A stretch of DNA of 63,483 nt, filler included. It is 4 parts of 4 records of this genome, joined end to end, with 100 filler letters (N's around TTAATTAATTAA, not from the genome) between each part and the next. Parts side by side here need not be neighbours in the genome. Positions count along the whole stretch, not along the records: positions 1 to 24,091 come from DRR723986_5252; 3 more parts are not named here. One strand, 5' to 3'. Shown one piece after another: positions 1 to 63,483 of this stretch. The notes under the pieces were generated by a model. The model had not been told where the DNA came from. It saw only the letters and a list, made by a program, of their open reading frames with translations, and did not search any database. Position 1 is the first letter of the stretch, and each line of letters starts with the position of its first letter. The position numbers and the translations under genes are program-made.

Positions 1-29
1 CGAATTACACCACCTGATGGGACGCTACC
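1..29. mobile_element. possible IS256-family right-end remnant at contig start
   Basis: CGAATTACACCACCTGATGGGACGCTACC resembles the TTACACCAC..GGGAC....CC ends I recall for IS256-family elements; it sits exactly at the contig edge. Confidence 0.35.
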
Positions 30-617
30 CGGGCAATCATCACATCCCGAGAAGCCTTCAGCTTTCTGCCAATGTCGTTGTCTACTGCAAACGACGGGCG
101 ATACGACCTCCCCATCTGGGTTAAGAGAGGCGCCGCAGACTTTGTGCTGGCTGAGCTTTCACTAATAGAACACTCCTCCGCTGACGATGACTGTTCTCCA
201 ACTCCGAAAGACACCCATCATTGACGGTCCATTTCCGGCACACATGTGTATTCGTGCGGCTAGCTCTGATACAGAAGTTGATCGTTCTACCGATCCGAAT
301 CCATGGGCGGATCACATCCATAAAACGTCGGAACTTCAAATTGGGCAGTCCACCAAATGCATGATCTTCAAGGATTCACCGGACCACGAAACTCCTGCAC
401 TCCGGATCCCACCAAAGGATCATCCTAGCATCGAGGAAAGCCTATCCAACATCATCGGTGTGCAGGCAATCTTTCTCGTCCATTGCGCCGAACACCGTTG
501 ATATCGCGACCAGGGGGAACAACACACCCACGCAGGCCAAATGGGTGAATTTCCATATAGAACAAACTGTCTACGTTCGGCTGTAAAATAGAAACTCCAT
601 CACTTAAGGATAACAGT

Positions 618-1043
618 TTGAGGAACCTAAAATGGAAGACCAGCGCTATTCTGGCTGCACTCGGATTTATTTCAGGAACGGTATATTCTGAAATCGCCTA
701 CCCTCCTCTCCAGGTAATCCTCGCCTCGTCAGAAACGACGCTCCAACAAACAATCGAATACCCCCCAGGCCCGGCCAAGATCACTGCCGCGATCGCAACG
801 GTGCCCTCAGGTAGCAGCACGGGATGGCATAAACATAACGCACCCATGTTTGCTTGGATCATGGAGGGCGAGCTGACCGTTGATTATGGCGAGGAAGGTC
901 GTCGGATCTATCGAGCTGGAGACGGGCTCGTGGAGGCCTTCAAATCCTACCACAACGGCACGAATACAGGGCCATCAGAGGCAAGGATCATGGTAGTATT
1001 TGCCGGCGCCGAGGGGACCTCGAATACCGAACCGCTTCCTTGA
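618..1043 (+). CDS. exported cupin-domain protein
   Basis: TTG start after TAAGGA; N-terminal signal-like segment; cupin motifs GWHKH...EGEL and YHNG. Confidence 0.8.
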   Translation: MRNLKWKTSAILAALGFISGTVYSEIAYPPLQVILASSETTLQQTIEYPPGPAKITAAIATVPSGSSTGWHKHNAPMFAWIMEGELTVDYGEEGRRIYRAGDGLVEAFKSYHNGTNTGPSEARIMVVFAGAEGTSNTEPLP

Positions 1044-1472
1044 AGCGCAAATAGCAAGTGAACCAGTCTGTCTCAAAAACACAAACACGCCCTTACATGA
1101 TCAAGGATGATCGTACCGAACACTGAGGTTATGTCCCCAAGTTGTTGTCCGATAATGATCCTGGGTGCCTCCCTCACCAAGGCGGGATCTCCACAACGAC
1201 CGCAAAACCACCCATTCGGGTTAATTATTGTCAGGGCGAATCACGACTACTGTTGAGACAATGCCGGCATCATGAGGTTCCTATCCTCAGCACGTCCCCC
1301 ACCCAGTGACCGGTCACTTATCCCAGAATCCCCGGGAGAGTGGTTGGAGGTGCCGGCAGGTTCCCACCCCGAATGCGTCCATAGGAAAGGGTGATCATGG
1401 CTTCGGCCAACAGCTCACCTTCGGTCAAAAGGAAGGCGCAATAGAAAAATTCCGACCTGAAAGAATGTGCTT

Positions 1473-1829
1473 ATGCCAACCATATCAAAGAAATACCTTT
1501 TCCAACTCTCGGCTCTTGCCGTCTTAGCATCAACTTCTGCATGTCTGCTTTTCCCAGCAGAAGCAGATCGCGGTCGGCGCGGGCACGATGAAGACTCTCA
1601 TCACAGCAATCTGGGAAATGTGGAGATCATCAATCAGATCAAATCAGATCTCATCGGGCAGGGCTTTCGGATCCTCAAGTTGGAGTATTCTGATGGCATG
1701 ATTGAAGCCAAGGGCTATGAAGCCAATGGCCGGTGCGTTGAAGTTTATTTCAATCGAACCAGTGGCGAGGAAGTCTTTCGCGAACTTGAAGACAATTGTT
1801 CACGCTACACCGAAAAGCGTCTGCGCTAG
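1473..1829 (+). CDS. PepSY-domain exported protein with a short His/acidic linker
   Basis: signal peptide; GF(R)I.KLE.SDG.IEAKG...GR.VEVYF...SGE pattern of PepSY_2; GHDEDSHH linker. Confidence 0.7.
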   Translation: MPTISKKYLFQLSALAVLASTSACLLFPAEADRGRRGHDEDSHHSNLGNVEIINQIKSDLIGQGFRILKLEYSDGMIEAKGYEANGRCVEVYFNRTSGEEVFRELEDNCSRYTEKRLR

Positions 1830-1913
1830 CGGGCTTTTGAGAACGCAATACGGGGGGCCGGGCCAGGACAAAATCGATCCGGGTGCAGGCCTTTCAGCCC
1901 AGCACATGCCTAT

Positions 1914-3263
1914 TCATTGAATATCGGTCGGATCGACCCAGACACCTTTGCTCTCCAGGCTCCCAGTGCCCTTGTTGTAGCGGACAATCAGCGCTCCATT
2001 TGACCCAGTATGATCGTTAGGGGCGAAGGACATAGTATTTGAGATACCACCACGAAACTCGCGAACATCCTCCAATGCCTCAACAAACTTTCCACGATCT
2101 ATCTGACGTCCTGTCCGGATAAGCGCCTCCGTAAGAAGCGCCGCAGCAGTATAGGCGCGGGCTTCATCCAGAATATATTGCCCGCTTGACCCGGCGCGGG
2201 CTCTCAAGCGAGCAAAATTTGAGCGGGCTTGTGGTGCAACCGCGCTGAAGTCCACTGGCAATGCAACATGGACAGTGCCTTTGACGGCGTTGCGCTGGTC
2301 CGGGCTCATTGCCGAGAACACATCATGCGGCATCAAAATCGTCTGTTTGGAGGTGATCGTCTCAAGACATCCAGGATCAGATGCGATCACAACCTCATCC
2401 CTCCCCCCTTCGCAGGCATCTGGTGGGGCAAGACGGCCATACGCCCGTACGGCATACATCCGCAGAGCCGCCAGCTGCTCGTCTGGACCGGCAATAAGAC
2501 GAAAGCCTTTGGCATCCGGGCGAGACTCTCCCCACCATCCCAGGATGGGCACATCGTCGGTCAGGACGACCGAATGTCTGGAAGGACTGAGCATCACGGC
2601 AAACACCGAATGGGCACCATCACCGGTTTGCAACCAGTCCCATTCCAGCTTGCGACCATGTATGCCGCCGAGGGCATTTATATCCTCCGCAAACGCCTCA
2701 AGCAGGTGACGGATATCATTTGCATGTGACGTCTCAAGGTCATGGCCCAGGTACACACCAATCGTGATGCCGGCCTCTGCGACGCCTGGATCTGATGCAA
2801 CATCGATCTTGTCCAGAAACGCCCAGATATCAGCCAGGGCATCTTTACCGAGATCGAAACGGGGCATAGCCGAGTTAAGCTGATTACCGCCGGAATCGAT
2901 GCCGGTCTGAACGGCGCGGATAAAGAGCTCTTTTGTATATCCAGGCCGGACACGGCCTGCCTGCATCCGAACATCATAGGGCCGCGTCAGCGAGCTTCTC
3001 GTAAGATTTGTTGGCTGAACACCCCGTTCGCTCCGGCCTTGCCCACGTGTGCCATGACAGCTCGCACAGGGAAAGGAGCTGGCGGGAAGGTCAAAATCGG
3101 TCCCCTCGATGCGTGCCGTTGCCGCGTCCAGACCAGATCCTGACTGACCGAAATAGGCTGCCTTTCCTCGCACCTCGGAGCTCGTGAGTTGCGGCTCGGC
3201 CAGAACCACGCCGTGCCAAAAGGCACATGCACCGAGTAAGGCAAATCTAGCGAACCTGCTCAT
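1914..3263 (-). CDS. c-type cytochrome fused to a periplasmic (Peripla_BP_6-like) ligand-binding domain
   Basis: signal peptide; CASCH heme motif; SAMPRF axial Met; followed by TIGV...INALGGIHGRKLE, typical of LIV-type binding proteins. Confidence 0.8.
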   Translation of the reverse strand: MSRFARFALLGACAFWHGVVLAEPQLTSSEVRGKAAYFGQSGSGLDAATARIEGTDFDLPASSFPCASCHGTRGQGRSERGVQPTNLTRSSLTRPYDVRMQAGRVRPGYTKELFIRAVQTGIDSGGNQLNSAMPRFDLGKDALADIWAFLDKIDVASDPGVAEAGITIGVYLGHDLETSHANDIRHLLEAFAEDINALGGIHGRKLEWDWLQTGDGAHSVFAVMLSPSRHSVVLTDDVPILGWWGESRPDAKGFRLIAGPDEQLAALRMYAVRAYGRLAPPDACEGGRDEVVIASDPGCLETITSKQTILMPHDVFSAMSPDQRNAVKGTVHVALPVDFSAVAPQARSNFARLRARAGSSGQYILDEARAYTAAALLTEALIRTGRQIDRGKFVEALEDVREFRGGISNTMSFAPNDHTGSNGALIVRYNKGTGSLESKGVWVDPTDIQ

Positions 3264-3879
3264 CAGCAATATCAGAAATATGGCCCGCCAGGACTGCGTC
3301 GCTCAGGAAAGCTGGGAGTTTACGCCATCTCGATGTCTCAAGATTGCCGATCATAAGCGCGGTGAGGTGGTCCTCCTTGCCGAACACCTGCCCCAGCTTT
3401 GCATTGACCTTTTCCACGGACGCCTTGTCACCGGTGAGGAAGATCCAGCCATCGCCGGCGTTAAACTGCTCGCGATACTCGGCCAGCACGCCCGGTGTAT
3501 CTGTTTCAGGATCAACCGTTATGGAGACGAAGATGACATCCTTCCCCATGCGCGGCTTGATCCGCTCCTGCACCCTGGAAAGAGTGGAATTGATCAGTGG
3601 GCAAGCATCCTCACATGTTGTGAAAATGAAACTGATCACAACCGTTTTCCCGTCCAGAACATCCGAAAACAGCCGGACCTTCTTGCCTTCATGGGTCAAC
3701 AGAACCGTGTCAGTGAAATATGACTTCGCTTTCCTGCGCTCGAGGGAGCGATCGACGGTCCGAGCCTCACTTCCATGGCCTTGGTGTGCAGACGGATCAT
3801 GGCCTTCATGCTGGGCAGCTGCAGGTCCAGTGGAGCCCATGAGAAGCAGTGCAACCAGCATAGACAACTTGTTTCTCAT
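3247..3879 (-). CDS. SCO1/SenC-family copper chaperone
   Basis: FIFTTCEDACP (CxxxC), SITVDPETDTP, distal His (EDH); signal peptide and His-rich N-terminus; ATGA overlap with the upstream gene. Confidence 0.9.
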   Translation of the reverse strand: MRNKLSMLVALLLMGSTGPAAAQHEGHDPSAHQGHGSEARTVDRSLERRKAKSYFTDTVLLTHEGKKVRLFSDVLDGKTVVISFIFTTCEDACPLINSTLSRVQERIKPRMGKDVIFVSITVDPETDTPGVLAEYREQFNAGDGWIFLTGDKASVEKVNAKLGQVFGKEDHLTALMIGNLETSRWRKLPAFLSDAVLAGHISDIADEQVR

Positions 3880-4640
3880 TCCGATGCTCCCGATTTCGTC
3901 CCGTCTGTGGAACATGTTTCCTTCGCAATTTCTCTTCGCATCAGGTAATTGCGGACCTCCTGCTCTACACGGGCAGGATCCGGCAAACCGAAGAGCCTGA
4001 TGAACCGACCGGTTGATGCGTCCCCTATCAGGATCATTGGCGCATGATCTTCAGGATTGGTGGAATAAGCGTCCATTTCGTTCAGCGCTTTGTCCATCAC
4101 GGCTTTCTCGCCTGTCAGAAAGGTCCAGTCTGCACGATGGCGTTCAGAAAAGGCCTTCAGCCGCTCTGGCGTATCGGTGTTCGCATCGATACTCATCGAC
4201 ACAAATTGTAGTTCTGAGTCAGGCACATCTTTCAGACGCTCACGGGCTTCCACCAGCAGGCTGGTCGTGACTGGGCAGATCGTCTGGCAACTGGTAAAAA
4301 TAAAATCAACCACCATAACCTTGTCGCCGGCAACGTCGCCTTTGAGCTTCCTGGGGGCACCAGTTTGATCGCGCATCGGCTCCGAGCTCAGCCTGACCTC
4401 GGCTTCATCCTTGCGGGCCTCAAAACCTGCCGCCATCATCTCCTGGTGCGCGGCATGGTCTTCGTGCGATGCGGCTGGATGTGACGCATGGCCAGCATGC
4501 ATATCATGATCGGCAGGATTTGTTTCCGAACCGGCCTGACCACAGGAAGACAAGCAAAGAAACAGGCACGCCAGAACGCCGGCATTGATCGGGCGGAAGT
4601 GCAAGACCTGCCCGGAAACACAACTTAGCCTATTGATCAT
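3876..4640 (-). CDS. SCO1/SenC-family copper chaperone, probable lipoprotein
   Basis: FIFTSCQTICP, SMSIDANTDTP, EDH; lipobox-like LSSC; His/Met-rich linker DHDMHAGHASHPAASHEDHAAHQEMM. Confidence 0.9.
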   Translation of the reverse strand: MINRLSCVSGQVLHFRPINAGVLACLFLCLSSCGQAGSETNPADHDMHAGHASHPAASHEDHAAHQEMMAAGFEARKDEAEVRLSSEPMRDQTGAPRKLKGDVAGDKVMVVDFIFTSCQTICPVTTSLLVEARERLKDVPDSELQFVSMSIDANTDTPERLKAFSERHRADWTFLTGEKAVMDKALNEMDAYSTNPEDHAPMILIGDASTGRFIRLFGLPDPARVEQEVRNYLMRREIAKETCSTDGTKSGASE

Positions 4641-6549
4641 CCGAGTTCTGGCCTCCCTGCTGCGCAATCAGTGTAATGAATGGAAACGAAGAGAAGTCCA
4701 TTCCATGTGATTTAGCGGCGGGATACACATAGTAGGCTCCCGATCGCTCTGGTGTGAACGTTACGGAGAAACGCCCCTCCCCGGCTGCTTCGGCCAGGTG
4801 GATTTCCCGGTCCTGCCCGGGAGACCTGTATGTCAGAACCTCAACTGTCCCGACATCCAGCTCCTTGTCGAGGGTGCCTTCAAGGGAAAATTCGATCCGG
4901 ACCGGTTTGCCTGTCTCCACGATTTGTCCGGATTTCATATCGTAGGCAATGGAAATCGGGCCTTCATCCGTCACCAGTTCCGGGTCAGGCTCAACAGAAA
5001 AGCTGAAACATTGTATGATCTGAGGTGAATCCAGGGTCATGATCATCTGGAAATCGCCCGCTGCCGGCAATTTCAACAAAGCTTCATACTCGCCGGGCTG
5101 CACTTCCTTGATCGTCCGGTCAGCTACCATGGCCGACAAAGGGCGATGTCCGTAGTTCCGAAAACTGCCCATGGGTGCGTTCATGCCTTCCATGTAATAG
5201 TAGACCGTGGCATCGCCCGGGCTGACCGACAGAGTGGCCGCCTCAGTAACGGCAGGTGCAAAAAGGTCCGATGGCAAGAGCATGGGCGAATCCATTGGCG
5301 GCCGGTCACCCGCATCATACCCTACAACCACCGGGTCTGCGTCCTGTCCGATTGTATTGAGGCGGATCATCGAAACCCGAGTCGTCTCCAGGGCACGCAC
5401 AAAGGCATAATTCCGGGAGAAGGCTACCTGGAATGGTTTGCCATCGATCGCGATCTCATGGACTTCGGAATTGATCGCCGTATCGAAAACATGAACCTTG
5501 CTTTTTGCGGGATTGACAACAAAACCATACCGCCCGTCAGGGGTGATGCGCATTGGCCCCAGCCCCGGCTGAAGCTCTATGTTCGCCCTCACATCGAGAG
5601 CGTCCGGATCAATGACCGTGATATCACCTGAATCGCCGGAGGCGACATAGACTGACTGCGACAGGTCCGACCACGCCACCGAGAGCGGGGTCTGCCCAGT
5701 CTGAAGTGTCTTGATCGTTTCGAGCCTGGCGACGTCGACAATACTGACTGTGTCATCAAGCCGGTTGGTGACGAATGCAAGTCGGCTGTCATTCGTAAAC
5801 GCAAATTCATGATGTCCCCGGCCTGTCGCGAGATATCCGACTTTCTCCATCGTTTCGGTATCGAGGATTGCGACGCCGGATTCCTCTATCCCCTGCAGTC
5901 CTACCCAGGCGTATTTTCCGTCCGGCTGGACCGCGATCCTGTTCGGACGTTCACCGATTTTGACCGATCGCCCCAATTTGAAGGCTTCAAGGTCCACCTC
6001 GGCAACCGCGTCGATATAGGGCATGGCGACATATACACTCTTTTCATCAAGAGAGCGCGCCCAGTCCCCTGCCCGGGATGGTAGAATGATCTGGGTCAGG
6101 AGTTTCGTGATCCCCTTGATGCCTACGATCGGGTCGATGATCGCGATCGTCGGGTCCTCATTGAGCACAACGAGATAATAGGAGTTCAAATCAACCATGG
6201 GCCGGATGCCGACATAGCCGCTGAGATAGGTCCCGGCGGACTGACGGCAGGATTGTTCTGTCAGGGAATTGACGTCCTGGAGCGGATCGATCCAGCCAGC
6301 CGGATAGATCCCGGAGACCGGCTTGCCTGACCTTGAATCCGAGATCTTGAGCGTCAGCGCCGCAATCCCACCTTCCTTGAGCTCCGGCTCGAGCGGGTCC
6401 GTCGAGCGCGCCTCGAATTCGACGCGCAATCCCTCCCGCTCGACAGTTTGGGCCCCGGCATCATTTTGCGGGGCCCGGCTGCACGCCTGAGTTAAAGCGA
6501 GCGATGCGCACAACGCGATCGCAGGACCGACAATCGGGTTTCTATTCAT
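4630..6549 (-). CDS. YncE/cytochrome cd1-like beta-propeller lipoprotein with C-terminal Ig-like (YtkA/FixH-like) domain
   Basis: ATG at 6549 with GGAGA RBS; LTQAC lipobox; YVTN-type repeats (PDGKYAWV, FVTNRLDDTVSIVD, TPDGRYGFV). Confidence 0.8.
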   Translation of the reverse strand: MNRNPIVGPAIALCASLALTQACSRAPQNDAGAQTVEREGLRVEFEARSTDPLEPELKEGGIAALTLKISDSRSGKPVSGIYPAGWIDPLQDVNSLTEQSCRQSAGTYLSGYVGIRPMVDLNSYYLVVLNEDPTIAIIDPIVGIKGITKLLTQIILPSRAGDWARSLDEKSVYVAMPYIDAVAEVDLEAFKLGRSVKIGERPNRIAVQPDGKYAWVGLQGIEESGVAILDTETMEKVGYLATGRGHHEFAFTNDSRLAFVTNRLDDTVSIVDVARLETIKTLQTGQTPLSVAWSDLSQSVYVASGDSGDITVIDPDALDVRANIELQPGLGPMRITPDGRYGFVVNPAKSKVHVFDTAINSEVHEIAIDGKPFQVAFSRNYAFVRALETTRVSMIRLNTIGQDADPVVVGYDAGDRPPMDSPMLLPSDLFAPAVTEAATLSVSPGDATVYYYMEGMNAPMGSFRNYGHRPLSAMVADRTIKEVQPGEYEALLKLPAAGDFQMIMTLDSPQIIQCFSFSVEPDPELVTDEGPISIAYDMKSGQIVETGKPVRIEFSLEGTLDKELDVGTVEVLTYRSPGQDREIHLAEAAGEGRFSVTFTPERSGAYYVYPAAKSHGMDFSSFPFITLIAQQGGQNSDDQ

Positions 6550-6566
6550 CGGCGTCTCCGAAAAGA

Positions 6567-6601
6567 GGAGAGACAGCCCCTTTAAAAGGTGCCGTCTCTC
6601 C
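6567..6601 (-). terminator. intercistronic stem-loop (partial terminator or mRNA stabiliser) after the multicopper oxidase gene
   Basis: minus strand GGAGAGACGGCACCTT-TTA-AAGGGGCTGTCTCTCC followed by TCTTTT. Confidence 0.55.
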
Positions 6602-6616
6602 ATAAAGAACCGTGCC

Positions 6617-9600
6617 TTACGGTGATGGGGCAGCGTTCTCAACCGCGTCTTCTTCGACCCGAATGATACCCCAAAGGCCATTCAGGTTTCCGAAGGAGGC
6701 ATAATCCCGGTAAAGATAGTCGCCCGGGACCTGGAACGGACCACCTGCCTCCGTCATGATGTTCCATGCGTTTGGCGGCATGATGTTGTCCTGCGCGGTC
6801 ATGAAGCGCTGCGCATCATTCCAGGCCATCGTGTCGGAAGGGAAGTCCTTCGTCACGAACGGCTCCTGCGTCCAGTTGTGCCCCAGAATGCCGAGCACGG
6901 TGTTGCGCGCATATCCGGCCGGGCTGGTGACGCGAAGACGGATCTCCTGGCCTGGCGTTGCTAGATAGACAGGTGTCTGTGGTTCCTGACCGACAAGGTC
7001 GTTGGAATATGCCCGGTACATGTCCGAGATCGAGGCAAGTCCCGGTCCATTGGCCCCTTCTGCTGCATCACCATCCGTGTCACCGCCCATACCCCAGGCC
7101 GTGCCAGCGCCGAAGCGATAGCGGAACCAGAGTGGCTCGGTTCTGAGGTTGATAGCCGCGCCGCCAGCATCGTGGGCATCTTCCGGTACGCCCGGGCCTT
7201 CGCCTGCGATATTCTCAACTGGCGTGCCATCACGGTAACGCAGTCCGACCGCTTTCTGGATAATCATCGAGAAGTCACGGAATGTGTCCCCATTTGGCAG
7301 AGTAACCGTCGCCTGTGCCGATGTCCCCGGATCATTCACAAAGGTTGCCCCCTCCGGAAGCACTGTAATCGCACCAAAGAGCCCCTTCTGACCCTGTTTG
7401 ATCAGGTCCGCAGGCTGGACGGTGATGGCGCCATACTCCACCGGCTTAGCAACAAGGTTGAACCGGTTCCCGAAAAGCGCGCCATAGTTTCCAGTACCGT
7501 TGCCGGTATTTGCCCGCGGTTCGAGCTCGAGATCTCCGGCATAGTAGCGATAGGTGCGTGTCGCGCCTGGTGCCACAGTCTGCACAGGGTTGATACCGAC
7601 GTTCACGCCATCATCGCGGGAGATATCATATTCGAGCTTCATACCGTGGAACCCGACATGGCTGGAAGCACGGATGAGGTTGTTGTTGAACGTTGTCACC
7701 CCTTCCGGACTCGTCCGGTCACGAATGACCACAGTCTGCTGCTGAACATAGGACGCCAGGTCCGGGGTCTTTTCAGGAAGACGGTTGCGAACCGTGACTT
7801 CCAGACACTGGCCTGCTGCAACACGCAGGGTTGGCGGCTCAAAGCTGTAATTGTTCGGAACCTTGACCGGACAAGACAGATTGCGTGTTCCACCAAGGCG
7901 TTCAGCACACATACGCTTGTCGATACGCGTCGCGATGTCCTTCTTAAGGTCATCTGTTGGCACATAGACCAGCGCTGTCGGGTCATGAAGCGGCCCGCGC
8001 TCTCCATTGGACAGCCTCACACCGCGGGAGTTGTAACGCAGCGTGCCGCCATTGGGATCAAGATCACCACCCTCGTGCATCCGTGCGGAATCGTCATCCG
8101 GAATGATTGAGGTGACGAATGGCGTTTTCAGCACACTGTTCACGGTCACAGCCGTCAGGTCATAGCTCACCACGTCCGCATTCGCCGGGCAAACCCCATT
8201 GAACTCATCGCGGTTCGCAATCGTGATCGGCAGGCGCCGCGGGTTGTTCGGCAATTCGAACAAATCCCTCTGGGACCGCTCATAAGAGCGCAGCACGCCC
8301 CAGGTTCCGGTCCAGAGACCTTCCTGCGAGCCATCCCAAGCGTAGAGATAGTCGGACACACGCTTGGCTTCGTCGACATCGCCGAAGATCGATGTTGCGA
8401 AGGTTGCCTTTTCCGACAAGCCGATCGGCATTGAGGAACGCCAACCAGAGTTGATGCTCTCGCCAAACGACCCACCGCCTTCGAGCCATTTCACACCGTG
8501 AATGGTTGCGCTGTGCTCGTGTTCATGGCCACCAGCCTGCATCCGGACACGGACGAGGTCGCCCGCATTCGCACGAAGGATGGGCGTGAAGGGGTCGCCA
8601 TTGCGAACATCCCCTGTAAGCGCCGGATAAGGCGTATCGCCAAGCTTGGTGTTGAACTCAGACATAGCACGGTCGGTCCGGGTCTGAAGCGCGAACGCCA
8701 GATCACCGCCCAGGCCATCAGCCTGAGTCCCCGGCTTGCCGTCAGGTCCGGTCTTGTTCGGATCGTAGACACGATAGCCGACAGGCTCGTTACGATAATT
8801 GATCAGGAATGTGCCCACATCTGCAGCCGAAATGGCTTCCGGACATGGACGCGGTACGCCGCCAGGACAGGTCGAAATGGCCTGAACGGCATCCGGGAAC
8901 GGCGCGGAGCGACGCACAGATGGATTGATGGCGTAGCGGAAGCTGTCCTCGGTCGGAGGTGCCGGCAGACCATTCTCATCTACACCGACATAGGCCGATG
9001 CGTTGTAGGCGTGCGCGAAGTCCTGCGCTTCGAGATAAAACTCGCGATAGGTATCGTCCTGCCCGTCTCCATCAATGTCGCCCGCCATGATGACGGCCTG
9101 CCACGAGGTCGGACCGCCGTCTTCCCGCGTGTAGAGATCTTCGCCCGTCTCGTTGTGCTTCCAAGTTGAACCGGCGGGATTAATCAGAAGAGTTGCATAT
9201 AGCCCCACCTGCTGGTGCGTAGACGGACCGAAATGGTCGTGTGTGAAAATCACGCCCAGGCCGCGATCGACGCCGTCGACATTATGGACCGGGTCAGCAA
9301 ACCAGCGCTGAATTGTCGTTCGGGCGCCCATATAGTGGTTATCCGGACCGGCACCGAAGAATGGGTGCGGTTCTGCCTCAAGCAGGTCTTCACCGGTCTG
9401 TTCTTCCAGGATGAAACGGTTGATCGCCTTGATACGGTGAATAACGGCTTCAGCGCCCAGCGTACCGTCTTCATAGTTCCAGCCATTGGCCGCCCCGTCA
9501 GCAGAGACGAGGTCCCATTTCGGCAGGTGAATGTGCTGGCCGATAATATCGGTCGGCGTGGTCACCTGATAGTCGTCCAGAAGGTAGAATTCCGGGACAA

Positions 9601-12262
9601 GGTTGGTGTGATAGAAATTCGCACAATCATAGGAGTTCATGCGGAACACCATGGGCTCCGGCGGGCGTGTCTTGTCGAGTGTCGACTTCACATCTTCCCA
9701 GAGCGCAATGATACGTTGCTGCGGGAAATGGTCACCCGCCTTGTTGAACACCACATCGAGCTGAATGTTTGCGGCTTTGTAGATACGCGGATTATCCGCG
9801 CCGTACTCGGCCGTGAACTCGTTATCCAGCCCACCGGGTGCGGAGGAGAAGAAACGGCCCGTTTCACCTGTATTGAAGACCTTGCCATCATCGGCGCGGC
9901 ACGGCTCGAAGTAAGGTGCACCGGGAACCGGCAAGGCGCCGTTTGTCCGGTAGAATGCCTCAAGCACAGAACCGTCCAGCCCGAACTTGACGCTCGGATG
10001 ATATTGCGTGGCGTGGAAGCTCATCGCCGCCCGCTCAACATCCGTACCATATTCGCTGAGATAGTGCGCCTTGGCTTTTTCGATATGCTTTTCGAAGCTG
10101 AGCCGCGACTGGACGGAAGTCGTGACACCGCCCACAGCGTAACCATCAAGGTAATGGCGGGGCAAGCCACCGTCCCAGCCGCCATCTTTGAAGGATTGCG
10201 GGTTGATCGCCATGTCGAGCGGCGGCGTCGTGGTCCGCTGGCCGACCGCACCCTCGATCCCGCCAATCCAGAAAGGGAAGCCCGGGTTTTTGAGCCCCGT
10301 CGGGTTCAGCTGGAAGTCCGGATTGGTTGCATCAAGCGAAGCAAGCACGGGACGCGTGTCAACAAGCGAAGGATCGGTGTCTGTGCGGTCGACGAATGCC
10401 TGGCTGGATTCTGCAACACCATCACCATTCTTGTCGGAAGCAATAACGAAAGTGCGGCCCGGCATCGGCGGAAGGGCCTTGCCTGGCAGCGGAACAATCG
10501 CCGGGATCGGCACGCCAGCAAGGATCTCACCATCCGGCAAGGCACGCGCACCTGCGGCCGGGCGCCCCTCTTCCAGAGCAAATGGACGCGTATGGAACCC
10601 GTCCTCATCCTTGCTGACATCAAGAACGGTTCCGGCCTCGAACACATCATGGTTCCGCCAGAGCGCCCACATGCCTTGCGCAAAGTGCGGATAGAAGTGG
10701 CAGTGGAAAATTGCATCCCCCGCCGACATGTTGCGGTTCCCGGACCCACCGAAAGCAATTTCATAGGAATAGGCGCCGCCCGGACCAATACCCTGAGCGT
10801 CCAGATAGTTGGATTCATCATCATCCGGGTTGGAAAGCCACTGGTGATTGTGGAGGTGGAAGATATGGGCTTCCTTCGGCCCCGCGTGCACGTTCCTGAA
10901 CTTGACGAAATCACCAATGTAGGAATGCGACACGTTACCCGGATCGTCCGGATACTTCACATAGCTTGCCCGCACATTCGGGTCGCGCTCACAATAGGGG
11001 TCGCCCGGTTGCGGGGTACAGAATTCAAGCCCGGCATTGGCAGGAACATCGACGAGGGTCGACGGGTCGCCGACAGCGAAGGAGCTCAGGAAAAACTCTT
11101 CATAGGAACAGCTGAGACAGTCCTGCATCGGCCCAACGCCGAGTCGGTTGGCAATCACTTCAGAGCCAGCACCAGCCGAACCCATATTGACCATGAACGC
11201 GTCCCGCACACCGTGCAGGGTGTGACTGAAAACCGGGTCCTCAAACCAACCCGGAAACGCCTGTTTGGACACCGCTTCGTCGCTGAAGATCGAAACAATC
11301 TCACGGAAAGCCTCCAGGCGGTTGGGCAGCGCCGGATTGCGCTTGCCGGTCGATTCCAGAGGATAGGTCGAAGACGGGAAACTACCGTCTGCGTTCGGAC
11401 CGGCGATGATGGCGTTGATATCGGAGGCAACAAGCTTCAGCTTGCCGCCGCGGTCATCTAGCATATTAAGGATCGGCATACCTGCCTTGCCTTCTGCCGT
11501 CCACGGCATCCGGTTCGGGTAACGGGCATCATAATCGATCATCGGCTGACCGGTCGTTGTCGTCCCGATAGAGGCAAGCCGCATGTCTTCTTCGGTTACC
11601 TGGCTGCGATAGAATTTTGCGCCTCGCGGCTGGACCGCAATGGCTCCGAAGAGACCATTGGAGATATTGCCCCCTGTCGCCTCCCCGCCGAAGGTTGCAG
11701 CGCTGGACACGACGAGATGGATTCCCTCTTCCGTCGCATGGAAGGTGTAGGTCCGGCTCTGGCCTGGCGCGACAAGGCTGTTGGGGTTCTGGCCGACAAA
11801 GCTGGACGTATCCGCGATCGAAGTTACGGCATTCATGCCAAGCGGGCTGAAACCAGCCGTACGATCCTGAACCTGGTCATTGATTGTCATGACCTGCGGA
11901 TCGGCATTGAAGGGGTTCGGCCCAAAGCTCAGCAGGTTCTCAAAATTGACCTCAAGGCAGTCTCCGGCCCGCACGCGCAGCACGAGCGGACGCGGGCGCT
12001 TGTCGGGGCGCAGCTCGACATTGCCGGGCCGCAGGCTCCCACCAGCCGCCTCTGTCTTCCGGCTCGACTTGTCCATGACATCCGAGCGCAGCGCATAGAT
12101 CATGCCGTTCACATTCTGCGCGCCGAGACGATTAAACATCAATGGCTGGTCGAGGACGACCACATCCGCCGAAACCGTCCGCTCACACATTGCCGATTGC
12201 GCATTGGCAACCCCGAACGGAAGCGCAAACAAAGCAGAAAGAAGAAAAATAAGGTAGCGCAT
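6617..12262 (-). CDS. mnxG: very large (~1881 aa) MnxG-type multicopper oxidase, putative Mn(II) oxidase
   Basis: Sec signal MRYLIFLL..ANA; Cu motifs HIFHLHNHQW, FHCHFYPHFAQGM (T1), QHIHL, THDHFGPSTH in MnxG order (T1 motifs N-terminal of the HxH motifs); size like Pseudomonas MnxG. Confidence 0.8.
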   Translation of the reverse strand: MRYLIFLLSALFALPFGVANAQSAMCERTVSADVVVLDQPLMFNRLGAQNVNGMIYALRSDVMDKSSRKTEAAGGSLRPGNVELRPDKRPRPLVLRVRAGDCLEVNFENLLSFGPNPFNADPQVMTINDQVQDRTAGFSPLGMNAVTSIADTSSFVGQNPNSLVAPGQSRTYTFHATEEGIHLVVSSAATFGGEATGGNISNGLFGAIAVQPRGAKFYRSQVTEEDMRLASIGTTTTGQPMIDYDARYPNRMPWTAEGKAGMPILNMLDDRGGKLKLVASDINAIIAGPNADGSFPSSTYPLESTGKRNPALPNRLEAFREIVSIFSDEAVSKQAFPGWFEDPVFSHTLHGVRDAFMVNMGSAGAGSEVIANRLGVGPMQDCLSCSYEEFFLSSFAVGDPSTLVDVPANAGLEFCTPQPGDPYCERDPNVRASYVKYPDDPGNVSHSYIGDFVKFRNVHAGPKEAHIFHLHNHQWLSNPDDDESNYLDAQGIGPGGAYSYEIAFGGSGNRNMSAGDAIFHCHFYPHFAQGMWALWRNHDVFEAGTVLDVSKDEDGFHTRPFALEEGRPAAGARALPDGEILAGVPIPAIVPLPGKALPPMPGRTFVIASDKNGDGVAESSQAFVDRTDTDPSLVDTRPVLASLDATNPDFQLNPTGLKNPGFPFWIGGIEGAVGQRTTTPPLDMAINPQSFKDGGWDGGLPRHYLDGYAVGGVTTSVQSRLSFEKHIEKAKAHYLSEYGTDVERAAMSFHATQYHPSVKFGLDGSVLEAFYRTNGALPVPGAPYFEPCRADDGKVFNTGETGRFFSSAPGGLDNEFTAEYGADNPRIYKAANIQLDVVFNKAGDHFPQQRIIALWEDVKSTLDKTRPPEPMVFRMNSYDCANFYHTNLVPEFYLLDDYQVTTPTDIIGQHIHLPKWDLVSADGAANGWNYEDGTLGAEAVIHRIKAINRFILEEQTGEDLLEAEPHPFFGAGPDNHYMGARTTIQRWFADPVHNVDGVDRGLGVIFTHDHFGPSTHQQVGLYATLLINPAGSTWKHNETGEDLYTREDGGPTSWQAVIMAGDIDGDGQDDTYREFYLEAQDFAHAYNASAYVGVDENGLPAPPTEDSFRYAINPSVRRSAPFPDAVQAISTCPGGVPRPCPEAISAADVGTFLINYRNEPVGYRVYDPNKTGPDGKPGTQADGLGGDLAFALQTRTDRAMSEFNTKLGDTPYPALTGDVRNGDPFTPILRANAGDLVRVRMQAGGHEHEHSATIHGVKWLEGGGSFGESINSGWRSSMPIGLSEKATFATSIFGDVDEAKRVSDYLYAWDGSQEGLWTGTWGVLRSYERSQRDLFELPNNPRRLPITIANRDEFNGVCPANADVVSYDLTAVTVNSVLKTPFVTSIIPDDDSARMHEGGDLDPNGGTLRYNSRGVRLSNGERGPLHDPTALVYVPTDDLKKDIATRIDKRMCAERLGGTRNLSCPVKVPNNYSFEPPTLRVAAGQCLEVTVRNRLPEKTPDLASYVQQQTVVIRDRTSPEGVTTFNNNLIRASSHVGFHGMKLEYDISRDDGVNVGINPVQTVAPGATRTYRYYAGDLELEPRANTGNGTGNYGALFGNRFNLVAKPVEYGAITVQPADLIKQGQKGLFGAITVLPEGATFVNDPGTSAQATVTLPNGDTFRDFSMIIQKAVGLRYRDGTPVENIAGEGPGVPEDAHDAGGAAINLRTEPLWFRYRFGAGTAWGMGGDTDGDAAEGANGPGLASISDMYRAYSNDLVGQEPQTPVYLATPGQEIRLRVTSPAGYARNTVLGILGHNWTQEPFVTKDFPSDTMAWNDAQRFMTAQDNIMPPNAWNIMTEAGGPFQVPGDYLYRDYASFGNLNGLWGIIRVEEDAVENAAPSP

Positions 12263-12365
12263 GGAACCCCGAGCCCCTGGAAATCTGGAAACACACCACT
12301 CCACGAGAAATCGCAGAACGGGAAAATACTCCTACCCCTCACCCGATTTGAAGGGTCGCTACAAT

Positions 12366-12381
12366 TAACCTGATTGGGTTA
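12366..12381. promoter_or_regulatory. palindrome TAACC-N6-GGTTA upstream of mnxG
   Basis: TAACC TGATTG GGTTA, ~105 bp upstream of the start; the same motif recurs at 17068-17083. Confidence 0.45.
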
Positions 12382-12575
12382 TTTTGGCGGTTTTTACTTT
12401 CCTGATCCCTCACAATGCTTCTGGTTCTGCGCATAGAGAAATGAAAGTAAATAAAACTCCGACTATTATATAGAAATCATTTGCCAGTAATCCTAACCGA
12501 ATACTTAACAAATACATTCAATTTTGGAAAATCGATAAAGGCATGGCAGAGCTTCGATCATGCAGCCATATTGGC

Positions 12576-13160
12576 TTATGCCCCGGACATAATCGGGCGA
12601 ACAACGAGCCAGTCCGCATAGTCCTCAACGGACAGGCGCACCATTAGCGGTAGCTGGTCTGATGGCCAATGCCGCAGTATTTCCCCACCCGGCCCGGAAT
12701 ATTCAAATTCCGGCATTCCACTACAAGGCAGGAGAAGCCGCGAATCCACCACAACCGGAGCGTCTTGAACGCCGCCTCGGTATTCCCGGACATACAACAT
12801 CAGGTCCATCTGAGACGGACAGGTCTCGCTGGTGCGTGCAGCAAGTTCATATTGCACCAGGCTTGCGCCATCCCGTCCCGAACCTTCCACCGTCCAGGTC
12901 AACCGATCCTCCTCGCCATGGAACAGGGGCGAAGCAGGCTCTCCCAAAGCCCCCTCCGGCAATGCACGGGCGACACTCCAGGAAACCCACTCCCGGACCC
13001 TGTGGACTTCCATCAACTCATCATAGACCGCCATCCTTGATGAGACTTGCACGGCAGTGCGCATGGTCGCGCTGATCGCCATCGCAATGAGCGCCGTCAG
13101 CAGCATGCCGATCAGCGTTTCCATCAATGTAAACCCGTCTTCCCTGTCTGTTTCATTCAT
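12576..13160 (-). CDS. gspJ: T2SS minor pseudopilin J
   Basis: GFTLME prepilin cleavage motif; 194 aa; C-terminal WP...LPLMVRL; last gene of the E-F-H-I-J run. Confidence 0.8.
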   Translation of the reverse strand: MNETDREDGFTLMETLIGMLLTALIAMAISATMRTAVQVSSRMAVYDELMEVHRVREWVSWSVARALPEGALGEPASPLFHGEEDRLTWTVEGSGRDGASLVQYELAARTSETCPSQMDLMLYVREYRGGVQDAPVVVDSRLLLPCSGMPEFEYSGPGGEILRHWPSDQLPLMVRLSVEDYADWLVVRPIMSGA

Positions 13161-13527
13161 GGTGCGGTGCCTGTGTCATCTCATGATCCCATCGGATGGC
13201 CTCCGCCGTGTAGCGACGGTCGCCGAGCCCCTCGACGCTGACACGTATACGCATCAGCCCCTGCCCCAGCGGAGAGACTGTGCGGCGCCAGTCTATATGA
13301 CCGGAAGTTGTTACAGACAGTCCCGCCTCGTCTGCATTTTCCATTGTGGCCGTATCTATCAGGATCTGCATTTCCCTGACCGCCTCATGGGCCTCTGCCG
13401 CCAGGACCATTGCCCGCGCCTGATTGCCGAACCCTTTCAGCAAAACCACACCGGCAAGTCCCATGATCGTCAGCGCTACAAGGGTTTCGAGGATTGAGAA
13501 GCCGGCTTCATTTTCCGAAAATGTCAT
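13153..13527 (-). CDS. gspI: T2SS minor pseudopilin I
   Basis: GFSILETLVAL; ~124 aa; GGAGG RBS. Confidence 0.8.
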   Translation of the reverse strand: MTFSENEAGFSILETLVALTIMGLAGVVLLKGFGNQARAMVLAAEAHEAVREMQILIDTATMENADEAGLSVTTSGHIDWRRTVSPLGQGLMRIRVSVEGLGDRRYTAEAIRWDHEMTQAPHHE

Positions 13528-14024
13528 GACGAAACCTCCAGACGCTGGTATCGGCCAGTCAGCCAATCGACCTCTATTATTGTCTCTGCATACCCATCAA
13601 ATATCCGTATCTGTCCGCCCGAGCTGCGGCCATCGGGATAGAAGGCGATTCCGTCCGCACCGATCTGGCTGGATGACAGTACGCTGATTTTTTGGGATGA
13701 TGGCAAGCTCAGTTTTGCGCCCCATGGAGTGGAAAAGGAGCGTTCAGCCTCAGAGAATTTCAAGAGACTCGGACTACCTCGGCGCTGTGCATCAAGCCGG
13801 GTCGCCCGAATGAGGCTGACAATCTCCTGTGTCGTACGACGTCCCTCGATCCGGCTACTCCCATGGCCAGGCAGTTGCGCGACCGTTAAACTGGTCGCAA
13901 GGGCAAGGATCGCAAGCACGATCAGCAATTCAACAAGTGAAAAGCCCGCCTGCTGGTCATCCGGTAGGGTATCAATCACTTTCATGGTCCTATCGCCCGC
14001 TGGCTTGTCAGATCGCAAGGTCAT
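13524..14024 (-). CDS. gspH: T2SS minor pseudopilin H (start may be 13985)
   Basis: GFSLVELLIVL; IAFYPDGRSSGG...VDWLTG GspH motif. Confidence 0.85.
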   Translation of the reverse strand: MTLRSDKPAGDRTMKVIDTLPDDQQAGFSLVELLIVLAILALATSLTVAQLPGHGSSRIEGRRTTQEIVSLIRATRLDAQRRGSPSLLKFSEAERSFSTPWGAKLSLPSSQKISVLSSSQIGADGIAFYPDGRSSGGQIRIFDGYAETIIEVDWLTGRYQRLEVSS

Positions 14025-15216
14025 TGATGCTCATCACTGCGCTTAACAGGGTCAGCACGACAAAGCCTATGACCCCGCCCAGGCTGAGTGTCATGACGGG
14101 TGGAACAAGGGCGACGATTCTTTCCATCCTTTGCTGCGCGGAAGCCTCGAAGATTTCGGCGGCCTGAGCGAGTTGTGCAGGTGCATTGCCTGACCGTTCA
14201 GATACGGCCGCCATGTGAGCTGCCAGAGGGGGAAATGCGTGCGTTGCTTCCAGAGCATCGGACAGACGCCCACCCTGCCTGACCAGGTCGGTCGCTTCAT
14301 TGAGCTTTTCGCTGACAATAGCGGTCCCGACACCCGCGCTGGCAACATTCATGGCCGGAACAAGCGGCATGCCGCTGTCCAGAAGAGCTGAAAGCGAGGA
14401 CAGGAACCGGCTGGCTTCAACCTCTCGGATCGTCGGTCCGATGAGCGGAAGCTGAAAGATGAACTGGCTCAGCCTTTTCATCCCTGCCTGGCTTCGCAAC
14501 CAGACCATCGTCCCCAGGACGCCCATGAGTCCGGCTATGACAAACCCTGCCCCCCAATTGATGACAAAGTCCGATACGGCAACGAGATAGGCTGCGCTTT
14601 TCGGAACGTCCTGACCACTTGCCAGGAGGACAGGTTTCAATGTCGGCGTGACGACCAGCAGGATCAGGAGGATCGCCGCAATCGCGGTCACCGAAAGGAT
14701 CACAGGGTAGACAAGCGCGGATCGAACCTCGCTCCGAAGCTTGATGTCTTTCTCAAGATATTCAGTCAGACGCCTGAAGGCCGGGGCAAGGTGCCCAGAT
14801 GCCTCACCTGCCTGCACCAGGCCCATGACAAAGGGTGCTGGAGGATGAGAGACCTTTTTCAAAGCGTCCGCAAGCCTGTCTCCGGCAACTACAAATGTAC
14901 GCGCCTCCTCTGCAAGCTTGCGCGCAGGCCCATTTCTGATGTCATTGGCAACCATTCCAAGGGCTTCATCGAGTGGCAGGCCGCCATTCAGAAGCGCGCC
15001 AAGCGATCTGCAGAACTCAAGCATATCATTGGACGACATTATGTGATGCCGGGTTGCAACCTCCACAGCATGCGCATCAGCTTCTGTAACTTCAAAAGGC
15101 GAAAGCCCCTGTCGCAATAGCCAGGCGACCGCTTCTGCCTGGGACGCAGATTCGATCCGGTCCTGGAAGATCGAGCCATCCTTGCGATAAGCCGACACAT
15201 GAAATACAGCGTTCAT
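14008..15216 (-). CDS. gspF: T2SS inner-membrane platform protein F
   Basis: two T2SSF repeats (LL.GGLPLDEAL, AGEASG.L, SALVYP); ATGA coupling to the gspE stop. Confidence 0.9.
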   Translation of the reverse strand: MNAVFHVSAYRKDGSIFQDRIESASQAEAVAWLLRQGLSPFEVTEADAHAVEVATRHHIMSSNDMLEFCRSLGALLNGGLPLDEALGMVANDIRNGPARKLAEEARTFVVAGDRLADALKKVSHPPAPFVMGLVQAGEASGHLAPAFRRLTEYLEKDIKLRSEVRSALVYPVILSVTAIAAILLILLVVTPTLKPVLLASGQDVPKSAAYLVAVSDFVINWGAGFVIAGLMGVLGTMVWLRSQAGMKRLSQFIFQLPLIGPTIREVEASRFLSSLSALLDSGMPLVPAMNVASAGVGTAIVSEKLNEATDLVRQGGRLSDALEATHAFPPLAAHMAAVSERSGNAPAQLAQAAEIFEASAQQRMERIVALVPPVMTLSLGGVIGFVVLTLLSAVMSINDLAI

Positions 15217-16979
15217 AGCTCGCGCCCCCCAATACGTGCGATAACTTCCTCGACTGAGGTCTGGCCAAGCGCTGCAAGTCGCAAACCCTCGCTCAGCATC
15301 GGAACCATACCGTTCTGCAGGGCAACTGAGCGCAATTCGTCTTCGGATCGCGATGAAAGAATACAGGCACGTATGTCCTGATTGACTGACATGACTTCGG
15401 CCACGCTCTTGCGCCCTTTGTATCCTGTGCCCCTGCAGGCCGGGCATCCCCGCGCCTTGTGCCAGTGCGGTTTTGTGCCAGTGACGATGTGTGACAGGAT
15501 CCGGTCTTCAAGTTCTGGCTGGAGTGTTGCCGGCTCTGCACAGTCGCTGCAAAGAATGCGCACGAGACGCTGGGCAGAAATTGCATTGACCGTTGTTGCA
15601 AGAAGATAGTCGCTGACCCCCATCTCTATGAGTCTTGATATGGTCGAAGGCGCGGAATTGGCATGAACGGTCGAAAGCACCGTATGCCCTGTCAAAGAGG
15701 CTTCGACGGCGATCTGGGCAGATGCTGCATCCCTGATCTCCCCGATCATGAGCACATTCGGATCGTGTCTCAGGACGGAGCGGAGCGCCTGGGCAAATGT
15801 GAAACCAATTTCTGCGCGCACCGGGATCTGAGAGACCCCTTCAATCTCATACTCGACCGGATCCTCGACCGAAATGAACTTTCGCGTCGGAGACATGAGC
15901 GAGCGCAGGCAGGCGTAAAGCGTCGTTGTTTTTCCGCTCCCTGTTGGCCCCGTCACAAGCGTGATACCGTGCGGTCGGTTGATCGCATCGTGGATCGGCG
16001 CCAACGCACTCTGCGACAAGCCAAGCTGGGAGAGATCCAGATGGCCTGCGGTCTGATCCAGCACCCGCAGGACAATTGTCTCGCCATGGAGGCTCGGCAT
16101 GGTCGCAACACGCAAGTCGATGTCACGCCCGTGAATATTGGTTCTGATACGCCCATCCTGGGCAAGACGGCGCTCGGCAATATTCAGCTTCGCCAGCACT
16201 TTGATCCGAGAAATGGCCGCTTCCGCAGCGCCATCCAGTCGGGCATCCACTTCAGACAGATTGCCGTCGATCCGGAATCGGACACGCAATCCCTCGCGGC
16301 CGCTTTCGATATGAATATCGGATGCCCCCAACTCAACGGCCTGCTTGAACAGCTGCTCGACCCACTTCACAACCGGCGCACCACGTGCAAGGTCCATGAG
16401 GCGTTCAAGGTCCCCTACCTGATCCAGCCCGGACGAACGGACTTCAACGGCGGAGGGGGCTTCGGCATGTCCCAGCCATTCCATGATGTCTCGTGCCAGG
16501 GCGACTGCACGGACCACTTTCCTGCCAGTGCGATATGCAACTGCATCAAGCGTTTCAGCGTCGCTCGGATTCGCCATCACAAGGATGAGTTCATCTTCCC
16601 GGCCAGTAAGCGGCAGGACGTGCTTGTCCTTAAGGTATCCAAGCTTCAATCCTTCTGGCAGGTGCTGATCGTCCGGAAAGTCTGCCGCTTGTAAATACGG
16701 GATATCATAGAGTTCCGACCACGCCCTGGCGATGCATTCATCGGAGCAGAGACCCAGTGTGACAAGCACGCTGGCAAGGGGCTCTCCTGTCTGCGATGCG
16801 ACAGCCTTTGCCCGCTCTATTCTGGCTGGCGGCACAGACCCCTGCCTGGTCAATACATCTTGAAGCGACTGGTCAGGGTCCCGCACGTCTGATCCACCCT
16901 CAGCTGGCACCATGAGCGCTTTCGGAACTTCGACATCTAATTCTTGTACGGATGTAATATTCAACACGGAAAAACCCAA
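15213..16979 (-). CDS. gspE: T2SS ATPase E (start may be GTG 16967)
   Basis: Walker A GPTGSGKTT, EDPVE, LRHDPNVLMIGEIRD, LTGH..LSTVH, tetracysteine CSDC..CPAC. Confidence 0.95.
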   Translation of the reverse strand: MGFSVLNITSVQELDVEVPKALMVPAEGGSDVRDPDQSLQDVLTRQGSVPPARIERAKAVASQTGEPLASVLVTLGLCSDECIARAWSELYDIPYLQAADFPDDQHLPEGLKLGYLKDKHVLPLTGREDELILVMANPSDAETLDAVAYRTGRKVVRAVALARDIMEWLGHAEAPSAVEVRSSGLDQVGDLERLMDLARGAPVVKWVEQLFKQAVELGASDIHIESGREGLRVRFRIDGNLSEVDARLDGAAEAAISRIKVLAKLNIAERRLAQDGRIRTNIHGRDIDLRVATMPSLHGETIVLRVLDQTAGHLDLSQLGLSQSALAPIHDAINRPHGITLVTGPTGSGKTTTLYACLRSLMSPTRKFISVEDPVEYEIEGVSQIPVRAEIGFTFAQALRSVLRHDPNVLMIGEIRDAASAQIAVEASLTGHTVLSTVHANSAPSTISRLIEMGVSDYLLATTVNAISAQRLVRILCSDCAEPATLQPELEDRILSHIVTGTKPHWHKARGCPACRGTGYKGRKSVAEVMSVNQDIRACILSSRSEDELRSVALQNGMVPMLSEGLRLAALGQTSVEEVIARIGGREL

Positions 16980-17043
16980 CTCCTGGCCAAAGGGAAGCCC
17001 CTAATCGATCCGAACCACGCCCGGACCTTTCGACGAGGAGGCC

Positions 17044-17059
17044 AGCAACAACCGTGCCG
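17044..17059 (-). promoter_or_regulatory. sigma54 -24/-12 promoter for gspE-F-H-I-J
   Basis: minus strand CGGCACG-GTTG-TTGCT vs consensus TGGCACG-N4-TTGCW. Confidence 0.7.
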
Positions 17060-17067
17060 AAACCGGA

Positions 17068-17097
17068 TAACCCTTTTGGGTTACCCACAATAGGTTA
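17068..17097. promoter_or_regulatory. two overlapping TAACC-N6-GGTTA-type palindromes (candidate activator sites)
   Basis: TAACC CTTTTG GGTTA (17068-17083) and TACCC ACAATA GGTTA (17082-17097), between divergent T2SS operons. Confidence 0.5.
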
Positions 17098-17186
17098 CAT
17101 CGTGACCCCAATAGCCTGGAAGGCGCTGTTTTTCCTTCGGGGGGAGCAGAATTTTCTCCTCTCCTCAACGCTCCGTTCACGAATCT

Positions 17187-17202
17187 TGGCTTCTGTCTTG
17201 CG
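17187..17202 (+). promoter_or_regulatory. candidate sigma54 promoter for gspL-M-C/N-D-K
   Basis: TGGCTTC-TGTC-TTGCG: exact GG-N10-GC spacing with TGGC and TTGC cores. Confidence 0.5.
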
Positions 17203-17250
17203 TGACTGGGAAACAGAAATTCACTGCCTGTTCCAGAATAGGGAAAGCCT

Positions 17251-18348
17251 TTGATGTCCAGCGATTTTACGTCTCAGAATCTGAACTTCCCGCATATGCG
17301 CCAGTCTGTTGGACGAGAATTGGGACGCTGGTGGACATGGTGGAAAGGCCAGCTTTCCGAACTCGTACCGCCACAGGTGCAGGCCCTCTACTCGTCTCAG
17401 TCCGAGCCGGCCTATATCGTTTTCGAAAACGACAATTACGGGCTCGCCCCTTGCAAGAATGGCCATATCGGAAATTCGACGCAGCGATTGCCGGAAGTGA
17501 TCACCGGCGAAAGAATTGTTCTTTTACTGCCTTACAAAAGCGTCCTTTTGAGAGACCGGGTCCTGCCGGTGGCGTCCATGCCTCAATATCAGGACATCAT
17601 GAACTTGCAGGTGCCCGTCGAAACACCCTTCGACCTCAGTGAAGTCTGCGCGGATTCTCGCATTATCGATGTTGATTTCGATACCGGGTCTTTATGGGTT
17701 CAACAGGCGTTGCTGCGTCAGGACCTGGCAAGTCGCCATTACCGAAGCCTGAAAGATCGCAATGTCGGATTGTCCGGAATTGATATCCTGGACGAGGACA
17801 ACCGACCTATGGGGTTGAACCTCCTGCCGAAAGGATGGCGCACCCCTGAGCATCGCCCGAGATCCCGGTTGAACTTCTACATGCTTCTTGGTGTAATTGC
17901 TTTGTTAGCTACCCTCGTCGTCACAGTTTCCCTGAAGCTGGACCGCAAAGCTGAGATTCTTGGATCAAAACTGACATATGCGCGCGATCAGGCACAAACT
18001 GCCCTATCGATCCAGCAGGACCTGAACAGGCAGGCCGGAGCGTTGGAAACTGCCCACTTGCTCACCAATCATCCGTCGAGATTTCTGCCGATTTATCAGG
18101 CACTGGCGACAACCCTTCCGGAAGACACATATCTCGAAGCCATGATCTATAAAGATGGCCGGGTTTCCCTGATCGGCTTGTCTGGAACCAGCGAGACACT
18201 CTCAGAGCAAATTGAGCCGATTCCGGGAGTGGAATCCGCGCGCCTCCTGTCGACCATAGCAGCGAACGACGCAGGAGGACGCGATCGTTTTCGAATGGAG
18301 CTCACACTGGTCGCCGACCGAGTCCTCTCAGAGGAGGCCAACAGGTGA
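17251..18348 (+). CDS. gspL: T2SS protein L (PilN-like C-terminus)
   Basis: WWTWW..QL.ELVP start, LP....L.R...LP, ETPF, LNLLP, one TM, LPEDTYL. Confidence 0.85.
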   Translation: MMSSDFTSQNLNFPHMRQSVGRELGRWWTWWKGQLSELVPPQVQALYSSQSEPAYIVFENDNYGLAPCKNGHIGNSTQRLPEVITGERIVLLLPYKSVLLRDRVLPVASMPQYQDIMNLQVPVETPFDLSEVCADSRIIDVDFDTGSLWVQQALLRQDLASRHYRSLKDRNVGLSGIDILDEDNRPMGLNLLPKGWRTPEHRPRSRLNFYMLLGVIALLATLVVTVSLKLDRKAEILGSKLTYARDQAQTALSIQQDLNRQAGALETAHLLTNHPSRFLPIYQALATTLPEDTYLEAMIYKDGRVSLIGLSGTSETLSEQIEPIPGVESARLLSTIAANDAGGRDRFRMELTLVADRVLSEEANR

Positions 18349-18932
18349 ACCCGTACACACTGACCCGCTCCCAGCAAAAATTCCTGGCCGTCGTCTTGCT
18401 TGTCGTCGTCCTCTTTGCGGCGGTGACACTCATTTGTCTTCCGCTTCAGTCCCAGTTCGCAACCAAGACGCGTCGCTTGAGCGACATGCGTGAACAAATC
18501 ATGCATTGGGAATCCATCATCGCCTCCGAAGCTGACCTCCGGCATGCCCAGAGAGCGTTCCAAAGCGCACCAGGCAATGAGCAGATGTTCATACCGGCAT
18601 CATCCAACTCTCAAGCGGCAGCAAGTGTGCAGGCCTATGTCAGAAGAATATTCCAGCAAGCTGACAGTGATATCAAAAGCCTGGAACCCCTGCCTGTTCA
18701 GCAACTTGGCACAAGCCAGCGCGTTGCAGTGCGTGTCGTCGCAATGGTTCAACAAGAGCAGCTCGACGAGATCCTGGAGCAGTTTTGGTACCACGAACCC
18801 GCATTGGCTCTCGAAACCTTTCAGATCAAGGCAGGTGGAACTGGTCGACGCATAAAAACGGATAACTTCCAGACAAGCCTGCAGATTGACTTCACTGTCT
18901 TTGCACTGATGGCCCCATCGGATGACGCGTAA
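18345..18932 (+). CDS. gspM: T2SS protein M
   Basis: N-terminal TM plus coiled segment, AAASVQAYVR, GTGA overlap with gspL. Confidence 0.8.
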   Translation: MNPYTLTRSQQKFLAVVLLVVVLFAAVTLICLPLQSQFATKTRRLSDMREQIMHWESIIASEADLRHAQRAFQSAPGNEQMFIPASSNSQAAASVQAYVRRIFQQADSDIKSLEPLPVQQLGTSQRVAVRVVAMVQQEQLDEILEQFWYHEPALALETFQIKAGGTGRRIKTDNFQTSLQIDFTVFALMAPSDDA

Positions 18933-19420
18933 TGAGTTCCCGCACACTCCCCCCCATTTTGCACACAAGCCTGCTTGGTACCTGCGTACTGGTCCTGCTC
19001 TTCGCCAATGTCAGGAATCTGGCACCGGCAGGCGACCATGTTTCATGGACGCCACAGGATGTCGTCCCATCCCTGAAGGCCCCTGCCCTCACAATTCCGC
19101 ACCCCGACAGTCGTGCTGAATGGGTGGGGATCCAAGCACCTCTTTTTTCGCCGGACCGCAAACCGCACACGGCGGGCATCACAGAAGAAGCGTCGATGGA
19201 GACCCCAGCCGGCACAGAACTCAAACTCATGGCCTCGGTTTCGATTGCAGGTGCGCGCAAGGTCGCAATCCTCTCAGGAGATGAGGCTCAAATGATATGG
19301 CTTAAGCCGGGGGACACGCTGTCAGGCTGGCTGCTGGAGAGCGCGACAGATACTCAGGCTGTACTCGAAAAATCGGGAAACAGAGAGACCCTAAGCCTTT
19401 ATCCGACAGTCGACGAATAG
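18932..19420 (+). CDS. T2SS GspC/GspN-like protein
   Basis: one TM; PLFSPDRKP motif; W.KPGDTLSGW.L HR-like domain; lies between gspM and gspD. Confidence 0.65.
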   Translation: MSSRTLPPILHTSLLGTCVLVLLFANVRNLAPAGDHVSWTPQDVVPSLKAPALTIPHPDSRAEWVGIQAPLFSPDRKPHTAGITEEASMETPAGTELKLMASVSIAGARKVAILSGDEAQMIWLKPGDTLSGWLLESATDTQAVLEKSGNRETLSLYPTVDE

Positions 19421-19460
19421 AACGATCCTCTTTTTTCTCAATGCTACTCAGAGTATTTTC

Positions 19461-21659
19461 ATGACACTCCCGCGCCCTGTAAAGCTTATCACACCGGCCC
19501 TTCCCGCGCTCGCTCTGGCAGCTTGCGCGACCCCAAACCATCAACCGCAACTGGCCGCCACTTACCAGTCCGGTATCGCCCAGAACAGTCAGCAGGCGAG
19601 CCGAATTCAGGATACAAATTCAGAGAATCTGACCCAGGAGCCGGCAGAAGGCCTCCCTTCCTCCTCTACGGAAGCGCGACCGTTTTCATTTATACAGTAT
19701 GGCGACCAGGTTACTGAGCAAACGGTCAAAGAGATCGCCCAGGATGCTGAAGAAAACGATATTATCATTAACCTCTCGAATGTGCCGATTGGCGATGCCA
19801 TTCAACATGTTCTCGGCGATATTCTCGGAGAGAACTATGTCCTTGAGGCGAGCCTCGCTGGCGATCTCAGCATTCACACCACCAGTCCAGTGAGCCGCTC
19901 CGGCGCCATTCGCCTCCTGACGAGCGCGCTCAACAGCAAGAATGTAACCCTCGTGCGCGACCAGGGCTTTTACCGCATCGTGCAGACAACACGTAACGAT
20001 CCAAGTACGCAAAAAGCCGGTCAGGTGACCAGGTTCATCTCCACCAAATTTGTCAGCGCCGCATCGCTTGAACCCATCATGGTCGGGATCCATGACTCTG
20101 CCCTGGATGTCTCGATTGATACTGGCCGGAATATGATCATCCTGAAAGGCCAGGAGCGCCTCGTTGCAGATGCTGAAGCGATAATCGATGTTTTCGATGT
20201 CAATTGGATGCGAGGGAAATCAATTGCGGCAAATCCTGTCCGCTTCACTTCTCCGACGCGCATCGTCGAAGAACTCGAAACCCTTTTCGGTTCGGGCCAG
20301 GGCGGCCCTGTTGGTGAATTTGTCCGGTTCATTCCTCTCGATCGGCTGAATACAGTTATTACCATCACTCAGCAGCGCGCTTATATTGATGAGGCTCAGG
20401 CGTGGATTGAGCGGCTCGACCGTTCCGACGGACAGGCAGGCCAAAGGCTTTATGTCCTTCCCGTCGAAAACCGGCCTGCCAGCGAAATCGGAAATATACT
20501 TCGCGATATCATGACGGGCGAAGCTGGCAACACGTCTGAGGCCAGGGCCGGGCTGCATCCGTCGGATACGCCGGTTCTAAGCGGAGACGATATGCCGGCA
20601 GCGGGCCGCCTGACCGACATCAGCGCCTCTAATGGGGGCCTTTCTGGCGGCCAGCCGGCTCCTCGTATCTTTGCGGACGAAGCAAACAATACGCTGGTCG
20701 CATTTGCATCGCCTGAGCAATTTGCTCTGTTGGAACGCGCTGTTTCTCAATTGGACAGAGTGCCGAACCAGGTATTCCTGGAAGTTACCATCGCCGAAAT
20801 TACGCTTTCCGACGATCTGGCATTTGGACTCACCTGGTTTTTCCAGAGCGGCGAGTTCGATATGGGCTTTTCGGACGTTTCCAATGGCGCTGTTGCTTCG
20901 CAGTTCCCAGGCTTTTCCCTTTTGTTTTCTGGCCAGGATGGACGAGCGGCCCTGTCGGCGGTAGCGGGGGCTACAGATGTGAAAATTCTGTCAGCCCCCT
21001 CACTGATGGTGCTCGACAACAGGACCGCAACGCTTCAGGTCGGTGACCAGGTTCCGATCATCACACAGTCTGCTGTCAGCATGACTAATCCTGACGCACC
21101 CATCGTGAATTCAGTCTCCCTGCGAGACACGGGCATCATTCTGAATGTCACACCGCGGGTAAATGATGGCGGCCTGGTGTTGCTGGATATTGATCAGGAA
21201 GTCAGTGACGTTGTTTCCACCCAGTCATCAGGCATCGATTCACCCACAATTCAACAAAGGCGCATTACGACATCTGTCGCCGTCAAGAATGGCTCCAGCA
21301 TCGCGCTTGCCGGACTGATGCGGGAGCGCCTTAGCGATACCGAAACCAAAGTCCCATTCCTTGGAGATCTTCCGCTGCTGGGATCTGCATTCCGGACGCA
21401 GAAGAATTCCGCTCAGCGGACAGAACTTCTCGTTTTGATAACACCCCGCGTTGTGGGCGGACAGGACGAAACAAGTTTCGTAACACAGGACCTTATTCGG
21501 CGAATGCAGAGCCTGGAACGCACTTACTTCCCTGCACAAAGAATTGAAGCGTCTGGAGTCGGCTCCACAAAAGGTGAACTCATCGATGAGGAGGTGCTTT
21601 TCTCGGATGATGTGGTTGCCGAAACGCACGCACAAGCGGAAATCACTACCGGCTCATGA
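19461..21659 (+). CDS. gspD: T2SS secretin D with lipoprotein signal
   Basis: LALAAC lipobox; QVFLEVTIAEI, ILSAPSLMVLDN..ATLQVG, KVPFLGDLPLLG.AF, RTELLVLITPRVV. Confidence 0.95.
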   Translation: MTLPRPVKLITPALPALALAACATPNHQPQLAATYQSGIAQNSQQASRIQDTNSENLTQEPAEGLPSSSTEARPFSFIQYGDQVTEQTVKEIAQDAEENDIIINLSNVPIGDAIQHVLGDILGENYVLEASLAGDLSIHTTSPVSRSGAIRLLTSALNSKNVTLVRDQGFYRIVQTTRNDPSTQKAGQVTRFISTKFVSAASLEPIMVGIHDSALDVSIDTGRNMIILKGQERLVADAEAIIDVFDVNWMRGKSIAANPVRFTSPTRIVEELETLFGSGQGGPVGEFVRFIPLDRLNTVITITQQRAYIDEAQAWIERLDRSDGQAGQRLYVLPVENRPASEIGNILRDIMTGEAGNTSEARAGLHPSDTPVLSGDDMPAAGRLTDISASNGGLSGGQPAPRIFADEANNTLVAFASPEQFALLERAVSQLDRVPNQVFLEVTIAEITLSDDLAFGLTWFFQSGEFDMGFSDVSNGAVASQFPGFSLLFSGQDGRAALSAVAGATDVKILSAPSLMVLDNRTATLQVGDQVPIITQSAVSMTNPDAPIVNSVSLRDTGIILNVTPRVNDGGLVLLDIDQEVSDVVSTQSSGIDSPTIQQRRITTSVAVKNGSSIALAGLMRERLSDTETKVPFLGDLPLLGSAFRTQKNSAQRTELLVLITPRVVGGQDETSFVTQDLIRRMQSLERTYFPAQRIEASGVGSTKGELIDEEVLFSDDVVAETHAQAEITTGS

Positions 21660-22591
21660 AAGCAACACCGCCCTTTCGAGAAGACCAACCTCATTCCGAG
21701 CGCGGCAGCGCGCTTCTGATGGTCGTGTGGGGCATTGGCGCCATGGCTGCCCTTGGCGCAATTATGGCTGCTGATACCCATATGGATATTCAGGAAGCCA
21801 GCGCAGCCAAGCAAATCTTTCTTGCGCGCACTCTGGCCGAAAGCGGGTTGCGTCTCGGTGCACGCAATTGGGAAGCGGGAATCGGCTCAAACTTGCTCCC
21901 TACCCCGCTTCTCTGCGAGACAGACGCGGGGATTCTCCGCATTGAGGTCAGGCCGACAGAAGCGCTGATCAACCTCAATCTCGCATCGGAAGGTCTACTG
22001 GCAGGCTTGTTCGAGGCGCTTGGCACTGACCAGGAAAAAGCCCGCGCACTTTCAGAAGCGGTCATAGATTATCGGGATCCGGATAATCAGACCCGGTCTG
22101 GCCATGACGAAATCGAATTGTACAAGTCTACCGGATTGGCAGGTCCGGCTAATCGCGCGTTCCTCCGCCCATCGGAATTGTCATCTGTTGCAGGTATGCC
22201 TGCGGAATTGGCCATCAGAGCTTTGCCGCATGTCACGACATTCAGCACGACACCAGCAGTCAGTCTGAATTCAGCAGACCCCATCGTCAGAAATGCTGTC
22301 CGGCAATCGCGAGGTCAGACACCATCACAGCCTCTAATCACAGGCTATGAAGACTTCCAAACGATTGGATCTGGTCGCGTTCAGACTGGTGGAAAGCCGA
22401 TCCAGGGCGTCAGCATATTCGTCAGATCGGTCGCCACAACACGCTCAGGTTATACGGCCGTTGCAGAGGCGACAATCGAACGGGACAAATTGTCAGGCCG
22501 GTACTCAAGACCCCTGACTTTTCGCTGGTCTACACTGTCCCCTGACGAAAGCCCCCCTCAAACAGGCACGTCAAATGTGAACTGCTATTAG
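21656..22591 (+). CDS. gspK: T2SS minor pseudopilin K
   Basis: RGSALLMVVW; INLN; AVIDYRDPD; NRAF...SEL..V.GM. Confidence 0.85.
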   Translation: MKATPPFREDQPHSERGSALLMVVWGIGAMAALGAIMAADTHMDIQEASAAKQIFLARTLAESGLRLGARNWEAGIGSNLLPTPLLCETDAGILRIEVRPTEALINLNLASEGLLAGLFEALGTDQEKARALSEAVIDYRDPDNQTRSGHDEIELYKSTGLAGPANRAFLRPSELSSVAGMPAELAIRALPHVTTFSTTPAVSLNSADPIVRNAVRQSRGQTPSQPLITGYEDFQTIGSGRVQTGGKPIQGVSIFVRSVATTRSGYTAVAEATIERDKLSGRYSRPLTFRWSTLSPDESPPQTGTSNVNCY

Positions 22592-22598
22592 TGGCCAA

Positions 22599-23033
22599 TC
22601 AGGAGCCTATATCCGAATCCTCGCCCTCTCCGCCCGGGGCGTTGTCGCGACCATAAGACAGTACAGTATAGCCTCGTGTTCCAGAGCCACCAAATATATA
22701 GGTATACGGATGCCCCCAGGGATCAACAGGGACCGCCTCCTCATCCAGATAGGGACCCGCCCAGCCCGGCACTCCGGGGATGGGCTCTACAAGCGCCTTG
22801 AGCCCCTCTTCACTGGTGGGGTACCTGCCGACGTCGAGAAGATACATGTCGAGCGCAGCTTTGATATTGTCGATCTGAACAGACGCGGTCTGGCTTTTCG
22901 CCCGACTCAGATACCCGATCACGCGCGGTCCAACGACGCCGGCAATCAATGCGAGAATGACCAATGCGATCAACAATTCCATCAGGCTGAAGCCAGACTG
23001 ATTTGTTACTTTGCTCTGTTCCGACGTAATCAT
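22599..23033 (-). CDS. gspG: T2SS major pseudopilin G
   Basis: GFSLMELLI; ALDMY.LDVGRYPT.EEGL.ALV; W.GPYL; DPWG.PY.Y; SYGRD..PGGEGED.DI; AGGAG RBS. Confidence 0.95.
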   Translation of the reverse strand: MITSEQSKVTNQSGFSLMELLIALVILALIAGVVGPRVIGYLSRAKSQTASVQIDNIKAALDMYLLDVGRYPTSEEGLKALVEPIPGVPGWAGPYLDEEAVPVDPWGHPYTYIFGGSGTRGYTVLSYGRDNAPGGEGEDSDIGS

Positions 23034-23184
23034 GGCAACTCCTAGCCTCATACGTTCTGTGTCCGACAAGAAAATTATCATTCGATTACAAACGCTAATT
23101 TATTTCGATGGCCCCAGAAATTGATCAGGTAATTCTCTTCTTGTCAGGTCCAAAACTGGTCACGGCGCGCGACTGGTTACCGCT

Positions 23185-23982
23185 TTGAAAGACGCATGGA
23201 ATTCTCTGCTCCTACTGAACAAGCAGGCACCTATGACATCACTCGACTGGTTCTGTATCCTGGCCGGCTTTGCGGTTGGTTCTTTCATTGCGGCTGCTTT
23301 TGACAGGCAAGAACGCCCACTCCATATTCTGACAGGACCATCCGCCTGCGACAGCTGTGGGACAAGGCTCGCCTGGTATTCACTCGTCCCTGTCATTTCC
23401 TTTTTCAGTCAGGCAGGAAAGTGCCGATCCTGCCAGACAGCTATACCGCTCAGATATCCTGTAACAGAATTGGCGGGAGGGTTGATCGCCCTGCTTTCTG
23501 TCAGTCTGGCACCAGAGCAGCTGGTAGTTGTATCGTGCCTTTTCGGATGGCTACTCCTCGCACTGTGCCTCCACGACTGGATGACATACCGGCTGCCAGA
23601 TTACCTGACACTTTGCCTTGCCGGATTAGGCCTCATTGTCATCTGGCGGTATTTCCCATTGTCCTGGTCTGGACACTTTTCAGGAGGTGCTGTTGCCTAC
23701 GCAACATTCCGATTTATCGAAGCGGCTTATCTTAAACTGAAGGGACGCCACGGCCTGGGACGCGGAGACACAAAACTGTTCGGCGCTGTTGGTATCTGGA
23801 TTGGTGTGTCCGGACTGGCCCCTGCCCTGCTGATCGCGTCTACAGGGGCCTTGTGTCATGTGCTGGTTGCCACGTTCAGAAGCCGAACCCGGCTTAAGGC
23901 AACTCACAAGATTGCCTTCGGCCCCTGGATTGCGGCGGGCGGCTTCCTGACTTGGTTGTGGCAAATCGCGACTGGAGCCTGA
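23185..23982 (+). CDS. gspO: prepilin peptidase (A24)
   Basis: S.CDSC, G.CRSC, YP.TEL, HD....LPD, GLG.GD.KL, IAFGPW. Confidence 0.9.
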   Translation: MKDAWNSLLLLNKQAPMTSLDWFCILAGFAVGSFIAAAFDRQERPLHILTGPSACDSCGTRLAWYSLVPVISFFSQAGKCRSCQTAIPLRYPVTELAGGLIALLSVSLAPEQLVVVSCLFGWLLLALCLHDWMTYRLPDYLTLCLAGLGLIVIWRYFPLSWSGHFSGGAVAYATFRFIEAAYLKLKGRHGLGRGDTKLFGAVGIWIGVSGLAPALLIASTGALCHVLVATFRSRTRLKATHKIAFGPWIAAGGFLTWLWQIATGA

Positions 23983-24061
23983 CAGGAAAGTGAAAGTCTG
24001 ATCTTTCAGGTCTGTATGGCAACTCCAATTGCAGACCAGAAAACAGGGAACGACTACAAAC

Positions 24062-24091
24062 TGAACCGCCCCGGGTTTGCCGGAGGCTCTG
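24062..24091. mobile_element. terminal inverted repeat of an IS3-family (IS51/IS629/IS6110-like) element, cut by the contig end
   Basis: TGAACCGCCCCGGGTTTGCCGGAGGCT matches the recalled TGAACCGCCCCGG....CCGGAGACT terminus. Confidence 0.75.
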
Positions 24092-24191
24092 NNNNNNNNN
24101 NNNNNNNNNNNNNNNNNNNNNNNNNNNNNNNNNNNTTAATTAATTAANNNNNNNNNNNNNNNNNNNNNNNNNNNNNNNNNNNNNNNNNNNN
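24092..24191. other. artificial contig linker
   Basis: 44 N + TTAATTAATTAA (stops in six frames) + 44 N. Confidence 0.98.
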
Positions 24192-24734
24192 GCCCAGATA
24201 ATGATCAATCCGGTAGATCTGATGCTCGGCAAAGCTGCGGCGCAGATCAGCGTTCAGCGCCTGTGCGGAGGCCAGATCATGGCCAAAGGGTTTTTCGACT
24301 ACGATCCGGCTTTCGGCCGTGGCGATGTCATGCTCGTTGAGCTTGGCCGCGATGGTGCCAAACAGGTTGGGTGACACCGACAGGTAAAACGCCCGCACCA
24401 AACCGGGGCGCAGCATCTTGGCCAGGTCCGGCCAGCCCCCTGCCCCCGTTGCATCCACTGCAACATAGCTAAGCTGCTGGAGGAATAGATCGAGCGTTTC
24501 TGCGTTGTCCGGCGCTTCTTTGGCGAACTCCAGCAAGGTGTCCCGCACAGATGCGCGAAACTCTTCTTCGGTCATTTTTGACCGCGCAGCGCCGATGATC
24601 CGGGCCTCCTGCGGCATTTGCCCAACCAAAAACCGGTGGAACAATCCGGGCAGGATTTTTCGGCGGGCAAGATCGCCGGTGACGCCAAAAATGACCAGAT
24701 CAAAAGGGTCTACAGGAATGACGCGCGATACCAT
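24192..24734 (-). CDS. zwf: glucose-6-phosphate 1-dehydrogenase, 5' part (cut by contig end)
   Basis: IFGVTGDLARRK, RIVVEKPFG.DL.SA, YRIDHYLG. Confidence 0.95.
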
Positions 24735-24854
24735 GGTGCGTGGTCCTTTGCGGGTGGCCATTGGCCGGTAAACGTTTGGCACGGCTCAAGTCAGCCCTGC
24801 GGCACAGCGGATCGAAAGACCCTTTTTCGCCCAATAGCACAGCGTTTTACGCAA

Positions 24855-24868
24855 TGATAGCGCTAACA
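24855..24868. promoter_or_regulatory. LacI-type operator upstream of zwf
   Basis: TGATAGCGCTAACA, near-perfect palindrome centred on AGCGCT. Confidence 0.5.
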
Positions 24869-24983
24869 GTGATCGGTTTCGAAAAAATGCAGCCCTTTTG
24901 GAGCGCCGTTTTGGATCCTTCGGAGCATCAGTTTGGCACGGGCCTGATGACTTCGCCATGAAATTGCAGCGCCTCTGCGCCAA

Positions 24984-25892
24984 TCAGGCTTTTTCGGAAA
25001 ACAGATCCTTGGCAGTGTGCAATCGCAGGTGGCGCATAAACGCGCGGGCGACGCTTGGCGCGGGCCGGTGATCGGGCGTGACGAAATAGCTTCGGTATTC
25101 GATCTGGCTTTCAAAACGGCGAAACACCAGATCATCAGACCGGTACTGCACAATCGGAAACGGGTTCACGACCGTCACGCCCAGCCCCGCCTTGGCCAGA
25201 TCCACCGCCGCAAATGAGGTAGACGCCTCTGCGACAATCCGCGGCTTGCTGGCGACCTGATGCAGCACCTTTTCCAGCTGCGCCCGCCGCGCGTGACGAT
25301 GTGACAGCGCCACCAAGGCCTGATCATGCAGATCGCGGGGGTGCACCACATCTTGCACGGCCAACGGATGATCGGGCGGCATCGCACAGACCGCACCAGA
25401 GCGGCGATAGGGTGTCAGCTTGACCCCGTCGCGCGACAGCTCCACCCCGGTCAGCCCCAGATCAAAGCGGTTTTCCAGTATGCCGCGGATCACATCCTCG
25501 GACGGGGACACCTCAAGGCTGACGAAAAAATGCGGATTGGCCTGCAGGAAGGTCGCAATATGTTCCACCAGAAACCTGTGTGCATAGGTCGGTGGCGCAA
25601 TGATGCGCAACGTTTCTTGTGCGACTTGCGGCGGGCCGTCGATCCTGTCCAATGCTTCAAACAGCGGATCAAGGCGGCGGTTCAGCTGGGCCGCCTCATT
25701 CGTGGGGCGCAGACGCCCACCGTCGCGCTCAAAAAGGATCTTGCCGGTGCGGGCCTCAAGGCTGGAGATCGAACGGCTGATGGCGGATTGCGACAACCCC
25801 AGACGGATCGCCGCCTTTGAGGTGGTCCCGCTTTCCATCAAGGCTCTGAGGGCCTGATACTCGGGCAAGCTATGCCATGATTTGACGGCCAT
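24984..25892 (-). CDS. LysR-family regulator
   Basis: HTH TTSKAA.RLGLSQSAISRSI..LE..G..LFER; divergent from the dipeptidase operon. Confidence 0.92.
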   Translation of the reverse strand: MAVKSWHSLPEYQALRALMESGTTSKAAIRLGLSQSAISRSISSLEARTGKILFERDGGRLRPTNEAAQLNRRLDPLFEALDRIDGPPQVAQETLRIIAPPTYAHRFLVEHIATFLQANPHFFVSLEVSPSEDVIRGILENRFDLGLTGVELSRDGVKLTPYRRSGAVCAMPPDHPLAVQDVVHPRDLHDQALVALSHRHARRAQLEKVLHQVASKPRIVAEASTSFAAVDLAKAGLGVTVVNPFPIVQYRSDDLVFRRFESQIEYRSYFVTPDHRPAPSVARAFMRHLRLHTAKDLFSEKA

Positions 25893-25920
25893 CTGCGCTC
25901 TGCGGAATCCTCATCACTCT

Positions 25921-25935
25921 ATGAGAGTTTATCAT
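25921..25935. promoter_or_regulatory. LysR T-N11-A box
   Basis: ATGA-GAGTTTA-TCAT; related copy TCTATGAGAATTTAT at 25950-25964. Confidence 0.55.
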
Positions 25936-26002
25936 GCCATTTTCTGTGGTCTATGAGAATTTATGGCATAAGCTGATCGCAATTCAGGGGGACAAACCAA
26001 AC

Positions 26003-27064
26003 GTGACTGATATGACCCTTCCCGTCATCTTTGACGGGCACAATGACGTGCTGTTGAAACTGCACCGCGCCGGGGGGCTTGCGGCCTCTGCGACATTTGT
26101 AAACGGGCGCGATGGCGCGATTGACACACCCTCCGCGCGGGCCGGCGGGTTCGGCGGCGGGTTCTTTGCGGTCTATGTGCCCTCCCCCAGCAATCTCGAA
26201 TTCAAATACGAGGAAATGTCCAAACCCACCTATGATCTGCCCCTGCCAGAGCAGATAGACTGGGAGGATGCCTTTCCCGTGGTCATGGCGCAGGCGGCGG
26301 TTCTGTTTGATCTGGAAAAGCGCGGGGCACTCAAGGTCTGTCGCACCGTGGCGGAATTGCGGGCCACGCTGGGCAGCGGCAAGCTGGCTGCGATCTTTCA
26401 CATTGAGGGGGCTGAAGCGATTGACGCGGAACTCAATACGCTTGAGATCCTCTATCAGGCTGGCCTTCGGTCCATCGGCCCGGTCTGGAGCAGGCCGACG
26501 ATTTTTGGTCACGGGGTGCCCTTCCGCTATCCCAGCACCGCCGATATCGGGCCGGGGCTGACCGATCACGGGCTGCGTCTGGTCAAACGTTGCGATGAGT
26601 TGGGCATCATGGTCGATCTGTCGCACCTGAACGAGGCCGGATTTTGGGATGTGGCACGCCATTCGAGTAAACCTTTGATCGCCACCCACTCCAATGCCCA
26701 CGCCATTTGCCCGCACAGCCGCAACCTCACCGACAAACAGCTTGCCGCGATCCGCGAAAGCGATGGTATGGTGGGATTGAACTTTGCAGTGGCCTTCCTG
26801 CGCGAGGATGGCCGGATGCTGGATGATGTTCCATTGGAGCAGATGCTGCGCCACCTTGACCATTTGATAGAAAACTTGGGCGAAGACCGGGTCGGCATGG
26901 GATCAGATTATGACGGGGCTGTTGTTCCCGAGGCGCTTACGTCTTGTGCAACGCTGCCCCGATTGAGACAGGCCATGGCAAAACACGGTTACAATGATGC
27001 GTTGATGACCAAACTTTGCCATGGAAACTGGTTGCGTGTGCTTGAAAAAACCTGGGGCGCATAA
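26003..27064 (+). CDS. membrane dipeptidase (peptidase M19)
   Basis: FDGHND, HIEG, VDLSH, ATHSN, SRNLTD, GSDYDG; start GTG 26003 or ATG 26012. Confidence 0.9.
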   Translation: MTDMTLPVIFDGHNDVLLKLHRAGGLAASATFVNGRDGAIDTPSARAGGFGGGFFAVYVPSPSNLEFKYEEMSKPTYDLPLPEQIDWEDAFPVVMAQAAVLFDLEKRGALKVCRTVAELRATLGSGKLAAIFHIEGAEAIDAELNTLEILYQAGLRSIGPVWSRPTIFGHGVPFRYPSTADIGPGLTDHGLRLVKRCDELGIMVDLSHLNEAGFWDVARHSSKPLIATHSNAHAICPHSRNLTDKQLAAIRESDGMVGLNFAVAFLREDGRMLDDVPLEQMLRHLDHLIENLGEDRVGMGSDYDGAVVPEALTSCATLPRLRQAMAKHGYNDALMTKLCHGNWLRVLEKTWGA

Positions 27065-27115
27065 GCCCAAGCCACGTGCATTTGATAACGTAACTGAACG
27101 GGAGAGGTTCTAAAA

Positions 27116-28711
27116 ATGAATGTTATTAACCGATTACTCACAAGCGCCGCGATAGGCATCGCGGTCAGCGTGTCGTCCTTTGCGGCCCATGCTGAAACGC
27201 CAGCCAATATGCTGGTGATTGCCCACCGGATTGACGATGTGACAACCGTCGACCCGGCCGAGAGCTTTGAATTTGCAGGCTCTGACATCAGCCGGAATGT
27301 GTATGGCCGCCTTGTCAATCTTGATCCGCTGGATCTGGGTGCAGGCTACAAGCCGGATCTCGCCGAAAGCTGGGAAGTTTCCGAAGATGGCAAAACCATC
27401 ACCTTCACCATGCGTGAAGGGGTCAAGTTCCACTCTGGCAATCCAGTGCGGGCCGAGGACGCGGCGTTTTCGCTGCAACGCGCGGTGATCCTGAACAAAA
27501 CACCTGCATTCATTCTGACGCAGTTCGGCTTTACCCCTGAGAACGCGACGGAAACCATCCGCGCTGACGGCAACAAGCTCATGATCACGACGGACAAGCG
27601 CTATGCGACTTCCTTTGTGTTGAACTGTCTGACCGCAACCATCGGCGGCATCGTCGACAAAGAAGTGGTCATGGCCAACGAAGTTGACGGCGACATGGGC
27701 AACACATGGCTCAAGACCAACTCCGCCGGGTCCGGCCCATACAAGCTGGACGGCTGGAAGCCCAACGAGAGCGTCACAATGTCCGCCAATGCCGATTACT
27801 ACGGCGGCGCCCCTGCCATGCAGCGTGTGATCGTACGTCACGTTCTGGAAAGCGCCTCGCAGCGTTTGCTGCTGGAACGCGGTGACATCGACATTGCCCG
27901 CAACCTGAACCCCGAAGACATCGCCGGAGCCATGGAAGCGGACGGTGTGGTTGTTTCGGACGAGTTGAAAGGCCGTTTGATGTATCTGGCGTTGAATCAG
28001 AAACATCCCGAACTGTCCAAGCCAGAGGTGCGTCAGGCGTTCAAATATCTGATCGACTACGAAGGTATGCGCGACAGCTTCCTCAAGGGGCAGTACACCA
28101 TTCATCAAAACTTCCTGCCGGCCACCTATCTGGGTGCCTCGGACGAGAACCCGTTCTCCTACAACATCGAAAAGGCCAAAGAACTGCTGGCCGCGGCAGG
28201 TGTTGAGAACCTCGAAGTTGAGATCGGTGTGCGCGAAGCGCAGGAACGTATCGAGATCGGCCAGTCCTTCCAGAACGCGGCAGCGCAAGCCGGGATCAAG
28301 GTCAACATCACCGTTGGCACAGCCAAACAGATCCTCGCCCGTTACCGTGCGCGGGAACTGGATGTCTACCTTGGGGCATGGGGTCCAGACTATCCTGATC
28401 CGCAAACCAATGCAGGCACCTTTGCCTTTAACCCTGACAACTCTGACGCGGCCAATGCGACCGGCCTTTTGGCATGGCGCACCGGTTGGGACACGGGCGG
28501 CCTGACCGAAAAGGTTGCCGCAGCCGTGACAGAGAACGACCGGGACAAGCGGGTTCAGATGTATCTGGATATCCAGAAAGAGTTCCGCGAAACCTCGCCG
28601 TTTGTGGTAATGTTCCAGCAGATCGAACAATCTGCCCTGCGTGACAATGTGACCAACTGGTCCACAGGTCAGGCTGTGACATCCGCCGCTTACTGGCAGG
28701 TGACAAAGTAA
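27116..28711 (+). CDS. peptide ABC transporter substrate-binding protein (family 5)
   Basis: signal peptide; PDLAESWEVSEDG..TF..REGVKFHSG; GSGPY. Confidence 0.93.
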   Translation: MNVINRLLTSAAIGIAVSVSSFAAHAETPANMLVIAHRIDDVTTVDPAESFEFAGSDISRNVYGRLVNLDPLDLGAGYKPDLAESWEVSEDGKTITFTMREGVKFHSGNPVRAEDAAFSLQRAVILNKTPAFILTQFGFTPENATETIRADGNKLMITTDKRYATSFVLNCLTATIGGIVDKEVVMANEVDGDMGNTWLKTNSAGSGPYKLDGWKPNESVTMSANADYYGGAPAMQRVIVRHVLESASQRLLLERGDIDIARNLNPEDIAGAMEADGVVVSDELKGRLMYLALNQKHPELSKPEVRQAFKYLIDYEGMRDSFLKGQYTIHQNFLPATYLGASDENPFSYNIEKAKELLAAAGVENLEVEIGVREAQERIEIGQSFQNAAAQAGIKVNITVGTAKQILARYRARELDVYLGAWGPDYPDPQTNAGTFAFNPDNSDAANATGLLAWRTGWDTGGLTEKVAAAVTENDRDKRVQMYLDIQKEFRETSPFVVMFQQIEQSALRDNVTNWSTGQAVTSAAYWQVTK

Positions 28712-29785
28712 ATGGCCCTCACTGAGGACAATAACGGGGGGCGCCCATCGCGGGCGCCTCTTGCCAGCAGTTTCATGCCGTTTTTCAAGGCAAGTCTGCT
28801 GACGCTGGGCTCCATCGCGGTGACGATGCTGGGTCTGTTGTTCATCACCTTTATCATCGGCCGCGTCATGCCGATTGATCCTGTGCTGGCGATTGTGGGC
28901 GAAAGGGCCTCACAATCCACCTATGACGCCGTTTACCAACAGCTTGGGCTGGACAAGCCGCTGCTGGTGCAATTTGCATATTATCTCTGGGATGTGCTGC
29001 ATCTGGATTTTGGCACATCGCTGCTCAATGCCAGACCCGTCTCGGAAGACATCGCGCGGGTGTTTCCCGCAACCTTGGAACTGGCCACGCTGGGCATTTT
29101 CTTTGGGGTGATCCTTGGGGTGCCGCTGGGCGTTCTGGCTGCGGTGCGCAAGGGATCATGGATTGACCAGATCGCCCGCGTGGTTGCCTTGGTTGGCTAT
29201 TCGATGCCGATCTTCTGGCTGGGCCTGATGGGGCTTTTGGTCTTTTACGGCATTCTGGGCTGGGTCGGTGGGCCGGGCCGTGTGGGCATTTTTTATGTGG
29301 ATGTGGTGCCAAGCGTGACGGGGCTGATCCTTGTGGATGCGGCGCTTGATGGCAATTGGGACGTGTTCAAAGATGCCTTTTCCCACATCATTCTGCCCGC
29401 CTCTCTGCTGGGCTATTATTCGCTGGCCTACGTCAGCCGGATGACACGGTCTTTCATGCTTGAACAACTGAGCGCGGAATATGTGACCACGGCGCGGGTC
29501 AAGGGCATGTCGGAATGGGATGTGATCTGGAAACATGCGTTCAAGAACATCCGCGTGCAGCTGATCACCGTGATCGCGCTGAGCTATGCCAACCTGCTCG
29601 AAGGGTCGGTTCTGACCGAGATCATCTTCTCTTGGCCCGGCATTGGCAGCTATATCACCACCGCCCTGCTCAGCGCGGATATGAACGCGGTTCTGGGCGG
29701 CACTGTGGTGGTTGGGCTGATCTTCATCCTGCTGAATATTTTCTCTGACCTGCTTTACAAGGTCTTTGATCCGAGGGCGAAATAG
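28712..29785 (+). CDS. peptide ABC permease (DppB-like)
   Basis: GLDKPL..Q, FPATLELA, YVTTARVKG, E.IFSWPG.G. Confidence 0.92.
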   Translation: MALTEDNNGGRPSRAPLASSFMPFFKASLLTLGSIAVTMLGLLFITFIIGRVMPIDPVLAIVGERASQSTYDAVYQQLGLDKPLLVQFAYYLWDVLHLDFGTSLLNARPVSEDIARVFPATLELATLGIFFGVILGVPLGVLAAVRKGSWIDQIARVVALVGYSMPIFWLGLMGLLVFYGILGWVGGPGRVGIFYVDVVPSVTGLILVDAALDGNWDVFKDAFSHIILPASLLGYYSLAYVSRMTRSFMLEQLSAEYVTTARVKGMSEWDVIWKHAFKNIRVQLITVIALSYANLLEGSVLTEIIFSWPGIGSYITTALLSADMNAVLGGTVVVGLIFILLNIFSDLLYKVFDPRAK

Positions 29786-30697
29786 ATGGCTGAAACTCAA
29801 ACACTGCGCGAATGGCTGTTGACGGAAACGCCCACCTCGCGCCGCCACGCCAAGATGTCCGCCCTCTATCAGGGCTGGCTTTCGTTCCGGTCCAACACCA
29901 TGGCAATGGTGGGCCTCGGCATTTTGGTGGCGCTGGTGGTGATCGCCGCCGCAGCCCCGCTGATCGCACCGCATGATCCCTATGTGCAGGATCTGGGCAA
30001 TCGTCTGGCCCCCTTGGGGGCAGAGGGGCATATCTTTGGCACCGACAGTCTGGGGCGGGATATCCTGTCGCGGCTGATCTACGGGGCGCGGATCACGCTT
30101 TATATCGTGGCGCTGGTGGCGCTGATTGCACCCATAGCCGGGCTGCTGGTTGGGACGGTGTCAGGCTATGTCGGCGGCTGGACCGACACCGTTCTGATGC
30201 GGATCACCGATATCTTCCTCGCCTTTCCGCGTCTTGTTCTGGCGCTGGCCTTTGTCGCCGCTTTGGGTGCGGGCATCGAAAACGCGGTGCTGGCAATCTC
30301 GCTCACGGCTTGGCCGCCCTATGCGCGGATTGCACGTGCCGAAACGCTGACCATCCGGTCGTCCGATTACATCAGCGCGATCAAGTTGCAGGGTGCGGGC
30401 GCTCTGCGGATCATCACCAAGCACATCTGGCCGTTGTGCATTTCCTCGCTGATCGTGCGGGTGACACTGGATATGGCGGGCATCATTCTGGCCGCAGCCG
30501 GCCTTGGCTTTCTTGGCCTTGGCGCACAGCCGCCCAGCCCGGAATGGGGCGCGATGATTTCCGAAGGGCGCCGGTTTATCCTTGATCACTGGTGGGTGGC
30601 CACCATGCCCGGACTGGCGATCTTTACCGTGTCTTTGGCGTTCAATCTGCTTGGCGACGGGCTGCGCGATGTGTTTGATCCAAAGGCGGGCGAATGA
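29786..30697 (+). CDS. peptide ABC permease (DppC-like)
   Basis: GTD.LGRDILSRLIYG.R, LGFLGLG.QPP.PEWG, NLLGDGLRD. Confidence 0.92.
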   Translation: MAETQTLREWLLTETPTSRRHAKMSALYQGWLSFRSNTMAMVGLGILVALVVIAAAAPLIAPHDPYVQDLGNRLAPLGAEGHIFGTDSLGRDILSRLIYGARITLYIVALVALIAPIAGLLVGTVSGYVGGWTDTVLMRITDIFLAFPRLVLALAFVAALGAGIENAVLAISLTAWPPYARIARAETLTIRSSDYISAIKLQGAGALRIITKHIWPLCISSLIVRVTLDMAGIILAAAGLGFLGLGAQPPSPEWGAMISEGRRFILDHWWVATMPGLAIFTVSLAFNLLGDGLRDVFDPKAGE

Positions 30698-31554
30698 TGA
30701 CCAAGCTACTTGATGTTGAAAACCTCTGGGTCAAATTCCCCACCCGTCAGGGCGTCTTTGACGCGGTGCGCGGGGTGTCTTTCACGCTGGGCCGTGAACG
30801 TCTGGGTATTGTCGGCGAGAGCGGCTCGGGCAAATCCATGACGGGCCGCGCCATCCTGCGCCTGATCCGCCCGCCGGGCATTGTGGAGGCCGATCAGGTT
30901 GCGCTGGAAGGTGCGGACTTGATGCAGAAATCCGAGAAAGACATGCGCGCTGTGCGCGGTCAGCGGATCTCGATGGTGATGCAAGACCCGAAATTCTCGC
31001 TCAATCCGGTGATGACCATCGGCGATCAGATCATGGAAGCCTACCGCCTGCATTCCAAAGCCTCCAAATCGGAGGCCTATGCCAAATCGCTTGAAATGCT
31101 TGAGGCGGTGTCGATCCGCAATCCCGAACGGGTGATGCGGGCCTATCCGCATGAGATGTCAGGCGGCATGGGGCAACGGATCATGATCGCGATGATGCTG
31201 ATCCCCAACCCCGAGATTCTGATCGCGGATGAACCGACCTCGGCGCTGGATGTCTCGGTGCAGCGGCAGGTGCTGGATATTATGGACCGGCTGGTCAAGG
31301 AACGCGGGATGGGGTTGATCTTTATCAGTCACGATCTGAACCTTGTCGCCGATTTCTGTGACCGGGTGTTGATCATGTATGCGGGCCGGATTGTGGAGGT
31401 CTGCGATGCCGACAAACTGCACGAGGCGCAGCATCCCTATACGCGCGGCTTGCTGAACTCCCTGCCCCGTCTGGATGCGCCGCGCAAGCGGCTCGAAGTG
31501 TTGCAGCGTGATCCGCAATGGTCCACTGCCCCAAGTGTGAGTGGCCGGATATGA
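30697..31554 (+). CDS. peptide ABC ATP-binding protein (DppD-like)
   Basis: [26 protein letters not shown]. Confidence 0.92.
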   Translation: MTKLLDVENLWVKFPTRQGVFDAVRGVSFTLGRERLGIVGESGSGKSMTGRAILRLIRPPGIVEADQVALEGADLMQKSEKDMRAVRGQRISMVMQDPKFSLNPVMTIGDQIMEAYRLHSKASKSEAYAKSLEMLEAVSIRNPERVMRAYPHEMSGGMGQRIMIAMMLIPNPEILIADEPTSALDVSVQRQVLDIMDRLVKERGMGLIFISHDLNLVADFCDRVLIMYAGRIVEVCDADKLHEAQHPYTRGLLNSLPRLDAPRKRLEVLQRDPQWSTAPSVSGRI

Positions 31555-32291
31555 GCATGTTAAGCGTTCAAGACCTCAACGTCTGGTTCGGCAGCAACCG
31601 CGACCGTGTGGATGCCGTCATCGGCGCCAGTTTCGAGATCCCGCGCGGCGAAAGTTTTGGCCTCGTCGGCGAAAGCGGCTCGGGCAAATCGACGATCCTG
31701 CGGGCGATCACCGGATTGGCGCCCGATTGGTCAGGCGCCATCACGGTCGATGGGCAGCAGATTGGCAAGGTCCGGCCCAAAACGTTCTTCAAGACTGTGC
31801 AGATGGTGTTTCAAGATCCCTATGCCTCCCTCCATCCGCGGCATTCTGTGGATCAGGTGCTGGGCGAGACATTGCATTTGCATGGGTTCAAAGACATCGA
31901 CAGCCGGGTGATCAAACTGCTGGACGATGTGGGATTGGGGCAAAAGTTCCGTTTTCGCTATCCACACCAGTTGTCGGGCGGGCAACGGCAACGGGTGGCA
32001 ATTGCCCGCGCTCTGGCCCCGGAACCGGCGCTGCTTTTGCTGGATGAGCCGACCTCGGCGCTGGATGTGTCGGTGCAGGCCGAGATCCTGAACTTGCTTG
32101 CTGATCTGCGGGCGGATCGCGGTTTGACCTATCTGATGGTGTCGCACGATCTGTCAGTGGTCGGGCACATGTGTGACCGGCTGGCCGTGATGAAAGACGG
32201 CGAGATCGTCGAGGTGCTGGATGTCGAAGCCTTGCGGGCGATGAATGCCGCGCATCCCTATTCCAAACAATTGCTGGAGGCCTCGGTCTAG
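31551..32291 (+). CDS. peptide ABC ATP-binding protein (DppF-like, short)
   Basis: [26 protein letters not shown] overlap. Confidence 0.92.
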
Positions 32292-32300
32292 GGGCAAAGT

Positions 32301-33158
32301 CTAACCACGACTGAAGACATATTCCGATACATGCAGATAGGTTTCATCGGGCTGCAAGATCACGCTTGGAAAGCCGGGCTGGTTCGGCGCGTCGGGCCAG
32401 CCTTGCGGCTCGAGCGCCAATCCCTCGAAGGCGCGGTAAGCTTGCCCCGTGAGGGTTCTGGCGGCGGGTTCATCCAGAAATTGGCCGCTGTAAACCTGCA
32501 ATCCCGGCTCGGTCGAGGACAGGGTCATCGATACACCCGAATGCGGTGCGGCCAGTGTACAGATCGGGCGGCAGCTTACGCGGCCCTTTGCGGTACAATA
32601 ATTGTGGTCAAACGGATGATCACCGATCCGCCGCGCCGCGCGGAAATCAAATGGCGTGCTTGAAACTGCCGCGATCTCGCCTGTGGGGATCACATCACCA
32701 TCCACGGGCAAGTACTGATCTGCCGCGATGGCAAGCCTGTGACCTTTTACCGTGCCTGCCCCATCGAGATTGAAATAGAAATGCGGCGCGAAATTACACG
32801 GCGTTGCGGCAGACCCCTGCGCCGAAATCTCAAGCCGCAGGGTGGCCGGTGCGTCAACGCTGTAGCGGACCTGGACGTCCAGCGCCCCGCCGACGCCCCG
32901 ATGTCCGTCCGGCAAATGCAGTTGCAAAGCGAGCGCTGACTTGGTCCGGGAGACCACCGACCACGCCATTTTGTCCACGCTGCCCGCCCCGCCATGCAGC
33001 GTGTGCCGGCCCAGAAAGTTCTGATCGGCCTGAAAGGTCTGGCCCGCCAGATCGTACCGTCCCTGCGCAATACGGTTGGCGCAGCGCCCGACGATCGCGC
33101 CCAGGTAAGCCGCGCCTGTCTGATAGTCCTTTGGATCAGCCAGACCCAGCACCAGAGA
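32301..33158 (-). pseudogene. galM: aldose 1-epimerase, 5'-truncated by an insertion
   Basis: GAIVGR.ANRI, LHGG, H.YFNL, PTGEI, DHNY, ALEPQ.WPD.PN; frame begins abruptly at SLVLG with an in-frame TGA at 33171-33173. Confidence 0.75.
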
Positions 33159-33340
33159 TAGCGTTACCGTTCAAAGTGTTAGAGGGGTTTACAGACCCGA
33201 GAGCCTGTAATGGCGCAGGTGAGAGGACCGACCTCGAACCAAACCTGCGCTCAAGTAGCGCTCCGCGCGGCAGCACGACAAAAGGTGGTGCAAGTGACAA
33301 GACGAAGCCGGAACCGGGCTCTCGGCAGATTTTCTTCGAA
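33159..33340 (+). mobile_element. probable IS110-family non-coding left end; transposase lost at contig end
   Basis: abuts the galM break; begins with -10-like TAGCGT; multi-stem RNA inside; resembles recalled alphaproteobacterial IS110 leaders; the contig breaks within it. Confidence 0.55.
33197..33325 (+). ncRNA. structured RNA, candidate bridge/seek RNA
   Basis: 11-bp closing stem CCGAGAGCCTG/CGGGCTCTCGG; inner GCGCAGGT/ACCTGCGC, GAGG/CCTC, TCCG/CGGA, GCAC/GTGC. Confidence 0.5.
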
Positions 33341-33440
33341 NNNNNNNNNNNNNNNNNNNNNNNNNNNNNNNNNNNNNNNNNNNNTTAATTAATTAANNNN
33401 NNNNNNNNNNNNNNNNNNNNNNNNNNNNNNNNNNNNNNNN
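33341..33440. other. artificial contig linker
   Basis: 44 N + TTAATTAATTAA + 44 N. Confidence 0.98.
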
Positions 33441-33956
33441 CGGGTGCAGCACGCGCTGCGCGCCTATACCCCGAAGGAGCAGAAGGCGGTGAAGGTGGCT
33501 GCCCAGTCTTTCCGTGCCAATCCGGCCTTGGACACCGTCACCGTGATTACCGAAATGGGTGTCGGGGAAGCACTGGTATCGACCCTGCAGAAAAAAGGTG
33601 TGCCGTCGATGGTTCAACGGACCCTCGTCCGACCGCCCCACTCGCGCATGGGCAAGGCAACCGCAGCCGAGCGTAAAGCACTGCTGGATCGGGATCCCAA
33701 TATGCGCCTTTACGGGAAAGCCCAGGATCCACGCTCTGCCCACGAAATCCTGCTTGAACGCACCGCCGCCAAGCTGAAGGAGCGCGAGGAAGCTGAGCTG
33801 AAAAAGCAGGCAGAAAAAAGCGCCGGCAAAACGAGCCGCCGCGAAAGCAGCAGTGAAGCCTTTGTGAAGAGCATGGCACGCAGCCTGGGTTCGGCCGCTG
33901 GCAGTTCACTCGGACGTAAGCTTTTTCGCGGCCTGCTGGGCTCCCTGCTCAAGTAG
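33441..33956 (+). CDS. DUF853/HerA-like ATPase, 3' fragment
   Basis: RVQHALRAYTP.EQKAV..AA.SFR.NP, GVGEALVS.L...G.P, SA.E.L, RGLLGSL. Confidence 0.88.
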   Translation, partial: RVQHALRAYTPKEQKAVKVAAQSFRANPALDTVTVITEMGVGEALVSTLQKKGVPSMVQRTLVRPPHSRMGKATAAERKALLDRDPNMRLYGKAQDPRSAHEILLERTAAKLKEREEAELKKQAEKSAGKTSRRESSSEAFVKSMARSLGSAAGSSLGRKLFRGLLGSLLK

Positions 33957-33958
33957 GG

Positions 33959-34909
33959 CTACTTCGGCGCGTCGAGGCGCATCCTGAGCCGACTAATAGC
34001 GCCGACCACCACCAGGGTGAGCCCCCCGGCAACGAGCCCCGCCAGGGCGCCGAACGCAGTCTCCGCGAGCCAACTGGCAAGACCACCCGCGCCGGCGGCG
34101 AATTCCGCCACGCCTAGCGACAAGTGGTGGAGCACCGGAATGCCGTGCACCAGGATACCGCCACCGACCAGGAACATCGCTGCGGTACCCACGATAGTCA
34201 GCAACTTCATCAGCAGTGGTGCAAAAGCGAGCAAGCCACGGCCAAACCAATTCTGGAAACGCCGCCAGCTACCCTGCCCCGTTTCCAGCGAGGCGAGGTA
34301 GAGACCGGCATCGTCGAGTTTGACGATCGCCGCCACCAGGCCATAAACGCCCACTGTCATGATCAGGGCAATACTCGCAAGCACGGCCAGCTTGGTGCCG
34401 AAATCCGCGTCGGCCACGATGCCCAGGGTAATGACAATAATCTCGGCAGAGAGGATAAAGTCAGTACGGATCGCGCCCTTGATCTTGCGCTGCTCAAGCT
34501 TGACCGGATCGACCGCCGGATCGGCAAGCTGGCGCACCCGCTCCGCGTGCTGATGCGCGTCCTCGTCGCGGGAATGCAGGAAGGGATGGGCGATCTTTTC
34601 AAACCCTTCGAAGCACAGGAACAATCCGCCCAGCACCAGCAGCGGTGTAATCAACCAGTCTGCGACCATCGCTATCAGCAGGGCCGCAGGCACCAGTATG
34701 CACTTGTTCTTCAGGGACCCTTTGGCCACTGCCCAGACCACTGGCAGCTCACGGTCCGCGTTGACCCCGGTGACTTTCTCGGCATTTACCGCCAGGTCAT
34801 CACCAAGTACGCCGGCGGTTTTCTTGGCCGCCACCTTGGTCATCACCGACACGTCATCAAGTATCGCGGCAATATCGTCCAATAGGACGAGCAGGCTGGC
34901 TCCAGCCAT
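33959..34909 (-). CDS. DUF808 (YedI-like) membrane protein
   Basis: SLL.LLDDIA..LDDV, RELPVVW.VAKGS..NK, GAIRTDFILSAEI. Confidence 0.9.
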   Translation of the reverse strand: MAGASLLVLLDDIAAILDDVSVMTKVAAKKTAGVLGDDLAVNAEKVTGVNADRELPVVWAVAKGSLKNKCILVPAALLIAMVADWLITPLLVLGGLFLCFEGFEKIAHPFLHSRDEDAHQHAERVRQLADPAVDPVKLEQRKIKGAIRTDFILSAEIIVITLGIVADADFGTKLAVLASIALIMTVGVYGLVAAIVKLDDAGLYLASLETGQGSWRRFQNWFGRGLLAFAPLLMKLLTIVGTAAMFLVGGGILVHGIPVLHHLSLGVAEFAAGAGGLASWLAETAFGALAGLVAGGLTLVVVGAISRLRMRLDAPK

Positions 34910-34974
34910 GATGTTGTTTCCTCAGTAAGTCGGCCCCTGTTTTACCACATCTCGGGCCGGCCGTGGCGACAGCG

Positions 34975-37116
34975 CTAAGACTTGGGCTTTACCCGCCTGC
35001 GACCGGGCGTACGCATTGTGGACTTCGGGTAGCGCGGCAGTTTTCCTGAGGCCAGGTAGCGGTGGATGCTCTCCTGGGAGCGCAGGGCCGGCGACTTATT
35101 GCGCGGTTTGACATAGCCGTTGGCCTGCTCTGCGTCCAAACGCCGGGACTTCACGTTGTCGTACCACTGCTGGTCGAGGATGTTCTGGATAGTATCCTGC
35201 GCATCGCGATCAAAAATCGGGCACAACACTTCAACCCGGTAATCGAGGTTGCGGGTCATCAGGTCCGCCGAGCCGATAAAATAGCTGGGGTTACCCCGGT
35301 TGTGGAACACATAGGCCCGCGGGTGCTCCAGGTAGCGATCGACAATACTGATGGCCTCGATGTTGTCTGATATCCCCTTGACCCCGGGCAGCAGGGAGCA
35401 CATGCCGCGGATAATCAGTTTGACCTTCACCCCGGCATTGCTGGCTTCGTAAAGCTTCATCGCCAATTGCCGGTCCACCAGGTTGTTGCACTTGAGGATC
35501 ATCTCCGCACGATAGCCCTCCTTCGCATTCTTGATCTCCTGCTCGATCATCGCCACGAGACCGGAGCGGCTGGTATGCGGAGAGACCAGCAGCAACCGGT
35601 AATCCGGCCGCTGGTAGGTGTACTTGAGAAACTCGAAGACGGCGAGCACATCCCGACCAATGTTCTGGTCATGGGTGAGCAGGGTGAAATCGGTATACAG
35701 GCGTGCCGTTTTCTCGTTGAAGTTGCCAGTTCCGATATGGCTGTAATAGCGGATCATGCTGCCTTCGCGCCGCTCGATCAGCAGCAGCTTGCTGTGCACT
35801 TTCAGCCCGGGTATCCCGAAAATCACCTCGATACCGCCCTCGGTAAGCCGCTGGGCCCAGGTAATATTCGCCTGCTCATCGAAGCGTGCCGCCAATTCAA
35901 CCACCGCCAGCACCCGCTTGCCGTTGTGCACCGCATTGAGCAGCGCATCGACGATCCGCGAATTGGAGGCCACCCGGTAGAGGCAGATCTTGATGGTCTG
36001 CACCCCCGGATCCAGGGCCGCAGTTTTAAGCAGGTCTACGATGTAATCGAAGGGATGGTAGGGATAGTTGAGAAAAACGTCCTTCTCCCTGATGGTGTCG
36101 AATATGCTCCCCGGCTCGTCCAGGCGAGGTATCCTGATCGGCGGCATCGGCTTGAATTCCAGATACTTGGGGCCGGCATTCGGAAAGCCGATAAAGTCCT
36201 TCGAGTTATGGTAGCGCCCACCGGGAATCAGGCTGTCGTACTTGCCGAAGCCAAACCGGTGCCGCAGGTAGGCCAGAAGACGCTCTGGCATGTCCTCGTC
36301 ATAGACAAAACGCACCGCATCCGCCTTGCGTCGCTGCTTGAGACTGCTGGCCATTTTTTCGATCAGGCTTTCGGTAATCCCTGCATCGAGTTCCAGCTCC
36401 GCGTCGCGGGAAAACTTGAAGCAATAGGCGCTGGCCTCGTCTATCGGCAGGACCCCGCGAAACATCTGCGGCAGGCAAGCGCGGATCACGTTATCGAGGG
36501 CCATGAACACGCGCCCACCCTTGCCCCGGCGCTTGGGGATTTCGACAAATCGATCCAGGCGATCGGTGGGCACTTCCACCACCGCGTAGTAAAAATTATC
36601 ACCGGAAGAGATGTCTACCGCGAGGTACAGGGACTCGTCCGCCAGCACGGGAATCGGCTGACCGTCGCGTAGCAGGATCGGCTCAAGTTCCGGCAGCACG
36701 GTATCGGTAAAGTACCGCTGTACGAAAGCCGCCTGCCGATCGTCCAGCTGGCGCTCGTTAACCATATAGATCTTACGCTGGCGCAGGGCCTTCAGTACTT
36801 CTTCGTAGACAACCTCGAAATCGCCCTGCAGTTCGACCACCCGGGTCTGGATGGTCGCCAGCAGATCCTTCGCCTGCTGCCGGGTATTACCGGAGGATAC
36901 CGAAATAATACGGCGCACCTCCGCTACTCTTACCCGGAAAAATTCGTCCATATTGTTGGAAAAAATACCGAGGTAGCGCAATCGCTGGATGACCGGCACT
37001 GACGGGTCTGCAGCTTCCTGGAGGACCCGGGCATTAAATGACAACCAGCTCAGCTCTCTGGGCATGAAAAGATTCTGGTCCAGGTCGTCTAGACGTTTTT
37101 TTACCGGGCTGGGCAT
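34975..37116 (-). CDS. ppk1: polyphosphate kinase 1
   Basis: RELSWLSFN.RVL, N.DEFF.VRV, VEL.ARFDE..N, LKVHSK, H.GTGNFN, DRYLEH.R, GSADLM.RNL. Confidence 0.96.
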   Translation of the reverse strand: MPSPVKKRLDDLDQNLFMPRELSWLSFNARVLQEAADPSVPVIQRLRYLGIFSNNMDEFFRVRVAEVRRIISVSSGNTRQQAKDLLATIQTRVVELQGDFEVVYEEVLKALRQRKIYMVNERQLDDRQAAFVQRYFTDTVLPELEPILLRDGQPIPVLADESLYLAVDISSGDNFYYAVVEVPTDRLDRFVEIPKRRGKGGRVFMALDNVIRACLPQMFRGVLPIDEASAYCFKFSRDAELELDAGITESLIEKMASSLKQRRKADAVRFVYDEDMPERLLAYLRHRFGFGKYDSLIPGGRYHNSKDFIGFPNAGPKYLEFKPMPPIRIPRLDEPGSIFDTIREKDVFLNYPYHPFDYIVDLLKTAALDPGVQTIKICLYRVASNSRIVDALLNAVHNGKRVLAVVELAARFDEQANITWAQRLTEGGIEVIFGIPGLKVHSKLLLIERREGSMIRYYSHIGTGNFNEKTARLYTDFTLLTHDQNIGRDVLAVFEFLKYTYQRPDYRLLLVSPHTSRSGLVAMIEQEIKNAKEGYRAEMILKCNNLVDRQLAMKLYEASNAGVKVKLIIRGMCSLLPGVKGISDNIEAISIVDRYLEHPRAYVFHNRGNPSYFIGSADLMTRNLDYRVEVLCPIFDRDAQDTIQNILDQQWYDNVKSRRLDAEQANGYVKPRNKSPALRSQESIHRYLASGKLPRYPKSTMRTPGRRRVKPKS

Positions 37117-37216
37117 AGGGATCCTGTACTGTTGGAACGCATCGCGCCGCGCTCGCGGCAACCGCTAACATAGTACAGATTGGGACACAGGGTAAGACCG
37201 CGAGCACCGTGGTTCG

Positions 37217-37234
37217 ATGACAGTTTTATGACAG
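37217..37234 (-). promoter_or_regulatory. Pho box upstream of ppk1
   Basis: minus strand CTGTCATAAAACTGTCAT, matching the PhoB consensus. Confidence 0.85.
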
Positions 37235-37281
37235 CAAGGCGCAGCGCAGGCCAGGATAATCATCCAGGATGCGAACCAGGC

Positions 37282-37350
37282 AAAAAAAAGCCCGGCTCCA
37301 AGCCGGGCAAAGGTAGGGATTACTACAGGGATTAATCGTTGCTAGACCAG
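37282..37350 (-). ncRNA. sRNA-like unit 2: AAUCCCU repeats/UCCCUACCUU followed by an intrinsic terminator
   Basis: AATCCCTGTAGTAATCCCTACCTTT-GCCCGGCT-TGG-AGCCGGGC-T8. Confidence 0.5.
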
Positions 37351-37353
37351 TTC

Positions 37354-37420
37354 AAAAAAAGCCCGGTGACTCGCCTCGCGACAAGGCCGGGCTAAGGTAG
37401 GGACCGTTCTAGCCGGCCAG
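37354..37420 (-). ncRNA. sRNA-like unit 1 / 3'UTR: UCCCUACCUU followed by an intrinsic terminator
   Basis: GGTCCCTACCTT-AGCCCGG-long loop-CCGGGCT-T6; paralogous to 37282-37350. Confidence 0.5.
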
Positions 37421-37431
37421 CGCTGACATTG

Positions 37432-37839
37432 TCAGGCCGCCTGCTGTTGCGCAAAGGCTTCCGGGTACGATCGACACACCGCACCGAAGCTGTAATCTTC
37501 CATCCCAAGAGTCTGCAGTGCGGACGTCACATCATCACCACCGCGCCCGTCGATGCGCTTGCTGATCGCCGCCAGGACACCGTAACGGCTGACCATCTGC
37601 CAGGTTCCGGTAGCGCGGGTTCGCTTGCCGCGGGTATAGCTCAGGGCTTCCTCGTAGGCGTAGACCGCACGAAATGCGTCCCGCTCTGCCTCGCTGCTGC
37701 CGGCATGCCGCTCAGCCTTGAGGTCTACCGCCCGGCGATAGGCCTGCATGGCCAGTTCCGGGTGCCCATTACGCACCGCGTTGCGGGCAAAGACGTAACA
37801 CTTGTCGGGGTCGGTGATTCGCAATACCAGTTCGTGCAT
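37432..37839 (-). CDS. hypothetical protein (135 aa, helical)
   Basis: AGGAGG RBS; protein-like composition (AVYAYEEAL, RATGTWQMV); terminator downstream. Confidence 0.75.
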   Translation of the reverse strand: MHELVLRITDPDKCYVFARNAVRNGHPELAMQAYRRAVDLKAERHAGSSEAERDAFRAVYAYEEALSYTRGKRTRATGTWQMVSRYGVLAAISKRIDGRGGDDVTSALQTLGMEDYSFGAVCRSYPEAFAQQQAA

Positions 37840-38236
37840 GACTGCCTCCTGAGCGTTTACTGTCGTCGCGGGGTTCAGTTCCGCGTCGATGACAGGAGCA
37901 AGAATACGGGGATCGCGCACATCACCACATGGCCCCGGACGACACTCGCATTGCCGCCGGCGCCAAGTTCAGGGGAAAATCTCTAAATTACTTTAGATAT
38001 AATTTTTATATTATTGTTTTTAATAACAAAAATGCCCGCATATTACAGGGTAATAGCGGGCCAAGTCAGCCGTATGTTTCGGGGCAGAAACACCGGCCAG
38101 GGGACGTGTAGCACGCGCTGGCGCGCGCACTTTCTGAACCATAGACGCATTCTGGGAAAGTGCAACCCGCAGCTAGACCGCAGGACACCGCGGATTTCAA
38201 GCATCCAGGTACTCGCTCCGGGTGAGCGCTGAAGGG

Positions 38237-39103
38237 TCAGGGCTTGAGAGTCAGCACATCCGTGCGCAACAGGCACAGCACAGACTCGGCGGTGTTGCCA
38301 ATCAGCCGCGCCTTGACGCCCTTGCGCCCCACCGTGCCCATGACAACCAACTGGGCACGCACCCGGGCTGCCTCGGATGCAATCACCTTGGCGACCGGCC
38401 CGCGCTTGACCTTGAACATCCGGGCAGGCAGGCCGTGGGCAGCTGCCAGCTCCTCAAGATGCGGCTGGACGGCTGACTTGTGCTCCCGGGTATAAGCCAG
38501 GGGATCGACGAGGTCGAGATCGGACAGCAGCGTTGGAATCTCAATTGCAGAAACGATCTTCAGCTCCGCCTCCATCGCTGCAGCCAGGGACTGCGCGCGA
38601 CTGATGATCGCATGGTTGAGCTGACGCTTCTGGCTGGACTTAGCACCCAGGTCGATGGCAGCTAGAATCGGCCGCGTGCGGGCCCATTTGCGCTCGGCCA
38701 CAATCAGCACCGGGGCCGGACAGTCCCGAAGGAGATGCCAGTCGGTAGAGGTGTATACCATCGACTCAGACCGATGCCCGGTCTTGACCACGGCCTCATA
38801 ATCACCGGCCGCGCGTTTGATAATCCACGGATGAATGTCTTTTAGCCAGACGACCTTGAGGGACACCTTCTGGTCGCCGCGAGCATACTTGCTGATACGG
38901 GCCTGTACCGATCTTTCCCGCTCGGCCAGCAACTGGGCCTTGACCTCGGCCTGCCGCTCCTTGCCCAGCTTGAGACGGCCCAGGGGGGTATAGGTAAAGG
39001 CAACAACCTCGGTCGCAATGCCCAGCTTGCGGGCCAGTTCCAGCCCGCGCGGAGTGGCAGAACAGTCATCTTCGAGATCGGCGATAACCAGCAGCTTGCC
39101 CAT
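38237..39103 (-). CDS. uspE: tandem universal stress protein (UspE-like)
   Basis: TSTDWHLLRDCPAPVL; ILAAID; LVVMGTVGRKG.....IGNTAESVL. Confidence 0.85.
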   Translation of the reverse strand: MGKLLVIADLEDDCSATPRGLELARKLGIATEVVAFTYTPLGRLKLGKERQAEVKAQLLAERERSVQARISKYARGDQKVSLKVVWLKDIHPWIIKRAAGDYEAVVKTGHRSESMVYTSTDWHLLRDCPAPVLIVAERKWARTRPILAAIDLGAKSSQKRQLNHAIISRAQSLAAAMEAELKIVSAIEIPTLLSDLDLVDPLAYTREHKSAVQPHLEELAAAHGLPARMFKVKRGPVAKVIASEAARVRAQLVVMGTVGRKGVKARLIGNTAESVLCLLRTDVLTLKP

Positions 39104-39135
39104 AGTCACATCCAGCAATTTATCGTGTGCTTGTG

Positions 39136-39176
39136 ATTATACGGCCCCTGCGCAGCCGGGGAAGCGGGCCAGATCA
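39136..39176 (-). promoter_or_regulatory. sigma70 -10 with an FNR half-site for the usp gene
   Basis: TATAAT at 39141-39136; TTGAT at 39176-39172 would centre an FNR box near -41; second half-site absent. Confidence 0.35.
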
Positions 39177-39581
39177 ATAAGTCTGCACGCAGTTCGCTGG
39201 TGCAGCCTGTTGCAAGCCAGGGAAGCAGCCGCCGCAATCGGCACAGACAGACTGAGCGGCCCAGCGCCGGTAACGCCGGTGGGTCACCAGAATATCCACC
39301 GTCAGCCCGAGCAACAGGATTAGCCCAGCCACCCCGAGCCAGCGCAGGGCGGGATAGTGCTCCAGGTACCATAGAGCTACCGCCGGCAAGGTCAGCCCCA
39401 GACCCAGGGCCAGCAGGCTGACGAACAGTGAGCGCGGCGGACAGGCGCCGCTGGAGGTCTCGGTATACCAGGAGAACCCGGCCCCGGCGCTACCCTCGCG
39501 CATCAGGCCAAGGAATAACGCCCGCCGGGAGCGGGTCCGGGGGGAGCTGCAATGCGGGCAATCAGGCGCTGTGCCAGTCAC
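39174..39581 (-). CDS. small 2-TM protein with flanking CxxC pairs
   Basis: CPHC, two hydrophobic helices, CADC; GTGA overlap with the upstream gene. Confidence 0.6.
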   Translation of the reverse strand: MTGTAPDCPHCSSPRTRSRRALFLGLMREGSAGAGFSWYTETSSGACPPRSLFVSLLALGLGLTLPAVALWYLEHYPALRWLGVAGLILLLGLTVDILVTHRRYRRWAAQSVCADCGGCFPGLQQAAPANCVQTY

Positions 39582-39832
39582 CGGACTCCGCCCGCGAGAT
39601 ACCACCGCGCACCCGCCCGGGTCACCTTGCCATCCGCCCGCAGCTCCTCCAGCACCCGTTCGACTATCCCTGCGTGATAGGAAGACGCCACATCCGGCGC
39701 CCAGTCGCCGAGAAAGTCAGCGATCTCTGTACTCGTCGCGCCGCGACGGTGAGCCACCTGCATGGCGAGAAAGACCATTGAGCGGATCATGGCGATCACT
39801 TTGTCGGTCATCAGAATCAGTGGATTGTGCAT
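39578..39832 (-). CDS. 84-aa hypothetical protein, winged-helix-like
   Basis: AGGAGG RBS; GATSTEIADFL...VERVLEELRADGKV....RWYL. Confidence 0.65.
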   Translation of the reverse strand: MHNPLILMTDKVIAMIRSMVFLAMQVAHRRGATSTEIADFLGDWAPDVASSYHAGIVERVLEELRADGKVTRAGARWYLAGGVR

Positions 39833-39937
39833 AGCGCTTCCCTCCTGTTTCAGTCAGGGAAACGATACGGGGATGGCGGTGTAAACCGGATGGCCCGCCA
39901 CGCCACTCGCATGGCCGCAGGCGCCAGAATTGGCGGG

Positions 39938-40957
39938 CTAGCCCGGGTTGTCGCGATACTCCGCCGGGGCTTTGCCCGTCCAGCGCTTGAACGCCCGGGA
40001 AAAGGTGCTCGGCTCGGAAAAGCCCAGCAGGTAGGCGGTTTCGACGACCGAGCGACTGGGCTGGCCGAGGTATTTCCTGGCCAGTTGCAGACGCGTGTCC
40101 TGCAGCAAGTCCATGAAGCTGGTGCCCTCCTCCTTCAGCTTACGCTGCAGGGTCCGGTTGCTGACGCTGAGGTCACGGGCAATGAGGTCCTGGCTGGGCG
40201 GGCCGTCAGGCAGCCGGTCGACAATTTTGCTGACCACATCGCGGGCCGTGCTCCGGCTCATAAAGCTGTCGAGGTAGGCCTGCGCCTGCTCGTCGTTTAC
40301 CCGCGCCAGCGCCGGGTCGCCGGTCACCAATGGCTCCATGATGTCGGCGCGAGACCAGGTGATGCGGGTTAGCTCACTGTCGAAGGTCACCCGGCTGGCA
40401 AACTCGTACTCCCAGCGGGAGGGATCCTCCGGGGTCGGTCGCGCCAGGTCCACCCGGACCGGCGCCAGAAACTCGCCGAGGGTCAGCCGGCACATCCGCA
40501 GGATCATGCCGACTGCATAATCGCGCCCGGCATACGACACGTCCATCAGATCAAGGCTCTGCTCCAGCTGGACGTAGACGAAGTCATCGTCCTCGAACAA
40601 GCTCGGGTTGGCACCGGTACTGATCAGCTTACCGAAGCGCGTCATACGCTTGAGCCCATCGTATACCGTATCGCTGGCGAGCCACGCCAGGCCCAGCCCG
40701 TGCAACACCTGGGGCTGGAGTTGTTCCGCTGCGGCCAGGCCGAAGGCCTCATCTCCGCTCAGGCGCACCGATTCCGCCAGCAACGCGGTGCCATGTTCAT
40801 GGGAGATACGCCAGTCAGGCCTGGCGAGTCCGGCTGGATCGATTCCGACACTCTCAAGCGTCGCCATTGCATCGATGCCGCGCAGGCGCAAGGCCTTGGC
40901 AATCGGCAGCACGAAGGTTGCGAGCATCGAGTGCTCTGTGGCGGGACTAGCTCGCAT
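39938..40957 (-). CDS. AraC-family regulator (OruR/Arabinose_bd_2 type)
   Basis: SNRTLQRKLKEEGTSF; LLGFSEPSTFSRAFKRWTG. Confidence 0.92.
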   Translation of the reverse strand: MRASPATEHSMLATFVLPIAKALRLRGIDAMATLESVGIDPAGLARPDWRISHEHGTALLAESVRLSGDEAFGLAAAEQLQPQVLHGLGLAWLASDTVYDGLKRMTRFGKLISTGANPSLFEDDDFVYVQLEQSLDLMDVSYAGRDYAVGMILRMCRLTLGEFLAPVRVDLARPTPEDPSRWEYEFASRVTFDSELTRITWSRADIMEPLVTGDPALARVNDEQAQAYLDSFMSRSTARDVVSKIVDRLPDGPPSQDLIARDLSVSNRTLQRKLKEEGTSFMDLLQDTRLQLARKYLGQPSRSVVETAYLLGFSEPSTFSRAFKRWTGKAPAEYRDNPG

Positions 40958-41004
40958 GGATCGGGGACCTGGACTCTTTGGGCAGCACTATAGCACCGTG
41001 ACCA

Positions 41005-42234
41005 TCAGCCATAGAACCAGTAGGCGACGGCGATGGCCGCGATGATACCCGCGAGGTCGGCCGCGAGTCCGCAGCTCACCGCATGGCGGGCGTGACGGAT
41101 ACCCACGGCGCCGAAATACACCGCCAGCACGTAGAACGTCGTTTCGGTCGACCCCTGGAAGGTGGCCGCCAGACGACCCTGGAATGAGTCGACACCGAAG
41201 CTGTTCATGGTATCGATCATCATCGCCCGCGCTCCCGAGCCCGACAGTGGCTTCATCAGCGCGGTCGGCAGCGCGTCAACCCACCGGGTATCGGCACCGA
41301 ACCAGGCAACCAGGTCGCGCACCGCGCCAAGCACGAGGTCCAGGGCACCACTGGCGCGAAAGACGCCGATGGCGACCAGCATGGCCAGGAGATAGGGAAT
41401 GATCCCGATCGCGGTTTCAAAGCCCTGCTTCGCCCCTTCAATAAAGGTCTCGTAGACATTGGCGACCTTGCGCTGGGCCGCGACCAGGAACAGGATTACC
41501 AGGCTGATGATAAGCAGGTTACTGAGCAGACTGGACTGACGCTGTAGCTCATCCGCCGTGAGGGTCGAAAACCAGCCCACCAGCGCCAGCAGGCTTGCAA
41601 AGCCAAGACCTAGAAACCCAAGCACCACGGTATCGCGCAGCTGCAGGCGCTGGACCCAGGCGGTTACCAGCAGACCGGCGAGTGTGGAGCAACTGGTGGC
41701 AATCAGGATGGGGATGAACACCGCCGCCGGATCCTCAGCGCCCATTTGCGCTCGGTAGAGCAAAATGGTGACCGGGAACAGGGTCACCGAGGAGGTATTC
41801 AGAACCAGGAACAGGATCTGGGCATTGCTGGCCGTATCGGGCCGGGGGTTCAGCGTCTGCAGATCCTTCATCGCCTTGATACCCAGCGGCGTCGCGGCGT
41901 TATCCAGACCAAGGATATTGGCCGACAGGTTCAGGGTCATGGACGAGATGGCCGGATGCCCGGCGGGCACCTCGGGCATGAGGCGAGTGAACAGCGGCGA
42001 CAGGTACCGCGCCAGGCGCTCGATCAGCCCGCTCGCCTCACCCAGGGCGACGACCCCCAGCCACAGCGCCATCAGGCCGATCAGGCCGATCGCCAGCTCC
42101 ACCGACAGGGTGGCCATATCGAACAGGGCCGAGACCATGCGCTGGAACACCAGCGCATCGTCCAGCCACAGCCACTGGAACAGGCCGCTGGCAAAAGCCA
42201 CCAGGAAGAAACCGAACCAGATGCGGTGCAGCAT
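41005..42234 (-). CDS. SpmA/SpmB-like nucleoside-recognition-domain membrane protein
   Basis: AN.LGLDNAATPLG.KAM; KPLSGSGA; GSTETTFYVLAVYFG. Confidence 0.9.
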   Translation of the reverse strand: MLHRIWFGFFLVAFASGLFQWLWLDDALVFQRMVSALFDMATLSVELAIGLIGLMALWLGVVALGEASGLIERLARYLSPLFTRLMPEVPAGHPAISSMTLNLSANILGLDNAATPLGIKAMKDLQTLNPRPDTASNAQILFLVLNTSSVTLFPVTILLYRAQMGAEDPAAVFIPILIATSCSTLAGLLVTAWVQRLQLRDTVVLGFLGLGFASLLALVGWFSTLTADELQRQSSLLSNLLIISLVILFLVAAQRKVANVYETFIEGAKQGFETAIGIIPYLLAMLVAIGVFRASGALDLVLGAVRDLVAWFGADTRWVDALPTALMKPLSGSGARAMMIDTMNSFGVDSFQGRLAATFQGSTETTFYVLAVYFGAVGIRHARHAVSCGLAADLAGIIAAIAVAYWFYG

Positions 42235-42519
42235 CAGCGGGTTCGCAACACGAGGAAACGGCACACCGGATGTGCCAGTCGGTCCTGTAGTCTCACCCTG
42301 TTCCCCTGTCTGATCCAGCGGACCAGACTAATGGAAAAACTGGTATCGATCCAAGGCGGGCACATACTATTTTTTATACCGTATCGGGCGCGCCATGGGC
42401 AAACCACCGCTACTGATCGCCAGCCAGCCGACCCCGGCCACAACGACAGCGGCACAACGGGTGCACAGACCGGCCCGTTCGATTAGATTAGGCAACCCGC
42501 AACTACAGGAAGCCAACCA

Positions 42520-43365
42520 ATGAGCCTGGAACTCATCGCCAGCAACCGCTGCTTCGAGGGCGAACAGCGCCGTTACCGACATCAGTCCAAGCAGCTCGGC
42601 TGCGACATGACCTTTTCCCTCTACCTGCCGCGCCAGGCGCAAAAGGGAGCTGTCCCCCTGCTCTACTGGCTTTCCGGCCTGACCTGCACCGATGAAAACT
42701 TTGTGCAGAAGGCGGGCGCCCAACGCTACGCCGCCGAGCACGGCCTGGCCATACTCTGCCCCGATACCAGCCCCCGGGGTGAATCCATCCCGGATGACCC
42801 TGAGGGCGAGTGGGACTTCGGCCTGGGGGCCGGGTTCTATGTCAATGCCACCGAACCCCTGTGGCGGGATAACTACCGGATGTACGACTACGTGGTCAGC
42901 GAGTTGCCGGCAGTGACGGCGCAGATCGAAGGCCTCGACCCTGGCCGCAGCAGCATTTTTGGTCACTCCATGGGCGGCCACGGCGCCCTGGTCATTGCCC
43001 TGCGTAACCCGGACCACTTTCACTCGGTATCCGCCTTCGCACCGATCGTCGCGCCGAGCCAGTGCCCCTGGGGTGAGAAAGCCCTGGGCAACTACCTCGG
43101 GCAGGATAGGGAAGCGTGGAAAAACTACGACAGCTGCGAACTCATCCGGGCGGGCGCCCACCAATTGCCGATGCTGGTGGACCAGGGCGAGGCCGACAAC
43201 TTCCTGGCTGAGCAGTTAAAGACCGAACTGTTGCAGCAGGCCTGCGCCGACGCCGGCTATGAGGCCACTATCCGCCTGCAGCCCGGCTACGATCACAGCT
43301 ACTTCTTCATCGCGAGCTTCGTGGGTAGCCATATCGCGTTCCACGCCCGCGCGCTGGGACTGTAG
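42520..43365 (+). CDS. fghA: S-formylglutathione hydrolase
   Basis: LSGLTC, PDTSPRG, GAGFY, GHSMGG, GYDHSYFF. Confidence 0.95.
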   Translation: MSLELIASNRCFEGEQRRYRHQSKQLGCDMTFSLYLPRQAQKGAVPLLYWLSGLTCTDENFVQKAGAQRYAAEHGLAILCPDTSPRGESIPDDPEGEWDFGLGAGFYVNATEPLWRDNYRMYDYVVSELPAVTAQIEGLDPGRSSIFGHSMGGHGALVIALRNPDHFHSVSAFAPIVAPSQCPWGEKALGNYLGQDREAWKNYDSCELIRAGAHQLPMLVDQGEADNFLAEQLKTELLQQACADAGYEATIRLQPGYDHSYFFIASFVGSHIAFHARALGL

Positions 43366-43415
43366 ATATTTAGGGAAGCGTGATGCCGACCGTCTACCGG
43401 GCGGCACCCGCTGTG

Positions 43416-44213
43416 TCAGTCACCCGGATACAGGAGGCTGCGCCACTTGCTGCGCTCGAAGGGGCGCCACTCCCCCGGCGGCACTGACAGGCGCTCCGCC
43501 ACCAGGAACCAGATTGCCGGATTGAGGGTCATGCCACAGTGGCTCCCGCGCACGCGAATACTCTGGGTTTTCTCGTGACCTTCCTTCTGCACGGTGGTCA
43601 CCCAGTTAACAATGCCATCTCCCCGTGAGTAGATCGCGGTCGTCGGCACCGGTGGTGCGATGTGCAATTCATCCTGGTCGATGGGCAGCTCTTCCGGAGG
43701 ATTCAGCGCCATAAACAGGCGTGCCGGGTAGGAAGCGGTAAGACGACCCTCTCCGAAAGGGCTGCCCAGGGAAATCACCTGGCGAACCCGTTCCGGCGCG
43801 GCGCGGGCAAGCTCACGGGCGAAGATACCGCCGAGACTGTGACCAACCAGGGACACCGGCCCCTGGTAGCGCTCGGAGAGAAACTCGATCCGCTCCAGCA
43901 AACCCTCGAGCACACCCTCGCGTGGACCGAGATTGCGCCCAAGCCCCCAGCCATGCACCGCATAGTCGAGGCGCGTCAGGTAGCGACGAAAAGCCGCGTT
44001 ATAGCCGTCCGCACCAAGAAAGCCTGGCAACACCATCACCGGGTGGCCGTCCCCGGGGGGAGCCTTGGCCACGATCTTTCGGGTTAATCCGAGAGTGATG
44101 ATTTCTGCCGCGGCGCGATGGGCCTCGGTCAGGGCGAGCAATGCGGAGGGTGGTGGCACCGAGGGCTCGGTATCGAGCATTTCCCCGTACAACGCCGTAT
44201 CGGCACTAGCCAT
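43416..44213 (-). CDS. alpha/beta hydrolase
   Basis: VLPGF, GWGLGRN, GHSLGG, S.GDGIV.W, GSH.G. Confidence 0.88.
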   Translation of the reverse strand: MASADTALYGEMLDTEPSVPPPSALLALTEAHRAAAEIITLGLTRKIVAKAPPGDGHPVMVLPGFLGADGYNAAFRRYLTRLDYAVHGWGLGRNLGPREGVLEGLLERIEFLSERYQGPVSLVGHSLGGIFARELARAAPERVRQVISLGSPFGEGRLTASYPARLFMALNPPEELPIDQDELHIAPPVPTTAIYSRGDGIVNWVTTVQKEGHEKTQSIRVRGSHCGMTLNPAIWFLVAERLSVPPGEWRPFERSKWRSLLYPGD

Positions 44214-44315
44214 TGGATGCGTCCTGTATCACCTAGCAGGAGCTCCTTGCATAAGAAGATTCGTACGCCAAGGATAACGAAAATACTGAAGGTTCGATAG
44301 CCCCCGCCCAGCGCT

Positions 44316-44438
44316 TCAATAGCCGACGAAATGGAAGCTCACACCCAGGCTGTTACCCAGCCAGAAGCCGTGCTCGCTGACGATACAGCTGCCTGCCAGC
44401 ATCCAGTCAGGCAGGTTTAACCAGATCGCGATGTCCAT
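44316..44438 (-). CDS. 40-aa small protein (below the ORF-track cutoff)
   Basis: GGAGGTAGGG-ATG; MDIAIWLNLPDWMLAGSCIVSEHGFWLGNSLGVSFHFVGY*. Confidence 0.45.
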   Translation of the reverse strand: MDIAIWLNLPDWMLAGSCIVSEHGFWLGNSLGVSFHFVGY

Positions 44439-44563
44439 CCCTACCTCCACAAAACCAGACCCCCGATGGATGACCTTCGGCACATTTTTCCGGGCAAGCC
44501 CCTCCCCTGCCCGGCCTGCCAGGGCCGGACGGACATTGTTATCGAGGGACTAGCCGATGGTTT

Positions 44564-45085
44564 TTAGAGCTTGGAAAACTCTTTGTTCAGGTTGTACTGC
44601 CGCGAGGTGACGTAGGACTCCATACCCTCTACCCGGCGCAGTGCCGCATCGAGACGCTCGCGGGCACGCTTCAGACGCACGCTGCTGCTCTCGCTATACC
44701 GGAATACCTTGCGCGGCCGGTAATCGTGATAGCGCTCGTCGTACTCCATTTCGACTTCGGTCTCGTCAAAGCTTTCCGCTTCATAGGGCTCACGGTCACC
44801 CGCACGGCGCAGCGGACGGGGCGCCAACAGGAGCCAGGCGCCGAGGTAGGCCCAGAGGGCGAGCGTTCCGGTGAAGATAAAGGCACCCACCCACAACAGG
44901 CGCACGACCCAGTGCGCCACGTCCCAGTGGTCCGCGAGGCCGGCACAGACCCCGGCGACCTTTCCCTCCCGGGTGTTGCGATAGAGATTCATTCCCCAGC
45001 CGGCACTCTTGCGAGCACGGAACCGATGCGTATTGCGTCGGTAGGTCTGGTAATGATCGTACTGTCGGTGGCGTCTCCTGCTCAT
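44564..45085 (-). CDS. pspC: phage shock protein C
   Basis: LYR....GKVAGVCAGLA; one TM; ME.YVTS.QY.L..EF..L. Confidence 0.92.
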   Translation of the reverse strand: MSRRRHRQYDHYQTYRRNTHRFRARKSAGWGMNLYRNTREGKVAGVCAGLADHWDVAHWVVRLLWVGAFIFTGTLALWAYLGAWLLLAPRPLRRAGDREPYEAESFDETEVEMEYDERYHDYRPRKVFRYSESSSVRLKRARERLDAALRRVEGMESYVTSRQYNLNKEFSKL

Positions 45086-45088
45086 GGT

Positions 45089-45346
45089 TTACTCCTTGTC
45101 CCGCTCGCTGCGGGTAACCTTCTGCCGCCAGTCCGGGTGATCGGCGTCCAGGATCGATTCCAGGGTGCCGATGCGCTCGGTCAACGTGTCTACTGTCTCG
45201 AGCATATGCTCGATCGATTCCCGGTCCTCCTCAGTGAGGCTGCGGCTCGAACGGTTGAGGCTGCGGTAATGCATCACAATCCAGATCGGGGCCACGATCA
45301 CCATGAAGAGTACGGTGGGTACGAACAGTATTTCCCAGGGTTCCAT
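45089..45346 (-). CDS. pspB: phage shock protein B
   Basis: VAPIWIVMHY; L.ERI.TLESILD...PDWR. Confidence 0.93.
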   Translation of the reverse strand: MEPWEILFVPTVLFMVIVAPIWIVMHYRSLNRSSRSLTEEDRESIEHMLETVDTLTERIGTLESILDADHPDWRQKVTRSERDKE

Positions 45347-45417
45347 TCATTCATTCCTTGGGCAGTCTGGTGGAGACCCACCATGCTGCCATGTTAGTGC
45401 CTTTACGCCAATCGACT

Positions 45418-46110
45418 TCAGGAGACCGGCGTCTCGGTCTTGCCGCCGCCCTTGAGCTCGTTCTTCAGGCGCTCCAGTTCGTCGGTGATCCGCTCGTCCT
45501 GCTCCAGCGCGCTGATCTCTGCTGCCAGGTCGGGCGGCACTTCCCGACCCAGGTCCATGGATTCCAACTGGCTTTCCAGGTTATCCATGCGCCGCTCGTA
45601 GTGCTCGAAACGCTGGAACGCACTGTCCAGGGCTTCGCGGTGCATCTGCCGCTTGACCTTGATCCGCGACTCCACGGTTTTGCCACGCATCACCATGGCC
45701 TTCTGCTTGGCCTTGGCGTCGCTCAGCTTTTGCTGCAACTGGGCAACCTCGTCATTCAACTGTGCGATGTGGTCGTCGGTCGCGGTCAGTTCCGCTTCCA
45801 CAACAGCAAGCTCCTCAGCGATCGCCTGCTTTTCCTGCAGGGCGGCCCGGGCCAGGTCTTCACGACCCTTGCTGATGGCCAGTTTCGCCTTATCTTCCCA
45901 GGCCTGGGCTTCCGCCTCGACCTGTTCCAGGCGACGCGCTGCCCCCTTGCGGTCGGCGAGCACCCTTGCAGAGGAGCTGCGCACCTCAACCAGCGTGTCT
46001 TCCATTTCCTGGATGATGAGTCGGATCATCTTCTCCGGATCTTCCGCCTGGTCCAGCAGGGCGTTCAGGTTGGAGTTAATGATGTCGGTCATGCGGGAAA
46101 AAATACCCAT
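45418..46110 (-). CDS. pspA: phage shock protein A
   Basis: MGIFSR..DIINSN.NALLD.AEDPEKMIRLIIQEMEDTLVEVRS. Confidence 0.96.
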   Translation of the reverse strand: MGIFSRMTDIINSNLNALLDQAEDPEKMIRLIIQEMEDTLVEVRSSSARVLADRKGAARRLEQVEAEAQAWEDKAKLAISKGREDLARAALQEKQAIAEELAVVEAELTATDDHIAQLNDEVAQLQQKLSDAKAKQKAMVMRGKTVESRIKVKRQMHREALDSAFQRFEHYERRMDNLESQLESMDLGREVPPDLAAEISALEQDERITDELERLKNELKGGGKTETPVS

Positions 46111-46123
46111 TGCGCTTCTCCTG

Positions 46124-46315
46124 TTACTTACTGTCCAGCCAATGCGGGCGATCCGCTTCAACCGGGTTATTACCAAGCCAGTACACCAGTTCGATGATCA
46201 CGGCCACCTGGAACAGTGTCCAGGCAGCGGCTGCCAGGCCAAGAAAGGTGCCAATCGTGCTGCAGACAATCAGCAGCGCCGTATACACCAGGAATCGTTC
46301 ATCCGTTCTGTTCAT
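46124..46315 (-). CDS. 63-aa membrane protein, first gene of the psp operon
   Basis: AGGGAG RBS; long hydrophobic segment; lies between the sigma54 promoter and pspA, 13 bp from pspA. Confidence 0.6.
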   Translation of the reverse strand: MNRTDERFLVYTALLIVCSTIGTFLGLAAAAWTLFQVAVIIELVYWLGNNPVEADRPHWLDSK

Positions 46316-46387
46316 CAGTATCGCTCCCTACCGGGCGCCCGAGGACCCCCGCGTCATAGCCCTGAGGGCTTTGTACACCTCTCCTAT

Positions 46388-46403
46388 TACACAGATCGTG
46401 CCA
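46388..46403 (-). promoter_or_regulatory. sigma54 promoter of the psp operon
   Basis: TGGCACG-ATCT-GTGTA; GT at -12 as in E. coli pspAp. Confidence 0.75.
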
Positions 46404-46411
46404 GAAAATCT

Positions 46412-46424
46412 TAACCCATTGATT
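46412..46424 (-). promoter_or_regulatory. IHF site
   Basis: AATCAA-TGGG-TTA matches WATCAAN4TTR, just upstream of the sigma54 site. Confidence 0.7.
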
Positions 46425-46538
46425 CCTAACAATATAATGACTCTTTCTCGCGGGAGATGCTGTTTTTCGATCTGATATATCGGTATTTTTGGCCTTATAT
46501 TGGGTTCCGAATACCTGTGAATGAGGTATATTTGACCT

Positions 46539-47549
46539 ATGAAGAGAACTCAGGAAAGCATGATAGGCGATTCCGCCGCGCTGGCCGAGGCACTGGATCA
46601 CGTCTCACGCCTCGCCCCCATCGACCGTCCGGTGCTGGTATTGGGGGAGCGGGGTACCGGCAAGGAACTGGCAGCAGAACGCCTGCACTACCTCTCGACC
46701 CGTTGGGACGCACCGCTGCTGAAAGTGAACTGTGCGGCGATGGCGGAGGGATTACTGGAATCCGAACTGTTCGGCCACGAGGCCGGCGCTTTTACCGGCG
46801 CGACCCGCGGTCACCGCGGCCGCTTCGAGCGCGCGGACGGTGGCACCCTGTTTCTCGACGAACTGGGTACCATGTCCATGCGCCTGCAGGAGAAACTGCT
46901 GCGCCTGGTGGAATACGGTGAATTCGAGCGCGTCGGCGGCCAGGAAACCCTGCAGGTCGATGTGCGGGTCATCGCCGCCACCAACGCTGACCTGAGAGAA
47001 CTGGCGGACCAGGGAGAATTCCGACACGACCTTCTGGATCGCCTCAGCTTTGACGTGGTGCACCTCCCTGCCCTGCACCAGCGACGGGAAGATATCCTGG
47101 CATTGGCTGAACACTTCGCCATCCAGATGTGCGCTGAACTCGGCTGGGACCTGTTTCCCGGCTTCAGCGAGCAGGCTATCGAGCAAATGCTGGCCTATCG
47201 CTGGCCCGGCAACGTGCGGGAACTGAAGAACGCGGTTGAGCGCTCGCTGCATCGCTGGGGCGACCCCGACAATCCGGTAGCGACCATGGTTCTCGACCCC
47301 TTCGCATCACCCTATGCGAGCAGCGCACCGGAGCCCCTCCCGAAGCAGACTGCTGACCAGGACCCGCCCGATAGCGGACAAGGCTTCGCCGAGCGCCTGG
47401 CCACCATCGAAAGGCAGCTGCTGGAGGACGCCCTGGTGCGCAATGGCCACAACCAGCGGCGCACCGCGGCGGAGCTGCAATTGAGCTACGACCAGTTGCG
47501 TGGCATGGTACGCAAACACGAGCTGGGCGGCAGGCGCCGCCGCCGCTGA
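46539..47549 (+). CDS. pspF: psp operon activator (bEBP)
   Basis: GERGTGKE, ESELFGHEAGAFTGA, WPGNVREL, C-terminal Fis-type HTH; no regulatory domain. Confidence 0.95.
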   Translation: MKRTQESMIGDSAALAEALDHVSRLAPIDRPVLVLGERGTGKELAAERLHYLSTRWDAPLLKVNCAAMAEGLLESELFGHEAGAFTGATRGHRGRFERADGGTLFLDELGTMSMRLQEKLLRLVEYGEFERVGGQETLQVDVRVIAATNADLRELADQGEFRHDLLDRLSFDVVHLPALHQRREDILALAEHFAIQMCAELGWDLFPGFSEQAIEQMLAYRWPGNVRELKNAVERSLHRWGDPDNPVATMVLDPFASPYASSAPEPLPKQTADQDPPDSGQGFAERLATIERQLLEDALVRNGHNQRRTAAELQLSYDQLRGMVRKHELGGRRRRR

Positions 47550-47661
47550 CCCGGCTCGCGCCTGGCCTCACTGAGCGCAACGCTCCCCCTTAATAGGTAT
47601 GGCGAGCACAGGCCCCGGCCACTATTCTTGCACCAAATTACGCACTCTCCAGGACAACACC

Positions 47662-49125
47662 ATGGCTTTACCACTTAGCGACCCCGGACTGCTCAAAACC
47701 CGGGCCTACGTCGACGGCAGCTGGATCGATGCGGATGATGGCGCGACCTTCCCGGTCACCAACCCCGCCACCGGTGAGGTCATCGCCCAGGTCGCCAGGC
47801 TTGGCGCGGCCGAAACGTCACGAGCCATCGCCGCGGCTGACCGTGCCATGACCGAGTGGAAAGCCTTGCCGGCCAAGTCCCGCGCCCAGATCCTGCGACG
47901 CTGGTTTGACCTGATGATGGCCAACCAGGAAGATCTCGCCATCATCATGACCGCCGAGCAGGGCAAGGTGCTGGCCGAGTCCCGCGGTGAAGTGGCCTAC
48001 GGGGCCGCATTCATGGAATGGTTCGGGGAAGAAGCCAAGCGCATCGACGGCGATGTCATCCCGGGGCCCTCGCCCGACAAACGTATTGTCTGCATCAAGC
48101 AGCCGGTCGGCGTGGTCGCTGCAATTACCCCGTGGAACTTCCCCAATGCGATGATCGCCCGCAAGGCGGCACCGGCGCTTGCCGCCGGCTGCACCATCGT
48201 CATCAAACCGGCTACCGAGACACCCCTGTCCGCATTTGCGATGGCGGAACTCGCCGAGCGGGCCGGCGTCCCTGCCGGGGTAATCAATATCGTCGCCGGC
48301 AGCTCCTCGGAGATCGGCGGGGAGCTCACCGGCAACCCGACGGTTCGCAAGCTAACCTTCACCGGCAGTACGCCGGTGGGCAAAATGCTGGAGGCCCAGT
48401 GCGCCCAGACCATGAAGAAAACCTCCATGGAACTCGGCGGCAACGCGCCCTTCATCGTGTTCGACGATGCGGACCTCGATGCCGCCGTCCAGGGCGCCGT
48501 GATATCCAAGTATCGCAATGCCGGGCAGACCTGCGTCTGCTCCAACCGCCTGTTCGTGCAGGACGGCATCTACGACCGCTTCGTGGAGAAGCTGGTCAAG
48601 GCCACCGCAGAACTGATAGTCGGAAACGGACTGCAGGATGGCATCACTGTCGGACCCCTGGTCAACGAGGGCGCAGTGAATGACGTCCACCAGCTGGTAT
48701 CCGCATCCGTCGGGGCCGGCGCCCAGGTGGCACTTGGCGGCGGCCCCCACGAACTGGGAGGCTGTTTTTACCAGCCCACGGTACTGACCGAGGTCAGCCC
48801 CGACATGGCAGTATTCCGCAACGAGATTTTCGGCCCGGTAGCGCCCGTTATTCGCTTCAGCACGGAAGAACAGGTGATCGCCATGGCAAACGACACCGAG
48901 TTCGGGCTGGCATCCTATTTTTACACCCGCGATATTGGCCGGGTCTGGCGCGTTGCGGAAGCGCTGGAATACGGTATTGTCGGCATTAACGAGGGCATTA
49001 TTTCCAACGAAATGGCGCCCTTCGGCGGGGTCAAGGAATCCGGCTCGGGACGAGAGGGATCCAAATACGGCATCGACGATTACGTCGAGATAAAGTACAT
49101 GCTCATGGGCGGCCTGGACCGCTAG
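47662..49125 (+). CDS. gabD: NAD(P)-dependent succinate-semialdehyde dehydrogenase
   Basis: ITPWNFP, FTGST, ELGGNAPF, YRNAGQTCVC, EIFGP, GREGSKYGI. Confidence 0.92.
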   Translation: MALPLSDPGLLKTRAYVDGSWIDADDGATFPVTNPATGEVIAQVARLGAAETSRAIAAADRAMTEWKALPAKSRAQILRRWFDLMMANQEDLAIIMTAEQGKVLAESRGEVAYGAAFMEWFGEEAKRIDGDVIPGPSPDKRIVCIKQPVGVVAAITPWNFPNAMIARKAAPALAAGCTIVIKPATETPLSAFAMAELAERAGVPAGVINIVAGSSSEIGGELTGNPTVRKLTFTGSTPVGKMLEAQCAQTMKKTSMELGGNAPFIVFDDADLDAAVQGAVISKYRNAGQTCVCSNRLFVQDGIYDRFVEKLVKATAELIVGNGLQDGITVGPLVNEGAVNDVHQLVSASVGAGAQVALGGGPHELGGCFYQPTVLTEVSPDMAVFRNEIFGPVAPVIRFSTEEQVIAMANDTEFGLASYFYTRDIGRVWRVAEALEYGIVGINEGIISNEMAPFGGVKESGSGREGSKYGIDDYVEIKYMLMGGLDR

Positions 49126-49137
49126 GGGATTCGTAAG

Positions 49138-50493
49138 ATGACTGAACTCACGCTTGAGAACTGGTGGCAACCGTTTACCAACGTCCGCGCTTTCCGCGAA
49201 AAACCGCGCATTTTTACCCGCGCCCAGGGTTCCTTCCTGTTCCGTGAGGACGGGCAGGACGTGCTTGATATCACCGCCGGGCTGTGGTGCTGTAACCTCG
49301 GCCACGGCCGGCCAGAAATCGCCGATGCGGTGCACCGGCAGTTGATGGAACTGGACTACGCCCCGCCCTTCCAGTTCGGGACACCACCTGCCTTTCAGTT
49401 CGCCGAGCGCATCGCAAAACACACGCCGGCGGGCATCAACCGGATTTTCTTCACCAACTCCGGTTCCGAGGCGGTCGATACTGCCCTGAAGATTGCCCAG
49501 CTCTACCAGCACGCCCGCGGCAAAGGCGGCAAAACCCGGTTCATTTCGCGTGAACAGGGTTACCACGGAGTTAATATCGGGGGCACCTCGATGCAGGGAT
49601 TGCCGACCAATCGTCACGGCTTCCCGGTGTTAGAGCAGGTCGACTTTCTGCCGGGCATGCTGGACATCTCGCGTAACGCCTTCAGCCGCGGCAGCCCCGA
49701 GCACGGTACCGACGCCATGGTCGAGGCCTTTGAGCACATCGTCGGCATGCGTGGTGCGGACAGCATCTGCGCAGTGATCATCGAACCCGTGTCAGGCGCC
49801 GGCGGCATGGTGCCGCCACCGAAAGGTTACCTGAAGGCCATTCGTGAACTTTGCGACAGACACGACATCCTGCTCATCTTCGATGAGGTTATCACCGGCT
49901 TCGGCCGCACTGGCTCCGCTTTTGCGGCTATCGAGTTCGATGTGACGCCGGACCTGATCACCAGTGCGAAAGCGATCAATGGGGGCACGGTTCCGATGGG
50001 TGGCGTATTCGTACGCGAGGAAATCCAACAGGCCATCTTCGATCATGCGCCCACCACCGTGCCGGAATTTTTCCATGGCAACACCTATGCCGGTACGCCC
50101 GTCGCTGCGGCGGCGGGCCTTGCGGCGATGGATATTTACGAGCGGGAAGGCCTGTTTACCTGCGCCGGCGAAAGCAAGGGCCAGTACTGGGAAGATGCCC
50201 TGCACAGCCTGGCCGATCTCCCGCAGGTCATCGATATACGCAACTACGGACTGCTCGGGGCAGTCAGCTTCGATCCGCTCGATCAGCCAGCGAAATCCGT
50301 GGGACCGAAAATTCACCAGCGCTGCCTGGATAACGGCCTGCTGTGCCGGGCGGTCGGTGACAACATGGTCATGTCCCCGCCCCTATCGATCAGCGAAACT
50401 GAAATCGACCTGTTCGTTGAGCGCTTCCGGCGCAGCGTGACCGAGGTGCTCGGCGAAGCACGTCCTGCCGCCGCCACCGCAGCGTCTGCCTGA
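49138..50493 (+). CDS. class III aminotransferase (omega-amino acid:pyruvate type)
   Basis: W.PFT, AGLWCCNLGH, NSGSEAVDTALK, YHG, FDEVITGFGRTG, SAK, HGNTY. Confidence 0.9.
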   Translation: MTELTLENWWQPFTNVRAFREKPRIFTRAQGSFLFREDGQDVLDITAGLWCCNLGHGRPEIADAVHRQLMELDYAPPFQFGTPPAFQFAERIAKHTPAGINRIFFTNSGSEAVDTALKIAQLYQHARGKGGKTRFISREQGYHGVNIGGTSMQGLPTNRHGFPVLEQVDFLPGMLDISRNAFSRGSPEHGTDAMVEAFEHIVGMRGADSICAVIIEPVSGAGGMVPPPKGYLKAIRELCDRHDILLIFDEVITGFGRTGSAFAAIEFDVTPDLITSAKAINGGTVPMGGVFVREEIQQAIFDHAPTTVPEFFHGNTYAGTPVAAAAGLAAMDIYEREGLFTCAGESKGQYWEDALHSLADLPQVIDIRNYGLLGAVSFDPLDQPAKSVGPKIHQRCLDNGLLCRAVGDNMVMSPPLSISETEIDLFVERFRRSVTEVLGEARPAAATAASA

Positions 50494-50538
50494 CCCTGTC
50501 GCCTGGATATTGGCGCGGAGCCTGCTCCGCGCCGCGTC

Positions 50539-52458
50539 TCAGGGACCGCTGTTCTCGGTAAGGCGTCGCATCAGCACTTCGAGCTCGGCGAGATTGAGGC
50601 TACCGTCCTTGTCATCGTCGAGAAACCACCAGCGCCAGCCGATCGACTTGCGCAAACGCTCCGGCATTTCCTCTTTCGCTACCAGGCCATCCATGTCTGA
50701 GTCCATGAAACCCATCCACTGGGCGGTCTCGGACGTCATGTGACTGTGGATAGGCGCGTCGCTGCGCTCCCGGTTCCAGCTAAAGCTGATCGACCCGTAG
50801 AGCATCTCATCCTCGGACTGCAGACCCCAGGGCACCACGCGTGCCGGGTCCGGGTTACCCGGATTGTTGGCCGAGTTGTCGTAGGTCGTCCGGTGGATGA
50901 TCCGCGTGCCGGCCGGCACCTGTTTGGGTTCGACAAAGCTATAGGTGCGCTGCCAGTTGAAGTCATAGTTAGGCACCGACAGGATCAACTCGGTACTGCC
51001 ATCGGGATACGCCAGCTCAAAGCGCGAGCTGCGGCCCCGATAATGCGCGTGCGGCACAAGCGAATACAGGGTCGCGTCTTCCCAGAAGGTGAAGTAAGCC
51101 GCTACCTCGTGGGCTTCAGCACCGGCAGGAATACGCAGCCGGGGATTGAGCACCACCTGCTGGCGCAGGTAATTGGCGGGCGGCTGCTCGGCGAAGTACA
51201 GCGCGACGCGAGTGCGGTCGGTCGAGGCCCGGCCATAGGGTGTGTAGTGCATCTGGAACAGGTAAACCCCACCCACGGGCACGAACACCCCGGTGCCCTC
51301 GGGCATGAAGGCCGATTCATTGCCCGGGGCATACCCCATGATGTAATTCTGGAAAACGCTTTCGCGATCCTGCTCTGCCGGTGCCTGGTCTGCCGACCCC
51401 ATCAGCACGTGGTGGACCGCCTGGCCGTCACCAGGGATGATCGTGGCGGCGCGTACCCAGACGTCCCGTGCCAATGGATTGGCAACCACCGGGAACTGGT
51501 AGTCGACGATTCCCGTAGCCGGCACATCAAATGCGGGAACCTCGAGCACGAGATCTGGCTCACCCAGCGGCCAGTCAGTAGAAACAGGGGCGACAGACAG
51601 CAGTGGGTCGGGCCCGGTACCGCGTGGCGCACCGGCCTCGATCCAGCTGATCAACAGCCGGGTTTCCTGATCGCTGAGACCAGCGTCCCCCTGCCAGTGC
51701 CCGACTTCCGGGTCAGCGTGCCAGGGCGGCATGCGCCGGGTCCGGATCACCTCGCGCATCATCGGCGCGAAACCCTGGACCATGCGGTATTCCGACATTG
51801 CCCAGGGACCGATGCCACCCTCACGGTGGCAGGTTACACAGTTTTCGATAAGCAGTGGCGCGATGGTCTCACTGTAGTCCGCCACCGCTGGCAGGTGCTC
51901 CGGCGGCACCAGCCGGCAACCGGACGCCGCAGCGGGGTCACCTGCGGGCTGGAGACCAGCGAGCACCGCGGCCAGCGCATCGTCCGCATCTACCGAGACC
52001 TGGCGCTTATCCTCCGGCGCGGCTACCGCACCGCGGTAACGCAGCTCCCTGCTGGCTGCATCGATTACCAGCACCTCCCCGGCCCGGGCCAGGCCCAGCG
52101 AGGGCGCAATAATGCCGGCCCGGTCTCGAAGCACCGGTATATCCAGATCCAAGTCATCGACTGCCGCGGCCAGCACTTCCCGGCTACTGAGCGGGCCCTG
52201 GTCCAGCAGCAGGAACTCGACCCCGTCGCTCCGGTAAGCGTCGCGCAATGACGCAAGCGCTGCGACGGCGCCGGGCATCGAGGGGCAGGTGCTGTCGAAG
52301 GCCATCAGCACGACAGCGCTCGCGTCCTTGCGGTAAAACAGCTCATGTGCCTCGCCGCGTTGATCAAGGAGAACGAAATTTTCAACCCGGGCGCTTGCCG
52401 CAGAAGCAAAACCCGTCGCCAGCAACAGGAGCACAGAGCAAAGCAGGCGTTGAATCAT
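50539..52458 (-). CDS. exported redoxin + cytochrome c + PHM-like copper monooxygenase + EF-hand fusion
   Basis: signal peptide; thioredoxin-like N-domain; CVTCH...MPP; VHH, MHY, PHAH, EDEM; DSDMDGLVAKEE and DDDKDGSLNLAE. Confidence 0.8.
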   Translation of the reverse strand: MIQRLLCSVLLLLATGFASAASARVENFVLLDQRGEAHELFYRKDASAVVLMAFDSTCPSMPGAVAALASLRDAYRSDGVEFLLLDQGPLSSREVLAAAVDDLDLDIPVLRDRAGIIAPSLGLARAGEVLVIDAASRELRYRGAVAAPEDKRQVSVDADDALAAVLAGLQPAGDPAAASGCRLVPPEHLPAVADYSETIAPLLIENCVTCHREGGIGPWAMSEYRMVQGFAPMMREVIRTRRMPPWHADPEVGHWQGDAGLSDQETRLLISWIEAGAPRGTGPDPLLSVAPVSTDWPLGEPDLVLEVPAFDVPATGIVDYQFPVVANPLARDVWVRAATIIPGDGQAVHHVLMGSADQAPAEQDRESVFQNYIMGYAPGNESAFMPEGTGVFVPVGGVYLFQMHYTPYGRASTDRTRVALYFAEQPPANYLRQQVVLNPRLRIPAGAEAHEVAAYFTFWEDATLYSLVPHAHYRGRSSRFELAYPDGSTELILSVPNYDFNWQRTYSFVEPKQVPAGTRIIHRTTYDNSANNPGNPDPARVVPWGLQSEDEMLYGSISFSWNRERSDAPIHSHMTSETAQWMGFMDSDMDGLVAKEEMPERLRKSIGWRWWFLDDDKDGSLNLAELEVLMRRLTENSGP

Positions 52459-52549
52459 GGCAGTCATCTCGTGTGTGTTCATTAGGCTGGGCGCTAGTGT
52501 AACCGGAAGCGGAGGCTGGGGGGCAGTCCAGGCTGGGGCAAGTGCACTG

Positions 52550-52735
52550 TTATTCGCCGCGCACCCGCTCTTTACCACAGCGGGCGCAACGGTAAACCGT
52601 GATCAGCTTGCCCTGTTTGACGTCGAACTTGCGCGCCTTGTCCACCGCCCACTTATGGTGACCTTCCCGACACAGGGCCTTGCCCTTGTGCCGTTGGGCG
52701 GCGGATGGACGTTTGAACGGAACGATCTCAGCCAC
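52550..52735 (-). CDS. 61-aa basic Zn-ribbon-like protein
   Basis: LCREGHHKW...YRCARCGK. Confidence 0.65.
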   Translation of the reverse strand: MAEIVPFKRPSAAQRHKGKALCREGHHKWAVDKARKFDVKQGKLITVYRCARCGKERVRGE

Positions 52736-52759
52736 AGGCCGGGCTCACCGCCTGCGAGC

Positions 52760-54250
52760 TCACAGCAAGGTACGCTGCACGGCCTGCTGCCAGGAGGCAA
52801 GTCGGGCGCGGCGCGCACTGGCCGACATTTCCACCCGGAACTCGCGCTCCGACTGCCAGATCTTGCGAACCTCCGCCGGCCCCTGCCACAGGCCGACACC
52901 GAGTCCCGCCAGGTAACAGGCGCCGGCCACGGTGGTTTCGATTACCTGCGGGCGAATCAAGCGGCGGCCGAGCACATCTGCCTGGATCTGCATAAGCAGG
53001 TTATTGGCGGCGGCACCGCCATCCACCCGTAAGGGCCGCATTCGCTTGCCCAGATCCTGTTCCATTGCCCGCAGGATATCGGCATTCTGCAGCGCCATTG
53101 CGTCCAGGGTGGCGCGGGCAATATGCCCCTGTCCAGTGCCCCGGGTCAGCCCGGTCAGGGTACCGCGGGCGTCCGGTGCCCAGTGGGGCGCGCCCAGGCC
53201 AGTCAGCGCGGGAACGAATTCGACCCCGTCGTGATCTTTCACCGAGGCCGCGAGAGGCTCGATGTCCTGCGCCCTACGGATGATTTTCAAACCATCGCGC
53301 AACCACTGCACCGCAGCGCCACAGACAAATGCGCCACCTTCCAGCGCATAAACCGGCTTGCCGCGTTCGCCGAGCTGCCAGGCAACCGTTGTTAACAGGC
53401 CAGCACTGGAGTGCAGCACTGAGGACCCGGTATTCATCAGGATGAAAGAACCCGTACCGAACGTGCACTTCGCATCGCCAGCCGCAAAACAGGCCTGGCC
53501 AAACAGCGCGGACTGCTGATCGCCCGCGACACCGGCGATCGGTATGCCATCGGGCAGGCCCGGGATGCCCCGGGTGTGCCCCAGCACGCCGCTGCTGGGT
53601 GCTATGCGCGGCAATATCTGGGCGGGCACCTCGAACAGGTCGAGCAACTCCCTGTCCCAGGCCAGCGACTGCAGGTTCATAAGCGATGTGCGGGAAGCGT
53701 TGGTCACATCAGTGACATGCGCATCGCCTCCCGACAATTGCCAGATCAGGAAACTGTCGATGGTACCCGCCGCCACCCTGCCGGCCTTCAGCAAGGGTTT
53801 GACACCCGGTGTGTTGCGTAGCAGCCAGCGAAACTTGCTGGCGGAAAAATACGGGTCCAGTACCAGGCCGCTTTTGCGCCGGACTCGCTTCTCGTGGCCA
53901 GCTGATTTGAGGGCCTCACAAAAATCCGTGGTGCGACGGCACTGCCAGACAATGGCATTGCCGAGCGCCTCGCCCGACTTGCGGTCCCACAGCAGCGAGG
54001 TTTCTCGCTGGTTGGTAATTCCGATAGCGACGATGTCGCGCGGCTCACACAATTTCTTACGCAGTATCGCGCGCAGGCCTTTAAGCACCGACTGCCAGAT
54101 ATCCGCTGGCCGATGCTCCACCCAGCCGGGCTGGGGGTAGATCTGGGGAAACTCGTTGTTAACTGCGCCGAGCAGTCGGCCGCGCGCATCCATCAGCGCG
54201 ACCGTACTGCCCGTCGTGCCCTGGTCGATTGCCAGGATGTAGCCTGCCAT
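52760..54250 (-). CDS. glpK: glycerol kinase
   Basis: IDQGTTGS, GITNQRET, VWQCRRT, DPYFS, GDQQSALFGQ, GLGAPHW, VDGG. Confidence 0.93.
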   Translation of the reverse strand: MAGYILAIDQGTTGSTVALMDARGRLLGAVNNEFPQIYPQPGWVEHRPADIWQSVLKGLRAILRKKLCEPRDIVAIGITNQRETSLLWDRKSGEALGNAIVWQCRRTTDFCEALKSAGHEKRVRRKSGLVLDPYFSASKFRWLLRNTPGVKPLLKAGRVAAGTIDSFLIWQLSGGDAHVTDVTNASRTSLMNLQSLAWDRELLDLFEVPAQILPRIAPSSGVLGHTRGIPGLPDGIPIAGVAGDQQSALFGQACFAAGDAKCTFGTGSFILMNTGSSVLHSSAGLLTTVAWQLGERGKPVYALEGGAFVCGAAVQWLRDGLKIIRRAQDIEPLAASVKDHDGVEFVPALTGLGAPHWAPDARGTLTGLTRGTGQGHIARATLDAMALQNADILRAMEQDLGKRMRPLRVDGGAAANNLLMQIQADVLGRRLIRPQVIETTVAGACYLAGLGVGLWQGPAEVRKIWQSEREFRVEMSASARRARLASWQQAVQRTLL

Positions 54251-55677
54251 CAGGCAGCGTAGCCCTCGACCGCCTTGATCTCGAGGAAGTCGGTGAAGCC
54301 ATGGTGTCCCCACTCGCGGCCATTACCGGACTGCTTGTAGCCCCCAAAGGGAACATCGTAGCCGCCCGACGCACCATTGATGTGGACATTACCGGCACGA
54401 ATACGCGCCGCCACTGAGCGGGCGTGATCAATGTCCTGGCTTTGCACGTAGCCGGCCAGACCGTAGGGCGTATCGTTGGCGATACGGATGGCTTCTTCTT
54501 CGCTTTCGTAAGGGATCATGACCAGTACCGGGCCAAAGATCTCTTCCCGGGCGATAGTCATCTCGTTGTTGGCTTCGGAGAAAATCGTGGGGCGAATGAA
54601 ATAACCCTTCTCGATTCCCTCGGGACGGCCTGGACCGCCACAGACCAGCTTGGCCCCTTCTTCAATCCCTTTCTCAATCAGACCCTGGATCTTGTTGAAC
54701 TGCAGCTCCGACACCACCGGACCCATGGTGGTCGCCTCATCCGCAGGATCGCCGACCACAACACTTTCAGTCACCCGGCGTGCGATCTCCTCAGCTTCAG
54801 CGAGCTTCGACGCGGGCACCAGCATGCGCGATGGCGCGTTACAGGATTGCCCGGTGTTGTTGTACATGTGCAACACACCGCCGGTGACAGCCGCTTCCAG
54901 GTCTGCATCTTCCAGGATGATATTGGGCGACTTGCCGCCCAGCTCCTGGGTAACACGCTTCACCGTCGGCGCGGCGTTCTGGGCGACCAGGGTTCCCGCG
55001 CGAGTCGAGCCGGTGAATGACATCATGTCCACGTCCGGGTGCTTGGACAGCGCTGTGCCCACGGTGGCACCGTCGCCATTGACCATGTTGAATACACCGG
55101 CGGGAACGCCGGCTTCGTGCAGGATCTGGGTCCACAGGTAGGCGGACAGGGGCGCCACTTCACTGGGTTTGAGCACCATGGTGCAGCCTACTGCCAGGGC
55201 CGGCGCGACCTTGCAGGCAATCTGGTTCACCGGCCAGTTCCAGGGCGTGATCAGGCCGCAGACACCGATCGGCTCCTTGAAGACGCGGTGCTCTCCCAGG
55301 TCTTCTTCAAAGGGGAAGTCCTTCAGCACCTTGGCCGCCTGCTCCAGATGACCGAGGCCGGTATGCGCCTGGGCAGTGTTCGCGAGGCTCCTGGGTGCGC
55401 CCATTTCCTCGCGGATCGCGTCGGCCATGTCGTTGTAGTATTTCTGGTAGACCGAAACGCAGCTCTCCAGCAGGTCCAGGCGCTCCTTCCTCGAGCTGAA
55501 GCCGTAACTCTGGAAGGCAGCCTTGGCTGCGGCCACCGCGCGATTCACATCCTCCTCGGAACCCAGCGAAATATGGGCACAGACCTCCTCGGTCGCGGGA
55601 TTGATGACATCCAACAGTTTCGGCGTTACCGGGTCTACCCATTCGCCGTTGATATAGAACTGTGTGTATTCGCGCAT
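54250..55677 (-). CDS. aldehyde dehydrogenase
   Basis: ITPWNWP, FTGS, ELGGKS, N.GQSC, EIFGP; TGATG coupling to glpK. Confidence 0.92.
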   Translation of the reverse strand: MREYTQFYINGEWVDPVTPKLLDVINPATEEVCAHISLGSEEDVNRAVAAAKAAFQSYGFSSRKERLDLLESCVSVYQKYYNDMADAIREEMGAPRSLANTAQAHTGLGHLEQAAKVLKDFPFEEDLGEHRVFKEPIGVCGLITPWNWPVNQIACKVAPALAVGCTMVLKPSEVAPLSAYLWTQILHEAGVPAGVFNMVNGDGATVGTALSKHPDVDMMSFTGSTRAGTLVAQNAAPTVKRVTQELGGKSPNIILEDADLEAAVTGGVLHMYNNTGQSCNAPSRMLVPASKLAEAEEIARRVTESVVVGDPADEATTMGPVVSELQFNKIQGLIEKGIEEGAKLVCGGPGRPEGIEKGYFIRPTIFSEANNEMTIAREEIFGPVLVMIPYESEEEAIRIANDTPYGLAGYVQSQDIDHARSVAARIRAGNVHINGASGGYDVPFGGYKQSGNGREWGHHGFTDFLEIKAVEGYAA

Positions 55678-55755
55678 CGTGATGCTCCTTAGCGGTTGAT
55701 TTTTAGGGGGCTAAGTGTAGCACCCCATCGTGCCCTGACCAGCACCCCTGGGGGG

Positions 55756-56766
55756 TTATGAACTTCGCGCCCGGCGGAACGCCAGCGGTGACATTCCGGT
55801 CCACTGTTTGAACGCCCGGCTAAAGGCCGGCTCGGTCATGTCCAGGGCCTGGGCGACATCCCGGACGCGGCTGCGGCCATCGAGCAGCATGCCTACTGCA
55901 CGTTCCCGCCGCACCTGTTCCCGCAGCATGCGGAAGCTGGTGCCCTCCTTTCGCAGCTGCCGGTGCAGGGTCCGGCTACTCATGCCCCAGTGATCCGACA
56001 GTTCCTGGAGGCCTGGGTGCGCCGGTGAATCCGCCAGTATGCGCAGCACCCGCTCGCTCACCGTGCCCTCGAAATCCTGTTTCACGAACCACTCGTCCGG
56101 CAGGCGCCCCAGATAGCGACGCAACTCCTGGCGCGAGCGGATCACCGGCGCTCCCATCCACGCATTGTCGAAGCTTATTCCACTGTACGGACGCTGAAAG
56201 CTGACCGGGCCGGGGAACATCAGCCGGTACTCTTCACTGTGGGCAGGCGCAGGGAACTGGAAGCTCGTGTGGGTCAGGGGAATGCGCTCACCGATCAACC
56301 AGTTGCAGAACCGGTGCCAGGTCAGGAGCAGGAATTCCTCGAGGAAATGCTCCAGGTCGCGGTCGGGCCGCAGCAGGCGCAGCTTGAGCTGGCAGGGCCG
56401 GCCCTCAATCAAGGTCCAGCGCAGGGCAGACGAGGTGAGGTTATAAAAGCGAACAGAGTAGCGGAGTGCCTCACCCAGATTAGCGCACTCCACCATCTGG
56501 CGTGCCATCAGGGCGAAACCACCAAAACGGTGGGGAGCGGCGCCAAACCCCGCCAACTCATCGTCCAGCGCAAACCAGACCGCCCGCAGGAGTGCACCGA
56601 GCTGCTCCGGCGTGAGGCGGGTGCTGTCCGAGGCCATTTCTGACTCGCCCAGCTGCGCCGCCTGGAGCAATTCCAAACGCGAGGCCCCCTTGCCTACCGC
56701 GCGGGTGATGATGACCCGCGGAAAGTGAACCGCGAGGCCCTGGTCGACAGATGCAGGTTTTGTCAT
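55756..56766 (-). CDS. AraC-family regulator (OruR type)
   Basis: MSSRTLHRQLRKEGTSF; AFSRAFKQWTG; WLIG.RI. Confidence 0.9.
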   Translation of the reverse strand: MTKPASVDQGLAVHFPRVIITRAVGKGASRLELLQAAQLGESEMASDSTRLTPEQLGALLRAVWFALDDELAGFGAAPHRFGGFALMARQMVECANLGEALRYSVRFYNLTSSALRWTLIEGRPCQLKLRLLRPDRDLEHFLEEFLLLTWHRFCNWLIGERIPLTHTSFQFPAPAHSEEYRLMFPGPVSFQRPYSGISFDNAWMGAPVIRSRQELRRYLGRLPDEWFVKQDFEGTVSERVLRILADSPAHPGLQELSDHWGMSSRTLHRQLRKEGTSFRMLREQVRRERAVGMLLDGRSRVRDVAQALDMTEPAFSRAFKQWTGMSPLAFRRARSS

Positions 56767-56832
56767 AAAAAGTTAATTCCAGGCTACCAGACGACCTTTT
56801 CGGCGGGAAAACCTCCAACCGCCATGACGTTT

Positions 56833-56867
56833 TGTCATTTTGGATCAATTAATGGCTGATTGCATCA
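56833..56867 (+). promoter_or_regulatory. AraC-type direct repeats before the acyl-CoA dehydrogenase
   Basis: TGTCATTTTGGATCA and TGGCTGATTGCATCA at a 20-bp period. Confidence 0.4.
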
Positions 56868-56938
56868 TTGCAGTTTCGGGCCGGATTAACCAGAATTTGC
56901 ATCCTGCTGACGTCAATCAATCGACGAGGAACTCACAC

Positions 56939-57977
56939 ATGAACCAGGCTATCGATCACGATGAAATGACCCTGTTCCGCGACATGGCGCGACGCGCCTT
57001 CGAACAGGAAATCGGACCCCATTTCGAGCAATGGGAAGAGGAACACCTGGTGCCCCGTCAGCTGTGGCGCACCCTCGGAGCCGCAGGCCTGCTCTGCCCC
57101 GACGTGGATGAAGCCTACGGTGGTGCCGGCACCACGCCCCACGTTACCCTCGCCATGATCGAGGAATTGTCGCGCATGGGCTTCGGCGGTGTCGCCACGG
57201 GCTATGGCATTCACTCCAACATCGTTGCCCCATATATCAGCCGCCACGGCACCGAGGAGCAGAAACAACAGTGGCTGCCCGGTATGGTCAGCGGCGATAT
57301 CTTTGGCGCTCTTGCCATGACCGAACCGGGTGCCGGCTCCGACGTCCAGGGGATTCGCACCAGTGCGGTCAAAGACGGCGATGAGTGGGTCCTCAACGGT
57401 TCCAAGATTTTCATCACCAACGGCATCCACGCCGACCTGGTGATCGTGGCCGCGATCACCGACCCGGGCAAGGGCGCCAAGGGCACCTCGCTGTTCCTGG
57501 TCGATGTCACGCTCCCAGGTTTTGAGAAGAGCAAGAAGATTGAAAAAATCGGCCAGCACACTTCCGATACCGCCCAGCTGTTCTTCCAGGACGTGCGCCT
57601 GCCGGCCAACGCCCTGCTCGGCGAACTCAATAAGGGCTTCATCATCATGATGGAGGAACTCCCGCGGGAGCGCCTGGGTATTGCTGCGCAAGCGATCGCT
57701 GCCGCCGAAGGCGCCCTGGATATCACTGTAGAGTACGTAAAAGAGCGCAAAGCCTTCGGCCAGACTATCGGCGAGTTCCAGAACACCCGCTTCAAGCTCG
57801 CCGATGTGCGCACTGAAATCGCCCTCAATCGCGCCCTCTACGAACAGTGCGCCGATCAGTACGCAAGGGAAGAACTCACCGCGGACAAGGCCGCCATGCT
57901 GAAGCTCGCTTCCTGCGAAATGCAATGCAGCACCATCGATGACTGCCTGCAGTTGTTTGGCGGCTACGGCTACACCA
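56939..57977 (+). CDS. acyl-CoA dehydrogenase (LCAD-like), 3' end cut
   Basis: AMTEPGAGSD, NGSKIFITNG, L.RERL, R.AFG, CLQLFGGYGY. Confidence 0.93.
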
Positions 57978-58077
57978 NNNNNNNNNNNNNNNNNNNNNNN
58001 NNNNNNNNNNNNNNNNNNNNNTTAATTAATTAANNNNNNNNNNNNNNNNNNNNNNNNNNNNNNNNNNNNNNNNNNNN
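57978..58077. other. artificial contig linker
   Basis: 44 N + TTAATTAATTAA + 44 N. Confidence 0.98.
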
Positions 58078-58535
58078 GAATCGCCGAGCCAGTCGATTAT
58101 CGGCAGGCCAAGCCCCGCCAGGGTCTGATTGACAATCCCCAGATTGGGCTGCAACAGCATTCGCCAGATCAGCGCGACGGCGACTGGTGACATTGCCATC
58201 GGCAGGGTAAGCACCGCGAAATAGACACCACGCATCACGATTACCTGTCGAAGCATAAGCGCGATCGCCAGCCCGACAACGAACTCACCCATCACCGTGG
58301 CAACCGAATAGCGCAGGGTAATGCCGAGGGAGTTCCAGAACAGCGGTTCGGACATGATCGACAGGAAATTTCCGAATCCGGTGATGTTCAGCTCGGGACG
58401 AACAAGCGTCATGGACGAGAGAGAGATAGCCGCGGCATACAGCACCGGCAGGCCCATGACGACGCTCAGCATCGTCAGACCCGGGCCGGCGAAGCCCCAG
58501 CCCGCGCGCATCATTTCGGTTGTTCTCGTGCTCAT
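58078..58535 (-). CDS. sugar ABC permease (MalF-like), 3' end cut
   Basis: GFGNF......FWNSL..T, LP...SPVAVALIWR..L.P..GIVN. Confidence 0.88.
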
Positions 58536-58562
58536 CAAGTGTCTTTCGGTCAGCAGGAAGCG

Positions 58563-58593
58563 GGAGGCAGGCACGGGTTCGCCGCCTGCCTCC
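58563..58593 (-). terminator. intercistronic hairpin after the binding-protein gene
   Basis: GGAGGCAGG...CCTGCCTCC stem; no U-tract, so likely an mRNA stabiliser. Confidence 0.5.
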
Positions 58594-58603
58594 TTGACGT
58601 GCG

Positions 58604-59875
58604 TTACTTGTTCATCAGATCGGTAAGACCAGAGGCAGCCGCCTGAAGCGCCTCAGTAACGGTGGTGTCTCCGCTGGCAGCCAGGGAAACCTGAGTTCCC
58701 AGAGTGTCCTCGTATTGCGCCGAGTACGTGAAGATCGGGAAGGACTTTGCGCTTTCAACCACGGCCATGGCGTCCTTGTAGAACGGGTATTTCGCCAGCA
58801 CTTCCGGATTGGTGTAGACATCCGCGCGCACCGGAGCATGGCCTTCCAGTGCCCGCGCGACCGCAATCTCCTTGCTCTGGACCCAGGTAATGAACGTCCA
58901 GGCAGCGTCCTTTTCTTCCTGCGGGACATTCTTGGCAATGCCCCAGCCCCAGCCGCCACTTTCACCGTGACCGCCCGGCATGACCGAGAGCGCCACCTTG
59001 CCTGCAACATTCGGGCAGCTTTCCGCGTTGTCGATCTGCGGCAGCATCCACCAGTAGGTGACCATCGAGAACGCTTCGCCCGAACACATCAGCCGCATCG
59101 TGTCATCGAGCGTGGCTGACAGGGCGCCGGTCTGTGCAGCGTTTTTGATCGCATCGACGTAATGGTTCAGAGCCGTTTCGCCAGCTTCGGACGCAAGCAC
59201 GACATTGCCGTCGGAATCGAGGTAACTGCCGCCCGCGGAGAACAGGTAATTGGAGAATTCCATTGCGTTCGGGTCACCTTTTTGACCCTGCATCGCGGCG
59301 CCGTTGACGTTGCCCTGCGCCTTCATGAATTTGGCAATCCGCACATATTCCTCGAGCGTCTTGGGGGCTTCCAGCTCCTGACTGGTTTCGGACTTGTAGG
59401 CCGACTTCAACTCCGGGTCGCTCAACAGGTCGGTGCGATAGATCAGACCCATCGAATAATTGTACATGGGCACCAACGGCATGAAGTCTTCGCGATTTCC
59501 CAGAAGATCCATGGTCGAGGGAATGAAGGCCGCTATGTCGAACCCAGATTTCTCGGCATAGGGCTTGAGATCTTCAAGCCATCCCGCTGCCGGGAACTCG
59601 CCCGCCCAAAGGAAGTCAACTTCGAGCAGATTGTAGTCGCTCTCGCCACTGACCAGCTGGGCGACCAGCTTGTCGTGCATATCACCGTATCCGACCTTCT
59701 CGAACTCAACCTTGATGCCGGTCTCTTTCTCGAACTGAGGGAGCATCTTTTCGATGATCGACGTTTCCGGGACGTCTTCCATCAGCGCGCGCAGTGTCAC
59801 ACCGTCGGCAAGAGCCGTGCCGGCCCAAAGAGACGCCCCAAGGCCAAATGTCAGCGAATAAATAGTCTTTCTCAT
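58604..59875 (-). CDS. sugar/polyol ABC substrate-binding protein (CUT1)
   Basis: signal peptide; FEKETGIKVEF; YRTDLL; GGWGWGI; AAWTFITW. Confidence 0.92.
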   Translation of the reverse strand: MRKTIYSLTFGLGASLWAGTALADGVTLRALMEDVPETSIIEKMLPQFEKETGIKVEFEKVGYGDMHDKLVAQLVSGESDYNLLEVDFLWAGEFPAAGWLEDLKPYAEKSGFDIAAFIPSTMDLLGNREDFMPLVPMYNYSMGLIYRTDLLSDPELKSAYKSETSQELEAPKTLEEYVRIAKFMKAQGNVNGAAMQGQKGDPNAMEFSNYLFSAGGSYLDSDGNVVLASEAGETALNHYVDAIKNAAQTGALSATLDDTMRLMCSGEAFSMVTYWWMLPQIDNAESCPNVAGKVALSVMPGGHGESGGWGWGIAKNVPQEEKDAAWTFITWVQSKEIAVARALEGHAPVRADVYTNPEVLAKYPFYKDAMAVVESAKSFPIFTYSAQYEDTLGTQVSLAASGDTTVTEALQAAASGLTDLMNK

Positions 59876-59917
59876 TTCGTAGTCCTCGTCTGTAAGGTTT
59901 GACTGTTTTTATTGTTG

Positions 59918-60718
59918 TTATTTCACCGACCCGAAGGAGAGCCCTTCGACCAGGTATTTCTGAATGAATTTGGCCGCGATCATCAGCGGCAGGATCGCAA
60001 GCGAAACGCCCGCTGCGACATTGGAGATCTGCACGCCATTCGAGGTTTGCAGACTTGCCAGAGCGACCGGAACGGTCGCGGTTTTCGACCCGCCCAGGAT
60101 CAGGGCGAACAGAAACTCGTTCCACGACAGGATGAAACCGAGGACTGCCGCCGCCAAGATGCCAGGCGCTGCGACCGGCAGCACAACGCGCCAGAATGCT
60201 CCCCACCGGGTTGCCCCATCGGTCATCGCCGCGCCTTCAAGATCCTCGGGAATCGCTTCGAAGAAACCCATCAGAATCCAGGTGAGAAAAGGCAGATTGA
60301 CGGCGGCGTAGACGATCGTCAGACCGGTCAGCGAATTGGTCAGGCCGAAGTTCCGAAACAGCATGAAGGTCGGCAGGGCGAGCGCGACCGGCGGCAGCAT
60401 CTGGCTGGCAAGCGTCGCGAAACGTGCCAGCCGCCCGCCGGTGCGAAACCGCGCGAAGGCGTATCCTGTCATCGCAGCCAGCGGCATCGTGACGAGCACC
60501 GACAGGCTCGCAACGATCAGCGAATTCATGTAGTTGCGCCCAAAATTCTTTTCCGCGAACAGTGCACGGTAATTGTCGAGCGTCACCGACGGGAGGATTA
60601 CCGAACTGTAGCTGTCTTGCGCGGGAACCAGCGATGTGCGGAGCACCCACAGGATGGGAAAAAGCACGATTGCGACCGCCAGGATCAGGCCGATATGCGA
60701 TAGGATCCGCCTCCCCAT
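59918..60718 (-). CDS. sugar ABC permease (MalG-like)
   Basis: NSLIVA, GYAFARF, IPEDLEGAAMTDGA (EAA loop), SWNEF. Confidence 0.92.
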   Translation of the reverse strand: MGRRILSHIGLILAVAIVLFPILWVLRTSLVPAQDSYSSVILPSVTLDNYRALFAEKNFGRNYMNSLIVASLSVLVTMPLAAMTGYAFARFRTGGRLARFATLASQMLPPVALALPTFMLFRNFGLTNSLTGLTIVYAAVNLPFLTWILMGFFEAIPEDLEGAAMTDGATRWGAFWRVVLPVAAPGILAAAVLGFILSWNEFLFALILGGSKTATVPVALASLQTSNGVQISNVAAGVSLAILPLMIAAKFIQKYLVEGLSFGSVK

Positions 60719-60719
60719 C

Positions 60720-61820
60720 TCAGGCCTCCCTGCCGATTACATCGCCGCTTGCGGCGTCGAACAGATGCATGTGGCCGAGATCCGCATAAAGCGTGATGGT
60801 CTCACCGATCCGTGGCAGGAAGTGACGATCAACCCTAGCTGAAATGGACAGGCCCTCGGCCTCCACGACAATCAGGTTTTCAGGGCCCAGAGCCTCCAGC
60901 ACCGTCACGGTTCCCTGGAAGGCTTGCGCGCCGGGTCTGGGTTGGGTCAGGATGTCCTCGGCCCGCAATCCGAACAAAAGCCAGGTCCCGGCGGCCGCCC
61001 GGTAGAGAGCCGCCTCCCGCTCGGGCAATGGCCCGGCAATGGGACCCGCGCTGAGTTCCACCCTCTCGCCCACGACGGTCAGGTGCGCCTCTATCAGGTT
61101 CATTGCCGGAGCGGCGAGGAACTGCGCCACGAAGGTGTTTCGCGGCCTGGCATAAACCTCAAGCGGCGCGCCCACCTGCTCGATCCGGCCGTCGCGCATG
61201 ATGCAGATCCTGTCGCCCATCGTCATTGCTTCAACATGGTCGTGGGTAACGAAAACCGTGGTCTTGCCGACACGTCTGTGAAGCTTCACCAGCTCCTGAC
61301 GCATTTCGCCGCGCAGCTTGGCGTCAAGGTTTGACAGCGGCTCATCCATCAGGAAGACATCCGGCTCACGCACGATCGCCCTTCCGAGCGCCACACGCTG
61401 CCGCTGACCTCCGGAAAGGGCCGTCGGCTTGCGATCCAGATAGGGCTGGAGGCCAAGCACCGATGCTGCCTGTACAATCCGCCGATCCTGCTCGTCCCTT
61501 GGCGTCTTGCGCATCTTCATGCCGAACCGCATGTTTTCGCGAACGCTCATATGCGGATAAAGCGCATAGGACTGAAACACCACCGCCACATTACGGTGGC
61601 GCGGCGCCAAACGTGTCACGTCCCGCCCGGCAATGCTGATCTGTCCACCCGTCGTCTGCTCGAGACCGGCGATCATCCTCAATGTTGTGGACTTGCCGCA
61701 ACCGGACGGACCGAGGAGCACCATGAACTCGCTTTCCTCGATGTCGAGAGAGACGTCCCTCACTCCGAAATTGCCGAGGCCATAATCTCTGCTGATCTTG
61801 TTGAGCTTGATCTCTGACAC
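60720..61820 (-). CDS. sugar ABC ATP-binding protein (MalK-like)
   Basis: GTG start; [35 protein letters not shown]-like tail. Confidence 0.93.
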   Translation of the reverse strand: MSEIKLNKISRDYGLGNFGVRDVSLDIEESEFMVLLGPSGCGKSTTLRMIAGLEQTTGGQISIAGRDVTRLAPRHRNVAVVFQSYALYPHMSVRENMRFGMKMRKTPRDEQDRRIVQAASVLGLQPYLDRKPTALSGGQRQRVALGRAIVREPDVFLMDEPLSNLDAKLRGEMRQELVKLHRRVGKTTVFVTHDHVEAMTMGDRICIMRDGRIEQVGAPLEVYARPRNTFVAQFLAAPAMNLIEAHLTVVGERVELSAGPIAGPLPEREAALYRAAAGTWLLFGLRAEDILTQPRPGAQAFQGTVTVLEALGPENLIVVEAEGLSISARVDRHFLPRIGETITLYADLGHMHLFDAASGDVIGREA

Positions 61821-61876
61821 GTTGCGTCCCGTAAGGTAGAAGATATGACTTGGGTGACTATGCGCTGACCGCGGCG

Positions 61877-62677
61877 TTAGGTCATGTAAACGCCGCCAGT
61901 CACATTGATTGCCTGACCGGTCATGAAGCGCGCTGCATCCGAACAAAGAAAGACGACCACACCAGCGACGTCTTCAGGTGTTTCGATTCGTCCAAGGGGC
62001 GTTTGCGAGACATAGTCCTGCTGCACCTCTTCAGGTGACATGCCGCGCAGTTCGGCCTCCCAGGCTATCTCGCGTTCCTGCATCGACGTGCGTACGAAAC
62101 CCGGGCAGACCGCATTCACGCGAATGCCTGAAGGCGCCAGTTCGCGCGCCAGTCCCTGCGTCCAGCCGACCACGGCAAATTTGCTGGCCGAATAGTGAGC
62201 CAGCAACGGCGCCCCGACCTTGGCAGCGAGCGAGGCGGTGTTCACGATTGTCCCGCACCCCCGGTCCAGGAAGTAACGGGCCGCAATCTGGTTGGTCAGA
62301 AACACGCCGCGCGCGTTTACATCCATGTTGAAGTCCCAGTCGCGATCAGTCAGGTCGACTGCGCGCCGCATGCTGGAGACACCTGCGTTGGCAATGCAAA
62401 TGTCGATGTTGCCCATCGCTTCAAGCGCCGATGAAAATGCCTTTTCGACAGAAGCCCGCTCGCTGACGTCAACCTGAACCGCATGGTGCCTCGCACCCAG
62501 ACGCCTGGCCGCGGCCTCCGCCGTACCTATATCCAGATCTGCCACGGTCACCGTTATATCCTGGGCCGCAAGCGCCTGTGCGATCGCCCAGCCGATGCCG
62601 TTTGCAGCACCGGTGACAAAAGCGGATTTTCCTGCGAGCCCCGGATGCGCCTGGAGGGCTATTTGGTGTTCGTTCAT
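61877..62677 (-). CDS. NAD(H)-dependent SDR, probable polyol/sugar dehydrogenase
   Basis: TGAANGIG, ADLD (NAD-preferring Asp), NAG, YSASK. Confidence 0.9.
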   Translation of the reverse strand: MNEHQIALQAHPGLAGKSAFVTGAANGIGWAIAQALAAQDITVTVADLDIGTAEAAARRLGARHHAVQVDVSERASVEKAFSSALEAMGNIDICIANAGVSSMRRAVDLTDRDWDFNMDVNARGVFLTNQIAARYFLDRGCGTIVNTASLAAKVGAPLLAHYSASKFAVVGWTQGLARELAPSGIRVNAVCPGFVRTSMQEREIAWEAELRGMSPEEVQQDYVSQTPLGRIETPEDVAGVVVFLCSDAARFMTGQAINVTGGVYMT

Positions 62678-62694
62678 GTTTCACTTCTCCAAAA

Positions 62695-62798
62695 TTGATC
62701 AAAAGCAAACATACGTTCACGGATTTGACAAGAAAAATGTTTGATTTTGTTCGATTGAAATCTCATGTATGTTCTGATTTGATTGTTTTGTTGATTTT
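62695..62798. promoter_or_regulatory. DeoR-type operator repeats in the divergent promoter
   Basis: repeated TGTTTGATTTTGTTCGAT / TGTTCTGATT / TTTGTTGATT and inverted ATCAAAAGCAAACA. Confidence 0.45.
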
Positions 62799-62815
62799 AT
62801 GAAGAGACTGCCGAG

Positions 62816-63483
62816 ATGACAGACACCACGATCCATCCGACGCAAGACCCATCGGTCAAACGGGGCCGGACACCTGCCCAGGCGCGGCTAGCGGCAATCC
62901 TCGATCGTCTCAATCAGGGCGGGTCGGTTTCTGTTGCCGAGATTGCCCAGGAATTCGGTGTTTCGGATATGACCGTTCGACGGGATCTTGCCGAACTGGA
63001 AGGACAGGGCTTGCTTGAACGCGTGCATGGCGGCGCCGTCAGCCTGCAGCACGGCCCCCTGACGGTGATCGATGATGTCGAACCTTTGTTCGATGCCCGC
63101 CGGCGCCTCAACAGCGATGCAAAATCCAGGATCGCGCACGCGGCTGCGCGGCTGGTGGCGGACAATCAGACCCTGGCATTCGATCTGGGAACGACCGTGC
63201 TAGCCGGCGCACGAGCGCTGATCTCTTCCGAGCCCGCACCGGGGCTGCGCATCTTCACCAACAGCTTGCGGGTGGCTCAACTGGCGGCCGCGGCGTCGGT
63301 GCCGACCTACGTCCCGGGGGGGCTGGTCCAGCCGGGAGAGCTGTCCGTAACCGGACAAGCCGCTGTTGAGAATTTCTCCCGCTATTACTTCGATGCGGCG
63401 CTAATAGGGGCGTCTGGACTGACCCCCGACGGAGTGTTCGATTATTCGCCTGAGGAAGCCGCGATGAAGTCGGTTTACATTCA
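62816..63483 (+). CDS. DeoR/GlpR-family regulator, runs off the window (absent from the ORF track)
   Basis: my translation: R..AILDRL...GSVSVAEIAQEFGVSDMTVRRDL.ELE.QGLLERVHGGA...AFDLGTT...FTNSL. Confidence 0.92.
   Translation, partial: MTDTTIHPTQDPSVKRGRTPAQARLAAILDRLNQGGSVSVAEIAQEFGVSDMTVRRDLAELEGQGLLERVHGGAVSLQHGPLTVIDDVEPLFDARRRLNSDAKSRIAHAAARLVADNQTLAFDLGTTVLAGARALISSEPAPGLRIFTNSLRVAQLAAAASVPTYVPGGLVQPGELSVTGQAAVENFSRYYFDAALIGASGLTPDGVFDYSPEEAAMKSVYI

Follow-up and report, generated by a model that had tools for sequence, protein, structure and literature searches.

The locus that fills contig 1 is, in the reading that we favor with moderate confidence, an mnxG operon of the Pseudomonas type, coupled to an accessory type II secretion system (T2SS) in a Hyphomonadaceae lineage, and it would oxidize Mn(II). 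Taken separately, export of the oxidase by the neighboring T2SS is predicted as very likely, and Mn(II) is the likely main substrate. The original prediction had been of a self-contained module; oxidase, copper-loading genes, and T2SS do stand together, but an operon with a nearby T2SS is the arrangement already published for Pseudomonas GB-1, so the module type is already known. What is new here is the host family and the exporter.

The window (the whole stretch analyzed, 63,483 nucleotides) consists of four unrelated contigs with N-linkers at 24092–24191, 33341–33440, and 57978–58077; contig 1 covers positions 1–24091. Its features are as follows.

618..1043 (+): secreted cupin (PF07883), outside the conserved module
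1467..1829 (+): secreted PepSY-domain protein (PF13670), lineage-specific, not core
1914..3263 (−): monohaem cytochrome c fused to a periplasmic binding-protein domain (PF13458; CxxCH at residue 68)
3247..3879 (−): SCO1/SenC copper chaperone 2 (PF02630; CxxxC and downstream His)
3876..4640 (−): SCO1/SenC copper chaperone 1, lipoprotein (PF02630; lipobox, CxxxC and downstream His)
4630..6549 (−): YVTN/YncE-type beta-propeller accessory protein (PF21783, TIGR02276)
6617..12262 (−): mnxG-type six-domain multicopper oxidase, 1881 residues from ATG, intact
12263..12575 (no strand): gspJ–mnxG spacer, AT-rich, 313 bp, 42% GC
12576..13160 (−): gspJ, minor pseudopilin (PF07963, NF006453)
13153..13566 (−): gspI, minor pseudopilin (NF047828 XpsI, weak; N-methylation motif)
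13524..14024 (−): gspH, minor pseudopilin (NF047827 XpsH, E 1e-18)
14008..15216 (−): gspF, inner-membrane platform protein (PF00482)
15213..16979 (−): gspE, ATPase (PF00437, PF05157; N-terminal MshEN, Walker A, tetracysteine motif)
17251..18348 (+): gspL (PF05137 PilN-like; position conserved in relatives)
18345..18932 (+): gspM (PF10741; NF040576 over cut-off)
18932..19420 (+): XpsN-like protein, probably equivalent to GspC (NF041470, E 1.7e-8, well under its cut-off)
19461..21659 (+): gspD, secretin, lipoprotein signal with lipobox (TIGR02517 over cut-off)
21656..22591 (+): gspK, minor pseudopilin (PF21687)
22599..23081 (−): gspG, major pseudopilin (TIGR01710 over cut-off)
23185..23982 (+): gspO, prepilin peptidase (PF06750, PF01478)
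24057..24091 (+): IS3-family terminal inverted repeat, 97% over 33 nt, contig end

The giant MnxG-type oxidase of ~1881 residues predicted originally is borne out by an intact reading frame, complete copper ligands, and coverage of the whole NCBIfam MnxG model NF041487 (positions 1–1894 of 1894). Because the score of 2293 bits lies below the equivalog cut-off of 3100, we class the protein as MnxG-like and not as a strict equivalog. It is ~50% identical to ten named MnxG-type proteins of the Pseudomonas/Azotobacter group and matches Bacillus MnxG (PDB 9bxa) with E 5.6e-84. The T1 ligands are presumably H466, C521, H526, and M531 and the trinuclear-site histidines 469, 471, 520, 522, 910, 912, 1008, and 1010, roles that we assign from general knowledge of multicopper oxidases; a fifth His-rich region lies at 1246–1255. 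The His/Cys ligands are kept in 92 of 92 aligned proteins, M531 is invariant in 46, and H526 occupies the alignment column of the residue changed in the Bacillus H340A structure. Five copper-binding regions, complete T1 and trinuclear ligands, and the MnxG size of ~1900 residues are all present. The predicted structure of residues 22–1060 (pTM 0.81) has 9bxa as its best fold match (E 5e-24), in a fold also common to ceruloplasmin and small laccases. By eye, the N-terminus has a charged start, a hydrophobic stretch, an A-x-A site, and no twin arginine, consistent with a Sec-type signal peptide of ~21 residues; the mature protein would have a mass of ~202 kDa and a pI of 4.9. In a tree that did not include GB-1's own sequence, the oxidase groups with Hyphomonadaceae sequences in a clade of their own (support 1.0), and the Pseudomonas group sits with Aromatoleum and other gamma- and betaproteobacterial sequences. 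Placement with MnxG holds for the wider family, which both share, but not for the Pseudomonas MnxG clade.

The genes after the oxidase form the co-oriented run that had been described, with the propeller, SCO1/SenC twice, and the cytochrome c/periplasmic-binding protein all on the same strand. Together with mnxG, they correspond to genes 1–5, in the same order, of the mnxG operon of P. putida GB-1, which has six genes (PMC11409713 Table 4). Propeller residues H291, E292, M497, E498, and M500 are at least 97% conserved among 93 homologues, and these conserved His, Met, and Glu residues suggest putative copper binding. The propeller at this locus is probably a lipoprotein, as first proposed, since its copy carries the signal, but the trait is limited to the window's subclade; the lipobox-like Cys occurs only there among the 93 homologues, which rules it out as a feature of the family. 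The cytochrome c/binding-protein fusion, for which no PDB sequence match was found, is probably a redox partner or sensor, and 45 of the 49 loci with enough flank keep its gene alongside the propeller and SCO genes. The cupin and PepSY genes, which lie inside the range first marked (618..23982), fall outside the conserved module: of 72 genome loci, 1 has a cupin homologue (as do 2 of 5 carrier genomes) and none has the PepSY gene, although PepSY has the same place in the closest metagenome locus (L144). These two are the next genes, on the other strand, and no SurA-like sixth operon gene exists among the annotated ORFs.

The spacer between gspJ and mnxG is probably the mnxG promoter region. 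A promoter scan there gave two promoter-like hits, both on the opposite strand, against 0.7 expected from shuffling, and a terminator scan gave one hit against 0.8, so that both stand at the shuffle level. A simple regular expression for the sigma-54 pattern had no match in any of 23 spacers upstream of mnxG.

The T2SS announced ~310 bp from the oxidase is there in all 12 genes, beyond the 313-bp spacer and in the order E, F, H, I, J (−), L, M, N(C), D, K (+), G (−), O (+). The core set D, E, F, G, H, I, J, K, L, M, C/N, and O is complete with frames and motifs intact, C/N and L being assigned by weak matches plus conserved position; we take the XpsN-like protein to be the GspC equivalent. Probable starts are 15216 for gspF (~402 residues, by start context and the length of the L144 orthologue) and 23233 for gspO. 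A separate housekeeping gspDEFG cluster, at 29–45% identity, is found in 5 of 5 related carrier genomes tested, which makes the linked T2SS a second, accessory system in these relatives. It appears to be Xps-like, with a large distance to the housekeeping T2SS as well as to Xcm-like proteins. Its GspE is 35–43% identical to Xcm-like proteins and 35% identical to a P. putida-named GspE (P0220), a proxy for Xcm GspE whose Xcm identity we infer and which is 72% identical to an mnxG-linked gammaproteobacterial GspE. The notion of a dedicated T2SS is upheld as to a second system, but by distance (GspE 35%) the system appears not to be of the Xcm type. Maximum likelihood trees also place its proteins apart from Xcm-like ones; a joint clade of the two was not rejected in AU tests (GspE p 0.17, GspD p 0.28), and we dropped the claim that the system is statistically shown to be non-Xcm. 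Grouping all 18 mnxG-linked GspD proteins together, a set chosen once an earlier tree had been seen, was rejected (p 5e-7).

In P. putida GB-1, mnxG/mcoA deletion abolishes Mn oxidation, and T2SS mutants are active only in lysates (PMC13689576). There the mnxG operon runs from PputGB1_2447 onward, xcmX is PputGB1_2462, and the Xcm T2SS lies 14–15 genes off in 5 of 5 tabulated strains. The locus resembles GB-1 in its giant, predicted Sec-exported oxidase of ~1900 residues with five copper-binding regions, in the order mnxG, YVTN propeller, SCO, SCO, cytochrome c-binding protein, and in a second, apparently specialized T2SS close to the operon. It differs in the ~50% identity of its oxidase to named Pseudomonas MnxG, in the missing SurA gene, in a contig without a sigma-54 motif or MnxS1/S2/R genes, in a T2SS placed upstream, its gspEFHIJ genes on the strand of mnxG, that seems Xps-like and not close to Xcm-like proteins, and in its alphaproteobacterial host. 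With Bacillus sp. PL-12 Mnx (MnxG with MnxE3F3) it has in common the six-domain ceruloplasmin-like fold and the copper ligands, but the oxidase is ~650 residues longer, no mnxE/mnxF-like small genes were seen beside it, and export would be of the Gram-negative kind in place of the spore exosporium. With the alphaproteobacterial Mn oxidases MopA (Aurantimonas, Erythrobacter) and MoxA (Pedomicrobium) the locus has in common the outcome proposed for it, Mn(II) oxidation outside the cell, but those enzymes are unrelated or much smaller. Geobacter OmpB and Leptothrix MofA are also surface multicopper proteins with SCO and cytochrome neighbors, and OmpB leaves the cell through an atypical T2SS; however, they belong to another multicopper subfamily, judged by the family match of the locus protein and not by direct comparison, and OmpB serves metal reduction.

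The host of contig 1, originally called alphaproteobacterium-like, appears from its closest relatives to be a Hyphomonadaceae lineage. We had considered the other contigs as a guide to taxonomy and dropped this, as they are unrelated; contig 2 resembles Rhodobacteraceae (79% to Ruegeria; tetranucleotide r 0.17 versus contig 1) and therefore carries no information on this host. Contig 1 stops 109 bp past gspO, where relatives have one more conserved gene, and it breaks there because of the IS3-family terminal inverted repeat; the 33-nt match immediately precedes an IS3 transposase on a plasmid, and 311 plasmid records match. This IS3-type end on one flank and the patchy spread (22 of 262 family genomes) are possible signs of mobility, and the locus may be regarded as a putative island. 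A repeat search of contig 1 returned only short chance-like repeats, with no att-like pair and no long flanking repeats, and an Rfam scan of it gave 0 families.

The 22 Hyphomonadaceae carriers of mnxG make up ~8% of the family's 262 species-level genomes. The predicted oxidase–T2SS synteny is kept in this family: all 20 loci of the clade have T2SS genes adjacent to mnxG in an identical order, and the operon is complete in all 12 with enough flank. Outside the family, a T2SS gene lies within the fetched flank in 15 of 52 loci, and the linkage is therefore not universal. Of 35 family genomes that have this secretin, 32 carry MnxG or an unrelated split copper oxidase, compared with 4 of the 227 that lack it; these counts are not independent because the genomes are related. 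Fourteen further Hyphomonadaceae genomes have a sister cassette with the same T2SS layout and no mnxG; the split copper oxidase is present in 13 of them and adjoins the cassette in three (G226, G240, G253), and several cassettes have unrelated neighbors, a GMC oxidoreductase gene for example. The sister cassette also co-occurs with MopA-like peroxidases, and none of the 22 mnxG carriers has a haem-peroxidase (PF03098) match. Distant mnxG operons occur on plasmids of cultured alphaproteobacteria as well, and among 301 genomes sampled from the order to which G263 belongs there was no further MnxG carrier. As had been surmised, a literature search gave no description of MnxG in Hyphomonadaceae. 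One taxon of the family is 99% similar to an isolated Mn oxidizer (PMC7593233), and one genome report of a Mn-oxidizing isolate linked to the family names a MopA-like peroxidase, not MnxG.

In the mechanism that we propose, MnxG would cross the inner membrane via Sec, as suggested by its signal peptide and the lack of a twin-arginine motif, and then fold in the periplasm. The two SCO proteins would load the T1 and trinuclear copper sites, perhaps aided by the His/Met-bearing propeller. The Xps-like T2SS would export the folded 200-kDa protein to the cell surface, where it would oxidize Mn(II) to Mn(III/IV) oxide in one-electron steps with O2 as acceptor.

Three alternatives deserve consideration. 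First, the oxidase may be exported but act on another substrate, as a surface ferroxidase, cuprous oxidase, or laccase-like enzyme for humic or phenolic compounds, with Mn oxidation incidental or absent. Multicopper oxidases take a wide range of substrates (PMC10367259), and the sub-cut-off score, the separate clade at ~50% identity to Pseudomonas MnxG, and the fold common to ceruloplasmin and small laccases all speak for this possibility. The lack of the SurA gene and sigma-54 motif of GB-1, the non-universal T2SS linkage, and the MopA-like peroxidase of the family-linked isolate count against the favored reading. Close homologues are, moreover, spread over metabolically unlike taxa, in Geobacteraceae, Syntrophobacteraceae, Anaeromyxobacter, and Nitrosomonas records, groups not known for aerobic Mn oxidation. 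Nevertheless, the characterized members of the giant family that we found (Bacillus and Pseudomonas MnxG) oxidize Mn, the whole accessory operon is in common with GB-1, and the sister cassette keeps company with another type of Mn oxidase, the MopA-like peroxidases, so that a different substrate seems unlikely.

Second, the locus could be an extracellular electron-transfer device, linking the oxidase and metal (oxides) through the cytochrome c fusion to the respiratory chain and yielding energy and not just mineral, as proposed for OmpB/MofA-type proteins. Geobacter requires OmpB, which is T2SS-secreted with SCO and cytochrome neighbors, to reduce Fe(III) oxide (PMC5566968), P. putida cytochrome c maturation mutants fail at Mn oxidation, and the cytochrome gene keeps its place in the 45 of 49 loci noted above. 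This seems improbable, however, because the intact trinuclear site lets the oxidase pass electrons to O2 unaided, contig 1 encodes a single haem motif but neither a multihaem protein nor a porin, and an exterior location raises the question of how energy would be conserved. Third, it is highly improbable that the T2SS is a neighbor with other cargo, such as the secreted protein beyond gspO in relatives, and that MnxG stays periplasmic or uses the housekeeping T2SS: 200 kDa is large for a T2SS substrate, the 14 sister cassettes lack mnxG and several adjoin unrelated genes, and 37 of 52 outside loci have no T2SS gene near mnxG, but the linkage in 20 of 20 family loci, the split copper oxidase in 13 of 14 sister-cassette genomes (adjoining in three), and the T2SS-dependent export of oxidizing activity in GB-1 all oppose it.

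If the oxidase does act on Mn(II), MnxG-type biomineralization extends to Hyphomonadaceae, within a class thought reliant on MopA and MoxA. With oxidase, copper loading, and exporter packed into 22 kb, the locus also lends itself to two questions raised in a 2026 review (PMC13689576): does MnxG of Gram-negative bacteria require accessory proteins that replace Bacillus MnxE/F, and is the linked T2SS specialized for the oxidase? The putative exchange of MnxG for a split copper oxidase within a single T2SS lineage would let one compare how T2SSs choose very large folded cargo. A broader, tentative reading, which we consider possible but doubtful, is that this T2SS lineage is a dedicated exporter of surface metal oxidases whose cargo was swapped between unrelated enzymes (MnxG in one Hyphomonadaceae branch, the split copper oxidase together with MopA-like peroxidases in another), that the mnxG operon recruited different T2SS types in different lineages, and that a curli amyloid locus and a secreted protein joined in Hyphomonas and Henriciella to form an enzyme-plus-scaffold biomineralization kit. 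Were this true, these biofilm bacteria would be overlooked Mn oxidizers.

Some further observations concern the records. The Hyphomonas copies adjoin curli genes and an uncharacterized secreted protein, both absent from contig 1. A listing of sequencing runs for the locus included one run with a match, and no RNA run among those listed. Two close loci (L004, L015) are titled Acidobacteria yet nest among Hyphomonas sequences in the oxidase tree, and we read them as probably mislabeled or mis-binned rather than as transfers. Sequencing run X1, which has no recorded habitat and which we did not count as evidence, contains a strain that is 90–99% similar across 25 of 30 bins.

The locus on contig 1 is real and well conserved, and it belongs to the known system that combines mnxG with a T2SS; what is new relative to that system is the host family and a different exporter. 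The genes named in the original prediction were all found intact, namely the 1881-aa oxidase (6617-12262, minus strand), the propeller, two SCOs, the cytochrome c-binding-protein fusion, and twelve T2SS genes, and the spacer from gspJ to the oxidase, expected to be about 310 bp, measured 313 bp. The window is split into four pieces by three linkers, each N44, a 12-base spacer, and N44. The joined contigs are unrelated, and findings are not to be read across the following positions.

24092-24191, linker between unrelated metagenomic contigs
33341-33440, linker between unrelated metagenomic contigs
57978-58077, linker between unrelated metagenomic contigs

Piece 1 (1-24091) has a GC content of 56%. 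Piece 2 looks like Rhodobacteraceae DNA (79% to a Ruegeria protein) and differs from piece 1 in composition (tetranucleotide r 0.17), so that it is uninformative on the host of contig 1.

The oxidase covers the whole NCBIfam MnxG model, with a score of 2293 bits where the cut-off is 3100, and shares 49-51% identity with ten named proteins of the Pseudomonas/Azotobacter group. Among PDB sequences, Bacillus MnxG (9bxa, E 5.6e-84) matches best, and a fold search with a model of residues 22-1060 (pTM 0.81, mean pLDDT 71) also returned 9bxa first (E 5e-24), with factor V and ceruloplasmin next. Across 92 aligned proteins, a Priestia outgroup among them, His466, 469, 471, 520, 522, 526, 910, 912, 1008, and 1010 and Cys521 are invariant; Met531 is invariant among 46 proteins. 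We take these conserved ligands, from general knowledge of multicopper oxidases, to form one T1 site and one trinuclear site. By hand count, His526 aligns to the position altered in the H340A structure. The mature protein is ~202 kDa, and its N terminus, judged by eye, is a Sec-type signal. One gammaproteobacterial locus (L037) holds two mnxG-like genes in tandem (3538-9351 and 9767-15670).

Of 546 candidate stretches from a scan of species-level genomes, 528 were confirmed, and the best 72 loci were analyzed. Among these 72, the closest 20 have oxidases 69-74% identical to that of the window and, bar two, are titled Hyphomonas, Henriciella, or Hyphomonadaceae. The exceptions (L004 and L015, 71-72%) are titled Acidobacteria, nest within the Hyphomonadaceae clade in the tree, and probably represent a mislabelled or mis-binned Hyphomonas-type locus. 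All 20 titled loci of the family come from MAGs. The contig had been described as alphaproteobacterium-like, and the tree bears this out, placing the window's oxidase together with that of the closest metagenome locus (L144, 86%) inside the Hyphomonadaceae clade with support of 1.0. The predicted linkage to the T2SS likewise held in a synteny survey: all 20 clade loci, within the limits of their contigs, have T2SS genes immediately upstream of mnxG and in the window's order, and each of the 12 with at least 5 kb of downstream sequence has the full accessory operon. The order of the outer genes K, G, and O is kept in two genomes (G002 and G003), and gspG is relocated in a third (G005). Outside the family, again among the best 72 loci, the accessory operon is nearly universal, being present in 33 of 37 with enough flank, and only 15 of 52 show a T2SS gene inside the flank that was retrieved. 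Given the closest loci, tree placement, and gene-order conservation, the host is probably a member of the Hyphomonadaceae, the contig itself carrying no housekeeping gene; 22 of 262 genomes of this family have the oxidase. In one carrier (G047, L143:2461-6891), the mnxG operon is separated from gspG by genes for an H-NOX heme sensor, a PAS histidine kinase, and response regulators, hinting at O2/NO control.

Relatives have the island T2SS in addition to a housekeeping T2SS: all five carrier genomes tested have a separate gspDEFG cluster elsewhere, with proteins only 29-45% identical to those of the window. GspE and GspD trees place the island T2SS in a clade apart both from the housekeeping systems and from the mnxG-adjacent T2SS of beta- and gammaproteobacteria. 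A GspE that carries the name P. putida shares 72% identity with one from this mnxG-adjacent group and 35% with that of the window, and family matches of the island T2SS include the Xanthomonas-type XpsH, XpsI, and XpsN models. A clade of island plus Xcm-like sequences was not rejected in AU tests (p 0.17 and 0.28), and the Xcm-like sequences are proxies, not those of GB-1 itself, both of which count against a firm claim of independent T2SS recruitment. Residues 41-89 of the window's GspE (15213-16979) hold a degenerate MshEN c-di-GMP-binding motif (19.5 bits versus a cut-off of 38); control of export by c-di-GMP through this motif is possible but doubtful.

The GB-1 operon comprises mnxG, a YVTN propeller, two SCOs, a binding protein with a cytochrome c domain, and SurA (PMC11409713, Table 4). 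According to PMC13689576, mnxG and xcmX are 14-15 locus numbers apart in five pseudomonads, and T2SS mutants oxidize Mn as lysates but not as cells. These features suggest that the contig 1 module is built and works like that of GB-1. The gene set, the copper sites, and the linkage can be read from the locus itself; from GB-1 we infer that MnxG would be exported by the T2SS and that its substrate would be Mn(II). In the best reading, which we favor with modest confidence, MnxG would cross by Sec export, fold in the periplasm, receive copper from the two SCOs, leave as a folded protein through the T2SS, and oxidize Mn(II) at the surface. Several other possibilities can be considered. First, the oxidase may act on a substrate other than Mn(II), an assignment taken from GB-1; this is unlikely but deserves some weight. 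Second, a role in electron transfer through the cytochrome encoded in the operon appears improbable. Third, that the T2SS carries some other cargo seems slightly less probable still. Overlaps between stop and start codons point to gspEFHIJ and the run from mnxG to the cytochrome gene as two transcription units, separated by an AT-rich spacer. Since no sigma-54 pattern was found in 23 spacers upstream of mnxG, regulation probably differs from that in GB-1.

A Hyphomonadaceae taxon is enriched in an Mn-oxide biofilm (PMC7593233), and mnxG has been found in six MAGs (PMC10367259); the supplement of the latter, in which two of 32 mnxG mentions were examined, does not contain the name Hyphomonadaceae. 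We found no published mnxG in Hyphomonas or Caulobacterales in a literature search that left subscription journals mostly uncovered, and supplements may list Hyphomonadaceae mnxG. The accessible portions of PMC6839870, PMC3056050, PMC13488337, PMC5566968, PMC11356483, and PMC13439051 do not describe a locus of the contig 1 type. Within that coverage, the suggestion that the module may be undescribed in this lineage stands for the mnxG-plus-T2SS locus of Hyphomonadaceae. Two cultured alphaproteobacteria offer more distant or divergent counterparts: the deep-sea Indioceanicola profundi SCSIO 08040 (oxidase 41%), with its operon within T2SS genes, and Sphingobium xenophagum PH3-15 (oxidase 30%), with SCO and cytochrome genes and no annotated T2SS gene across the 29 kb read around the operon.

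L219, plasmid NZ_CP030127.1, about 968000-992000, unannotated Indioceanicola profundi mnxG operon among T2SS genes
L220:11860-20945, plasmid pSH1, Sphingobium xenophagum mnxG-like operon, adjoined by integrases

The same T2SS lineage occurs with either of two copper oxidases. A search of the 262 family genomes with the window's GspD gave 51 matches at E 1e-60, of which 35 pass 1e-140, a threshold chosen after the list was seen. Nineteen of the 35 have mnxG, 2 are island-type in small, fragmentary assemblies, and 14 form a sister group without mnxG, whose gene layout matches in the five genomes read.

L130:1185-16431, G226, sister T2SS cassette adjoined by two small copper-oxidase-domain proteins, an SCO, and a 2387-aa heme peroxidase

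The peroxidase carries RTX repeats and is thus MopA-like (a MopA-like protein has been named for strain U9-1i; PMC5122683), and one of the small copper-oxidase-domain proteins has a twin-arginine-type start. The small copper-oxidase subunit seen in G226 occurs in 16 of 262 family genomes, including 13 of the 14 in the sister group, and partial MopA-like matches, mostly within very long frames, occur in 11, all sister group. PF03098 (heme peroxidase) matches 39 of 262 family genomes and none of the 22 mnxG carriers. Several family genomes (G228, G231, G240, G241, G253, and G256) have 2-4 giant MopA-like peroxidase genes apiece. Either mnxG or the putative split copper oxidase is present in 32 of the 35 genomes with this secretin versus 4 of 227 without; because these genomes are related to one another and many of the assemblies have gaps, the figures indicate an association and do not amount to independent events. 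The direct neighbors of the sister cassette are unrelated in several genomes (e.g. a GMC oxidoreductase). A possible swap of cargo on this T2SS lineage, suggested by co-occurrence, would surprise a specialist.

A possible link between mnxG and curli, likewise suggested by co-occurrence, is also unexpected. Ten of the 12 family loci with sufficient flank have csgF next after the cytochrome gene, followed by csgG and curlin-repeat genes; the window and L144 have PepSY in their place.

L002:20501-25531, curli genes (csgF, csgG, and several with curlin repeats) directly after the mnxG operon; also in L003-L005, L010-L013, L015, and L019

Counted by hand, 17 of 22 carriers have a strong CsgG match (E under 1e-50), versus 24 of 240 other family genomes. 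Curli beside mnxG in most Hyphomonas/Henriciella carriers could possibly serve as an amyloid scaffold for Mn oxide.

Beyond gspO, relatives of the window's locus have a gene for a secreted protein, P0121, a candidate accessory subunit or second cargo, whose structural neighbors are weak and DUF5666-like.

L090:8284-9474, P0121, secreted protein of ~390 aa without a Pfam family
L038, L062, L065, and L068, P0121 homologue upstream of mnxG

The homologue is directly upstream of mnxG in four of five loci from Nitrosomonas-titled genomes. P0121 is found in 26 of 262 family genomes, all with mnxG or the secretin found in the 35 genomes above and 18 of them mnxG carriers. Contig 1 ends 109 bp past gspO, its terminal sequence matches one end of an IS3-family element at 97% identity over 33 nt, and this IS3 end and the contig break occupy the place where relatives have the P0121-type gene.
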